From: Octopus sinensis
Taxonomy: Eukaryota
Assembly: GCF_006345805.1 (NCBI RefSeq)
Contig: NC_043023.1
Span: forward strand, 11,966,001 to 12,030,000
Reading direction: 5' to 3'
Length of the DNA stretch: 64,000 bases
In this document: one piece after another, positions 1 to 64,000 of the stretch
How the letters are laid out: each line of letters begins with the position of its first letter
How positions within the stretch are numbered: position 1 is the first letter of the stretch
Made by a program: the position numbers and the translations under genes
Notes under the pieces: model-generated
Told to the model about the DNA's origin: nothing
The model's input: only the letters and a program-made list of their open reading frames with translations
Database searches by the model: none

Positions 1-244
1 GGTCGATAAATTAAGTACCAGTTACGCACTGCGGTCGATGTAATCGATTTAATACCTATGTCTGTCCCCTCTATGTTTAGCACCTTGTGGGTAATAAAGA
101 AATAGGTCAAAACTATTGAAAAGGTTGCAAGACGAAACGAAAATTTTAGGGAAACAAAAATAAGAAATAAGTGGAAATTTTATCCGTGAGTATGTTAAAT
201 AATAAGGCACTAAAAGAGAATGACTCTCCCCAGACACAACAGAA

Positions 245-800
245 TTAATTAATGTGGTAGTCTTAAACCGTTCTCCTCACCTTTTACTAATCAATAATGA
301 CACATTACTTTCATTTTACCAATTAATTTCCTTTATATCACATGTAAAAGTCGATCGTAGGTTTCCATAAACAACAGATCATCATTTCAGTTTGGAAGTT
401 ATTAATTAAGACGAGCAAATTATATTTTCCTAATTGTTGTCAGGTTCCCGCTTCGAAAAATAATTACTGTAACATCGAGAGAGTTACATAATTCTATTCT
501 TTACATTATCATTATTAGCATTATTATCACTGTTACAGCCTTAAAGTAAATCTTTATCAACTTACCGTATTCAGACATAAACAGCGAGTCAACGATCAGT
601 AATTAAGCACCTTAATTAATAATTTAATTGGTGGCGGCAAAGTGGAGTTGAAGTTATTTCCCTTTGTAAAGTTGTATTCCTTCAATTCTCCAATAGATGG
701 CTCTACTGACTGGTTGGTTTCGTTCCGGTTTTTTCTTAATCCCAATTTTCATCAGATTATTTTAATAAAATGTACTCATATATTCTGCTATAAAACTCTA
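245..800 (-). promoter_or_regulatory. Conserved ZNF promoter/exon 1/intron-start cassette for a gene left of the window
   Basis: Homologous to eight other cassettes; donor ACTTAC (rc GTAAGT) at 560-565; CCAATAGATGGCTC at 690-703. Confidence 0.65.
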
Positions 801-808
801 CTAGGTAC

Positions 809-1424
809 GGATCTTTTCGGTTTGAACGGCAGTTTTTTTAATTAAGTGTTTAGTTACTCTTTACTCTTTTACTTGTTTCAGTCATTTGACTGCGGCCATG
901 CTGGAGCACCGCCTTTAGTCGAGCAAATCGACCCCAGTACTTATTTTTTGTAAGCCTAGTATTTATTCTATCGGTCCATTTTGCCGAACCGCTAAGTAAC
1001 GGGGACATAAACACACCAGCATCAGTTGTTAAGCAATGCTACAGGGTCAAACACACACACACACACACGTATATATACGACGGGCTTCTTTCAGTTTCCG
1101 TCTACAAAATCCACTCAGAAAGCTTTGGTCGGCCCGAGGCTATAGTAGCCGACACTTTCTTAAGGTGTCACACAGTGGGACTGAACCCGGAACCATGTGG
1201 TTGGTTAGCAAGCTACTTTATTTCATGAAAGATTCGTCATTAAGGCGTTACATAGAGGGGACATACAAATACAGACAAACATAGGGTGTAGTAGCTTAAC
1301 ACGTTTTGCTATTTACAATGAAATATATATAATATTTACAATATAAAAGCTACTTACCACACAGCCACTCCTGCGCCTACGTGGAAATTGTTTTAAAAAA
1401 CTGCCGTTCAAACCGAAAACATCC
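809..1424. mobile_element. GGATCTTTTC-TIR MITE remnant with nested SINE
   Basis: TIR GGATCTTTTCGGTTTGAACGGCAG at 809; inverted copy ends at 1424. Confidence 0.7.
855..1380 (-). mobile_element. tRNA-derived SINE with CORE-like segment; other copies ~8337-8740(+), 18832-19210(+), 29430-29775(-), 39895-40170(+), 60445-60812(-)
   Basis: Multi-copy; A/B-box-like head GTGGCTGTGTGGTAAG...GGTTCAGTCCC; CCTTGGGCAAGT segment in intact copies. Confidence 0.8.
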
Positions 1425-1499
1425 ATCCACTACAGTAGACCAACTAGGAATGTGAATGAACATCACACCCAACGAAATGGGTGATTATGAGCGGAATAG

Positions 1500-1786
1500 A
1501 GAAGCGGTATTAATTAGATCGGGACCAATGGAAAGGAGGGACAATAATTGGAAAAGAGAGGAAATGCTGTGGGGGAGAGAACCGGAAGAGCGACGGCATG
1601 ACGTCACGTCCCGATGCCACACCCACAAGACGGATTATTTCTTAAGGTATTTGCGGTGAAGTCATGAACTGGAAACAGTCGTAGGATAGAATATGTGAGT
1701 AGACTTTGTTATAATAATCTGGTGGAAATTTGGAAGTGAAGTTGTTGACTGAATGCGACGAAGAAAAAGACCGGAACGAATCCAAC
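1500..1786 (+). promoter_or_regulatory. Upstream half of promoter cassette (Ets-like CCGGAAG, CRE TGACGTCA), truncated by a MITE
   Basis: Aligns to 15200-15445 and rc of 40620-40880; ends abruptly at the TIR at 1787. Confidence 0.6.
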
Positions 1787-2199
1787 GGATCTTTTCTGTT
1801 TGAACGGCAGTTTTTTCTAGCGGTGTCATATGAAATTGTCACCCATAATTATGACCCTGGTATCGATCTATTGCATTTCAATCTGTTTTAGGGTTAGAGT
1901 TAGGGGTGGGGGAAGGGTATCTTTGTTTCTTCAGAAATGTTAATAAACCCAATCTGTTTCTTAAACGAGAAACATTCATACGGCACAGAACGTTTTCACC
2001 TCAATAGACGTCAGTGATTGGTTGAAATTGCAAAAATTGAAGAAAAAAACAACAAATATCTTACAAAGTATAGAATTTTTTTCAATAAAGCCAAGAGAAA
2101 AAGATGTTTTATAAACAAATTCTACCAGTATACGAAGTTTAAAAGTGTTGTTACGTGGAAATTATTTATAAAAAACTGCCGGTCAAACCGAAAAGATCC
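1787..2199. mobile_element. Full-length ~410 bp GGATCTTTTC-TIR MITE
   Basis: ~30 bp TIRs at both ends; homologous to 14720-15134 and 39033-39437. Confidence 0.8.
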
Positions 2200-3645
2200 C
2201 ACATTTATAAGGGTTAGGGGGAAGGGTATCCTGCCACCGTCTTGTAAACCTCGATAGCCTTACCCACTTCATGTAGGCATGCTGCTGTGGTAACGCTGAT
2301 AGTGATATCATCTGTGCAAGCCAAAATAAACTCCTCTAAACCTGGTTCTCTTGGGATGTCACTCAACTTTCACAGTAGGGGGTCAAGAGATCCTCAGAAA
2401 GAATGGGAAAGTGTTTCATGTTTCAAGCATACACTTTTCAAGAGAAAGGGGTGAGAGGAAACCACAGGGAGAGAGAGAGTGAGAAATAAAGGGGCCAGAT
2501 TATTGGTTCACATGTTGGAATGATATATATGCATAAATTAATTGTAAAGATTCAGCAATTGTGAGGTAAGTGCCCTACCAACTAAGCCACCCCACTTCAC
2601 ATGTGAAGCAAGGAAAACAAAGAAAAGAAGGAAAAAAGAGAGAAAGGTAGAAATGATTCCACTATATACATCATCATCATCATCCTCGTTGTTTAATGTC
2701 TGGTTTCAATGCTGGGATAGGTCGGACGGTTTGAGTGAAGGCTGGCAGATCAGGAGGCTGCACCAGGTTGCAAAATGATCTGGTAATGTTTCTACATCTG
2801 GATGCCCTTCCAAACGCCAACCACTCCAAGAGTGTACTGTGTGTGTTTTACGTGACACTGGCTTGGGGCCAGTCAGGCAGTAAACCTTTCCATGCCTCAA
2901 TGGATTCTGACCACTAGAAACATGGACATTAAATGAATGACAAAGCCGATGTTGTAATATTTGCAATGTTGTGCAAAATGCTTAGCAGTATTTCGTCCAT
3001 CGTTATGTTCTGAGTTCAGATTCTGCCAAGGTCGACTTTGTGTTTCATCCTTTCAGGGTCAATAAATTGAGTACCATTTATATACTGGGGTCGATCTAAT
3101 TGCCTGGCCCCTCCCCACAAATTCTGGACCTTGTGCCTAGAGTAGAAATGAATATTTCCAATGTTGAATCACTGTATCTTTTGACTATCCTCTTTATCTC
3201 ACTGACTCTTTTTTTCTGTTTCAGAATATCACATCCTGTTGACATAAAAGAAATTACTTCATTCAAATGTGCCTTTGATATTTTTATCAACTTTAATTGA
3301 CTAAAGGAAGACGATATATTTATAAGGAGCATTCATCAATACATCTACGTTTTTATATAAAGAAAGTCTATGACAAAATATTGGGAAATATTTCTTCTGG
3401 ACGATGGAATTAACAGCAATAATTTGAAGTCTTTGCTGTCTGGAATGTAGAGGAGATGATTGCTTTACAGGTTAATCAAGCTTGGATAACTTTGCAAAGG
3501 TGTAGACAATTGTCACCTCTTGACTTAGATATTAAGCAAGATCTCAGCTGAAAGAAACGGCATTAAATTATTCCCTAAAAATAGTGACAAAACTGAACAC
3601 AAACGTTCTCATAGAAATGAAATAAACACTATCAATGTGATATTT

Positions 3646-4635
3646 ATGACAAATTATCCTCTCATGATGAATCCTTTAACTGAAGCAAACAACTCTGATA
3701 CAGGTGAGAAACCATATCACTCTAATACCTGCAGTAAATCATTCTCTGATAGTGGTGTCTCGACTATACATGAACGTACACATACAAGGAAGAAGCCATA
3801 TCATTGCGATATCTGTGGTAAATCTTCCTCCCGTAGTACTTACTTAACTCAGCATATCTGTATACATACAGGAGAGAAGCCCTATCATTGTGATATCTGT
3901 GGTAAATCATTCACTCAAAGTAGGTACTTAACTGACCACAAACGTACACATACAGGAGAAAAGTCATATCATTGCGATATCTGTGGTAAATCATTCTCTG
4001 ACAGTAGTAAGTTAACTGACCACAAACGTGTTCATACAGGGGAGACGCCATTCCATTGCGATATCTGTGGTAAATCATTCTCTCAAAGTGGTGACTTGAT
4101 TGTACACAAACGTACACATACAGGTGAGAAGCCATACCATTGTGATATCTGTGGTAAATCATTCTCTCAAAGGACTAACTTGACTGCACACAAGCGTACA
4201 CATATGGGAGAGAAACCCTATCATTGTGACTTCTGTGGTAAATCGTTCTCTCAAAGTAGTATTTTAAGTGACCACAAACATACACGTACAGGTGAGAAGC
4301 CATACCATTGTGATATCTGTGGTAAATCATTCTCTCAAAGTAGTTGCGTAACTGACCACAAACGTACACATACAGGTGAGAAACCACACCATTGTGATAC
4401 CTGTGGTAAATCATTCTCTTTTTGTAGTGAATTGACTAAACACAAATATACACATACAGGCGAGGAGCCATATCCTTGTGATATCTGTGGTAAATCATAC
4501 TTTAGAAATAGTCAGTTGACTATTCACAAACGTGTTCATACAGGAGAGAAGCCATATCATTGTGACATCTGTGGTGAATCATTCCCTCAAAAAGGTCACT
4601 TAAGTAGACATTTGAATATTCATACACAAGCGTAA
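3646..4635 (+). CDS. C2H2 zinc-finger protein, 11 fingers (2 degenerate)
   Basis: Repeated CxxC-x12-HxxxH with TGEKP linkers; first ATG 3646; acceptor TTTCAG ends at 3224. Confidence 0.88.
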
Positions 4636-5309
4636 AAATATCAATATAAAAATTTATTACAACATATCAACAATTATGAGTTTTTTGTCTTCTACCAGAC
4701 AAGGTTTATTTCACTTCAAGCTTGATGTATTCAACTTCATTTTCATGAATATCAACTTCAGTATCATGGATATATCTAAATATATCAACACAGTGAGAAC
4801 TTTGATGTTTGAAGAGGATTGTGCTGGAGTTTTTGAGGAATTTGTTAGGAGAGAATAATGAATAAAAGATTTAAGTGACATTGATTTGGTCTTTGTTGTG
4901 TTTTCATCATCATCATCATCCTTTAACCTTAGTGCGCCTACCTCGTTTAAATAGTTAAACATCAATGTAGAGCTGTGGATAACCCACCTATTTACCCACA
5001 GCATACACTGACATATATATACTTACTAAATTATATACGGATTTATCATTCAAGTTATTCATACACCCACAAGTAACTGTCATCGCATTCATAAAGGACT
5101 ACACTCACTGCACATATTCCACTGTTGACTGTAGACTCCAGATGCAAATGAACCGAAAGAAAGTTCTGAGTAAGGTGAAGAGTAATTAATAACACGGATG
5201 GGCTGTGGTTCACTACAGCTGTTTCAAACACGTTCTTTACTGATGAACAAAAGTGCTACATCCTGCAAGACAACCATTTCAATCAGGTGAATAAAGGTAA
5301 GAATTAGCA

Positions 5310-5460
5310 ATTAGAACTTTTCTACAATGCTCTTTCATCTACTTCGTTGATTTGCAAGGCCCTTCTTTCAAAATTCACTTGTCTCTGTGACAAGAAATTC
5401 CTCTTCAATACTGTTCTGACCTCGTCTACAAAATTCATATTTTTCTTGTCCAAATGATTT
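5310..5460 (-). mobile_element. Degenerate mariner transposase 3' fragment
   Basis: Similar to the 3' part of the mariner relic at 12935-13030. Confidence 0.45.
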
Positions 5461-5578
5461 TGAAGACTTTGAAATAAATGATAAGCAGATGGGGAAATGT
5501 CTGATGAATATAGCGGCTGGGGCTGAGTCGATTACATCGATCTCGTGTGACATTGCAGAGCTTGGATGTTTGCAGGTT

Positions 5579-5830
5579 TCATAAAAGTATCACTGGTGCA
5601 CCAACCTTGAGGTGCAAGTTGTGAGATGGGAGACCTGTTGGTGCCAGGCTATTCAAAAATTCAGTAGGATATTTCACAACTTCATCGGATATGAGAACAA
5701 AGTTAATCGACTTGTGACTGCAACAGTCACCAGGCAAATGATCCAGGGGTTTGATGTTCAAATCATCCACTGCCACATTCTTTAACGCTAAAATGGTACG
5801 TGTTCTCAGACTGGTTTGGTCTTTAAATTG
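5579..5830 (-). mobile_element. Helitron PIF1-like helicase fragment
   Basis: YPTEFLNSLAPTGLPSHNLHLKVGAPVILL is a typical Helitron/PIF1 helicase motif. Confidence 0.8.
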
Positions 5831-6734
5831 AATCCCTGTAGACATTAGTTCCTGTATGTCTGATACAAAGTGTTGAAAAAGACAAACTAACCTGACTCCC
5901 CTTTCCACCTACCAGAGTGTAGTGGTAAAGTGTGTATGTAAACAGATTTATGATTGAAAAGCATTTATTTACAGTGTTGGTTTAGTGATTGGTCACTACA
6001 TACAAAATGCAGGCAACTGCTATGAGTTGCTTGAACAGAGTACATATTAGGAATGAATATGTTTGTGTGTGTGTTTCATTCGAAACAGTACTCTATCGGC
6101 GCTTTGAGCATTTCTCTCTGTCTCTGTCGTCTGCCAAAAACCTTGAGTCATAGATAAATCTATCTCGTGTGTCTGCTGCCTTTCCTGTTTCACTTGGTTT
6201 TATAATATTTGTGGCAGCTAGAAAGACAGACATACTACAGCAGAGTTAGTACCTAAAAAGGTCATCGCTTGTCCAGTTGAACTTCGCCTGACGTGGCTGA
6301 GGTTGCAGGTCAAAGGGAGATGATCAATCACTTTTTGACAGAACAAAGGAAACCTTTTTTCGCGCCTGTTGATCGCCGTGGTTTGGATGACCGAGAATTC
6401 TTGGATTTGGTTTCGAATCTAGGCTTAGAGAAGGAAGTGTTAATTCTTACATGAGTGCCATTACCAGCTTCCGACAGAAAGTTCTAGCTTCATTATCACC
6501 ACTGAGCTGACCCATGCTACTTTCCTCCAAATAGGAAAGATTTGGCTGCTATTTCAAGTATGCCCTGCTACCATGTAACAACTATTTGTGATAATGGTGG
6601 GTCCTTTATAGCAAATAGCTGTTATGTTGTATCAGGGCGTGTGAGAAATAGTTGCCAAGTCTTTCCTTTTCGGGGGAAAGGAGCCGTTTATGCGTTATTT
6701 CGATGTGTTAAGTGATATATAAAAACTAAAGAAC

Positions 6735-7085
6735 ATCATCATCATCATCGTTTAGCGTCCGCTTTCCATGCTGGCATGGGTTGGACGGTTCAACTGGGGT
6801 CTGGGAAGCCAGAAGGCTGCACCAGGCCCAGTCTGATCTGGCAGTGTTTCTATGGCTGGATGCCTTTCCTAATGCCAACCACTCCGTGAGTGTAGTGGGT
6901 GCTTTTTACGTGCCAGACGAGGCTTGCAAATGGCCACGATCGGATGGTGCTTTTTACGTGCCACCGGCATGAGGCCAGTCGGATGGTTCTCTTACATACC
7001 ACCGGCACTGGTATCACAGCTGCAATTTCCATTGATGTTGATCGATTTCGATTTTCACTTGCCTCAACAGGTCTTCACATGTAGA
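6735..7085 (-). mobile_element. RTE LINE 3' UTR fragment with (GAT)n tail; related pieces ~2670-2860(-), 8175-8325(+), 9230-9560(+), 47040-47200(-)
   Basis: Matches the 3' UTR that follows the RTE ORF end at 30623-30949. Confidence 0.75.
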
Positions 7086-7314
7086 GCTTTGTGAAGTTTT
7101 TAAATTCTCTCTTCCCTTTAGCAAACACATTCTCTCTCCTTCTCTTTGTTTGTCTCCCACAACCCGTCTCTCTGTCTCTTCCTGTCTCTGTCTCTTCCCT
7201 GATACGGGGGGGTTTAAAGCTTAATCAATTTTTTCCTAATCAGAAAACAGGATTTGGAAGCTGACATTTTCTGCATGATAGCTATCACAAAATGAAAGTG
7301 AAATTATTCTGCAG

Positions 7315-7695
7315 AGCGCCACCATGACTGGCCTCCATGCTGGTGGCACGTAAAATGCACCATCCGATTGTGGCCGTTGCCAGCCTTGACTGGCCCCCGT
7401 GCCGGTGGCACGTAAAATGCACCATCCGATTTTGGCTGTTGCCAGCCTCGTCTGGCCTCCGTGCCGGTGGCACATAAAAAGCACCATCCAATCATGGCCG
7501 TTTGCCAGTCTCGTCTGGCACCTGTGCAGGTGGCACGTAAAAAGCACCCACTACCCTCACGGAGTGGTTGGCGTTAAGAAGAGCATCCAGTTGTAGAAAC
7601 ACTGCCAGATCAGATTGGGGCCTGGTACAGCCTTCTGGCTTCCCAGACCCCAGTTGAACCGTCCAACCCGGATGTTAAACTATGATGATGATGAC
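7315..7695 (+). mobile_element. RTE LINE 3' UTR fragment with internal GGTGGCACGTAAAA repeats
   Basis: Homologous to 31130-31450. Confidence 0.75.
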
Positions 7696-7977
7696 TTACT
7701 ATGCCTCAACATATCCCTCCGTGGCTACTCATATATGGAAGAAAAGGAAAGACATTGTCTATAGTGTTATTGTTTCAGTTCCTTGTCTCTCTGTCTCTTC
7801 CTGTTTTCTCCCCTTCCCCGATATCAACCAACCCTCATTATGTCACCACATTTCCTCTAGTAGGTTCTCAACCCAACACTTTGTGCACCCTTCTCATTTT
7901 ATTGTATAACAGTTCAAACCCTGTAGGGGGCCCATTATCGATATTTTATTGATATCCAATTAGCATATAATTGAACT

Positions 7978-8172
7978 GGTTATATAAATATATATATATG
8001 TCTATAAATAGACATATGTCTATATATATGATTATAAATATATATATGTCTATAAATATATATATATATGTCTATAAATATATATATGTCTATAAATGTA
8101 TATATATATATATATATATGTCTATATATACATATATATATATATATATATCTATAAATATATATATATATG
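7978..8172. repeat. (TA)n-rich microsatellite with TGTCTATAAA units
   Basis: Directly visible. Confidence 0.9.
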
Positions 8173-9797
8173 TCTGGCGTTAGGAAGGGCATCCAGCCGT
8201 AGAAACACTGCCAGATTTGACTGGGCCTGATGAAGCCTTCTGGCTTCACAGACCCCAGTAGAACCGTCCAACCCATGCTAGCATGGAAAACGGACGCTAA
8301 ATGATGATGATGATGATGATGATGATATATATATATAGGCACAGGAGTGGCTGTATGGCAAGTAGCTTGTTTACCAACCACATGGTTCTGGGTTCAGTCC
8401 CACTGCGTGGCACCTTGGGCAAGTGTCTTCTACTATAGCCTCGGGCCGACCAAAGCCTTGTGAGTTGATTTGGTAGACAGAAACTGAAAGAAGCTCGTCG
8501 TATATATGTATATATATATATGTGCGTGTGTGTTTGTGTGTCTGTGTTTGTCCCCCTAGCATTGCTTGACAACCAATGCTGGTGTGGTTATGTCCCCGTC
8601 ACTTAGCGGTTCGGCAAAAGAGACCGATAGAATAAGTACTGGGCTTACAAAGAATAAGTCCCGGAGTCGAGTTGCTCGATTAAAGGTGGTGCTCCAGCAT
8701 GGCCACAGTCAAATGACTGAAACAAATAAAAGAGTAAAGAGTATATATATATGTATATATATATATATATATATCTATATATATGTTTCTCTCTCTCTAC
8801 ATATATATATATATATAGTTTAAAGAAAACCGAGAATGTAGATAGAATAGTGCAGTGGCATCCTAGAAAAAAGCTTTCCACCTCACATCTGTATGAAAAC
8901 TGTTGTTTTGTCAATGATGTCCTTTGCGCATTCCTTTTCAGGTGGTATTGGAATAACTATCGTTGATATACCTCTGTTTATGGTCTTTATTTTAGAATGG
9001 ACATGTACAATGCCAGTGTTATGGGTCTGTATTGAAAGGAAATTTGTTTTCAATATGCTATGACTTCGAAGACCCGACAAATCTGACAACCTTGGATCAT
9101 AGAGTGACCCACTGTTCTTGAGGATTCGAAGACCCGACAAATGAAGTGAGTTCATAGCCCGCAGGACGGCCTGTTGTGCTAACCTTGGATCGTAGAGTGA
9201 CCCGCTGTTCTTTAGACTTGTTGAGTCAATTACGTCAATGTCAAAATAAAAGTTCAAATGGAGATTGTAGTTAAGACACCCATGCTGGTGACACGTAAAA
9301 AGCACCGTCCGAACGTGGCAGATACTAGCGTCGCCTGACTGGTGTCCGTGTCGGTGACATGTAAAAGCACCAACCGATCGTGGCACGTAAAAGACACCCA
9401 CTACAGTTGCGGAGTGGTTGGCGTTAGGAAGGGCATCCAGCTGTAGAAACACTGCCAAATCAGACTAGAGCCAGGTGCAGCCTCCATGGCTTACCAGACC
9501 CCGGTCGAACCGTCCAACTCATGCTAGCATGGAAAACGGACGTTAAATGATGATGATGATGAAAACGTAAATGATATGTGTTTATATACAAACACGGGTA
9601 TACATAACACATATTCAGAGAGAAAACACTACACATACATTTGTGATCTGACCCATGTGTACCTTTATAGAAACCTCTCAAATTTTTCTGAGGATATTTA
9701 TAAATTATTCTTATATTTCTTCAGATATGGTATCACAAATGTTGAGAGAAATTTGTTGTTTTATCAATTTGTTCCACAATTTCCATAATAAAGATAT

Positions 9798-9940
9798 CAT
9801 CATCAATTAACGTCCGTTTTCCATGCTAGCATGGGTTGGACGGTTCGACCTGGTTCTGGTAAGCCATGGAGGCTGCACTAGGCTCCAGTCGAACCGTCCA
9901 ACCTATGCTAGCATGGAAAACGGACGTTAATTGATGATGA
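9798..9940. repeat. Snap-back palindrome built from an RTE tail
   Basis: ~50 bp inverted arms CATCATCAATTAACGTCCG...CGGACGTTAATTGATGATG. Confidence 0.8.
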
Positions 9941-10722
9941 TGATGAAAACAATTTTCTTTCTCTAGGGATGTCTTATCAAAGCGAGTTTCATTTTTGCAC
10001 TATTATCAATTGGTGATTGTAGATATATTCACTTGCTTATGTACTAATGCTCTCGGTTTGTTTTATTATTCTAGTACTTTTACCTTCTGGAAGTCCAGCT
10101 GTTTCTATGGAAACTTCATTGTTTTTCATATAGGAGAAATAATACAGGCTCCTCCAAAATGTTTATTCTCAATTTTATGAAAATAATCTTTATCTGGGAC
10201 ATTTGAAAACTCATCTCTGTAAAGTTTAATTTAAAGAAACCATTATTGAAAAGCTAACAATGAATCAGTCTGGTGTGGGGCACTAAACTGTACTTATGTC
10301 TCATGTTCTTCCTTTGTGGTCTCTTCTGTTTTGTATTCGGGGGGGGGGGGAGTCATTGTTTATGTAGATATTGACAACTTTACAATATTCCTGAGTATAA
10401 AATAATTAATAACTTATGTCATTGTATAACATATTTAATGAGTGAAGCATTTAAAATGCAATAAACTATAAATATACTGTAATTACAAGATGCAATATTC
10501 AAGAAAGAATAATGTGTGGGGGCGTCAGGAGGAGGAGATTTGGTATAAGAGGTCCTTACACCATGGAAAGGAAACTGCATGAGTGGTCAAGGATGGAGTG
10601 GGAGGTGAATATTGCAAAAACAAAACAAACAACTGAAATTTTGGGAAATATTTTAATCATAATTTCCATTGCATAAAACACAGGAATATTAAAGAAATAT
10701 AGCAAACAGGAAACTATAGGGA

Positions 10723-12228
10723 CTACCCTTTTCCTTTCACCCCTGTATGAGTATGTTTGTGTCTTGTTAAGTTATTACTTCCAGAAAATAATTTACCACA
10801 AATATCACAACGATATGGCTTCTCCCCTGTATGAATACGTTTGTGTATTTTTAAGGCAATATTCTGAGAGAATGATTTACCACAAATATCACAGTGATAT
10901 GGCTTCTCTCCCGTGTGAGTACGTTTGTGTACAGTTAAGTGAATACTTCGAGGGAATGATTTACCACAAATATCACAATGATATGGCTTTTCACCTGTAT
11001 GAATACGTTTGTGTGTTGTTAAGGCACTATTTTCAGAGAATGATTTACCACAAATATCACAACGATATGGCTTCTCTCCTGTGTGAATACGTTTGTGTGT
11101 TGTTAAGACACTATTGTCAGAGAATGATTTACCACAAATATCACAACGATATGGCTTCTCTCCTGTATGGATACGTTTGTGTTGTGTTAACGAACTGCAG
11201 TTAAAGAATGATTTACCACAAACATCACAGTGATACGACTTCTCCCCAGAATGAATACGTTTGTGTAATGTTAAAGCATAATTTTGAGAGAATGGTTTAC
11301 CACAAATATCACAGTGATACGGCTTCTCTCCTGTATGTGTATGTTTGTGTTGTGCTAGTGAACTACTTACAGAGAATGTATTACCACAAATATCACAACG
11401 ATAGGGTTTCTCTCCTGTGTGAATACGTTTGTGTGCAGTTAAGGTACTATTTTGAGAGAATAATATACCACAGATATCACAACGATATGGCTTCTCTCCC
11501 GTATGAATACATTTGTGTCTTGGTAAGTCACTACTTTTAGAGAATGATTTACCACAAATATCACAGAATGGCTTCTCTCCTGTATGAATACGTTTGTGTT
11601 GTGTGTACCTACTACTAACAGAGAATGATTTACCACAGATATCGCAATGATATGGCTTCTCTCCTGTATGAATACGTTGGTGTGCTGTTAAAGCACTATT
11701 GTCAGAGAATGATTTACCACAGAACCCACAGTGATATGGCTTCTCTCTTTTATGAATACGTTGGTGTCTCTTTAGACAATTATTATAAGAAAATGATTTA
11801 CCACAAATATCACAACTATACGGTTTCTCTCCCGAATGAATACGATTGTGTACAGTCATGTGAATACTTTGAAAGAATGATTTACCACAGATATCACAAC
11901 GATATGGCTTCTCTCCCGTATGAGTACGTTTGTGTACAGATAATTTGAACCTTTCAGAAAATGATTTACCACAGATCTCACAGTAATTTGGCTTCTCTCC
12001 TGTATGAATACGTTGGTGTCTCTTTAAAGCATAATTTTTAGAGAATGATTTACCACAAATATTACAATGATATGGTTTCTCTCCTGTATGAATGCATTTG
12101 TGGGAAATTAGGTTACCTTTGAGAGAGAAGACCTTTTTACAGATGTCACAGTCATAAGACAAATTTTTCTCTTCTTTTATCATTTGTTCAGAGGTAATCA
12201 ATTCTTGAAGTTTCTCACTCTTTTCCAT
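10723..12228 (-). CDS. C2H2 zinc-finger protein, 17 fingers (gene Y; MEKSEK subfamily)
   Basis: Intact ORF; ATG 12228; exon 2 starts 12582; predicted intron 12583-14444. Confidence 0.92.
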   Translation of the reverse strand: MEKSEKLQELITSEQMIKEEKNLSYDCDICKKVFSLKGNLISHKCIHTGEKPYHCNICGKSFSKNYALKRHQRIHTGEKPNYCEICGKSFSERFKLSVHKRTHTGEKPYRCDICGKSFFQSIHMTVHNRIHSGEKPYSCDICGKSFSYNNCLKRHQRIHKREKPYHCGFCGKSFSDNSALTAHQRIHTGEKPYHCDICGKSFSVSSRYTQHKRIHTGEKPFCDICGKSFSKSSDLPRHKCIHTGEKPYRCDICGILFSQNSTLTAHKRIHTGEKPYRCDICGNTFSVSSSLAQHKHTHTGEKPYHCDICGKPFSQNYALTLHKRIHSGEKSYHCDVCGKSFFNCSSLTQHKRIHTGEKPYRCDICGKSFSDNSVLTTHKRIHTGEKPYRCDICGKSFSENSALTTHKRIHTGEKPYHCDICGKSFPRSIHLTVHKRTHTGEKPYHCDICGKSFSQNIALKIHKRIHTGEKPYRCDICGKLFSGSNNLTRHKHTHTGVKGKG

Positions 12229-12859
12229 TATTTTCCTCTCAAATCCCAATTAAAATATTTTTCCTGTTTTATTCTTATACTTAATTCCTTACAAATACTC
12301 CTGCTCCTGTATTTCTGTCCACTGTTACCTTTTACTAGCAGCAATTATATAAATTTATCCAAGTTTCACCAGCACAGAAGCCCCTCTTCTTGATACTCCA
12401 GTCAGTGTTGTTCCAAGTCATGGCTAATAGTATTATTTCAGAGCAAATGTTTCACAGGAATTCTACAACAGATTTCTACAAACAATGTTATACATCTGTT
12501 CTGCATAATATTTTGCTTTAGTCACTAAAAAATGGTAAATATTGAGGATGTTTCTTCTGTTACGTCAATGTCAGTTGATGTTCTGAAATTATAGAGAAAC
12601 AACAGTGTAAGCTTTAGAGGCTATGTAAAAAATACAGATTCGTTTCTGCTGAGATTAATTATAGAAATAAACATTCAACAACAGAATATTTTAATTTAGT
12701 AAAATTTACAACAGAAAATCTTGTGTAAAGCTTACATATCCATACAGTTTACATACACACACAAACATCTATATATACATCTGTGTGTGTATAAGTTTAT
12801 GTCTGTGTATGGGTGTAAATTCGTGTGCTGTGCACGCAGATCTGTTTCTGCCTGTGTCT

Positions 12860-13258
12860 CATAAATAATGCCTCTTTAATTTTTCATAATTAAAATAAAC
12901 AAATTTCTTTTTTAATCTAAAATATACTCTCCTTCATTTTCTACAATGCTCTTCCATCTCTGCAGAAAACGTGCAGAGCACTCTTCCAAAATTCACTTGT
13001 CCGTGATGAAAAATACTCCTTCAGTATTGTTCTCTCAGATGTCGATGAATGGTTGAATGACCAAATCCAAGCATCTCTGACAGTTCTTCAACAGTTAGGA
13101 TGGGATTCTGTTCCACCAGAATTTGTACATTGTCCTCATTGAGCTCTACAGATCTTCCAGGACAAGGCTCGTCTTCTAGCCTGTAGTTTCTGGCTTGCAA
13201 TTTCTGCAACCACTGCTCACACTGGCTTATGCTTAATGTCCAATCCCCATAGACTGTA
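12860..13258 (-). mobile_element. Internally deleted mariner/Tc1 relic
   Basis: LEDEPCPGRSVELNED...TVEELSEMLGFGHSTIHRHL is a mariner HTH region. Confidence 0.8.
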
Positions 13259-13779
13259 TTAACCCTTTCGTTACTGTATTTATTTTGAGATGCTCTGTGT
13301 TTCTTTCAATTACTGCTTCCCATTTGCTTGGCAGATAGTCAGACTGCCGTTTAAAGATGTTTTGGTTAAATAATTATGCACCAACCCAATAATCATAATC
13401 TAAACGGTTTCAAAGGTATTCTCCTCAAAGTTATAAAGGGGCAGATGTCGGGTCGTGTGAATTTACCAAAACTCCTCTGCCAATCTCCTCGGAAGAATTT
13501 TTCCCAACAAATCTTTAGGTACACCCAACCTACAAGATCCAAGAGATTATTTGTTGAATGTTTTAGTAAAAAGTATCTATTTTCTGGAAGTTATGAGACA
13601 ACAAATTCGGGGTGGGGGTACACAGCTATCCATGATTTTGGAACGTTGTTCCTCACCCCTTTAGAACACAGATCGCCATTGCAATTCTTGTCTCCACTTT
13701 GCCTTTTCAGTACAAAATGAAACATGTAATTCTTCCTTTTCCGAATTTGGCAACGATGGAAAGTGTAGAAGGTAGCTTC

Positions 13780-14128
13780 CACAGATAGAAACAGACACCA
13801 AACCCACACAAATCAAAGATATATACCTAGAAATAGCAGCCAAATCCCACACAATTCATAGTCATCTCTCTTCCATAGCTAGAAATAGCAGCCAAATCCC
13901 ACACAATTCATAGTCATCTTTCTTCCTTAGTTAGAAATAGCAGTCAAATCCTGCACAAATAAAATACATTTTTCTTTCACAGCTAGAAATATCAACCAAA
14001 TATCGTACAAATCATAGAATCTCTCTTCCATAGTTAGAAATAGCAGTCAAATCCCGCACAAATCAAAGATATATCTCTTCCATAGCTAGAAATAGCAGCC
14101 AAATCCCACACAATTCATAGTCGTCTCT
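13780..14128. repeat. ~52 bp minisatellite, about 6-7 diverged units
   Basis: Repeated CTAGAAATAGCAGCCAAATCCC core; same family as 52355-52998. Confidence 0.85.
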
Positions 14129-14719
14129 TAATGTGGAATTCTTCAATCGGTTTCTTCTCATTTTACTAATTAATTATGCCACATTACATTCATTTATACC
14201 AACTAATTTACTTTATATCACATGTAACAGTCGATCATAGTATTTTATAAACAACAAATCAACATTTCAGTTTGGAAATGATTAATTAAGACGAACAAAT
14301 ATATTTTCCTAATTATTGTCAGGTGCCCGCTTGGAAAAATAATTACTGTAACATCGAGAGGTTCACAGAATTCTATCATTTACCTTATTATTAGTAGTAT
14401 TATCAACACTATTACAGCCTTAAAGTAAATCTTTGTCAACTTACCGTATTCACAAATAAACAGTGACTCAGTGATCGGTAATTAACCTCCCTAATTAACT
14501 TCCCTAATTAGCTGTTTTGGCTTCGTGGTTGATGTGGTGAAGAAGTTGTTTCCCCTTGATATAATTGTATTTCCTTAATTCTCCAATAGAGAGCGCTACT
14601 GATTCGTTGGATTCGTTCCGGTGTCTTTTTAACTTTGTCCCTTTCTGTGAATAACTCCATCTTCAAGTTTTTTTTAATTCTCACCAGATTATTTTAACAA
14701 AGTGTACTTGTATATTCTA
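14129..14719 (-). promoter_or_regulatory. Promoter/exon 1 cassette of gene Y
   Basis: Donor ACTTAC 14439-14444; CCAATAGAGAGCGC 14583-14596. Confidence 0.7.
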
Positions 14720-15134
14720 GGATCTTTTCGGTTTGACCGGCAGATTTTTAAAAATAATTTCCACGTAACTAAACACTTTTAAACTTCGTATACTGCTAGA
14801 ATGTGTTTATAAAACATCTTTTTATCTTGGCTTTATTGAGAAAATTTTATAGTTTGTAAGATATTTGTTGTTTTCTTTCTTCAATTTCTGTAACTTCAAC
14901 CAATCAATGACGTCTGTTGAGGTAAAAAAAACATTCTGTGGCGTTTGAATATGTCCCTCGTTTAAGAAACAGATTCAGTTTATTTACATTTCTGAAGAAA
15001 AAAAGATACCCTTCATACTACCCTTAACCCTAAAACAGATTGAAATGCAATAAATCGATACTAGGGTCATAATTATGGGTGAAAATTTCATGTGACACCG
15101 CTAGAAAAAACTGCCGTTCAAACCGGAAAGATCC
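14720..15134. mobile_element. Full-length GGATCTTTTC-TIR MITE between divergent promoters
   Basis: TIRs at both ends. Confidence 0.8.
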
Positions 15135-15199
15135 TCGCCCTCAACAAAATGGACGACTACGAAACGGAATAAAGGCTCATTGTTCTTCCAAGGAAGGAG

Positions 15200-15600
15200 A
15201 ATAATTAGAAGGGAGAGGAAATGACGTCAGGAAAGGACCGGAGGTACGAAAGGCATGACGTCAGGAAGGCAGGGGTGGAAGACGTCTTTATTCCTACAGT
15301 ATCTGCGATGATGCCATGTCGTGTGCTGGGAAACGGCCGCAGAGTAGAATATGTGAGTACACTTCCTTAAAATAATCTGGTGAGAACTTGAAGGGGAAGT
15401 TGTTGACAGAAAGGGACAAAGAAAAACCCTTGAACGAAACCAATCGCTCAGTAGAGCCATCTATAAGAGAATTAAAGAAATACAATCGTATAAAGGGAAA
15501 TAACACTTAACCGAGGTCCAAGTAAATTATTAATTAAGGTGCTTAATTACTGAACTCTGACTCGTTGTTTATATGTGAATACGGTAAATTGACAAAAGTT
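15200..15600 (+). promoter_or_regulatory. Promoter/exon 1 cassette of the 16844 gene
   Basis: Two TGACGTCA sites; GAGCCATCTATAAG 15454-15467; TATAAAGGG near 15489; donor GTAAAT at 15584. Confidence 0.72.
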
Positions 15601-15603
15601 TAC

Positions 15604-15951
15604 GGTACTACTAGCGAACAGTGGTTCCGGTGCGCGCACTCGCGCTAGCTAGTCGTAAGTAGTCGATCCTAAAACGGCTTTTTAACCCGAAACCTAAACC
15701 TAGTACTACTATCGAACAGTGGTCCCAGTGCGCGCACTCGCGATAGCTAGTCGTAAGTAGTCGATCCTACAACTTTTTAACCCTAACCTTAGTTTGTTTA
15801 TAAAAATAATTTATTTACTTAGTTTCAAAATTATTTACTTTGTGATTTTGTGAATCGCCGTTTTATTTCCTTTGTTTAAAAAATTATTTATTTGTATTTC
15901 ATTTTGTAATTTTATTTACACGCACCGGGACCACTCTTCTAAAATAGTACC
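15604..15951. mobile_element. GGTACTA-TIR MITE with internal duplication; partial copies ~16014-16200, 27990-28078, 39490-39580
   Basis: GGTACTACTAGCGAACAGTGG at start; CCACTCTTCTAAAATAGTACC at end. Confidence 0.7.
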
Positions 15952-16843
15952 CAAATTAATTTACTGTGTATGGCATGTAACATTCGATCATAGGTTTCCA
16001 TAAACAACAGATCGGTACTACAAGCAAACAGTGGTCCCGGTGCGCGCACTCGCTCTAGCTAGTCGTAGGTAGTCGATCCTACAACGGCTTTTTAACCCTA
16101 ACCTTTGTTTATAAAAATAATATATTTACTTAGTTTTAAAAATTATTTACTTTGCGTATTAACAATTACCAATATTGAGTTTTGTACTAATAAATCGCCT
16201 TTGATTTTTTTTTTTGTTAAAATTCCGGCAACGAGGATTAACTGTCCGAAAAATATTTAATTTGTGTAAAAAAATTATATATATTGTTTTAAAAAATGAT
16301 TTCTTTACTTAGAAGAGAAAGAAAACATAAATAATTAGGGAAATGTTGAAGCGATTCATCAATATACAGAATGTTGTAAAAGTTTCAATGCCTCAATGGA
16401 TTCTGACCCATGAAACCCAGACATTAAATCAATGACAGTGTTGATGTTGTAAGATTTGCAATGTTGAATTACTATGTTGTTTAACTATTCTCTTTATCTC
16501 ACTGCTTCTTTTTTTCTGTTTCAGAATATCACATCATGTTGACGTTTCTTCATTCAGATGTACCTTTGATATTTTGATTGACTTTCATCAATTAAAGGAA
16601 GACCATATATTCATAAGGTACATTCATCAACGCATCAACTTCTTTGTATAAATAAAATCTTCGACATTTACTTGACTTCACTGTCTGGAATGTTGAGGAG
16701 ATGATCAATTTACAGGTTAATTAACTGACTGGTTAATTAAGTTTACAACTCCTGTTTTGGATATTAAGCAAGATCACAGATGAAAGAAACATAGCATTAA
16801 ATATATTCATAGAAATGAAAAATTTATTATTGTTGTGATATGT

Positions 16844-18169
16844 ATGACAAATTATTCTCTCATAATGGAAAATTTTGCTGAACCAAAAACCCCTGATACA
16901 AGAGAGAAGCCACATCACTGTGATATCTGTGGTAAATCATTCACTTACAGAAGTGCTGTAACTGTACATAAACGTACTCATACAGGTGAGAAACCATATC
17001 AATGTGATATCTGTGATAAATCATTCTCTCGAAGTGATCAGTTGATTAGACACACACGTACACATACAGGAGAAAAGCCACATCATTGTCAAATCTGTGG
17101 TAAATCATTCTCTGTAAGTAGTAATTTGATTTATCACAAACGTACACATACTGGGGAAAAACCATATCAGTGTGATATCTGTGGTAAATCATTCTCTGCA
17201 AATAACACTTTGATTAATCACAAACGTGTTCATACAAGAGAGGAGCCATATCGTTGTGAAATCTGTGGTAAATCGTTTTCTGGAAATAGCACTTTGATTA
17301 ATCATAAACGTGTTCATACAAGAGAGGAGCCATATCGTTGTGACATCTGTGGTAAATCGTTTTCTGGAAATAGTAAATTGACTAATCATAAACGTATTCA
17401 TAGTGGGGAAAAACCATATCAGTGTGACATCTGCAGTAAATCTTTCACTCAAAGTGGAGACTTCACCAAACACAAACGTACACATACAGGAGAGAGGCCA
17501 TATCATTGTAATATCTGTGGTAAATCATTTTCTCGAATTTACACTTTAACCACTCACAAACGTACTCATACTGGGGAAAAACCATATCAGTGTGATATCT
17601 GTGGTAAATCATTTTCTGGAAATAGCCCTTTAACCAGACACCTACGTATTCATACAGGAGAGAAGCCATATCGTTGTAATATATGTGGTGAATCATTCAC
17701 TTTTAATACTCAGTTGACTATTCACAAATGTGTTCATACAGGAGAGAAACCATATCATTGTGACATCTGTGGTAAATCTTTCCCTCAAAGTGGGGACTTC
17801 ACCAAACACAAACGTACACATACAGGAGAGAAGCCATGTCATTGCGATATCTGTGGCAAGTCATTTTCTAACAACAATTACTTAACTAGGCACAGACGTA
17901 TTCACACAGGGGAAAAACCATATGAGTGTAATATCTGTGGTAAATCGTTTTCTGTTAATACCAATTTGATTACTCACAGACGTATTCATACAGGAGAGAA
18001 GCCGTATCATTGTGATATCTGTGGTAAATCATTCACTGGAAACAGTCATTTGACTAATCACAAGCGTGTTCATACAGGAGAGAAGCCATATCATTGTGAT
18101 ATCTGTGGTAAATGTTTCTCTCAAAAAGGCTACTTAAGTACACATGTGAATATTCATACACAAGTATAA
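16844..18169 (+). CDS. C2H2 zinc-finger protein, 15 fingers
   Basis: Intact ORF; acceptor ends 16524; ends in conserved SQKGYLSTHVNIHTQV. Confidence 0.92.
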   Translation: MTNYSLIMENFAEPKTPDTREKPHHCDICGKSFTYRSAVTVHKRTHTGEKPYQCDICDKSFSRSDQLIRHTRTHTGEKPHHCQICGKSFSVSSNLIYHKRTHTGEKPYQCDICGKSFSANNTLINHKRVHTREEPYRCEICGKSFSGNSTLINHKRVHTREEPYRCDICGKSFSGNSKLTNHKRIHSGEKPYQCDICSKSFTQSGDFTKHKRTHTGERPYHCNICGKSFSRIYTLTTHKRTHTGEKPYQCDICGKSFSGNSPLTRHLRIHTGEKPYRCNICGESFTFNTQLTIHKCVHTGEKPYHCDICGKSFPQSGDFTKHKRTHTGEKPCHCDICGKSFSNNNYLTRHRRIHTGEKPYECNICGKSFSVNTNLITHRRIHTGEKPYHCDICGKSFTGNSHLTNHKRVHTGEKPYHCDICGKCFSQKGYLSTHVNIHTQV

Positions 18170-18480
18170 CTGTATCAATATCAAAATTTATTAGAACAGG
18201 ACAACAATTACGAATATTATGTCTGTTAAAAGACTAGATTTATTCCTATTCAAGTTTGACCTTATCAACCTTAATTTCATCATTAGCAATTTGATATTAA
18301 TGAATCCCAACTTCAATATCATTTATATATCTAAATATATCAACACAGAAATGACTTTGGTTTCTGAAGATGATTGTGCTGGATTTTTGAGGAATTTGTT
18401 ATGAGAGAATAAAGGAATGGGAATAAGGAATAAAAGTTTTAAGTGACATTGATTTTGTCTTTGTTGTGTTTTCATCATCA
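18170..18480 (+). terminator. Conserved ZNF 3' UTR/polyadenylation cassette; copies at ~4640-4910, 21615-21880, 35735-35998, 41100-41400, 41570-41855, 46850-47035, 56460-56765, 57130-57300, 62065-62374
   Basis: AATAAA hexamers followed by GT-rich GTCTTTGTTGTGTTTT; conserved among paralogs. Confidence 0.65.
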
Positions 18481-19209
18481 ACATCATCATCATCATACTT
18501 TAATGTCCATTTTTATGCAAGCTTTGGTGGTCAAGTGTGACAGGAGCTGTCAAACCAGAGTGCTGCTCCAGGTTCCAGTCAGATTTGGCTTGGTTTCTTT
18601 GGCCTTATGCCCCTAAGCTTCATAGTATGTTTTGTAACTATGCCTGTCCCAGTATCATAATAGCATGAAACTAATAGTAGCTCTTTCAGTTGTGTATTTA
18701 ATTTGATATATTAGGTTGAGTGAAAAGTAAGCAACGTTTTGAACCATGAAGAGTTTGTACCAGGTTTTTGTAGAGTTTTGAATTTTTTTAAACGTCTTTT
18801 TGAAATTGCCTTATAATACAAACATTTACAAGCGCACGTTGGCTGTGTGGTAAGTAGCTTGTTTACCAACCACATGGTTCCAGGTTCGGTCCCACTGCGT
18901 GGAACCTTGAGCAAGTGTTTTCTACTATAGCCTTGGGCTAACATAAGCCTTCCGAGTGGATTTGGTAGACGGAAACTGAAAAGAAACCCATTGTGTATAT
19001 ATATATATATGTGTGTGTGTTTGTCCCCTTAGCATTGCTTGACAACCGATGCTGGTGTGTTTATGTCCCCATTACTTAGCGGTTCGGCAATAGAGACCGA
19101 TAGAACAAGTAGTGGGCTTACAAAAGAATAAGTCCCAGGGTCGAGTTGCCCGATTAAAGACAGTGCTCCAGCATGGCCGCGGTCAAATGACTGAAACAAG
19201 TAAAAGAGT

Positions 19210-19702
19210 AATAGACTTGTCCAAATGCTCCAATAAATTAACATTGATATTTTTTTCACTGTTACAATAATCTGAAATGGAAGTGTGAAAGAGCGATATT
19301 CGAGCAATTTTGTTATTCAACTTCAAAAAAGGACGTAAAGCAGCTGAAACTGCTCACAATATCAACGAAACATTCGGTGAGGAAATGAGCAGTGAGTGGT
19401 CAGATTGAAAATGGTTTAAACAATTTCAGAGTGGAGACCTGAGCCATAAAGATCATGAGCATAGTGGATGTCCATCTGTTATCAATTAAAGACGGTCATT
19501 GAGAGAGATCCATGTAAAGCAACTCAAGGAATGGCAAAAGAACTACAAGGTAGAAAACTACTGCAGCCATTTGCATGCAATTGAAAAGTCAAAAAGCTTG
19601 ACAAATGGATATCACAGGATTTTAATGAAAATCAGAAAATGCATAGATATCAAATTTGCTCATCACTTCTTCTCTGTAACCAGGCTAATCCATTTCTCGA
19701 CC
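19210..19702 (+). mobile_element. Mariner 5' relic (transposase N-terminus with stops)
   Basis: Translates to IRAILLFNFKKGRKAAETAHNINETFG...WFKQFQSGD. Confidence 0.8.
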
Positions 19703-20009
19703 ATCAGTTTACATTTGCAGTTTTGGATCTTCAGATCACAGATGAAAGAAACACGACACTAAATTTTTGTCTGAAGATTGTGACACAACTGAACACAAAC
19801 ATTCGTAGAAATAAAACAAGCACAGTCATTGTCATATGTATAACAAATTATTATTTGTCTAGCAATATGACCCGGCAACACTGGGTCATAATGCTAGTGC
19901 ATGCATATACAGCTGTGAACGTACACACATACACGTGAGTACTGTCCAAATCTCCAACCAATCACATACAGCTAGTTGGCATTCAATTGGCATATCAAGT
20001 TTCGGGCAT

Positions 20010-20220
20010 TTTGATTGGGATTTGGATAGAAAATTCACAAAAACGTCAATTCTATTGATTTTTTAAGGGCTTTGCAGGGTAACTGGGGAAATGTAAAGAT
20101 GTGCACGACCACCCTTGGACAGTTTTGAATGACCATAGAAAGTGTGAGCCCTCTAACTTAAAAATTGTGGATTTGTACAAAGGACACACACACAGACATT
20201 TTACCGTTTATATATAGAGA
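20010..20220 (-). mobile_element. Non-autonomous Helitron-like 5' fragment just upstream of the ZNF ATG; tandemly doubled at 37640-38005
   Basis: TCTATATATAAAC start; interrupts the conserved leader. Confidence 0.5.
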
Positions 20221-20224
20221 GATA

Positions 20225-21613
<1,389 letters not shown>

Positions 21614-22094
21614 CAGTATCAATATCAAAATTTATAACATGAGAACAATTATGAATATTTTGTCTGCTAAAAGACACGGTTTTTTTTTTGTTCAAGCTTG
21701 ACATTACCAACTTCAATATCATTTATATATCTGAGTATATCAACACAGAGATGACTTTGATTTCTGAAGATGATTGTGCTGGATTTTTGAGGAATTTGTT
21801 TTGAGAGAATAAAGGAATGGGAATAAGGAATAAAAGTTTTAAGTGACATTGGTTTTGTCTTTGTTGTGTTTTCATCATCAACATCATCATCATCTTCATC
21901 ATCCTTTAATGTCTGTTTTCTATGCACGCATGGATAGGAAAGTGTGACATGAATTGGCAAACCAGAGTGCTGCTCCATGTTCCAGTCAGATTTGGTTTGT
22001 TTTTTTAAGATACATGGTGCATTTTATAAATATACCTGTTCAAGCGTCATAAAAGCATGTAACTAGTAGTAACTTTTTCAGTTGTGTATTTAAT

Positions 22095-22310
22095 CTCTCT
22101 CTATATATAAAGCTGAAGCTGTCTGTGTGTGGCAGGTTTGGTAGCCTTCAACTAACACTATCTCCTCCGAGACCCTGCGGCGCAAGTTGACCAAAGTTGA
22201 GAGTATGATAGAAGGATTGCTCTTCCTTCCGTAGAAGAAAAAATTCAAATCGGACCATATTAACACCAAAAATTATTTACATCAAGAAGATGCTTTTTTC
22301 TACGAAAATG
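22095..22310 (+). mobile_element. Helitron-like non-autonomous 5' fragment (mirror 35300-35517)
   Basis: TCTATATATAAAGCTG start; interrupts the conserved downstream flank. Confidence 0.45.
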
Positions 22311-22584
22311 TCTGAGGCTTTCACCACACCCCATCCCGTCTTCCAAACCACAACAAACAGGTTTTGTGAGATATTAGTAGGTCACCAGAATTTATTCTAT
22401 AAAAAGAAAAAATTTCAAGTGATTCCGGAATGGTGTGTGGTTTCTCACCCAACCCTTTTTTCTGAATATAAATGAGGAGTTTGCAGCATATTAAGGGTCA
22501 GGGTATTTGATTCCCCGCGAAAAACCCGAGATTCGTATTTTTTTTTCGCATTAAAAATTTTGCGGGTGAAAGAATCAAAATTGA

Positions 22585-22975
22585 CCCCAGTGAGTAGCGC
22601 CATCTATAGGATAAGTCATGTAATATAATTATTTAAGGGGAAACAACTCCAGCAGCATTTGACCTTCGCGCCAATTAAATTCTTAATTACGTTGATTAAT
22701 TACTCCTCACTGACTCGTTGTTTATATCTGGATCGGGTAAGTTGAGCAAGATTTCCTTTAAGGCGGTAATCATGATAATAATACTACTAATGATAATGGA
22801 AGATAATAGATTTCTGTGAACTTCTCTGGATGTTGGAGTAATTATTTCAAAACGGGAACCTGACAACAATTAGGAAAATAGATTTGTTCGTCTGAAGAAC
22901 TTCCAAACTGAAATGTTGATCTGTAGTTTATGGGAACCTAGAATCCACTGTTACATGGGGTATAAAGGAAATTAA
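22585..22975 (+). promoter_or_regulatory. Promoter/exon 1 cassette of gene C
   Basis: GCGCCATCTATAGG 22597-22610; donor GTAAGT 22737; acceptor ends 24465. Confidence 0.7.
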
Positions 22976-24869
22976 GGGTAATGTTGACGTTGTTACCCGG
23001 AGAGGAAATCGAGAAAAAGAAATAGTGCAACGGGTATAAAAAAAAGGGCATAGAAAAGGGATCTGAAGAGAAAAATGTGCAGAAAGCAATGAGAGTGAGA
23101 TGCCTTCGGAAAATTGACAAGATCCGAAGATTTTCCCTCGTAACTTTTAGGAAAATGGGGTTTATTTGTAAATGAAATTTTATATAAATACGTTTCAAAC
23201 GGTATAGCTCACGATTATAAAGAAATTTATGGGGAAAATCTTTGCGATTGGGTCAGGAAAGGACTTTGGAAAATCCGATGTTTTTCCCTCGTAAATTTGA
23301 GGAAAATGGACGTCTTTCTATTTCACATCCACGTAGGGAACGAATCTGAAAACAAAAATGCTTTGGAAGCAACGGGGTGGGGTTAGGACTTCGGAAAATT
23401 CACAAGATCCAAGTTTTTCCCTCGTAACTTTGACTAAAATATAATCCTTTTGAAATAAATTCAGTTTTTCCTCGGGAACTTCTATGCTAGACATCCTTTT
23501 GTCAAGATTCATTCGTTAGTCCCCCTTTCGTTATAGCACATGCTGTCAACTATAAACACATGAAATATTATCACTAATAATGCTCTCTCGATGCACATAC
23601 ATATTTCTTCTCTGTATTTGTGTGGAATGTAGATAACAAAATCAATGTGGCAGTTTAAACTTGAGAAAAGCCTTGCATATTTATAATGTCCAAGTTATAG
23701 ATGTATGTATGCATTTCTGTGCATGTGTGTGTATGCGGCTAGGGTTCCTTCTTACCTGCTTCGTTTGTGTATGTAAATTTCTAAGAAGAAAACGAGATCG
23801 ATGTCAAAAAAGCCGTATTACTGATGATATTTCATTAATTTAGTGCTGAAAACACGTGCTCATTTAAACTAACAAAAGAATCTTGACGAGTCTGAGACTC
23901 AAAAACGATTAAATGCCGCTTAACAAAACTATAGAAGAACGAGATGCTGTTAAGCATTTTGTCCGATAAGCAAAGGATTCTTCCTCTAAATAATACACGG
24001 TTGACCAGAATCCTTGACTCACTTGTTCGTTAAATTTTTTATATATTAATAATGTATTAATATTTATTAATACATTTATTAAGGAATAAATTAGTAAATT
24101 TAAATAATAAAAGAAGCATGCTGGGAAAGATGACTAATAATTAAGTCATGAATTCTGGTCCACCCTGTAGGATTATATGAACCCTTCGAACTTACAGTCA
24201 TCACATAGAAGGGAAAACATAGAAACATTGAGATAATATGCTTCCTCGTCTTGGATATATCAAACATTGATTCTTTTTTAAAGGTATAAGGAAACAAATT
24301 TAGGGCGTAACACATGTCGTTATGCCATTCTTTCAATGCCTCAATGAACTCTGACCCCTAAAAACATTTAATCGATGACAGTGTTCATGTTGTAAAATTT
24401 GCAACATTGAATTAGTGTATCATTTAACTATTCTCTTTATCTTGATGTTTCTTTTCCTATTTCAGAATATCACCTTATGTTGACCCACAAGAACCTTCTT
24501 CATTCAGATGTGCCTTTCATATTTTGACGTCGTTTCATCAACTAAAGCAAGATGACATAATTTATCAGCAGCATTCATCAATACATCAAAATTTATATGA
24601 ATACAATCTAAGAATACAATATTTGTCTTGTCTTCACTGTTTGGAATGTAGACGAAGTGATTGCCTTACAGGTTAATTAAGGTTGGATACCTTTACAAAC
24701 GAGTTGACAATTTCCACCTGCTGATTTAGATATTAATTAAGATCACAGAAGAAAGAAACACAGCTTCAAATTCTTTTCTGGAAATAGTTGCAGAACTGAA
24801 ATCAAAGATGTTTATAGAGATGAAGGAAACATTATTATTGTGATATGTATAATAAATTATTCTTTCACA

Positions 24870-25682
24870 ATGAATAAATTAACTGAAGCAAAAAACGAGG
24901 ATGCAAGAGAGAAACAATATTTCTGTGCTATTTGTGGTACATCATTCAATTATAATAGTCAGTTGACTAGTCACAGACGTATCCATACAGGAGAAAAACC
25001 ATATCACTGTGATATATGTGATAAATCATTTTCTTCAAGTAGCAACTTAATTCGACACAAACATACACATACAGGAGAAAAGCCATATCATTGTGATATC
25101 TGTGGTAAATCATTCTCTCAAAGGAGTGACTTGACTCATCACAAATATAGACATACAGGGGAGAAGCCATATCAATGTGATATCTGTGGTAAATCATTCT
25201 CAGGTAGGAGTGACTTGACTGTACACAAACGTACGCATACAGGAAAAAAGCCATATCAGTGTGATATCTGTGGTAACTCATTCTCTCAAAGGAGTAACTT
25301 GACTCATCACAAATATACACATACAGGAGAAAAGCCATATCAATGTGATATCTGTGGTAAATCATTCTGTCAAAGCAGTGACGTCACTAGACACAAATAT
25401 ACACATACAGGAGAAAAGCCATATCAATGTGAAATCTGTGGTAAATCATTCCCTCAAAGAAATAACTTGACTATGCACAAACGTACTCACACAGGAGAAA
25501 AGCCATATCATTGTGATATCTGTGCTAAATCATTCGCTCATAGAAACAACTTGACTCGGCACAAATATACACATACAAGAGAAAAGCCACATCATTGCGA
25601 TATCTGTGCTAAATCATTCTCTCGAAGGAGTAACTTGACTTGGCACAAACATTCACATATGGCAGAAAAGCCATATCATTAA
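24870..25682 (+). CDS. C2H2 zinc-finger protein C, 9 fingers, 3'-truncated by a piggyBac-like MITE
   Basis: ATG 24870; stop TAA lies within TTAACCCTT of the MITE end. Confidence 0.85.
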
Positions 25683-25835
25683 CCCTTCGGATACCAACCC
25701 AGCTGGCACCCCTCTGACTTTGCTGTAAAAATGTCTTGTTTTCTTAAGTTTTGAATTTAAATTTTCTACCAAACCTTAGTCACAATTTATGATCCTGAAA
25801 CTAGGTTAATGATAACCACCAAGTTATTTTACAAA
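25679..25835 (-). mobile_element. piggyBac-like MITE fragment; other partial copies ~13259-13312, 38697-38860, 61720-61932
   Basis: rc similarity to 46494-46715. Confidence 0.7.
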
Positions 25836-27117
25836 CACTTGTTGCACGCACTGTTCTTATACTACAGCAGACACATGTGCATGCACTCAGACACGACACT
25901 GTGCTAGCACCCATACTTTATCCTACTGTACACATCTGTAAATAAAGTCTTCTCTCTCAAACAGTAGAACGGTTGTCGTCCTTATTATTGCTTTTGGCAC
26001 TTATTCAGTTATATCATGTATTTGGTTTGTTTCGTTAGGGCGGCCATGCGGCGTTAAAAGGAGAGATTTTTGTCACCAACTCCTTATGTGTGGTCTTACT
26101 CCCTACAAGGGTTTTGTGGCATATTAGTAGGACACCAGAATTCATTCAATAAAAATAAGAAATTCCAGGATGGGGTGTGGGGGGTAGTTTCTTACCCAAC
26201 CCATTTTCTGAAGAAAAATGATGGGTTTGCTGCATATTAAGGGTCAGGGTATTTGATTCCCCACAAAAAATCCAAGATATTTTTTTTTCTCATCCGCCGA
26301 TACAAAGCGAAAGGGACCACGCAGAAACGGTTTGCGACATTCACCCGAGTTCACTAATTAATTATCATTTTATGTGACTGCTATAATTAATTAAACTCAA
26401 TTAATTACGGTATATTTCGTACACATAAAAGGGCAAAGCATTCAAAGATGTCGACTTAACCGAAATGTATATTAATTACTTACCTGGTGTTTTATATAAA
26501 TCCGGGTTTAATGGGAAATGTCTTTAATTAAGCTTAAGAGACGTTTCAACGGATAATTGAATTGTAAAACGATTGAAAAACCGACACGGTAAAGAGCGAA
26601 ACGAAATCAAGTCTGGAGGTTGTGTAAGTTATCTCATCAATCTTTTGTTATTTATAAAATACAAGTTACTAATTTTTTCTGTTTTAATTGCCTCATTATA
26701 CACAAAGATATAATACAGATATAATATACAACAGGTACAACTGGTAATTTATTGATCCTGACAGGATGAAAGGCAAAGATGACCTCAGTGGAATTTGAAC
26801 TAAGAACGTAAAGACAGACAAAACACCTCTAAGCAGTTCATCCGGTGTGCTACGTCTTCGCCAGCTTGCAGCCCTCAACTTTGTGAATATTCCTTTCTAC
26901 TCTAGGCACAAGGTCCGAAATTTTGGGAGAGGGGGCCAGTCAATTAGATTGACTCCAATAGACAACTGGTATGTAATTTATCAGCTCCCAAAAAGATACA
27001 CACACATATATATATATATATATATTGTTATATTTCGGAATGGTCATTTTGCCAGTTTATATTTATATAAGTTAAGCAAAATTTAGATTCAAATGAATAT
27101 AGATGCACCAGAATTTT

Positions 27118-27122
27118 GTATG

Positions 27123-27171
<49 letters not shown>

Positions 27172-27201
27172 ATATACATACACACACACACATAAATATA
27201 C

Positions 27202-27250
<49 letters not shown>

Positions 27251-27366
27251 TATACATATACATATATATACACATATATATACATATATATATATATACA
27301 TATATATATACACATATATATACATATATACACACACACACACATATATACATATATATACATATA

Positions 27367-27424
<58 letters not shown>
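27118..27424. repeat. (TA)n/(CA)n microsatellite
   Basis: Directly visible. Confidence 0.95.
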
Positions 27425-27584
27425 AATTTTTTGCGTAATGAGATAAAAAAACCAACGGTGTGTAGATATTTTATCCCTTCATCGTAGACGGTGTGAGAGG
27501 ACGGTTAAGTAATAATTAATTTAGATAGGATACAAAATAGAGGGAGGTGGAGGAATGAAAATAGATGCGAGATACGTATATATA

Positions 27585-27951
27585 AGTATCTTTTCGCTTT
27601 GACTGGCGTTTTTTTTAAATAACCTCCATCTAACTAAACAATTTTGAACTTCGTATACTGGTATAATGTGTTTATAAAACATTCTTTTCTCTTGGCGTTT
27701 TGGGGAATATTCTGTAGTTTGTAAGATATTTTCTTTAATTTCAAGCAATCAATGACGTCTATTGAGGTGAAAACATTCCGTGCCTTATGAAACAGATTGA
27801 GTTTATTTACATTTGTGAAGAAAAAAAGATACCCTTCTCCCTAACCCTAAAACAGATTGAAATGCAATAGATCGATACTAGGGTCATAATTATGGGTGAC
27901 AATTTCATATGACACCGCAAGAAAAAACTGCCGTTCAAACCGAAAAGATCC
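27585..27951. mobile_element. GGATCTTTTC-TIR MITE (diverged/deleted); other degraded copies 40884-41095, 45118-45530, 45616-45915, 56885-57130
   Basis: TIR and internal similarity to 1787-2199. Confidence 0.7.
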
Positions 27952-28406
27952 AAAGTAAATAATTTTGTAAACAAAGTAAATAAAACACGAAAATACAAAA
28001 TAACGATTCACTAGTCACTACTAGCTAGCGCGGATTCGCGACTACGCGCACCGGGACCACTCTTCTTAAATAGTACCCAACATTAAAACCTTGCAGAGCT
28101 GTTGCACGGACACACATTATTATCTGCTTAAATTTAACTCATCTGACAACCAGAACCGATCTCTCTAGTTCAGTTAAACAGTTATTAAATTTAGAATACA
28201 TCTAACATTTTTGAATTACCGTTAATCCACCTAATCTTTAATCTATATACTTTATGATCACCTGTAACATCCAGCCCCGGAGTGTTTCTAAAACTAACAG
28301 ATCGAAGACAACGAACTATAATCTCCCAACGTTGTTCTGTGTTTTCACTTCGATATGACTTTTCTAACTTCGAAGGGTTCACAAAATCTTACAGTGTACA
28401 GACTCT

Positions 28407-28641
28407 GGTACTACCTAAGAAGAGTGGTCCCAGTGTGCGCACTCACATAAGCTAATCGTGACAAGGAGATCCTACGACTACCTAGCAAAGTAAATAAAAG
28501 CAAAATAATTTTTTTTTACACAAAATAAAACAATTTTTTACGCAAAGTAAATAAAATACAAAAAACACAAAGTAAGGATCGACTAGTCACGACTATTTAG
28601 CGCGGATGCGCGCCCCGGGACTAATATTCTTAAGTAGTGCC
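28407..28641. mobile_element. Merlin-like MITE (GG termini, 8-bp TSD)
   Basis: TIR GGTACTAC...GTAGTGCC; flanks CAGACTCT/CAGGCTCT (7 of 8 match). Confidence 0.7.
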
Positions 28642-29029
28642 CAGGCTCTTACAGTTCAAATTCCATTGAGGTCGTCTTTGCCCTTTCTCTTTTCGGAATT
28701 GATAAAATAAAAAGCAGTAGAGCACCCGAGTCCATGACACAGACTCACGCCTATCCGCCAAATTTCAGACCGTGGGCCTAAAGTACAAAATATTATTCTC
28801 ATCGTCATTTTATTAACCCAGAAAATATTGAAAGTCGAAGACAACCTCGGCGGTAAATCCTGACTTCAAAAACGGCCGAGGTTGACCTTGTCCCTTTTTC
28901 CATTCAAGGAATTCTGGGCTCCCTTTAAATGACATTCTGCTCGCATCAAAGATCGCTGACCCTGGGTCAAAGTTCAAAATAATTCCTATTATTAATATAA
29001 CCTTAAAGCAAAGGTAAAATTAACTGCAC

Positions 29030-29405
29030 CGCTTTACCTTCCTTTCATAAAATAACTGGCTTTATATTACACGTAACCGTCGGTCTCAGGATTTCATAAA
29101 CAACAGATCAACATTTCAGTTTGGAAATTATTAATTAAGACGAGCAAATTATATTTTCCTAATGTTATGGTTCTGCTTCGAAACACTGTCACACCGAGAG
29201 ATTCACATAATTCTATTATTTTACATTGTTATTAGTAATATTATTAACGTCAATGTTTGCCGACTTACCGTATTCAGATATTAGCAACAACTAATTAACA
29301 GCTAATTAATATTTTCGATGCTTCGAGGTTCAAGTATTGAAGAGGTTATTTCCCTTTAAAGGATTGTATTTCATCAACTCGCCAGTAGATGGCTCTGCTA
29401 ACTGG
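29030..29405 (-). promoter_or_regulatory. Orphan promoter/exon 1 cassette with no matching ZNF exon nearby
   Basis: Donor 29263-29268; CCAGTAGATGGCTC 29382-29395. Confidence 0.6.
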
Positions 29406-30155
29406 CTACATTTTTCCCGCGTCAGTGTCCTTTTGACTGTAGCCATGCTGGAGCACCGCCTTTAGTCAAGCAAATCGACCCCAGGACTTAATCTTTGTAG
29501 ACCTAGTACTTATTCTATCGGTGTCTTTTCCCGAACCGCTAAGATACGGTGACATAAACACACTAGCATCGGTTGTCAAGCAATGTTGGTGGGGACAAAC
29601 ACATACATATATATATATGATGGGATTCTTTCCGCTTGCCAAATCCACTTACAAAGCTTTGGTCGGCCCGAGGCTATAGTAGAAGACACTTGCCCAAGGT
29701 GCCACGCAGTGGGACTGAACCCGGAACCATGTAGTTCATAAGCAAGCTATTCACCAAACAGCCACTCCTAGGCCTAGATATAGATTGATAAAATAAACAC
29801 AAAATGTTTAGTCTAATTTTTTATTCCTTATTCTTTATTAACAAATTTCTCAAAATCCAACTGCAGGCATTATCTCAGAGTCAATATTTTTACAGATGAA
29901 GGGGAAAAAACAAGTCTTTTAGCAGGAAAAATGAACTCCATTACTGAGATGTACTTGCATAGCATGTAACCTGATCTGAGATCGTGTGCCGGAACGAAAA
30001 CAATTACAGCGTGGAAGGTGTTTATAAGCCATTTAAGAAACACACAAAAACCGTTAGATTCACTTCAACATTTAATTTAAATTTATCAAAATATTTTCGT
30101 CGCTTTGAGACCGCGACCTGCTCACTGACAAAACTTCATTCTGACATTGATTCAC

Positions 30156-31632
30156 TTAGACTTGTGTGTGAATACCCAAATGTGAATGCCTGTGGCATTT
30201 TGGGGAGAACAGTTTACCACTGATGTCACACTGACATAGCTTCTCTCCTGTATGAATGCCTTAATGTAAAGTTAAGTCAGGTCTATGAGAGAATGATGTA
30301 CCACAGACATAACCATGATATAGCTTCTCTCTCATATGAACATGTTCATATATTGTTAAAACACTATTTTCAGAAAATGAATTACCAAAGGTAGTTATGG
30401 CTTCTCTCCTGGATGTGTCTGTTTGTCTAGTCAAGGAATTCATTTGAGAGAATGATTTACCAGATATCACAGTGATATGGTCTCTATCTTGTCTGAGTAC
30501 ATTTGTGACAAGTTAAAACGATATTTTCAGAAAATGATTAACCACAAATATCACAATGATATGGCTTCTCTCCCATATGAATAACTTTCTGACTTGTTAA
30601 AGCACTATTTTCAGAAACTAGTATGCTCCGATGGATGTGTAATGTCAGCATTCATACTCGGCAGAGTGTAAGTAACTTTAGAGAAAAGCTGGACCTAAGA
30701 AGCATCAGTTGTGGTGTGCAAGAGAGACGTTTGCTCTGGTATGGGCATGTGGCGAGAATGGATGAAGATAGTTGTGTGAAAAAGTGCCACACCCTAGCGG
30801 TTGAGGGAACCTGTGGAAGAGGCAGACCTAGGAAAACCTGGGACGAGGTGGTGAAGTACGACCTTCGAACTTTAGGTCTCACTGAAATGACTAGAGACCG
30901 AGACCTCTGGAAGTGTGCTGTGCGCGAGAAGACCCGGCAGGACAAGTGAGACCATAACCCGTGGCCTTCTATATGGGATGGAGCCAGCCTACGTATGCAT
31001 ACCTTGTGAAGACCTGTTGAGGCAAGTGAGGATCAGAATCGAAATCGATCATTGGAAATTGCAGATGTGTTACCAGTGCCGGTGGCATGTAAGAGAACCA
31101 GCTGTTCGTGACTGTTGCCAGCGCTGCCCCGACTGGCCTCGTGCCGGTGGCACGTAAAAAGCACCATCCGCTCGTGTCCGTTGCCAGCCTCGCCTGGCCC
31201 CTGTGCCGGTGGCACATAAAAGCACCATCCGTTCGTGGCCGTTTGCCAGCTCTGTCTGGCACCTGTGCGGGTGGCACGTAAAAAGCACCCACTACACTCA
31301 CGGAGTGGTTGGCATTAGGAAGGGCATCCAGCCGTAGAAACACTGCCAGATCTGACTGGGCCTGATGAAGCCTTCCGGCTTCACAGACCCCAGTTGAACC
31401 ATCCAACCCATGCTAGCATGGAAAACGGACGCTAAACGATGATGATGATGATGATAATTTACTACAGATATCACAGTGATATGGTTTTCCCCCAGTATGA
31501 ATCTGTTTGTATTTACACAAATGATTATAACAAAAGAATAATTTACTACAGATATCAAAACACTGTGGTTTCTCTTTTGTATGAATAAGTTTGTGACTAG
31601 TTAAACACTATTTCCTGAAAATTATTTACTCT
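30156..31632 (-). pseudogene. Decayed 3' half of gene D finger array, split by an RTE insertion
   Basis: Degenerate fingers at 30156-30615 and 31455-31632, ending in an IHTQV-stop-like sequence. Confidence 0.75.
30618..31454 (+). mobile_element. 5'-truncated RTE-clade LINE (ORF C-terminus, 3' UTR, (GAT)n tail)
   Basis: RRLLWYGHVARM...GRGRPRKTW...RDRDLW motif. Confidence 0.88.
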
Positions 31633-31835
31633 GGGTTGGCAATGAGTATACTGAAGAATACAGGGTGGGAGTCCACCAAGGATCAGTCCCTTCTCAGACC
31701 CTTCTCATTCATCATAGTCCACCAGACAATGTGTTCGTTTCTGTTTAATGAATTCATGCCTTGAGAGGATTTAAACACACAAATATATATATGTATAAAC
31801 TAGCAGTATAGCCCGGCGTTGCTTGGGTTTGTTTT
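31633..31835. mobile_element. RT fragment (GVHQGS) plus a Helitron-like 3' end (hairpin + CTAG, minus strand)
   Basis: GGAGTCCACCAAGGATCA; ACTAGCAGTATAGCCCGGCGTTGCTTGGG. Confidence 0.55.
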
Positions 31836-31980
31836 TTAGTTGTGATCAAATCAGCGGACTTTGATGTCGCATTAACAGAGTTTTGACACAGTTTCAACCT
31901 ATGAACAAATGTATAGAGTAGCGATGCTCGACTTTGCTCTGAATGTGCTGCAAATGTGTAATGCCGACTTCACTTGTTGG

Positions 31981-32886
31981 TTAATATTCCTTGTGACTAG
32001 TTAAATCGCTATTTCTAAAAAATGTTTTACCACAGATATCAAAGTGATGAGTTTTTCCCTCAGTGTGAATACGTAAGTGATAAGTCAACTGACTATTATA
32101 AAAGAATGATTTACCGCAGACATCACAAGAATATGGATTCTCCCCAGTATGAACACTTTTGTGACAAGTTAAAACGCTATTTCGAGCAAATGATTTACCA
32201 CAAATATCACACTGAAATGGTTTTTCTCCTGTATGAGTACGTTTGTATACAGTCAAGTCCCCACTTTGAGAGAATGATTTACCACAGATATCACAATGAT
32301 ATGGCTTTACTCCTGTATGTGTACGTTTGTGTTGAGTCAAGTTAGTCCTACACAAGAATGATTTACCACAGATATCACAATGATATGGCTTTTCTCCTGT
32401 GTGTGTACGATTGTGTTGAGTTAAAGTGCTATTTGAAGAAAATGATTTATCACATATATCACAGTGATATGGTTTTTCTCCAGTATGTGTATATTTGTGA
32501 AGAGTCAAGTTACTCCTTTGAGAGAATGATTTACCACAGATATCACAACGATATGGCTTTTTTCCTGTATGCGTACGTTTGTGTTGAGTTAAATCGCCAT
32601 TTTGAGAAAATGATTTATCACATATATCACAGTGATATGGTTTTTCTCCTGTATGGATACGTCTGTGACCAGTCAACTGACTATTATAATTGAAGGATGT
32701 ACCACAAATATCACAGAAATATTGTTTTACTCTTGCATCCTCGTTTTTAGCTTCAGTTAATTTATTCATTGTGAGAGAATAATTTATTATACATATCACA
32801 ATAATAATGTTTCCTTCATCTCTATAAACATCTTTGATTTCAGTTCTGCAACTATTTCCAGAAAAGAATTTGAAGCTGTGTTTCAT
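31981..32886 (-). CDS. C2H2 zinc-finger protein D, about 9 fingers (some degenerate), truncated by an insertion
   Basis: ATG 32886 (family-conserved ATG 32769); exon 2 starts 33170. Confidence 0.8.
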   Translation of the reverse strand: MKHSFKFFSGNSCRTEIKDVYRDEGNIIIVICIINYSLTMNKLTEAKNEDARVKQYFCDICGTSFNYNSQLTGHRRIHTGEKPYHCDICDKSFSQNGDLTQHKRTHTGKKPYRCDICGKSFSQRSNLTLHKYTHTGEKPYHCDICDKSFSSNSTLTQHNRTHTGEKPYHCDICGKSFLCRTNLTQHKRTHTGVKPYHCDICGKSFSQSGDLTVYKRTHTGEKPFQCDICGKSFARNSVLTCHKSVHTGENPYSCDVCGKSFFYNSQLTYHLRIHTEGKTHHFDICGKTFFRNSDLTSHKEY

Positions 32887-34639
32887 TCTTCTGTGATCTT
32901 ACTTAATATCTAAATCAGCAGGTGGAAATTGTCAACTCGTTTGTAAAGTTATCCAACGTTAATTAACCTGTAAGGCAATCACTTCCTCTACATTCCAAAC
33001 TGTGAAGACAAGACAAATATTGTATTCTTAGATTGTATTCATATAAATTTTGATGTATTGATGAATGCTGCTGATAAATTATGTCATCTTGCTTTAGTTG
33101 ATGAAACGACATCAAAATATGAAAGGCACATCTGAATGAAGTTTCTTGTGGGTCAACATAAGGTGATATTCTGAAATAGGAAAAGAAACATCAAGATAAA
33201 GAGAATAGTTAAATGATACACTAATTCAATGTTGCAAGTTTTACAACATGAACACTGTCATCGATTAAATGTTTTTAGGGGTCAGAGTTCATTGAGGCAT
33301 TGAAAGAATGGCATAACGACATGTGTTACGCCCTAAATTTGTTTCCTTATACCTTTAAAAAAGAATCAATGTTTGATATATCCAAGACGAGGAAGCATAT
33401 TATCTCAATGTTTCTATGTTTTCCCTTCTATGTGATGACTGTAAGTTCGAAGGGTTCATATAATCCTACAGGGTGGACCAGAATTCATGACTTACTTATT
33501 AGTCATCTTTCCCAGCATGCTTCTTTTATTATTTAAATTTACTAATTTATTCCTTAATAAATGTATTAATAAATATTAATACATTATTAATATATAAAAA
33601 ATTTAACGAACAAGTGAGTCAAGGATTCTGGTCAACCCTGTATTATTTAGAGGAAGAATCCTTTGCTCATCGGACAAAATGCTCAACAGCATCTCGTTCT
33701 TCTATAGTTTTGTTAAGCGGCATTTAATCGTTTTTCAGTCTCAGACTCGTCAAGATTCTTTTGTTAGTTTAAATGAGCACGTGTTGTCAGCACTAAATTA
33801 ATGAAATATCATCAGTAATACGGCTTTTTTGACATCGATCTCGTTTTCTTCTTAGAAATTTACACACACAAACGAAGCAGGTAAGAAGGAACCCTAGCCG
33901 CATACACACACATGCACAGAAATGCATACATACATCTATATAACTTGGACATTATAAATATGCAAGGCTTTTCTCAAGTTTAAACTGCCACATTGATTTT
34001 GTTATCTACATTCCACACAAATACAGAGAAGAAATATGTATGTGCATCGAGAGAGCATTATTAGTGATAATATTTCATGTGTTTATAGTTGACAGCATGT
34101 GCTATAACGAAAGGGGGACTAACGAATGAATCTTGACAAAAGGATGTTTAGCTTAGAAGTTCCCGAGGAAAAACTGAATTTATTTCAAAAGGATTATATT
34201 TTAGTCAAAGTTACGAGGGAAAAACTTGGATCTTGTGAATTTTCCGAAGTCCTAACCCCACCCCGTTGCTTCCAAAGCATTTTTGTTTTCAGATTCGTTC
34301 CCTACGTGGATGTGAAATAGAAAGACGTCCATTTTCCTCAAATTTACAAGGGAAAAACATCGGATTTTCCGAAGTCCTTTCCTGACCCCATCGCAAAACA
34401 TTTTCCCCACAAATTTCTTTATAATCGTGAGCTATACCGTTTGAAACGTATTTATACTAAATTTCATTTACAAAAAACCCCCATTTTCCTAAAAGTTACG
34501 AGGGAAAACCTTCGGATCTTGTCAATTTTCCGAAGGCCTCTCACTCTTATTGCTTTCTGCACATTTTTTCTTCAGATCCCTTTTCTACCCGTTGCACTAT
34601 TTCTTTTTCTCGATTTCCTCTCCGGGTAACAACGTCAAC

Positions 34640-35030
34640 ATTACCCTTAATTTCCTTTATACCCCATGTAACAGTGGATTCTAGGTTCCCATAAACCACA
34701 GATCAACATTTAAGTTTGGAAGTTCTTCAGACGAACAAATCTATTTTCCTAATTGTTGTCAGGTTCCCGTTTTGAAATAATTACTCCAACATCCAGAGAA
34801 GTTCACAGAAATCTATTATCATTAGTAGTATTATTATCATGATTACCGCCTTAAAGGAAATCTTGCTCAACTTACCCGATCCAGATATAAACAACGAGTC
34901 AGTGAGGAGTAATTAATCAACGTAATTAAGAATTTAATTGGCGCGAAGGTCAAATGCTGCTGGAGTTGTTTCCCCTTAAATAATTATATTACATGACTTA
35001 TCCTATAGATGGCGCTACTCACTGGGGTCA
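34640..35030 (-). promoter_or_regulatory. Promoter/exon 1 cassette of gene D
   Basis: Donor 34870-34875; CCTATAGATGGCGC 35002-35015. Confidence 0.7.
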
Positions 35031-35998
35031 ATTTTGATTCTTTCACCCGCAAAATTTTCAATGCGAAAAAAAAAACGAATCTCGGGTTTTTTGCGGGGAA
35101 TCAAATACCCTGACCCTTAATATGCTGCAAACTCCTCATTTATATTCAGAAAAAAGGGTTGGGTGAGAAACCACACACCATTCCGGAATCACTTTAAATT
35201 TTTTCTTTTCATAGAATAAATTCTGGTGACCTACTAATATCTCACAAAACCTGTTTTTTGTGGTTTGGAAGACGGGATGGGGTGTGGTGAAAGCCTCAGA
35301 CATTTTCGTAGAAAAAAGCATCTTGATGTAAATAATTTTTGGTGTTAATATGGTCCGATTTTAATTTTTTCTTCTACGGAAGGAAGAGCAATCCTTCTTC
35401 TATCATAGTCTCAACTTTGGTCAACTTGCGCCGCAGGGTCTCGGAGGAGATAGTGTTAGTTGAAGGCTACCAAACCTGCCACACACAGACAGCTTCAGCT
35501 TTATATATAGAGAGAGATTAAATACACAACTGAAAAAGTTACTACTAGTTACATGCTTTTATGACGCTTGAACAGGTATATTTATAAAATGCACCATGTA
35601 TCTTAAAAAAAACAAACCAAATCTGACTGGAACATGGAGCAGCACTCTGGTTTGCCAATTCATGTCACACTTTCCTATCCATGCGTGCATAGAAAATAGA
35701 CATTAAAGGATGATGAAGATGATGATGATGTTGATGATGAAAACACAACAAAGACAAAATCAATGTCACTTAAAACTTTTATTCCTTATTCCCATTCCTT
35801 TATTCTCTCAAAACAAATTCCTCAAAAATCCAGCACAATCATCTTCAGAAATCAAAGTCATCTCTGTGTTGATATACTCAGATATATAAATGATATTGAA
35901 GTTGGTAATGTCAAGCTTGAACAAAAAAAAAACCGTGTCTTTTAGCAGACAAAATATTCATAATTGTTCTCATGTTATAAATTTTGATATTGATACTG

Positions 35999-37635
<1,637 letters not shown>

Positions 37636-39032
37636 TATCTCTCTATATATAAACGGCAAAATGTCTGTGTGTGTGTCCTTTGTACAAATCCACAATTTTT
37701 CAGTTAGAGGGCTCACACTTTCTATGGTCATTCAAAACTGTCCAAGGGTGGTCGTGCACATCTTTACATTTCCCCAGTCACCCCACAAAGCCATTAAATA
37801 TATATATATATAAACGGCAAAATGTCTGTGTGAGTGTCCTTTATACAAATCCACAATTTTTCAGTTAGAGGGCTCGCTATGGTCATTCAAAACCGTCCAA
37901 GGGTGGTCATGCACATCTTTACATTTCCCCAGTCACCCCGCAAAGCCATTAAAAAATTGATAGAATTGACTTTTTTGTGAATTTTCTATCCAAATCCCAA
38001 TCAAAATGCCAGCTAGCTGTATGTGATTGGTCAGAGATTTGGACAGTACTCACGTTTATATTGCTAGACAAAGAATAATTTGTTATACATATGACAATGA
38101 CTGTGCTTGTTTTATTTCTACGAATGTTTGCGTTCAGTTGTGTCACAATCTTCAGACAAAAATTTAGTGTCGTGTTTCTTTCATCTGTCATCTTAAGATC
38201 TGAAACTGCAAATATAAACTGATAACTCTTTTATAAAGTTATCCAAGTTTACTGAAACTGTAAAACGATCACCTCGTCTACATTCCATTATCATTTCTAT
38301 GTTTGCGTTCATTTGTGTCACTATTTTTAGAGAGTAATTAATAAAAGCTTAATGAATCTGTAAATTGATGATCTCCTCTACATTCCAGACATTGAAGACA
38401 AGAAAATGTTGCTGTTAATTCCATTCTCCAGAAGAAATATTTTCCCATTGTTCGTCGAAGATTTTATTCATACAAAGAAGTTGATGTATTGATGAATGCT
38501 CCTTATAAATATATCATCTTCCTTTAATTGATGAAAGTCAATCAAAATATCAGAGCCACGTCTGAATGAAGTAATTTCTTTTATGTCAACATGATGTAAT
38601 ATTCTGAAAAAAGAAAAGAATAAGTAAGAAAAAGAGGATTGTTAAATGACACAGTAATTCAACAGTGCAAATTATATAATATCATCTGTGATCTTATTTA
38701 ACCCTTTCATTACTGTATTTATTTTGAGATGCCCTGTGTTTCTTTCAATTACTTTAAATATAACAAAGAATTTAGTAAAATAACTCAGTTATCATTAAGC
38801 TAGTGTTAGGAACATAAATTGTGACTATGGTTTGGTGGAAGATTTTAATTCAGAACTTTGCCCAACCACTTGGTGACAGGGATGTAAACAAACTAACACA
38901 CAGAGTCAAGAGGTGTGTGGCAGGGAGGTGGACAAACACAGAGACATAATTGTATAAATGATACACTTTCCCCGTACCAAATCCCCTCAGTAGGCTTTAG
39001 TTAGCTCAGGGCTAAAGTAGAAGACACTTATT

Positions 39033-39437
39033 GGATCTTTTCGGTTTCAACGGCACTTTTTTCTAGCAAGGTAACATAAAATTGTCACCCATAATTATAA
39101 CCCTAGTATCGATCTATTGCATTTCAATCTGTTTTAGGATTAGGGGTGGGGGGAAGGGTATGCTTTTTTTTTTCAGAAATGTAAATAAACCCAATCTGTT
39201 TCTTAAACGAGGGACATATTCATACGGCACAGAATGTTTTTTTTACCTCAATAGACTTCAGTGATTGATTGAAATTGCAGAAAAAAAACAACAAATATCT
39301 TACAAACTATAGAATTTTCTCAACAAAGCCAAGAGAAAAAGATCTTTTATAAACACATTCTACCAGTATACGAAGTTTAAAAGTGTTTAGTTACCTAGAA
39401 ATTATGTTAAAAACTGCCATTCAAACGGAAAAGATCC
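39033..39437. mobile_element. Full-length GGATCTTTTC-TIR MITE
   Basis: TIRs at both ends. Confidence 0.8.
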
Positions 39438-39765
39438 GAATTATTTATTTTGTTAAAAAAAGACCCTATTTGTTTAAAAAAAAACCTGTCACACTCGCGG
39501 TAAGCAGTCGTTTTAGAATCCACTAGTCACTACTAGCTAGCGAGTGCGCGCACAGGGACCACTCTTCTTAAATAGTACTCATCATTACTATTATTAACAT
39601 CGCTTTATAGTAAATCTTTGTCGACTTACCGTTTTACCAATAACTCAAAGAACAGGACAGCATTAATTAATGTGGCATTCTTCAATCGGTTTCCTCTCAT
39701 TTTACTAATTAATTTTACAAATGTATTTACTTTACATTATATCTATCGGTGCTCCTTTAGAAACG

Positions 39766-40243
39766 GGTACTACTAGCGAACAGTGGTCCCAGTGCACGCA
39801 CTCGCTAGCTAGTCATAAGTAGTCGATCCTAGAACGACTTGCGCGTATGTTTGTATTTCAAGGCTGAATACACATCAAAGGAAATTAAATGATAAAGGTT
39901 CCGGGATCATTCCCACTGCGTGGCACATTGGACAAGTGTCTTCTACTATAGCCTCGGGCCGACCTAAGCCTTGTAAGTGGATTTGGTAGACGGAAACTGA
40001 AAGAAGCCCGTCATATATATGTATATGTTTCTGTTTCTGTGTTTGTCCCCGTAACTTAGCGGTTCGGCAAAACAGACCGATAGAATAAGTACTAGGCTTC
40101 CAAAGAATAAGTCCTGGGGTCGATTTGCTCGACTAAAGCCGGTGCTCCAGCATGACTGAAACAAGTAAAAGTGTAAACTAAGGTTAGGGTTAGGTTTAGG
40201 GTTAAAAAAGCGCACATTGGAACCACTGTTCTCTAGTAGTACC
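39766..40243. mobile_element. Merlin-like MITE with nested SINE
   Basis: GGTACTACTAG...CTAGTAGTACC; flanks TAGAAACG/TAGAAACA. Confidence 0.72.
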
Positions 40244-40424
40244 TAGAAACACACCTCTGCACGAAAATGACACCTAATTTTTGAAAAAGTTATTAAGACG
40301 GTAAATATAAACAAAATAGATGAAGTATGCAAAAAATGACGAAGATTCATCCAGTTTTAAATATTTTATACTAAAAAATAAAATGTTTTCGCTTCGAGAA
40401 GTTCGCATAACTTTATTATTTAAA

Positions 40425-40883
40425 TTATTAATTAATAGTATTATTACAGTCTTAAAGTAAATCTTTATCAACTTACCGTATTCAGATATAAACAAGCCAG
40501 TGATTGGTAATTAAGCACCTTAATTAATAATTTAATTGGACCGCGGTTGAAGCCTTGTAGAAGTTACTTCCCTTGATATGGTTGTACTTCTATTCTCCAA
40601 TAGATGGCTTTACTATCTGGTTGAAGTCGTTCCAGCTTTTTTTTTTGTCCCATTTTATCAACAATTTCACCGTCAAGTTCTTTCAAACTTTCACCAGATT
40701 ATTATAACGAAGTGTATTCTCATATTCTCTACAACCGTTTCCAACGCATGATTTGACCCCGTCAAAGATACCCTAATACAGAAGACGTCTTCAACATGTG
40801 GCTTCATGACGTGACGTCATGCCGTCGCACTTCCGGTCCTTTCCCTTACGTCATTTCCTCTCCTTTCCAATCATTGTCCTTCC
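40425..40883 (-). promoter_or_regulatory. Promoter/exon 1 cassette of gene E
   Basis: Donor 40471-40476; CCAATAGATGGCTT 40597-40610; TGACGTCA and CTTCCGG at 40810-40836. Confidence 0.7.
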
Positions 40884-41407
40884 GGATCTTTTCGGTTTGA
40901 CCGGCAGTTTTTTCTAGCGGTGTCATATGAAATTGTCACCCATAATTATGACCCTAGAATACATCTATTGCATTTCAATCTGTTTTAGGGGTGGGGGAAA
41001 GGGTATCCTTTTTTCTTCACAAATGTAAATAAACCTAATCTGTTTCTTAAACGAGGGACATATTCATAAGGCACAGAATGCTTTTCACCTCAATAGGAGA
41101 TGATGATGAAAACACAACAAAGACAAAATCAATGTCACTTAAAACTTTTATTCCTTATTCCCATTCCTTTATTCTCTCATAACAAATTCCTCAAAAGTCC
41201 AGCACAATCATCTTCAGAAATCAAAGTCATCTCTGTGTTGATATATTTAGATATATAAATGATATTGAAGTTGTGATTCATGAATTTCATGTTGACATCC
41301 AAGAAACTGAAGTTGATAATGTCAAGCTTGAAGAGGAATAAACCCCGTCTTTTAGCAGACAAAATATTCATAATTGTTCTCATGTTATAAATTTTGATAT
41401 TGATACT

Positions 41408-41548
41408 GTTACACTTGTGTATGAATACTCACACGTGTACTTAAGAGGCCTTTTTTCAAAGAAGGACTCACCACAGATATCACAATGATATGGCTTCTCT
41501 CCTGTATATGTAGCTTTGTGTTTAGTCAAGTCACCACTTTGAGAGTGG
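41408..41548 (-). pseudogene. Extra terminal 1.5-finger fragment with its own 3' UTR
   Basis: [28 protein letters not shown]; same junction at 56780. Confidence 0.75.
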
Positions 41549-41915
41549 ATGAGGATGAGGATGGTGATGATGAAAACACAAAGACAAACTGAATGTCTCT
41601 TAAAGCTTGTATTCCTTATTCCCTTTCCTGTATTCTCTCGTAAGAAATTCCTCAAAAATCCAGCACCATGTTCTTCACAAATCATCACTGTTTTAATATA
41701 TTTAGACACATACATGATACTGAGGTTCATATTCATGAATTTCATATTGACAGTGATGGAATTGAAGTCGATAACATCAAGGAATAAGCCCTGTCTTATG
41801 GCAGACAAAATATTCATAATTGTTGTCCTGTTGTAATAAATTTTGATATTGATATTGTTACACTTGTGTATGAATACTCACATGTGTACTAAAGTGGCTT
41901 TTTTCAAAGAATGAT

Positions 41916-42668
41916 TCACCACAGATATGATTTTTCCCCAGTATGAATAATTTTGTGCCTAGTCAAGTGACTGTTTCGATAAAATGATTTATCACAGATA
42001 TTACAATGATATGGTTTATCTCCTGTATGTGTACGTATGTGACATGTCAAGATACTATTTCTAGAGAATGATTTGCCACAGATATTACAATGATATGCTT
42101 TCTCTCCTGTATGTGTATGTTTGTGACGAGTTAAATCACTATTTAGAGAAAACGATTTACCACAGATATAACACTGATATGGTTTTTCTCCAGTATGAAT
42201 AAATTTGTGAATAGTCAACTGACTATTTCTAGAGAATGATTTCCCACAGATATCACAGTGATGTGGTTTCTCACCTGTATGTGTATGTATGTGACTAGTC
42301 AAGGAACCTCTTTGAGAGAATGATTTACCACAGACATCACAGTGATATGCTTTGTCTCCAGTATGAATATGTTTGTGACGAGCCAAGTTACTATTTTCAG
42401 AGAATGATTTACCACAGATATTGCAATGAAATGGCTTCTCTCCTGTATGTATACGTACATGACTAGTCAAGTGACTACTTTGAGAGAATGATTTACCACA
42501 GACATCACAGTGATGTGGTTTCTCTCCTGTATCAATGCATTTGTGTTTGGTTAAGACTCTTTCTTCAGTGAATGATTTACCACAGATATCACAGTGATAT
42601 GGCTTCCCACCTGAATCAGTTTTGTTTGGTTTTCTTAAATCATTCATTATAAGATAAAACCTTCTCAT
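41916..42668 (-). CDS. C2H2 zinc-finger protein F, 8 fingers; terminal finger frameshifted by a small deletion
   Basis: ATG 42668/42647; exon 2 starts 43042; remnant of last finger to ~41858. Confidence 0.82.
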   Translation of the reverse strand: MRRFYLIMNDLRKPNKTDSGGKPYHCDICGKSFTEERVLTKHKCIDTGEKPHHCDVCGKSFSQSSHLTSHVRIHTGEKPFHCNICGKSFSENSNLARHKHIHTGDKAYHCDVCGKSFSQRGSLTSHIHTHTGEKPHHCDICGKSFSRNSQLTIHKFIHTGEKPYQCYICGKSFSLNSDLTRHKHTHTGEKAYHCNICGKSFSRNSILTCHIRTHTGDKPYHCNICDKSFYRNSHLTRHKIIHTGEKSYLW

Positions 42669-43067
42669 ACGTATCACAATGATAATGATTTTTTCATTTC
42701 TATGAATATATTTGTGTTCAGTTGTGTCAGTATTTTCAGAGAATACTTTAACACCATGTTTCTTTTATATCTAAAACGGCAGATGTAAACAGTTAAAACT
42801 TTTGTAAATTTATCGAAGCTTAATTAACCAAGCAATCACCTTCACTACATTCCAAACAGTGAAGGCAAATGAATGTTGCTATCAATTCCATCGTAGAAGA
42901 AATATTTTCTTATCGTTTGTCGTTGATGCATTAATGAATGTGCCTTATGAATATATGGTCTTCCTTTAATTGATGAAAGTCAATCAAAATATCAGAGGCA
43001 TGTCTAAATGAAGAAATTTCTTTAACGTCAACATGTGATATTCTGAAATAGAAAAAAAGAAGCAGTG

Positions 43068-44300
43068 AGATAAAGAGAATCATTAAACGACATAGTAATT
43101 CAACATTGCAAATCTTACAACATCAACACTGTCATCCATTTAATGTCTATGTTTGCATGGGTCAGAATCCATTGAGACATTGAAAGTTTTACAACATTCT
43201 GTATAGAGATGAATCGCTTCAACATTTCTCTAAATTCTTACCTGTTTTCTTTGGCATGAAACCACCACAATTCTGGGAAGAGGGTATTTTCAAGTTTAAG
43301 GAAAGATGGAGACGCATTGTGCAACAAAACGGTTAATATTTGGCTGATTAAAAATCTATTGGCAAGTATTTATTGACCTTTTTCTTTCCTTCAAAAATCG
43401 GCACGAACTTTCCGGACAACCCAATACATATGCAATTATGATACGCTAGCAGAATCGTTCACATGCCGAACAAAATGCATAACAGCATTTCGTCCGTTTA
43501 TACTCTAAAAGTTCAAATCCCATCGAGGTCGAATTTGGCTTTCATTCTTTCGAGGTAAAAACAAACAAGAAACATTAGCGCACATTGTTCCATGGAAGCG
43601 ACGTCCGCTTCTCCCGCCAATTTTCTGAACTCGTGTCTAAAGTACAAAAGATTATTCTCATCAACACTATTATTATTATTATGATAGGCTAAGGCGGCGA
43701 ACTGGCAGAAACGTTAGCACGCCGGGCGAAATGCGTAGCCGTATTTCGTCTGCCGTTACGTTCTGGGTTCAAATTCCGCCGAGGTCGACTTTGCCTTTCA
43801 TCCTTTCGTGGTCGATAAATTAAGTACCAGTTACGCACTGGGGTCGATGTAATCGACTTAATCCCTTTGTCTGTCTGACCTTGTTTGTCCACTCTGTGTT
43901 TAGCCCCTTGTGGACAATAAAGAAATATATTATTATTATTATAGCGACCCCAGTCAATGTCGACCTCAGCGGAAACTCCTGACTGAAAATACGGCCGAGG
44001 TCGACTTTGCCCTTCATCCTTTTCGGGAAATACTGGGTTCCATATATTCGGCTTCGCGATCCCCTCAAACACTGCAGGCCTTGGCAAAATTTCTAACCTA
44101 CATCATTACTATTATTAATATAACCTCTTAAACAACAGGACAACGTTAATTAATATGGTATTCTTCAATCGGTTTCCCCTCATTTTACTAATTAATCAAT
44201 TAATTAAACTTTTTTACTCGCATTTTATAAATTAATTTTACTTTATATCCCATGTAACGGTGGTTCATAGGTTTACATAAACAACAGATCATCATTTCAG
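43068..44300. repeat. Intron block duplicated directly at ~53443-54680
   Basis: Same mariner-like end and same SINEs in the same order. Confidence 0.85.
43693..43925 (+). mobile_element. SINE with Nin/Deu-like domain; copies ~1-105, 2975-3150, 54065-54295, 60015-60412
   Basis: GGCGGCGAACTGGCAGAA head; GTCGACTTTGCCTTTCATCCTTTCG...GTCGATAAATTAAGTACCAG. Confidence 0.75.
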
Positions 44301-45105
44301 TTTACAAGTTGTTATTTTAGTCGAGCAAATATATTTTCCGTTTCGAAATAATTCCTGTAATATGGAAAGGTTCACATATTTCTATTATTTACATTATTAT
44401 CAACTTTCACTTGAAAAGGAAGATGAGAGGAGAGAGGAAAGTGCTGTCCGATAGCAAGTTTGCTGAAAGGTGGGTAAATGTCGCAAGAATGGCCAGTATA
44501 AATGGACCAATTCTGAGGATACACCTGTAATTTAAAAAGGTATTACAAAAGGAGAAAGGGACACTCTACTCGCCTTTTTACCAGGCTCCCGTTGGCTTTT
44601 ATGGGGTTTTTTCCCACCAGGAACCTTTCGTAACGCCTCCCACTTTTGGGAGATTTTCATTGTTATAATCTTTCGTTGTTAAACTGTTTTTACTTGTATT
44701 TTTCACAAACGGACAAAACCCTTTGTAACCTTTCGTATTGTTTTTTGTCCCTTTATGTTATAATTGATTTTTGTCAGCCCATGTGGCCAATAAAAGAATT
44801 AATTATTATTAGTAGTAGTACTATCATACAGCATTAAAGTAAATCTTTAGCAACTTACCGTATTCAGATATAAACAGCAAAGCAAGTGCCCGGCAGTAAA
44901 TCACTTTCATAAATAACTGATTTCCACATGGTTTGAAGTGTTGTATAAATTATTTCCCTTTATATGGTTATGGTTGTATTCAATTCTCCACTAGATGGCG
45001 ATACCGAATGGTTCCATTCGTTTTTGTTTTTCTCATTCTCTCATTCTCTTAACTTCACTTTAGATTTTTTTAATTATTTTCTTCAAATTTTCACCAGATT
45101 ATTTG
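44130..45105 (-). promoter_or_regulatory. Promoter/exon 1 cassette of gene F (insert at ~44405-44800)
   Basis: Donor 44853-44858; CCACTAGATGGCG 44988-45000. Confidence 0.7.
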
Positions 45106-45894
45106 CATCTAGACTTTGGATATTTTCCTTTTGAATGGCAGACAATTTCTAGTTAACTAAACACTTTTAAACTTCGTATACTGGTAGAATGTGTTTATAA
45201 AACATCATTTTTTTTTGGCTTTATTGAGAAAATTCTATAGTTTGTAAGATATTTTGTCTTTAATTTCGAGCATTTCGGCAATTTTAACCAATCGCTGACC
45301 TCCATTTGGGGTGAAAACATTCCGTGCTGTATGAATATGTCCCTCGTTTAAGAAACAGATTGGGTTTATTTACATTTGCGAAGAAAAAAAAGATACCCTT
45401 CCCCCACCCCTAATCGTAGATCTAAAATAGATTGAAATGCTATAGATTGATACTAGAGTTATAATTATGGATGACAATTTCATACGACACCGCTACAGAA
45501 AATCGGATTTTTTTCTAGCGGTGTCAAATAATCCTAGACTTTTTCATTCCCAAACTGAGCCCACTTTAATTTTGCTCAGATTGCTTTCAATTTTGGTTAC
45601 GATAAACTAATTACTGGATCTTTTCACTTTGACTGGCAGATTTTTAAAATAATTACTATGTAACTAGAAAATTTTAAACTTCATATACTGGTAGAATGTG
45701 TTTATAAAACATCATTTTCTCTTGGCTTTATTGAGAAAATTCTGTGGTTAGTAAGATATTTGCTGTTTACTTTCTTGCATTTTGGCAATTTCAACCAATC
45801 AATGACGTCTATTGAGGTGAAAACGATTTATGCCGTAACATTTTCTGGCAGCGTCATATGAAAGTGTCCCTGTTACATATTATATATTCGTTTA

Positions 45895-46164
<270 letters not shown>

Positions 46165-46169
46165 TCATC

Positions 46170-46380
46170 CGTTATGCCTTGGATACTGGTCATATTACAT
46201 TTTCCTAAAATTTTTACATTTAATGTCTTCTCTTGCCATTTTGCTGCATATGTTGTGGTGCAAATCAAGTTCTTTTATTTCTCTGTAGAAGAGAGTCCAT
46301 GCTTCTGCCCCATACATAAATACACTCAAAATGCGAAATTTGTATACACTTATTTTAGTTATCAGACTGACATCCTGTTC
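46170..46380 (-). mobile_element. Degenerate RTE-like fragment (inverted homolog 58345-58570)
   Basis: KISVYKFRILSVFMYGAEAWTL. Confidence 0.6.
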
Positions 46381-46493
46381 ACACACACACACACACATAT
46401 CAAATTAAATACACAACTGAAAGAGCTACTACTTGTTTGATACTGTTACGATACTTGAACAGGAATATTTATAAAATGCGCCATGTATCTTAA

Positions 46494-46715
46494 CCCTTTC
46501 ATTACCGTATTTCTGTTGAGATGCTCTGTGTTTCCTTCAATTAATTTTAAATATAACAAAGAATTTAGTAAAATAACTTCATTATCATTAAGCTAGTGTT
46601 AGGAACATAAATTGTGACTAAGGTTTGGTGGAAGATTTTAATTCAAAATTTATGAAAACAAGACATTTGTACTACAGAGCCAGAGGTGGTTTCACATGGG
46701 TTGGTATTGAAAGGG
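46494..46715 (+). mobile_element. piggyBac-like MITE, 222 bp
   Basis: TTAA on both sides; TIR CCCTTTCATTACC/GGTATTGAAAGGG; empty site at ~57686. Confidence 0.88.
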
Positions 46716-47224
46716 TTAAGGGCATAGAGCCAAAGAAACCAAGCCAAATCTGACAGGAACGTGGAGCAGCACTCTGGCTTGCCAGCTCATGTCACACTTT
46801 CCCATCAAAGCCTGCATAGAAGACGGATGCTAAAAATGGATGTTAGAGGATGATGATGAAAACACAACAAAGACAAAATCAATGTCACTTAAAACTTTTA
46901 TTCCTTATTCCCATTCCTTTATTCTCTCATAACAAATTCTTCAAAAATCCAGCACAATCATCTTCAGAAATCAAAGTCATCTTTGTGTTGATATATTTAG
47001 ATATATAAATGATATTGAAGTTTCATGTTGACATCCACATGGGGCCAGATGAGGCTGGCAACAGCCACAATAGGATGGAGCTTTTTATGTGCCACCGGCA
47101 CGGAGGCCAGTCGGGGCGGCGCTGGCAACGGCCACGTTCAGATGGTTCTCTTACGTGCTACCGGCACTGGCATCACAGCTACAATTTCCATTGATGTTGA
47201 ACGCGTGTATATGTATAACAGGAA

Positions 47225-47855
47225 TATATTCAATTCAATTCAATTATTATTGACTCAAAAAGCGAAAGCAAGGCCATTTAGGGAGACAGGGAGTTATGTA
47301 CAGGGAGGGTAGTCATACTAAGAGTTCGGGCCATTTCTGGTCAAGAGAGACTTTGAACCGAGTGGTCGTCGGCATCTTCACTATCTCATCCGGCAGCTTA
47401 TTCCACGGATCCGCAACCCGGACGGAGAAAGCCCCTCTCTTTCGATTGAGATGAAATCGTCATAGATAGAGCTTTATATATATATATATATATTGAATTT
47501 AATTCAATTCAATTTTTATTGGCTCAAAAAGCAAAAAGCAAGGCCATTTAGGGGGACATGGAGTTATGTACAGGGAGGGTGGTCATACAAAGAGTTCAGG
47601 TCATTTCTGGTCAAGAGAGACTTTGAACCGAGCGGTCGTCATCTTCAATATCTCGTCCGGCAGCTTGTTCCACAGATCCGCAACCCGGACGGAGAAAGCC
47701 CCTCTCCTTCGATTGAGATGAAATCGTCGCAGATAGAGCTTTTCAGAGTGACCCCGCAGCCGACGCTCTGGAGCAGGAGTGAGGAACAGCTCTTTCGAGA
47801 GGTTACACTTTCCGCCTATGATGTTGTGAGCGAGATTGAGATCACCACGTCGGTG
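47225..47855 (-). mobile_element. Two tandem CR1/L2-like LINE 3' ends
   Basis: rc translates RGDLNLAHNII...LRGHSEKL...AFSVRVADLWNKLP; 47225-47475 duplicates 47495-47740. Confidence 0.75.
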
Positions 47856-48133
47856 ATCCCATTAGAAACAGAAAATCATAATAATTCGGACACTTGAAAA
47901 CCTAACTGTGCAAAGTTTAATTTTAAAAACATTATTCAGAAACTAATGAGGAAACAGACTGGTGTGGGGCACTAAACTATACGTATGCCATATGTTCTTC
48001 CTTTGTGACGTGTTTTGTATTTGGGGGTCATTGTTTACGTAAATATTTGACATTTTTACAATATTCTTGAGTAAAAGTAAATGGAAAGTAAATACATGAG
48101 TAGGAGGTGAATAATGAAAGAAAGAAAAAAAAA

Positions 48134-49225
48134 CTAGAGAAACTGCCCTTTTCCTTCCTCCCACGTATGAATGTGTTTGTGTTTTGTTAAGTTACAATTT
48201 TGATAGAATGATTTACCACAAATATCACAATGATACAGTTTCTCTCCTGTGTGAATACGTTTGTGTGTTGTTAAGGCACTATTTTGAGTGAATGATTTAC
48301 CACAAATATCACAGAGATACGGCTTCTCTCCCGTATGAATACGTTTGTGTTGTGTTAACAAACTACGTTCAGAGAATGATTTACCACAGATATCACAATG
48401 TGGCTGGTCTCCTGTATGAATACGTTTGTGTTGTGTTAGTGAACTACTTACAGAGAATGTATTACCACAGATATCACAATGATAGGGCTTCTCTCCTGTG
48501 TGAATACGTTTGTGTGCAGTTAAGGCACTATTTTGAGAAAATAATTTACCACAAATATCACAGTGATATGGCTTCTCTCCTGTATGAACACGTTTGTGCT
48601 GTGTTAATGAACTATTTTGAGAAAATAATTTACCACAAATATCACAGAATGGCGTCTCACCTGTATGAATACGCCTGTGTGCAGTTAAGGCGTTACTTTG
48701 AGGGAATGATTTACCACAGATATCACAACGATATGGCTTCTCTCCTGTATGAAGACGTTTGTGTCTTGGTAAGTCACTACTTATAGAGAATGATTTACCA
48801 CAAATATCACAGTGATATGGCTTCTCTCCCATATGAGTACGTTTGTGTACAGATAAATTGAAACTTTCAGAGAATGATTTACCACAGATCTCACAGTAAT
48901 TTGGCTTCTCTCCTGTATGAATACGTTGGTGTCTCTTCAAAGCATAACTTTGAGAGAATGATTTACCACAAATATCACAACTATACGGTTTCTCTCCTGT
49001 AAGAATACGATTGTGTACAGTCAAGTTAATACTTTGAGAGAATGATTTACCACATATATCACAGTGCAATGGTTTCTCTCTTGCATGAATACATTTGTGC
49101 GAAATTAGGTTACCTTTGAGAGAGAAAACCTTTTTACAGATGTCACAGTCATAAGACAAATTTTTCTCTTCTTTTATCATTTGTACAGAGGTAATCAATT
49201 TTTGAAGTTTCTCACTCTTTTCCAT
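48134..49225 (-). CDS. C2H2 zinc-finger protein B, 12 fingers
   Basis: ATG 49225; exon starts 49580; 5' end near-identical to gene Y. Confidence 0.88.
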   Translation of the reverse strand: MEKSEKLQKLITSVQMIKEEKNLSYDCDICKKVFSLKGNLISHKCIHAREKPLHCDICGKSFSQSINLTVHNRILTGEKPYSCDICGKSFSQSYALKRHQRIHTGEKPNYCEICGKSFSESFNLSVHKRTHMGEKPYHCDICGKSFSISSDLPRHKRLHTGEKPYRCDICGKSFPQSNALTAHRRIHTGETPFCDICGKLFSQNSSLTQHKRVHTGEKPYHCDICGKLFSQNSALTAHKRIHTGEKPYHCDICGNTFSVSSSLTQHKRIHTGDQPHCDICGKSFSERSLLTQHKRIHTGEKPYLCDICGKSFTQNSALTTHKRIHTGEKLYHCDICGKSFYQNCNLTKHKHIHTWEEGKGQFL

Positions 49226-49803
49226 TATTTTTCCTCTCAAATCCCAATTAAAATATTTTTCCTGTTTTATTCTTATACTTAATTCCTTACAAATACTCCT
49301 GCTCCTGTATTTCTGTCCACTGTTACCTTTTTCTAGCAGCAATTACATAAATTTATCCAAGTTTCACCAGTACAGAAGCACCTCTTCTTGATACTCCAGT
49401 CAGTGTTGTTCCGAGTCCTGGCTAATAGTATTATTTCAGAGCAAATGTTTCACAGGAATTCTACAACAGATTTCTACAAACAATGTTATACATCTGTTCT
49501 GCATAATATTTTGCTTTAGTCTTTAAAAAATGGTAAATATTGAGGATGTTTCTTCTGTTACGTCAATGTCAATTGATGTTCTGAAATTGTAGAGAAACAA
49601 CAGTGTAAGGTTTAGAGGCTATGTAAAAAATACAGATTTGTTTCTGTTGAGATGAATTATAGAGTGGTCAAGGATGGAGTGGAAGGTGAATATTGCAAAA
49701 ACAAAACAAACAACTGAAATTTTGGAAAATATTTTAATCATAATTTCCATTGCATAAAACACAGGAATATTAAACAAATATAGCAAACAGGAAACTATAG
49801 GGA

Positions 49804-51345
49804 CTACCCTTTTCCTTTCACCCCTGTATGAGTATGTTTGTGTCTTGTTAAATGACTATTCTGAGAGAATGATTTACCACAGATGTTGCAATGATATGGC
49901 TTCTCTCCTGTATGAATGCGTTTGTGTGCATGTAAGTCATTATTTTGAGAGAATGATTTACCACAGATGTTACAGTGATATGGCTTCTCTCCTGTATGAA
50001 TACGTATATGTTTTGTTAAGTTACTACTTCGAGAAAATGATCTACCACAGATATCACACCGATATGGTTTCTCTCCTGTATGAATACGTAGGTGTTTTGT
50101 AACAGCACTATTTTCAGAGAATGATTTACCACAGATATCACAATGATATGGCTTCTCTCCTGTATGAATATGCTTGTGTTTTGTTAACTCACTATTTTGA
50201 GAGAATGATTTACCACAGTTATCACAACGATATGGCTTCTCCCCAGTATGAATACGCATGTGTCTTGTTAAGTCACCATTTTGAGAGAATGATTTACCAC
50301 AAATATCACAATGATGGGGTGACTCTCCTGTATGAATATATTTGTGTGTAGATAAGTGACCACTTCTGGAGAATGTTTTACCACAGATGTCACAATGAAA
50401 AAGTTTCTCTCCTGTATGAATGCGTTTGTGTGCAATTAACGGACTAATTTGAGAGAATGTTTTACCACAAATATCACAGTGATAGGGCTTCTCTCCTGTA
50501 TGAATTCGTATGTGTTTTGTTAAGGTAGCATTATCAGAGAATGATTTACCACAGATATCACAATGATACAGCCTCTCTCCAGTATGAATATATTTGTGTC
50601 TAGATAAGTGACTACTGCTAGAGAACGATTTACCACAGATATCACAATGATATGGCTTCTCTCCTGTATGAATATGCTTGTGTCTTGTTAACTCACTATT
50701 TTGAGAGAACGATTTACCACAGATATTACAATGATACGGTTTCTCCCCTGTATGAATACGTATGTGTCTTGTTAAGTCACCATTTTGAGAGAATGATTTA
50801 CCACAAATATCGCAATGATGGGCTGTCTCTCCTGTATGAATATATTTGTGTGTAGATAAGTGACCACTTGTGGAGAATGATTTATCACAGATATCACAAT
50901 GATATGGTTTCTGTCCAGTGTGAATATATTTGTGTCTAGATAAGTTATTATTTCGAGAGAATGATCTACCACAGATATCACACTGATATGGCTTCTCTCC
51001 TGTATGAATACGTAGGTGTTTTGTAAGAGAACCATTTTCAGAGAATGATTTACCACAGATATCACAATGATATGGTTTCTCTCCTGTATGAATACGATTG
51101 TGTCCACTTAAGTGAATACTTCGAGAGAATGATTTACCACAGATATCACACTGATATGGTTTCTCTCCTGTATGAATATGTTTGTGTCTAGATAAGTTAC
51201 TATCCTTAGAGAATGATTTACCACAGGTATCACAATGATACACTTTCTCCCCCGTATGAGTCTGTTTGTGCATAATTAGGTTGCTTTTCCGAGAGAACAA
51301 CTTTGTACAGATATCACAGTCATATGATCTCGTCTATTTTCTCAT
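49804..51345 (-). CDS. C2H2 zinc-finger gene A, 18 fingers; in-frame TAG three codons after the ATG at 51345 (possible pseudogene, or start at 51273)
   Basis: ATG AGA AAA TAG ACG AGA TCA TAT GAC TGT; rest of the array is open; exon starts 51718. Confidence 0.72.
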
Positions 51346-51864
51346 GTGTTCAGGGGAAAATCAATTCAATAATTTTCTCTCTCTTTCCTATTTCTTTTCC
51401 TCTCAAATCCCAGTTGATATATTTTTCTTGCTCTTGTTTTTATACTTTATTCCTAACACTTCTTCTCCTCTATTTCCTTCTACTGTTGTCTTTGTTTAGC
51501 AAAACATCCGTAAATTTATCCAACTTTCAGTGGCATATATGCTTCAGTTCTTGACACACTAGTCTGTGATGTTTAGAAATTTGACTAAAATGTTATTTCA
51601 GAGCAAATGTTTCACAAGAATTCTTCCTCAAATTTGCAGAAACAGTTTTCTATAATATTTTCCTTTAGTCTTTCAAACATTATAGATATTTAGGATTCTT
51701 CTTCTGTCATCTGACGTTCTGAAATTATAAAGAAACAATAGTGGAAAATGTAGAGGCTACTTAAAAAATACAGATTCATTTCTGAGATAAACTGTAGGAA
51801 CAAACATTTATTTTAACAAAAGTTGCATAAAAAAGTGCCAATCTCTGAAATTGATGGAAGACCT

Positions 51865-52060
51865 CGAGCAACGCCTGGCTCATAAGGGCCGGATTCCCAG
51901 TTTCTTGGCGTATAGGTTCCCCACCTGAACAGAACGCCGGTCCATCGCAGGTGAGCTGCAAGATGCAGGAGGAAAGAGTGGGAGAAAATTGTGGTGAAAG
52001 AGTCAGCAGAAGTTTTGCCATAACCTTCTGCCAGAGCCGCGTGGAGCTTTGGTGTTTCAC
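51865..52060 (-). mobile_element. SINE fragment (fuller copy 61215-61478)
   Basis: Two homologous copies; tRNA-like head GTGGTTAGAGC...GGTTCGAATC in the 61 kb copy. Confidence 0.65.
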
Positions 52061-52354
52061 TTTAGCAATGCATAAATGTAAATATAATTAATATAACATG
52101 GAAGCTGTACATGTATTTTATATAACATGGAAAAGAAAATCTCTTTTGTGGGAAAACCTAACAGTTATTGACATTTGAAATTAGATTCACAATCTCTACA
52201 TTTGTTTCGCTATGGATATTCATCAAAATATGGTATAAATGAATCACTGCTGTGTGATAAGAAGCCTGCTTTCCAAACACATGGTTCCAGGTTCAGTCTC
52301 ACTGCATGACACCTTGGGTATCTTCTACAGTAGCCTCAGGCCAACCAAATTCAT

Positions 52355-52998
52355 AGACATCTCTCTCCCATAGCTAGAAATAGCAGTCAAATCCTGCATA
52401 AATCAAGGACATCTCTCTCCCATAGCTAGAAATAGCAGCCAAATCCCGCACAATTCAAGGACATCTCTCTCTCTCTCATAGCTAGAAATAGCAGCCAAAT
52501 CCCGCACAAATCAAGGACATCTCTCTCCCATAGCTAGAAATAGCAGTCAAATCCTGCATAAATCAAGGACATCTCTCTCCCATAGCTAGAAATAGCAGTC
52601 AAATCCTGCATAAATCAAGGACATCTCTCTCCCATAGCTAGAAATAGCAGCCAAATCCCGCACAATTCAAGGACATCTCTCTCTCTCTCATAGCTAGAAA
52701 TAGCAGCCAAATCCCGCACAAATCAAGGACATCTCTCTCCCATAACTAGAAATAGCAGTCAAATCCTGCATAAATCAAGGACATCTCTCTCCCATAGCTA
52801 GAAATAGCAGTCAAATCCCGCACAAATCAAGGACATCTCTCTCCCATAGCTACAAATAGCAGCCAAATCCCGCACAAATCAAGGACATCTCTATCCCATC
52901 GCTAGAAATAGCAGCCAAATCCCGCATAAATCAAGGACATCTCTCTCCCATAGATAAAAATAGCAGCCAAATCCCGCATAAATCAAGGACATCTCTCA
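52355..52998. repeat. 52-56 bp minisatellite, about 12 units
   Basis: Unit CATAGCTAGAAATAGCAGYCAAATCCYGCAYAAATCAAGGACATCTCTCTCC at 52369, 52421, 52477 etc. Confidence 0.95.
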
Positions 52999-54519
52999 TC
53001 AGAGGCACATCTGAATGAAGGAATTTCTTTACGTCACGACGTGAAATGATGATATTCTGAAAGAGAAAAAGAACGAGGTGGAGAGATTGTAGTGGATGTG
53101 TGTGTGCGTAAACTAAATACAAACTATTTCATCATGATTAAAAGGGTGTGTCAGCTGCGATTGTCTTTCTTTCTCTGTTCTTCCCTTGTATTTAATAATA
53201 TTGAAACAGCTAGAAAGATAGACATACTGCAACAGAGTTACTACTTAAGTAGGTCAGCGCTTGTCCAGTGTGAACTTCGCCGACATGGCTGAGAGGTCAG
53301 GGTCAAAGGAGCTGATCAATCACTTTTTGACAGAACAAGAAGAACCTTTTTTCGCGTTTGTAAATGCATTGTTTTTCGACGACCGATGATTCTTGGATTC
53401 GATTTCGAATCTAGGCTTAGAGAAGGAAGTGCTAATTCTTACAAGATAAAGAGAATCATTAAACAACATTCAACGTTGCAAATCTTACAACATCAACACT
53501 GTCATCCATTTAATGTCTATGTTTTCAAAGGTCAGATTCCATTGAGGCTTTGAAAGTTTTACAATGCTCTGTATAACGATGAAGCGTTTCTACATTTCTC
53601 TAAATACTTACCTGTTTTCTTTGCCATAAAACCACCTTAATTCTGGGAAGAGAGTATTTTCAAGATTAAGGAAAGATGGATACGCATTGTGCAACAAAAC
53701 GGTTAATATTTAGTTGATTAAAAATGTATTGGCAAGTATTTGTTGACCTTTTTCTTTCCTTCAAAAATCGGCATGAACTTTCCGGCCAAACCCCATACAT
53801 ATGCAATAATACGTTATACTAGCAGAATTGTTTACATGCCGAACAAAATGCATAACAGCATTTCGTCCGTCTACACTCTAAAAGTTCAAATCCCATCGAG
53901 GTCGAATTTGGCTTTCATCCTTTCGTGGTAAAAACAAACAAGAAACATTAGCGCACAGGGTTCCATGGAAGCGACGTCCGATTCTTCCGCCAATTTTCTG
54001 AACTCGTGTCTAAAGTACAAAAGATTATTCTCATCAACACTATTATTATTATTATGATAGGCTAAGGCGGCGAACTGGCAGAAACGTTAGCACGCCGGGC
54101 GAAATGCGTAGCCGTATTTCGTCTGCCGTTACGTTCTGGGTTCAAATTCCGCCGAGGTCGACTTTGCCTTTCATCCTTTCGTGGTCGATAAATTAAGTAC
54201 CAGTTACGCACTGGGATCGATGTAATTGACTTAATCCGTCAGTCTGTCCTTGTTTGTCCACTCTGTGTTTAGCCCCTTGTGGGTAGTAAAGAAATATATT
54301 ATTATTATTATTATTATAGCGACCCCGAAACGAAGGAAAGTCAATGTCGACCTTAGCGGAAACTCCTGACTGCAAATACGGCCGAGGTCGACTTTGCCTT
54401 TCATCCCTTTCGGGAAATACTGGGTTCCATATATTCGACTTTGTGCTCCCCTCAAACACTGCAGGCCTCGGCAAAATTTCTAACCTACATCATTACTATT
54501 ATTAATATAACCTCTTAAA

Positions 54520-55070
54520 CAACAGGACAACGTTAATTAATATGGTATTATTCAATCGGTTTCCACTAATTTTACTAATTAATTAATTACACTATTTTAT
54601 TTGCATTTTACCAATTAATTTCCTTTATATCACACGTAACAATTGATAATAGGTTTTCCTAAACAACAGATCAACATTTCAGTTTGGAAGTTATTAATTA
54701 AGACAAGTAAATATATTTTCTTAATTGTTGTCAGGTTCCCGCTTCGAAAAATAATTACTGTAACATCGAGAGGTTCACAGAATTCTGTTATTCACATCAT
54801 TATTATTGTTATTAGTAGTAGTAGTATGATCACCTTTACAGCCTTAAAGGAAATCTTTATCAACTTACCGTTTTCACAAATAAGGAACGAGTCAGCGAAT
54901 CAGTAATTAAGCACCTTAATTAAGAATTTAAAAGAACCGAGATTCAAGTGTTGTAGAGGTTATTTCCCTTTACATGATTTTCTTTCTTCAGTTTTCCAAT
55001 AGATGGCTCTACTGACTTTTCTTTGTCCCTTTCTGTCAGGAACCTCCCTTCAACTTTTTTCAAATTTTCA
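54520..55070 (-). promoter_or_regulatory. Promoter/exon 1 cassette facing genes A and B
   Basis: Donor 54863-54868; CCAATAGATGGCTC 54996-55009. Confidence 0.68.
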
Positions 55071-55573
55071 CCTCAATAGACGTCATTGATTGGTTAAAAT
55101 TGAAGAAAAAAGATTTGCAATGTTGAATTACCATGTTTAACGATTCTCTTTATCTCACTGCTTCTTTTTCTATTTCAGAATATCACATCATGTTGACGTT
55201 AAAGAAATCTCTTCATTTAGACATGCCTCTGATATTTTGATTGACTTTCATCAATTAAAGGAAGACCATATATTTCTGAGGCACATTCAACTATACATCA
55301 ATGACAAATGATATGAAAATATTTCTTCTACGATGGAATTAAGAGCAACATTTTTCTTGTCTTTGCTGTTTGGAATGTAGAGAAGGTGATTGCTTGGTTA
55401 ATTAAGCTTGGATAAATTTACAAAAGATTTAACTGTTTACATCTGCCATTTTAGATGTTAAGCAAGATCACAGATGAAAGAAACACAGTGTTAAATTATT
55501 CTCCGAATATACTGACACAACTGAACACAGTTATATTCATAGAATTGAAAACATCATTATCATTGTGATATGT

Positions 55574-56462
55574 ATGAGAAATTATTATCTTATAATGAAT
55601 AATTTAACAAAACCAAAGAAAACTAATTCAGGTGAGAGACCATATCACTGTGATATCTGTGGTAAAACATTCACTGAAGAAAGAGTCTTAACCAAACACA
55701 AATGCATTGATACAGGAGAGAAACCACATCACTGTGATATCTGTGGTAAATCATTCTCTCAAAGTGTTTCCTTGACTATTCACGTACGTACACATACAGG
55801 AGAGAAGCCATATCATTGTGATATTTGTGGTAAATCATTCTCTGAAAATAGTAACTTGACCCGTCACAAACATATTCATACTGGATACAAAGCATATCAC
55901 TGTGATATTTGTGGTAAATCTTTCTCTCTGAATACTAACTTGACTAAACACAAACATACACATACAGGTGAGAAACCACATCACTGTGATGTCTGTGGGA
56001 AATCATTCTCTGAAAATTGCAGTTTAACTATTCACAAGCGTATTCATACAGGGGAGAAGCCATATCATTGTGATATCTATGGTAAATCATTCTCTCGAAG
56101 GAGTCAGTTGGACACTCACAAACGTATTCATACAGGGGAAAATACCATATCATTGTGATATCTGTGGTAAATCATTTTCTCATAGTACCACTTTAATTAG
56201 TCACAAACATATTCATACAGGAGAGAAGCCTTATCACTGTAATATCTGTGGAAAATCCTTTTCTTACAGAAGTGACGTTGTTAGACACAAACGTACATAT
56301 GCGGGAGAGAAACCATATCATTGTAATATCTGTGGTAAATGTTTCTCTCGAAGTAGTGAATTGACTAGTCACAGACGTATTCATACAGAAGAGAAACCAT
56401 ATCATTGTGATGTCTGTGGTGAGTCATTCTCTCAAAAGCGCCACTTAAGTACACATGTGTAA
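55574..56462 (+). pseudogene. C2H2 ZNF gene G, 10 fingers, frameshift near 56140, last finger partly deleted
   Basis: Overlapping ORFs 55565-56158 and 56070-56462; acceptor ends 55178; no same-strand exon 1. Confidence 0.8.
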
Positions 56463-56739
56463 CAATATCAATATCAAAATTTATTACAACAGGACAACAA
56501 TTATAAATATTTTGTCTGCCATAAGACAGGGCTTATTCCTCTTCAAGCTTGATGTTATCAACTTCATTCCCATCGCTGTCAATATGAAATTCATGAATAT
56601 GAACCTCAGTATCATGTATGTGTCTAAATATATTAAAACAGTGATGATTTGTGAAGAACATGGTGCTGGATTTTTGAGGAATTTCTTACGAGAGAATGCA
56701 GGAAAGGGGAAAATGAATACAAGCTTTAAGAGACATTAA

Positions 56740-56904
<165 letters not shown>

Positions 56905-57451
56905 TAAACGAATATATAATATGTAACAGGGACACTTTCATATGTCACCGCCAGAAAATGTTACGGCATAAATCGTTTTCACCTCAATAGACGTCATTTG
57001 TTGGTTGAAATTGCAGAAATTGAAGAAAAACAACAACAAATATCTTACAAATTATAGAATTTTCTCAATAAAGCCAAGAGAAAAAGATGTTTTATAAACA
57101 CATTCTACCAGTTTACGAAGTTTAAAATTTTCATCATATCATTTATATAACTAAATATATCAACACAGAGATGACTTTGATTTCTGAAGATGATTGTGCT
57201 GGATTTTTGAGGAATTTGTTATGAGAGAATAAAGGAATGGGAATAAGGAATAAAAGTTTTAAGTGACATTGATTTTGTCTTTGTTGTGTTTTGATCATCA
57301 TCATCATCTCCATCATCCTTTACCATCCAGGCATGGATGGGAAAGTGTGACAGGTGCTGGCAAGTCAGAGTGCTTCTCCAGGTTCCAGTCAGACCTGGTT
57401 TGTGTAGTTCTATATTTGAGAGATTCGGAATTATGTACATTATTTACTTTA

Positions 57452-57647
57452 GACTGATATTTGTCCTCATCTTGTTGTTAACACAGTATTTCAACTGGTA
57501 TACTCTCCAGCCTTCATCAGGTGTCTTGGGGAAAAACCTTAGGAATGAGAACCCAGGTTCAAAATTTCCCCAATACACCTGATGAAGGCTGGAGAATATA
57601 TCAGCTGAAATGTTGTGTGAACAACACGATGAGGACAAATATCAGTC
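57452..57647. repeat. Palindrome with a hammerhead-like motif in each arm (Penelope-like)
   Basis: CTGATGA 57579-57585 with GAAA 57607-57610; mirror TCATCAG 57514-57520. Confidence 0.6.
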
Positions 57648-57950
57648 AAATGTGGGTTTGGCTTTGTTTCTTTGGTTATATGCTCTTAAGATATATGACG
57701 CATTTTATAAATATTCCTGTTCAAGTATCGTAACTATGAAACTAGTAGTAACGCTTTCAGTTGTGCATTTAATTTGATATATAAAGTGAGATAGGGGTTA
57801 TGAGTGTAACCCACTATGGGATATCATTTATCCAATATACTGCCAGTAAAGTACCCAGAAAGGCTAATACATAAATGCTAAGAATTGCAATGCAATTAAT
57901 TCATGTATTATATGGGCAAAGGTAAAATGTTTTACCTCAAATTCATAATA

Positions 57951-58290
57951 CAAAATAAGAAAATGAAGGAGTAGATTTCTATCAATCATCAACTTCCAGA
58001 TAATACCAGTTCATATAATTTATTAACTAATTATTTAGGAATATCCAGATCAAACAGAACAAAACAGTACACATCAATGAGTAATATAATACCATAAGAA
58101 CATTTTATATTTTTATATTTATATTTATTTATATGTATTGTTCTTATGGTATTATCTTACTCATTGATGTGTACTGTTTTATTCTGTTTGATCTGGATGT
58201 TCCTAACTAATTAGTTAATAAATTATATGAATTGGTATTATCTGGAAGTTGATGATTGAAATTAATCTGTTCCTCCATTTTCTTATTTTG
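57951..58290. repeat. Foldback inverted repeat with ~150 bp arms
   Basis: 57951-58102 is the rc of 58139-58290 with few mismatches. Confidence 0.88.
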
Positions 58291-58899
58291 TAATTTGATA
58301 TAAATATATAAATATATAAATATATATATATGTATGTGTGTGTGTGGACAGGATGTCAGTCTGATAGCTAGAATAAGTGTATACAAGTCTCGTATTTTGA
58401 GTGTGTTTATGTCTGGGGCAGAAGCAGGGACTCACTTCGATAGGGAAATAGAAAATCTCCAAACCTTTCAAATGTGGTGTATGCACCATAGCATATGCAA
58501 CCAAATGGCAAAATAAGACATCGAATGTAAAAATCTTAGAAAAATGTGATATGTCCAGTATTCAAAGCATGTTGATGAGGATTCAGTGAAGATGGGTAGG
58601 ACATGTTTTTCAAATGAAATGTGAATGCTTTCCAAAAATTCAGCAGGATGAACTATTAGCGCTAAACTATTAAGCACAATCCATGCATAATTAAGCCAGC
58701 AGCACCCAGTCGAACAAACACTTCCGTGCATGCGTAATACAATAATGGTGATGTTCTTAACTGTTATATGGGAATGTAAATAGGTTTGCAAATTGTTTTT
58801 GTTACATGTTATTCTGTGTTCTGAATGCTTTTATTTTAATAAATGTTGCTTACTGCAAGTTATGGATGATTCTTTTATGATTTCATTTCTTTCAGGCTT

Positions 58900-59430
58900 A
58901 GCTTAAGGTATTTTCCATGCTTCAGCAACTCTCAGCGTGAAAAAATGTTTCCGAAAGACATGGGAGCTGTGCTGTTTTCTCAGTTTGTATATATGTCCAC
59001 GGGTGTTAGACGGGTGGAGTTTGAAAAGGTGCTCAGAGAGATTGTTAGTAAGATGGTTAGTAATTTTATGGGTGTCTGCCAAGTCAGCTGCCAGACGTCG
59101 GAGATTTAATGCATCCATGTTCAGGGAAGTAAGGCGTTCAGAATATGGCAAATGCCTGATGGAGGGTATTCTAAAATGTTTCCAAAAGTCATGGGAGCTG
59201 TGCTGTTTTCTGACTTTATAAACATGTCCACGGGTGTTAGACGGATGGAGTTTGAAAAGGTGCTCAGAGTTATTTTTAGTGGTTAATAATTTATGAGTGT
59301 CTGCCAAGTCAGCTGCCAGACATCGGAGATTCAATGTATCCTTGCCCAGGGAAGTAAGGCGTTCAGAATATGGCAAATGCCTGATGGAGGGTATTCTCTT
59401 GGTTGCATGTCGCTGAATGGCCTCCAGACG
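58900..59430 (-). mobile_element. CR1-like LINE C-terminal fragment, tandemly duplicated
   Basis: PYSERLTSL...RRLAADL...NTRGH...FFTLRVAEAW. Confidence 0.82.
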
Positions 59431-59594
59431 ATTAACGATGACTGTTCCCCTATTGTTTTATAACCATCCATTCAGTTGGGATGAGGATGCTTCCTTTGAA
59501 ATATAAACAGTGTTGTGGGGCCGCCCCCTGCTTTGTTGTCATGAAAGCTAATTACACTTTGAATATCCCACATGTGATGTGGCATTCTATCCAC

Positions 59595-59980
59595 TGAGAC
59601 GTTATCTGGAGTACTCATCATGACCCACCCTTTCTATCTCTCACCATGTTGTGAACCTTGAGACCCCTTCGGTCACGACACAGACCATGGGATTGCACCT
59701 AGAAAGTTAGCCTCCCAGGCACAAGTCTGGGCAAGGTTGTTTATGGAAGACCAGCAGTCGCCCATGCATACCGCCCCCCCCACTCTCCACGCCACCAGTG
59801 TTATCTAAGGGAAAGGAAAAAGGTCCGATACAGCTTGGCCCTTGTGACATTGCAGCTCATTTCTACAGCTGAGTGAACTGGAGCAACGTGAAATAAAGTG
59901 TCTTGCTCAAGAACACAACATGCAACCCGGTCTGGGATTTGAACTCACAACCTCATGATCGTAAGCTCTAACCACTGAAC
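59595..59980 (-). mobile_element. tRNA-derived SINE
   Basis: rc head CAGTGGTTAG...GAGTTCAAATCCC; TTCTTGAGCAAGACACTTTATTTCAC segment. Confidence 0.6.
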
Positions 59981-60942
59981 CTGAACCTTAAGCTATACGT
60001 AAAATTAAAAAAAGCAGCGAGCTGGCGGACTCGTTAGCACGCTGGGCGAAATGCTTAGCGGTATTTCATCTGCCGCTATGTTCTGAGTTCACATTACGCC
60101 AAGGTAGACTTTGCCTTTCATCCTTTCAGGATCGATAAATTAATTTCCAGTTTCACACTGGGGTCAATGTAATCGACTTAATACCTATGTGTGTCCTTGT
60201 TTGTCCCCTCTGTGTTTAGACCCTGGAGGGTAATAAAGAAATAGGTATTTCGTCTGTCGTTACATTCTGAGTTCAAATTCTGCCGAGGTCGACTTTGCTT
60301 TTCATCCTTTCCGGATCAACAAATAAAGTACCAGTTTCGCACTGGGGTCAATGTAATCGACTTAATCCCTTTGTTCCCTGTATGTTTAGCCCCTTGTGGG
60401 CAGTAAAGAAATATATACGTTAAATTAACCAGGAACAAAAGTGTTACTCTTTTCAGTCATTTGGTTGCGGCCATGCTGGAGCACCGCCTCCAATTGAGCA
60501 ACTCTACCCGGGACTTATCGTTCTTGTAAGCCCAGTACTTATTTTATCGGTCTCCTTTTGGCGAACCGCTACGTAACGGGGACGTAAACACACCAGCATC
60601 GGTTGTCAAGCAATGCTAGGGGGACAAACACTTATATACATATACATATGATGAGCTTCTTTCAGTTTCCGTTTACCAAATCCACTACCAAGGCTTTGGT
60701 CGGCCCGAGGCTATAGTAGAAGACACTTGCCCAAGGTGCCACGCAGTGGGACTGAACCCGGAATCATGTGTTTGGTAAACAAGCAACTTACCACACAGCC
60801 ACTCCTGCACCTGTTGTTTATTCCGCTCTCATCAACTACACACGTTTGGGGTGAACACAAATGGCCATCTGAATTCTCAGCCCTCCCTTGTGACTAATCG
60901 GAATTCCCTTCTTTGCTCAGTGAAATTCCTGTCTATAAGTCT

Positions 60943-61018
60943 GTCACCACTTCGAGAGAATGATTTACCAGAGATATTGCAATGATATGGCTTCTCTCCT
61001 GTATGTGTACATATGTGG
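60943..61018 (-). pseudogene. Isolated single zinc-finger fragment
   Basis: rc [25 protein letters not shown]. Confidence 0.65.
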
Positions 61019-62374
61019 CAATGCCCCACACATATCTGAAGCAACAATAATGGACCTCAGCCCATCTGTGTCATCATTATATATATGTGTGTGTGTGTAT
61101 GGCAGTCACTCAAGATGGTTTCAATGTTTATATTTGAAGGAGAAGACTTAGGCGAGTAATAGAAAGAAAAAAGACAAAACACTTAGAAGAGCTGTATGTA
61201 TGTTCCTTCTATAGCTATGCCTGGCTCATAAGGGCCAGTTTCCCGGTTTCCTTGGCATATAGGTTCCCCACCTGGACAGGACGCCGGTCCGTCGCAGGTG
61301 AGCTGCAAGATGCAGGATGAAAGAGTGAGAGAAAGTTGTGGCGAAAGAGTCAGCAGAAGTTTGCTTTACCTTTTGCTGAAGCCGCATGGAGCTTAGGTGT
61401 TTCACTCATAAACACACAAACACATCGCCAAGTCTGAGATTCGAACCCGCAACGATGAGTCCGCTGCTCTAACCACTAGAAGAGCTGCATCTATTTGCAA
61501 TGAATGCGTGAATGTAATTTGAGTCCAGAAATGTTTTTTGCTATGAAGTCACAATGGGGACATTCATGACTTTGATTGTGCAAAGGATTGAGCGAATGTG
61601 TCTGTTGGTTGGAGGATACAGGTCTGCTATTCTTCTTTTTCATCAACTCAGATTCTTCACATGGCATCCTGACACATTTTACACCATACAGATGGATCTA
61701 GGCAATGGCTTTTGTTAGCATACTTCTGTTGAGATGCTCTGTGTTTCTTTCAATTAATTTTAAATATAACAAAGAATTTAGTAAAATAACTTCATTATCA
61801 TTAAGATAGTGTTAGGAACATAAATTGTGACTAAGGTTTGGTGGAAGATTTTAATTCAAAATTTATGAAAACAAGACATTTGTACTACAGAGACAGAGGT
61901 GGTTTCACATGGGTTGGTATTGAAAGGGTTAAGGGCATAGAGCCAAAGAAACCAAGCCCAATCTGACAGGAACGTGGAGCAGCACTCTGGCTTGCCAGCT
62001 CATGTCACACTTTCCCATCAAAGCCTGCATAGAAAACGGATGCTAAAAATGGATGTTAGAGGATGATGATGAAAACACAACAAAGACAAAATCAAAGTCA
62101 CTTAAAACTTTTATTCCTTATTCCCATTCCTTTATTCTCTCATAACAAATTCCTCAAAAATCCAGCACAATCCTCTTCAGAAATCAAAGTCATCTCTGTG
62201 TTGATATATTTAGATATATAAATAATATTGAAGTTGTGATTCATGAATTTCATGTTGACATCCAAGAAACTGAAGTTGATAATGTCAAGCATGAAGAGGA
62301 ATAAACCCTGTCTTTTAGCAGACAAAATATTCATAATTGTTGTCATGTTCTAATAAATTTTGATATTGATACAG

Positions 62375-63532
62375 TTACACCTGTGTATGAATACTCACAT
62401 GTGTACTTAAATGGCCTTTTTGAGAGAATGATTTACCACAGATATTGCAATGATATGGCTTCTCTCCTGTATGAATACGTATGTGACGAGTCAAATGACT
62501 ATTGCTAGAGAATGATTTATCACAGACATGACAGGGAAATGGCTTCTCTCCTGTATGAATGCGTTTGTGTATTGTTAAGTTACTATTTAGGAAGAAAGAT
62601 TTACCACAGATATCACAATGATATGGCTTCTCACCTGTATGAGCACAATTGTGAGAAGTTAAAGAGCTATTTTGAGAAAATGATTCACCACAGATATAAC
62701 AATGATATGGATTTTCCCCTGTATGAATGCGTTTATGATCAGACAAGTGGCTACTACGAGAGAATGATTTACCACAGATGTCACAATTATATGGTTTTTC
62801 TCTTGTATGTGTATGTTTGTGTCTAAACAAGACACTACTTCGAGAGAATGATTTACCACAAATATCACAATGATATGGCTTCTCTCCCTTATGTGTATGA
62901 TTGTGTTCAGTCAAGGTACTCCTTCGAGAGAAAGATTTACCACAGATGTTACAATGATATGGCTTCTCACCTGTATGAACACGTTTGTGATTAGTTAGGG
63001 AGCTATTATGTGAAAATGATTCACCACAGATATCACAATGATATGGATTTTCCCCTGTATGAACGCGTTTATGATCAGACAAGTGGCTACTACGAGAGAA
63101 TGATTTACCACAGATGTCACAATGATATGGTTTTTCTCCAGTATGTGTACGTTTGTGTCTAAACAAGTCATTACTTTGAGAGAATGATTGACCACAGATA
63201 TTGCAATGATATGGCTTCTCACCTGTATGAGTACGCCTGTGCATAGTCACATGGCCACTTTCAGAAAATGATTCACCACAGATGTCACAATGATATGGTT
63301 TTTCTCCCGTATGTGTACGTACATGCCTAGTCAAAGAACTACTTTGAGAGAATGATTTACCACAGACATCACAGTGATGTGGTTTCTCACCTGTATCAAT
63401 GCATTTGTGTTTGGTCAAGACTGTTTCTTCAGTGAATAATTTACCACAGATATCACAGTGATGTTGCCTCTCACCTGAATCAGGTTTGTTTGGTTTTCTT
63501 AAATCATTCATTATAAGATAATAATTTCTCAT
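62375..63532 (-). CDS. C2H2 zinc-finger protein H, 13 fingers
   Basis: Intact ORF; ATG 63532/63511; leader runs off the window end. Confidence 0.92.
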
Positions 63533-64000
63533 ACGTATCACAATGATAATGATTTTTTCATTTCTATGAATATATCTGTGTTCAGTATTTTCAGAGAATA
63601 ATTTAACACTATGTGTCTTTCGTGTGTGTTCTTGTTTAACATCTAAAATGGCAGATGTAGACTGTTAACACTTTCATAAAGTTATCCAAGCTTAATTAAC
63701 CAAGCAATCACCTTCACTACATTCGAAACAGTTCAGTTGTGTCAGTATTTTCAGAGAATAATTTAACACTATGTTCTTGCTTAACATCTAAAATGGCAGA
63801 TGTAAACAGTTAAAACTTTTGTAAATTTATCCAAGCAATCACCTTTTTTACATTCCAAACAGTGAAGGCAACAAAAAAGTTGCTCTTAATTCCATCGTAG
63901 AAGAAATATTTTCTTATCGTTTGTCGTTGATGCGTTGATGAATGTGCCTTATGAATATATGGCCTTCCATTAATTGATGAAAGTCAATCAAAATATCAGA

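What the first reader, a model, noticed from the sequence alone, without database searches (positions are those of the whole stretch)
245..55070. Each ZNF promoter cassette carries a positioned, same-orientation CTCF-like site
Seen: nine cassettes carry a motif of consensus CC(A/T)nTAGATGGC(G/T)C at 690, 14583, 15454(rc), 22597(rc), 29382, 35002, 40597, 44988 and 54996. It always lies 114-139 bp upstream of a GTAAGT-type donor and always in the same orientation relative to transcription. 44988 reads CCACTAGATGGCG and 35002 reads CCTATAGATGGCGCTA. Established: this resembles the CTCF core (CCACTAGRKGGCGC), and vertebrate clustered protocadherins use one oriented CTCF site per promoter for promoter choice. 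Inference: this cluster may use a CTCF/cohesin promoter-choice or insulation system giving cell-specific ZNF combinations. NF-Y (CCAAT) or YY1 (ATGGC) are alternative readers, and shared descent alone could preserve the motif.
Basis: partly seen in the sequence, partly recalled or inferred. Interest (0 to 1): 0.8.

Follow-up and report, generated by a model that had tools for sequence, protein, structure and literature searches.

The report
Octopus zinc-finger genes carry CTCF-like sites
Many genes of an octopus zinc-finger gene cluster carry, at their front end, a copied and conserved DNA motif that is likely bound by the genome-organising protein CTCF and likely acts as a local boundary for each gene, while the idea that it lets cells pick one gene at random remains untested.

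Summary
All nine motifs sit where stated, 114-139 bp upstream of a conserved GAATACG|GTAAGT donor and reversed relative to the ZNF gene. The window lies in an Octopus C2H2 cluster. In 1.46 Mb of such clusters, 80 of 94 cassettes found without using the motif carry it.

Three lines favour CTCF as reader. The five most informative positions barely change (1.6 vs 6.0 changes per column). Variants lean towards CTCF-preferred bases (position 13: T to G 11 times, T to C never). The genome encodes an 11-finger CTCF with its base-reading residues and YDF cohesin motif. YY1 and NF-Y fit poorly.

Limits: the whole 15-mer is not clearly more conserved than the rest of the cassette (p=0.06), the commonest form is a weak site, and the scoring matrix was recalled. 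Binding and the transcription start are untested.

Promoter choice is unsupported. Only 82 of 152 ZNF arrays have the cassette, the sites flip with their genes (33 vs 18), there is no shared enhancer or constant exon in view, and most sites lack the CpG.

Verdict: likely a promoter-proximal CTCF site multiplied by gene duplication and acting locally.

The parts
690..704 (+). CTCF-like core CCAATAGATGGCTCT; donor at 565 (-); serves the ZNF array 3.5-4.7 kb left of the window
   Evidence: (12.6 bits)
14583..14597 (+). CTCF-like core CCAATAGAGAGCGCT (A at core 10); donor 14444 (-); ZNF 10726-12249 (-)
   Evidence: (12.7 bits)
15453..15467 (-). Degraded core CTTATAGATGGCTCT; donor 15584 (+) is GTAAAT; ZNF 16784-18166 (+)
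   Evidence: (1.1 bits)
22596..22610 (-). CTCF-like core CCTATAGATGGCGCT; donor 22737 (+); ZNF 24741-25679 (+); inverted duplicate of the 35002 unit
   Evidence: 20256-25535 vs 37352-32104, 91.7%; 14.5 bits
29382..29396 (+). CTCF-like core CCAGTAGATGGCTCT; donor 29268 (-); orphan cassette with no ZNF array downstream
   Evidence: (19.1 bits)
35002..35016 (+). CTCF-like core CCTATAGATGGCGCT; donor 34875 (-); ZNF 31984-32898 (-)
   Evidence: (14.5 bits)
40597..40611 (+). Weak core CCAATAGATGGCTTT; donor 40476 (-); frameshifted ZNF array 36002-37731 (-)
   Evidence: (8.1 bits)
44988..45002 (+). CTCF-like core CCACTAGATGGCGAT; donor 44858 (-); ZNF 41919-42764 (-)
   Evidence: (19.2 bits)
54996..55010 (+). 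CTCF-like core CCAATAGATGGCTCT; donor 54868 (-); ZNF 49807-51333 (-)
   Evidence: (12.1 bits)
557..690 (-). Example of the rest of the cassette on the gene strand: AAGGGAAATAAC block, TAATTAAGG..TTAATTA block and GAATACG|GTAAGTTG donor, each as conserved as or more conserved than the 15-mer
15196..15375 (+). Upstream block with TGACGTCA (CRE-like), CCGGAAG-type (ETS-like) words and an AGAATAT|GTGAGT donor-like site; possible upstream first exon. Also at 1539-1717 (+) and 40699-40879 (-). The labels CRE and ETS are recalled
14720..15134 (.). About 415-bp element with terminal inverted repeats (MITE-like), just upstream of the motif. Other copies at 1787-2199, 27588-27953, 39031-39437
3529..4632 (+). 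ZNF array without the cassette: CRE/ETS block at 1539-1717, then a MITE-like copy at 1787 where the motif would follow
10726..63664 (.). Eleven further tandem C2H2 arrays on both strands, 6-18 fingers each, three split by frameshifts or stops or lacking a 5' cassette

Best explanation
The motif is part of a roughly 150-bp 5' cassette that was copied along with octopus C2H2 zinc-finger genes, and it is likely a real promoter-proximal CTCF site that would act locally as a boundary for each gene, not as a cluster-wide chooser. Shown: the cassette sits about 2 kb upstream of a same-strand ZNF array; the motif points away from the gene; its CTCF-informative bases are constrained; CTCF is encoded with its reading residues intact. 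Inferred step 1 (about 0.7): CTCF binds it. Inferred step 2 (about 0.7 given binding): with its ZF3/N-terminal side facing upstream, bound CTCF shields the first exon from whatever lies upstream (head-to-head neighbours, transposons that land there) and keeps a positioned open site. Each duplicate would then be a self-contained unit in either orientation. Whether the site lies just upstream of the start or inside exon 1 is unknown.
For: Cassettes were found with a profile that excludes the motif. 80 of 94 have an antisense hit at p<1e-4 at -175..-95, vs 6, 2, 1 and 0 of 94 in control windows. 85 of 98 cassettes pair with a same-strand ZNF array, vs 30 when strands are flipped. In 66 non-redundant copies the 5 highest-information columns show 1.6 changes vs 6.0 in 193 other columns (p=0.0015), the same as the splice donor (1.6). 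Variants lean to the matrix: 0 of 20000 null draws event-weighted, p=0.036 with one vote per column. Core 13 is T45/G20/A1/C0, with 10 changes on a local tree; 0 of 69 busy columns elsewhere show such a one-transversion skew. Core 11 varies to A and T, never C, matching the measured order G>T>A>>C (PMC10484683). The sampled copies at C27 12.6-13.0 Mb carry A8>G, the other CTCF-allowed base, which removes the YY1 CCAT core. The CTCF orthologue at C4 matches 7w1m at E 1e-118, has 11 fingers and YDF, and 12 of 15 ZF3-7 reading positions are identical; the three differences are at non-selective positions. CpG o/e is 0.89-1.16 from -400 to +1200 vs 0.64 overall. MITE-like copies lie at -700..-140 in 51 of 98 cassettes (random mean 10.5, max 21) but at -140..0 in 1 of 98.
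Against: The whole 15-mer is not clearly more conserved than the cassette: 4.5 vs 6.0, p=0.064, and 68 of 196 15-column windows are as conserved. The AAGGGAAATAAC (2.7) and TAAT (3.6) blocks are more conserved. The information-versus-change correlation is modest (rho -0.46, p=0.047), and 11 of 310 slid placements do as well. Without core 13 the direction test weakens to p=0.010 (events) and p=0.071 (one vote). The commonest form has disfavoured A4 and T13. One clade fixes G10>A at a near-invariant CTCF position. 14 of 94 cassettes fall below threshold, and 9 of 75 representatives were dropped before the tree as motif-lost or unalignable, which flatters conservation. 70 of 152 ZNF arrays lack the cassette and show no orientation bias (27 reverse, 28 forward). 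Gene conversion can inflate change counts. The matrix is vertebrate and recalled. Echinoderm CTCF motifs show no orientation pattern at boundaries (PMC13317027), so vertebrate polarity rules may not transfer.
Confidence: 0.5

Rival explanations
1. The motif is kept by descent and gene conversion, or is read by another factor (for example one of the octopus's own zinc-finger proteins). The CTCF likeness is then a one-time accident in the founder cassette.
For: All copies descend from one element, so the matrix match is one draw. The whole cassette is conserved and the 15-mer does not stand out (p=0.064; 68 of 196 windows). The majority site is suboptimal. The G10>A clade persists. Patchwork copies on the tree suggest conversion.
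Against: Invariance is concentrated at core 1, 2, 6-10 and 12, while 3-5 and 13-15 vary. The T13/G13 skew has no parallel among 69 busy columns. The named alternatives fail: CCAAT is intact in 38 of 66 with its positions 3-5 variable, YY1-type CCATnTT in 1 of 66, E-box in 2 of 66.
Confidence: 0.22
2. CTCF binds and works as an ordinary promoter transcription factor, opening the promoter and recruiting polymerase, with no boundary role. The CTCF-proximal module would replace the upstream CRE/ETS module in most copies.
For: The position is fixed relative to the donor (106-148 bp, mostly 116-130). Most cassettes have lost the upstream CRE/ETS block. Those that keep it adjacent lose the motif more often (5 of 14 vs 11 of 84, Fisher p=0.049, not phylogenetically independent). 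CTCF motifs are mostly promoter-located single sites in the annelid Dimorphilus (PMC7854359).
Against: In mouse, activation depends on forward-oriented motifs, and only 2% of reverse-only promoters dropped on CTCF loss (PMC12695661). These sites are reverse, assuming the usual CCA..GGC-forward convention, which I did not see spelled out in the passages read.
Confidence: 0.16
3. Protocadherin-type promoter choice: cohesin brings a shared enhancer to one or a few CTCF-marked ZNF promoters per cell, giving each cell a different ZNF set.
For: There is one positioned site per cassette. 49 of 66 neighbouring site pairs are tandem. 39 consecutive donors on the + strand lie at C27 12.43-12.83 Mb, and the sampled copies there keep the motif. 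CTCF has the YDF motif. Paralogues fall into different co-expression modules in bulk data (PMC12513265).
Against: Sites flip with their genes: 33 vs 18 over C27 11.77-12.48 Mb, with 9 convergent and 8 divergent neighbour pairs. Pcdh promoter sites are all forward (PMC7811963). Each gene here has its own coding exon and no shared constant exons. Only 18 of 66 sites have the CpG that gates Pcdh sites. 70 of 152 arrays lack the cassette. Octopus single-cell data report ZnF genes enriched in precursor cells; the passages read say nothing of stochastic choice (PMC9712504).
Confidence: 0.1

Closest known systems
Promoter-proximal CTCF sites of mouse genes (PMC12695661)
   Same: A single site at a fixed short distance from the 5' end, with orientation tied to the gene.
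   Different: Activating mouse sites are forward and about 79 bp upstream of the start. These are reverse, the start is unmapped, and they were multiplied by tandem gene duplication.
Vertebrate clustered protocadherin CSE/CBS promoter sites (PMC7811963)
   Same: A conserved CTCF-type element at about the same distance in each member of a tandem, neurally expressed gene family.
   Different: Pcdh sites are all forward and face reverse sites at a shared enhancer, carry a methylatable CGCT box, and alpha and gamma share constant exons. Here direction is mixed along the chromosome, most sites are CTCT, and genes are independent. This octopus's own Pcdh genes show no such shared site within 1.5 kb of EC1.
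Promoter CTCF motifs of the annelid Dimorphilus gyrociliatus (PMC7854359)
   Same: A spiralian with single CTCF motifs near gene starts and no cluster-wide direction.
   Different: There the motifs are genome-wide and supported by ATAC-seq. Here they are one inherited element in a gene family, with no chromatin data.
Cephalopod C2H2-ZNF expansions (PMC12513265; PMC9712504)
   Same: The genes are members of this known Octopus expansion.
   Different: PMC12513265 contains the word 'promoter' 0 times. No promoter cassette or CTCF site for these clusters turned up in my searches.
Vertebrate insulators with core plus upstream (ZF9-11) motif (PMC12885311)
   Same: A TTGTATTTC stretch lies 18 bp before core C1, in the register of the upstream motif.
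   Different: The match is not unique (offset 10 scores higher), its G varies, and ZF9 and ZF11 are diverged in octopus CTCF. Not established.

Membership tests
CTCF binding site | Match to the 15-bp ZF3-7 core | tested here: met
   8 of 9 window sites and 80 of 94 cassettes at p<1e-4; 58 of 94 at p<1e-5. The matrix is JASPAR MA0139.1 recalled from memory; a paper search for its counts found nothing.
CTCF binding site | Constraint follows CTCF's information profile | tested here: met
   High-information columns 1.6 vs 6.0 changes, p=0.0015; rho -0.46, p=0.047; variants lean to the matrix, p from <5e-5 to 0.07 depending on the test. Moderate, with caveats.
CTCF binding site | Core more conserved than all flanks | tested here: inconclusive
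   More than the upstream flank (p=0.009, 6 columns); not more than the cassette overall (p=0.064; 68 of 196 windows as conserved).
CTCF binding site | Host encodes CTCF with conserved base-reading residues | tested here: met
   L086: 11 fingers, 12 of 15 ZF3-7 positions identical to human, YDF present.
CTCF binding site | Occupancy in vivo or binding in vitro | not testable with these tools
   No ChIP, CUT&Tag, ATAC or EMSA data were available.
CTCF binding site | Upstream ZF9-11 motif (optional) | tested here: inconclusive
   Mean 5.3 of 10 matches at offset 18, but 5.7 at offset 10, of 31 offsets in 60 cassettes.
Pcdh-type promoter-choice system | One positioned CTCF site at each member's promoter | tested here: not met
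   69 of 152 ZNF arrays have a cassette with the motif and 82 have a cassette at all. Met only within the cassette-bearing subfamily.
Pcdh-type promoter-choice system | All promoter sites point one way along the cluster | tested here: not met
   33 vs 18 over C27 11.77-12.48 Mb. Locally uniform in one run of 39 donors.
Pcdh-type promoter-choice system | Methylatable CGCT box gating binding | tested here: not met
   CpG at core 12-13 in 18 of 66.
Pcdh-type promoter-choice system | Shared distal enhancer with opposing CTCF sites | not testable with these tools
   Needs ATAC and Micro-C; cluster ends were not examined.
Pcdh-type promoter-choice system | Stochastic, sparse single-cell expression | not testable with these tools
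   No single-cell counts were available; only text passages of PMC9712504 were seen.
YY1 site | CCATnTT (recalled consensus) | tested here: not met
   1 of 66; the 12.6-13.0 Mb copies lose CCAT altogether.
NF-Y site | Invariant CCAAT | tested here: not met
   Intact in 38 of 66; its last three bases are among the most variable of the core (8, 8, 6 changes).
Gene promoter / first exon | Transcription start and splicing to the ZNF exon | tested here: inconclusive
   Supported only indirectly: donor conservation, strand pairing and CpG rise. No start was mapped and no junction was seen.

The most novel reading that the evidence does not exclude
Octopus independently evolved a CTCF/cohesin promoter-choice system on its zinc-finger transcription-factor clusters, not on its protocadherins. 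Blocks of like-oriented sites (such as the 39-donor run at C27 12.43-12.83 Mb) would compete for shared enhancers, so that neural precursors express different ZNF sets, with T13/G13 tuning site strength.
Probability: 0.1. Interest if true: 0.88.

Novelty: new variant of a known kind. Interest (0 to 1): 0.5.

Why it matters
How the large cephalopod C2H2 clusters are regulated, and whether CTCF works at all as in vertebrates in spiralians, are named as open questions (PMC10658181; PMC10658182). Evidence so far is motif enrichment at boundaries and loop anchors (PMC9023564, PMC13652810). This gives a concrete set of well over a hundred positioned candidate sites (162 exact donor 18-mers genome-wide), with natural strong, weak and deleted variants. 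That makes CTCF function testable gene by gene. It also suggests how a gene family can multiply in any orientation while each copy keeps a self-contained 5' unit. If only the local reading is true, it is a useful but unsurprising case of promoter-proximal CTCF.

Tried and rejected
RNA: no holder of the window was on record as RNA (no RNA holder listed). Contigs of four runs (X1, X2, X12, X15; RNA guessed or unknown) laid on 10000-26900 showed no donor-to-acceptor joint among the 15 joints listed (169 more not shown). They covered 15303-15328, upstream of the motif, and 14316-14474, across a donor. Paralogues and repeats confound this, so I use it as no evidence.

Genome-wide canonical 15-mers are 266 vs 17 in the reversed control, but 18 of the 30 loci inspected are repeat-borne, so this does not show genome-wide CTCF selection.

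PF23611 alone did not rank CTCF first; it was 12th of 14. A whole-ZNF protein search returned only generic vertebrate and other ZNFs. One pattern search was mistyped and gave 0 hits.

Upstream-motif test: inconclusive in cassettes and flat in 31 single-copy genomic sites.

Octopus Pcdh: 20 of 30 loci have no hit within 1.5 kb upstream of EC1, 10 have scattered hits, and 40 kb of contiguous cluster shows no repeated strong site. Pcdh starts may lie further away.

Free transposon origin of the cassette was rejected: 85 of 98 pair with ZNF arrays, and 93 of the first 100 donor hits are on C27.

The direction of the T13/G13 change cannot be rooted; change counts do not tell gain from loss.

Earlier scan notes: nothing found. 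No supplements were read; the motif tables of PMC13652810 and PMC9023564 may bear on the octopus CTCF matrix.


Full report
Setting. The window is G000:C27:11,966,001-12,030,000 in a 2.72-Gb genome. It holds 12 tandem C2H2 arrays on both strands. The N-terminal part of one has its best relatives in Octopus species, so this is part of the known octopus C2H2 expansion.

Observation. The nine motifs are at the stated places. No donor follows them on the TAGATGGC strand. The donor GAATACG|GTAAGT is on the other strand, 114-139 bp from core C1. The motif therefore points away from its gene. Eight of nine pass p<1e-4 with a CTCF matrix recalled from memory (MA0139.1); 15453-15467 does not, and its donor is GTAAAT. 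Seven window arrays have a cassette in the window, one has it just outside and four have none. The cassette at 29382 is an orphan.

Unbiased sample. I took 1.464 Mb of ZNF clusters on C27, C6 and C28 and searched with a profile of the donor region only. This gave 112 hits with a donor; 8 more lacked a recognisable donor and were dropped. Of the 112, 94 were full first-exon-type cassettes. Of these, 80 have an antisense hit at p<1e-4 and 58 at p<1e-5 at -175..-95; control windows gave 6, 2, 1 and 0 of 94. With a looser filter (98 cassettes), 85 pair with a same-strand ZNF array within 8 kb (median 2.2 kb), against 30 with strands flipped. Only 82 of 152 arrays have a cassette and 69 have the motif. 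The 70 others show no orientation bias of hits. Genome-wide, the donor 18-mer occurs 162 times (control 0). The cassette-type 15-mer occurs 102 times (control 17), with 43 of the 100 listed on C27 7.97-13.18 Mb.

Is it selected, and for what? The 98 cassettes reduce to 75 below 97% identity. Nine were dropped as motif-lost or unalignable (one of them wrongly, since it scores 14.1 bits), leaving 66. On a tree built without the motif, core 1, 2, 6, 7, 8, 9, 10 and 12 change 0-3 times, while 3, 4, 5, 11, 13, 14 and 15 change 6-12 times. The five highest-information columns average 1.6 changes against 6.0 for 193 other columns (p=0.0015). The whole 15-mer averages 4.5 (p=0.064), 68 of 196 windows are as conserved, and two other blocks are more conserved. 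Information and change correlate at rho -0.46 (p=0.047), and 11 of 310 slid placements do as well.

Variants lean towards the matrix: 0 of 20000 null draws event-weighted and p=0.036 with one vote per column; without core 13, p=0.010 and 0.071. Core 13 is T45/G20/A1/C0. G needs 10 changes on a local tree, 12 of 16 G groups are nearer a T copy than another G group, and none of 69 busy columns elsewhere shows such a transversion skew. Core 11 varies to A and T but not C, as measured affinities predict (PMC10484683). Copies at 12.6-13.0 Mb carry G8. Against this: the majority site is weak, one clade fixes A10, and conversion among paralogues can inflate counts. NF-Y, YY1 and E-box readings fit 38, 1 and 2 of 66.

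L086 (C4) encodes an 11-finger protein whose best solved relative is human CTCF (E 1e-118). It has the YDF motif and 12 of 15 ZF3-7 reading positions identical; the other three are described as non-contacting or non-selective. ZF9 and ZF11 are diverged, and the upstream-motif test was inconclusive.

Context. CpG o/e rises to 0.89-1.16 from -400 to +1200 against 0.64 overall, as expected (general knowledge) for unmethylated 5' ends. A MITE-like element lies at -700..-140 in 51 of 98 cassettes (random mean 10.5, max 21 in 2000 draws) with many different junctions, but at -140..0 in only 1 of 98. A CRE/ETS-like block with a second donor-like site lies further upstream in 18 of 98. The transcription start is therefore uncertain, and the site could lie within exon 1.

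How it likely works. Binding by CTCF is inferred at about 0.7. Given binding, the reverse orientation argues against the forward-dependent activator role seen in mouse (PMC12695661). It puts the ZF3 side upstream, the side reported to insulate best (PMC12885311). I therefore favour a local boundary that makes each duplicate self-contained (0.5 overall). Rivals are descent or another reader (0.22), CTCF as plain activator (0.16) and promoter choice (0.10). Vertebrate polarity rules may not hold in invertebrates (PMC13317027).

Promoter choice. Pcdh promoter sites are all forward, face a shared enhancer and are gated by CpG methylation (PMC7811963). Here direction is 33 vs 18 along C27 11.77-12.48 Mb, neighbour pairs are 49 tandem, 9 convergent and 8 divergent, 18 of 66 sites have the CpG, and there are no constant exons. 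In its favour, 39 consecutive donors at 12.43-12.83 Mb share a strand. The octopus's own Pcdh loci show no shared site near EC1 (20 of 30 with no hit).

Novelty. Searches of the held library found no report of CTCF sites or a promoter cassette in cephalopod ZNF clusters. The library lacks most subscription papers. What I saw of each paper: passages of PMC9023564, PMC10658181, PMC13652810, PMC9712504, PMC10658182, PMC12885311, PMC7811963, PMC12695661, PMC7854359 and PMC13317027; part 1 of 7 plus passages of PMC12513265; passages plus part 4 of 9 of PMC10484683. No supplements were read. The matrix and the labels YY1, NF-Y, CRE, ETS and MITE are recalled.

Verdict. A real, probably selected, CTCF-like element carried by a ZNF subfamily: a new variant of a known kind, interest 0.5.

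Noticed in passing
window 14720-15134, 1787-2199, 27588-27953, 39031-39437 and cluster-wide: A roughly 415-bp terminal-inverted-repeat element is five-fold enriched just upstream of the cassettes (44 of 169 copies lie within 700 bp upstream of a donor), with many different junctions that approach but rarely cross the motif. It may be an insertion hot spot or a source of adjacent deletions that strip the upstream CRE/ETS block.
   Followed up: partly
window 48137-54868 (-): Two ZNF arrays (49807-51333, 48137-49342), each preceded by an acceptor-like site (53059, 49583), lie behind one cassette (donor 54868), so one first exon may splice to alternative ZNF exons.
   Followed up: no
G000:C27 11,779,855/11,780,468; 12,031,451/12,032,053; 12,190,490/12,191,092; 13,132,205/13,132,816; 13,149,665/13,150,272: Head-to-head cassette pairs about 600 bp apart with convergent motifs and a half MITE between them. 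One partner carries an inverted copy of its own downstream flank, making a near-palindrome over the motif.
   Followed up: no
L015-L017 (G000:C27 12.68-12.97 Mb): Units carry a motif-bearing cassette followed about 1.4 kb downstream by a second cassette with the motif deleted.
   Followed up: no
L128, L133, L143, L147, L154, L156 and others: A dispersed repeat family carries a perfect canonical CTCF 15-mer (CCACTAGRTGGCACC type) in many copies; 18 of 30 inspected canonical hits are repeat-borne. It could seed CTCF sites as B2 SINEs do in rodents (recalled).
   Followed up: no
L086 (G000:C4:86,949,832-86,952,855): The octopus CTCF orthologue has all 11 fingers and the YDF motif in one open frame of at least 854 codons, with no intron in the finger region.
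   Followed up: partly
G000:C14 58.1-59.8 Mb: Dense protocadherin cluster of about 70 EC1 hits at roughly 10-kb spacing in two oppositely oriented blocks; no shared CTCF-like site within 1.5 kb upstream of EC1.
   Followed up: partly
about 350-400 bp downstream of many cassette donors, e.g. window 39575-39656: A second, diverged copy of the donor region sits in the first intron of many genes and may be an alternative donor.
   Followed up: no
window 20256-25535 and 32104-37352: A 5.3-kb inverted duplication at 91.7% identity copied one cassette and two ZNF arrays; the copy at 20162 lacks its own cassette.
   Followed up: partly
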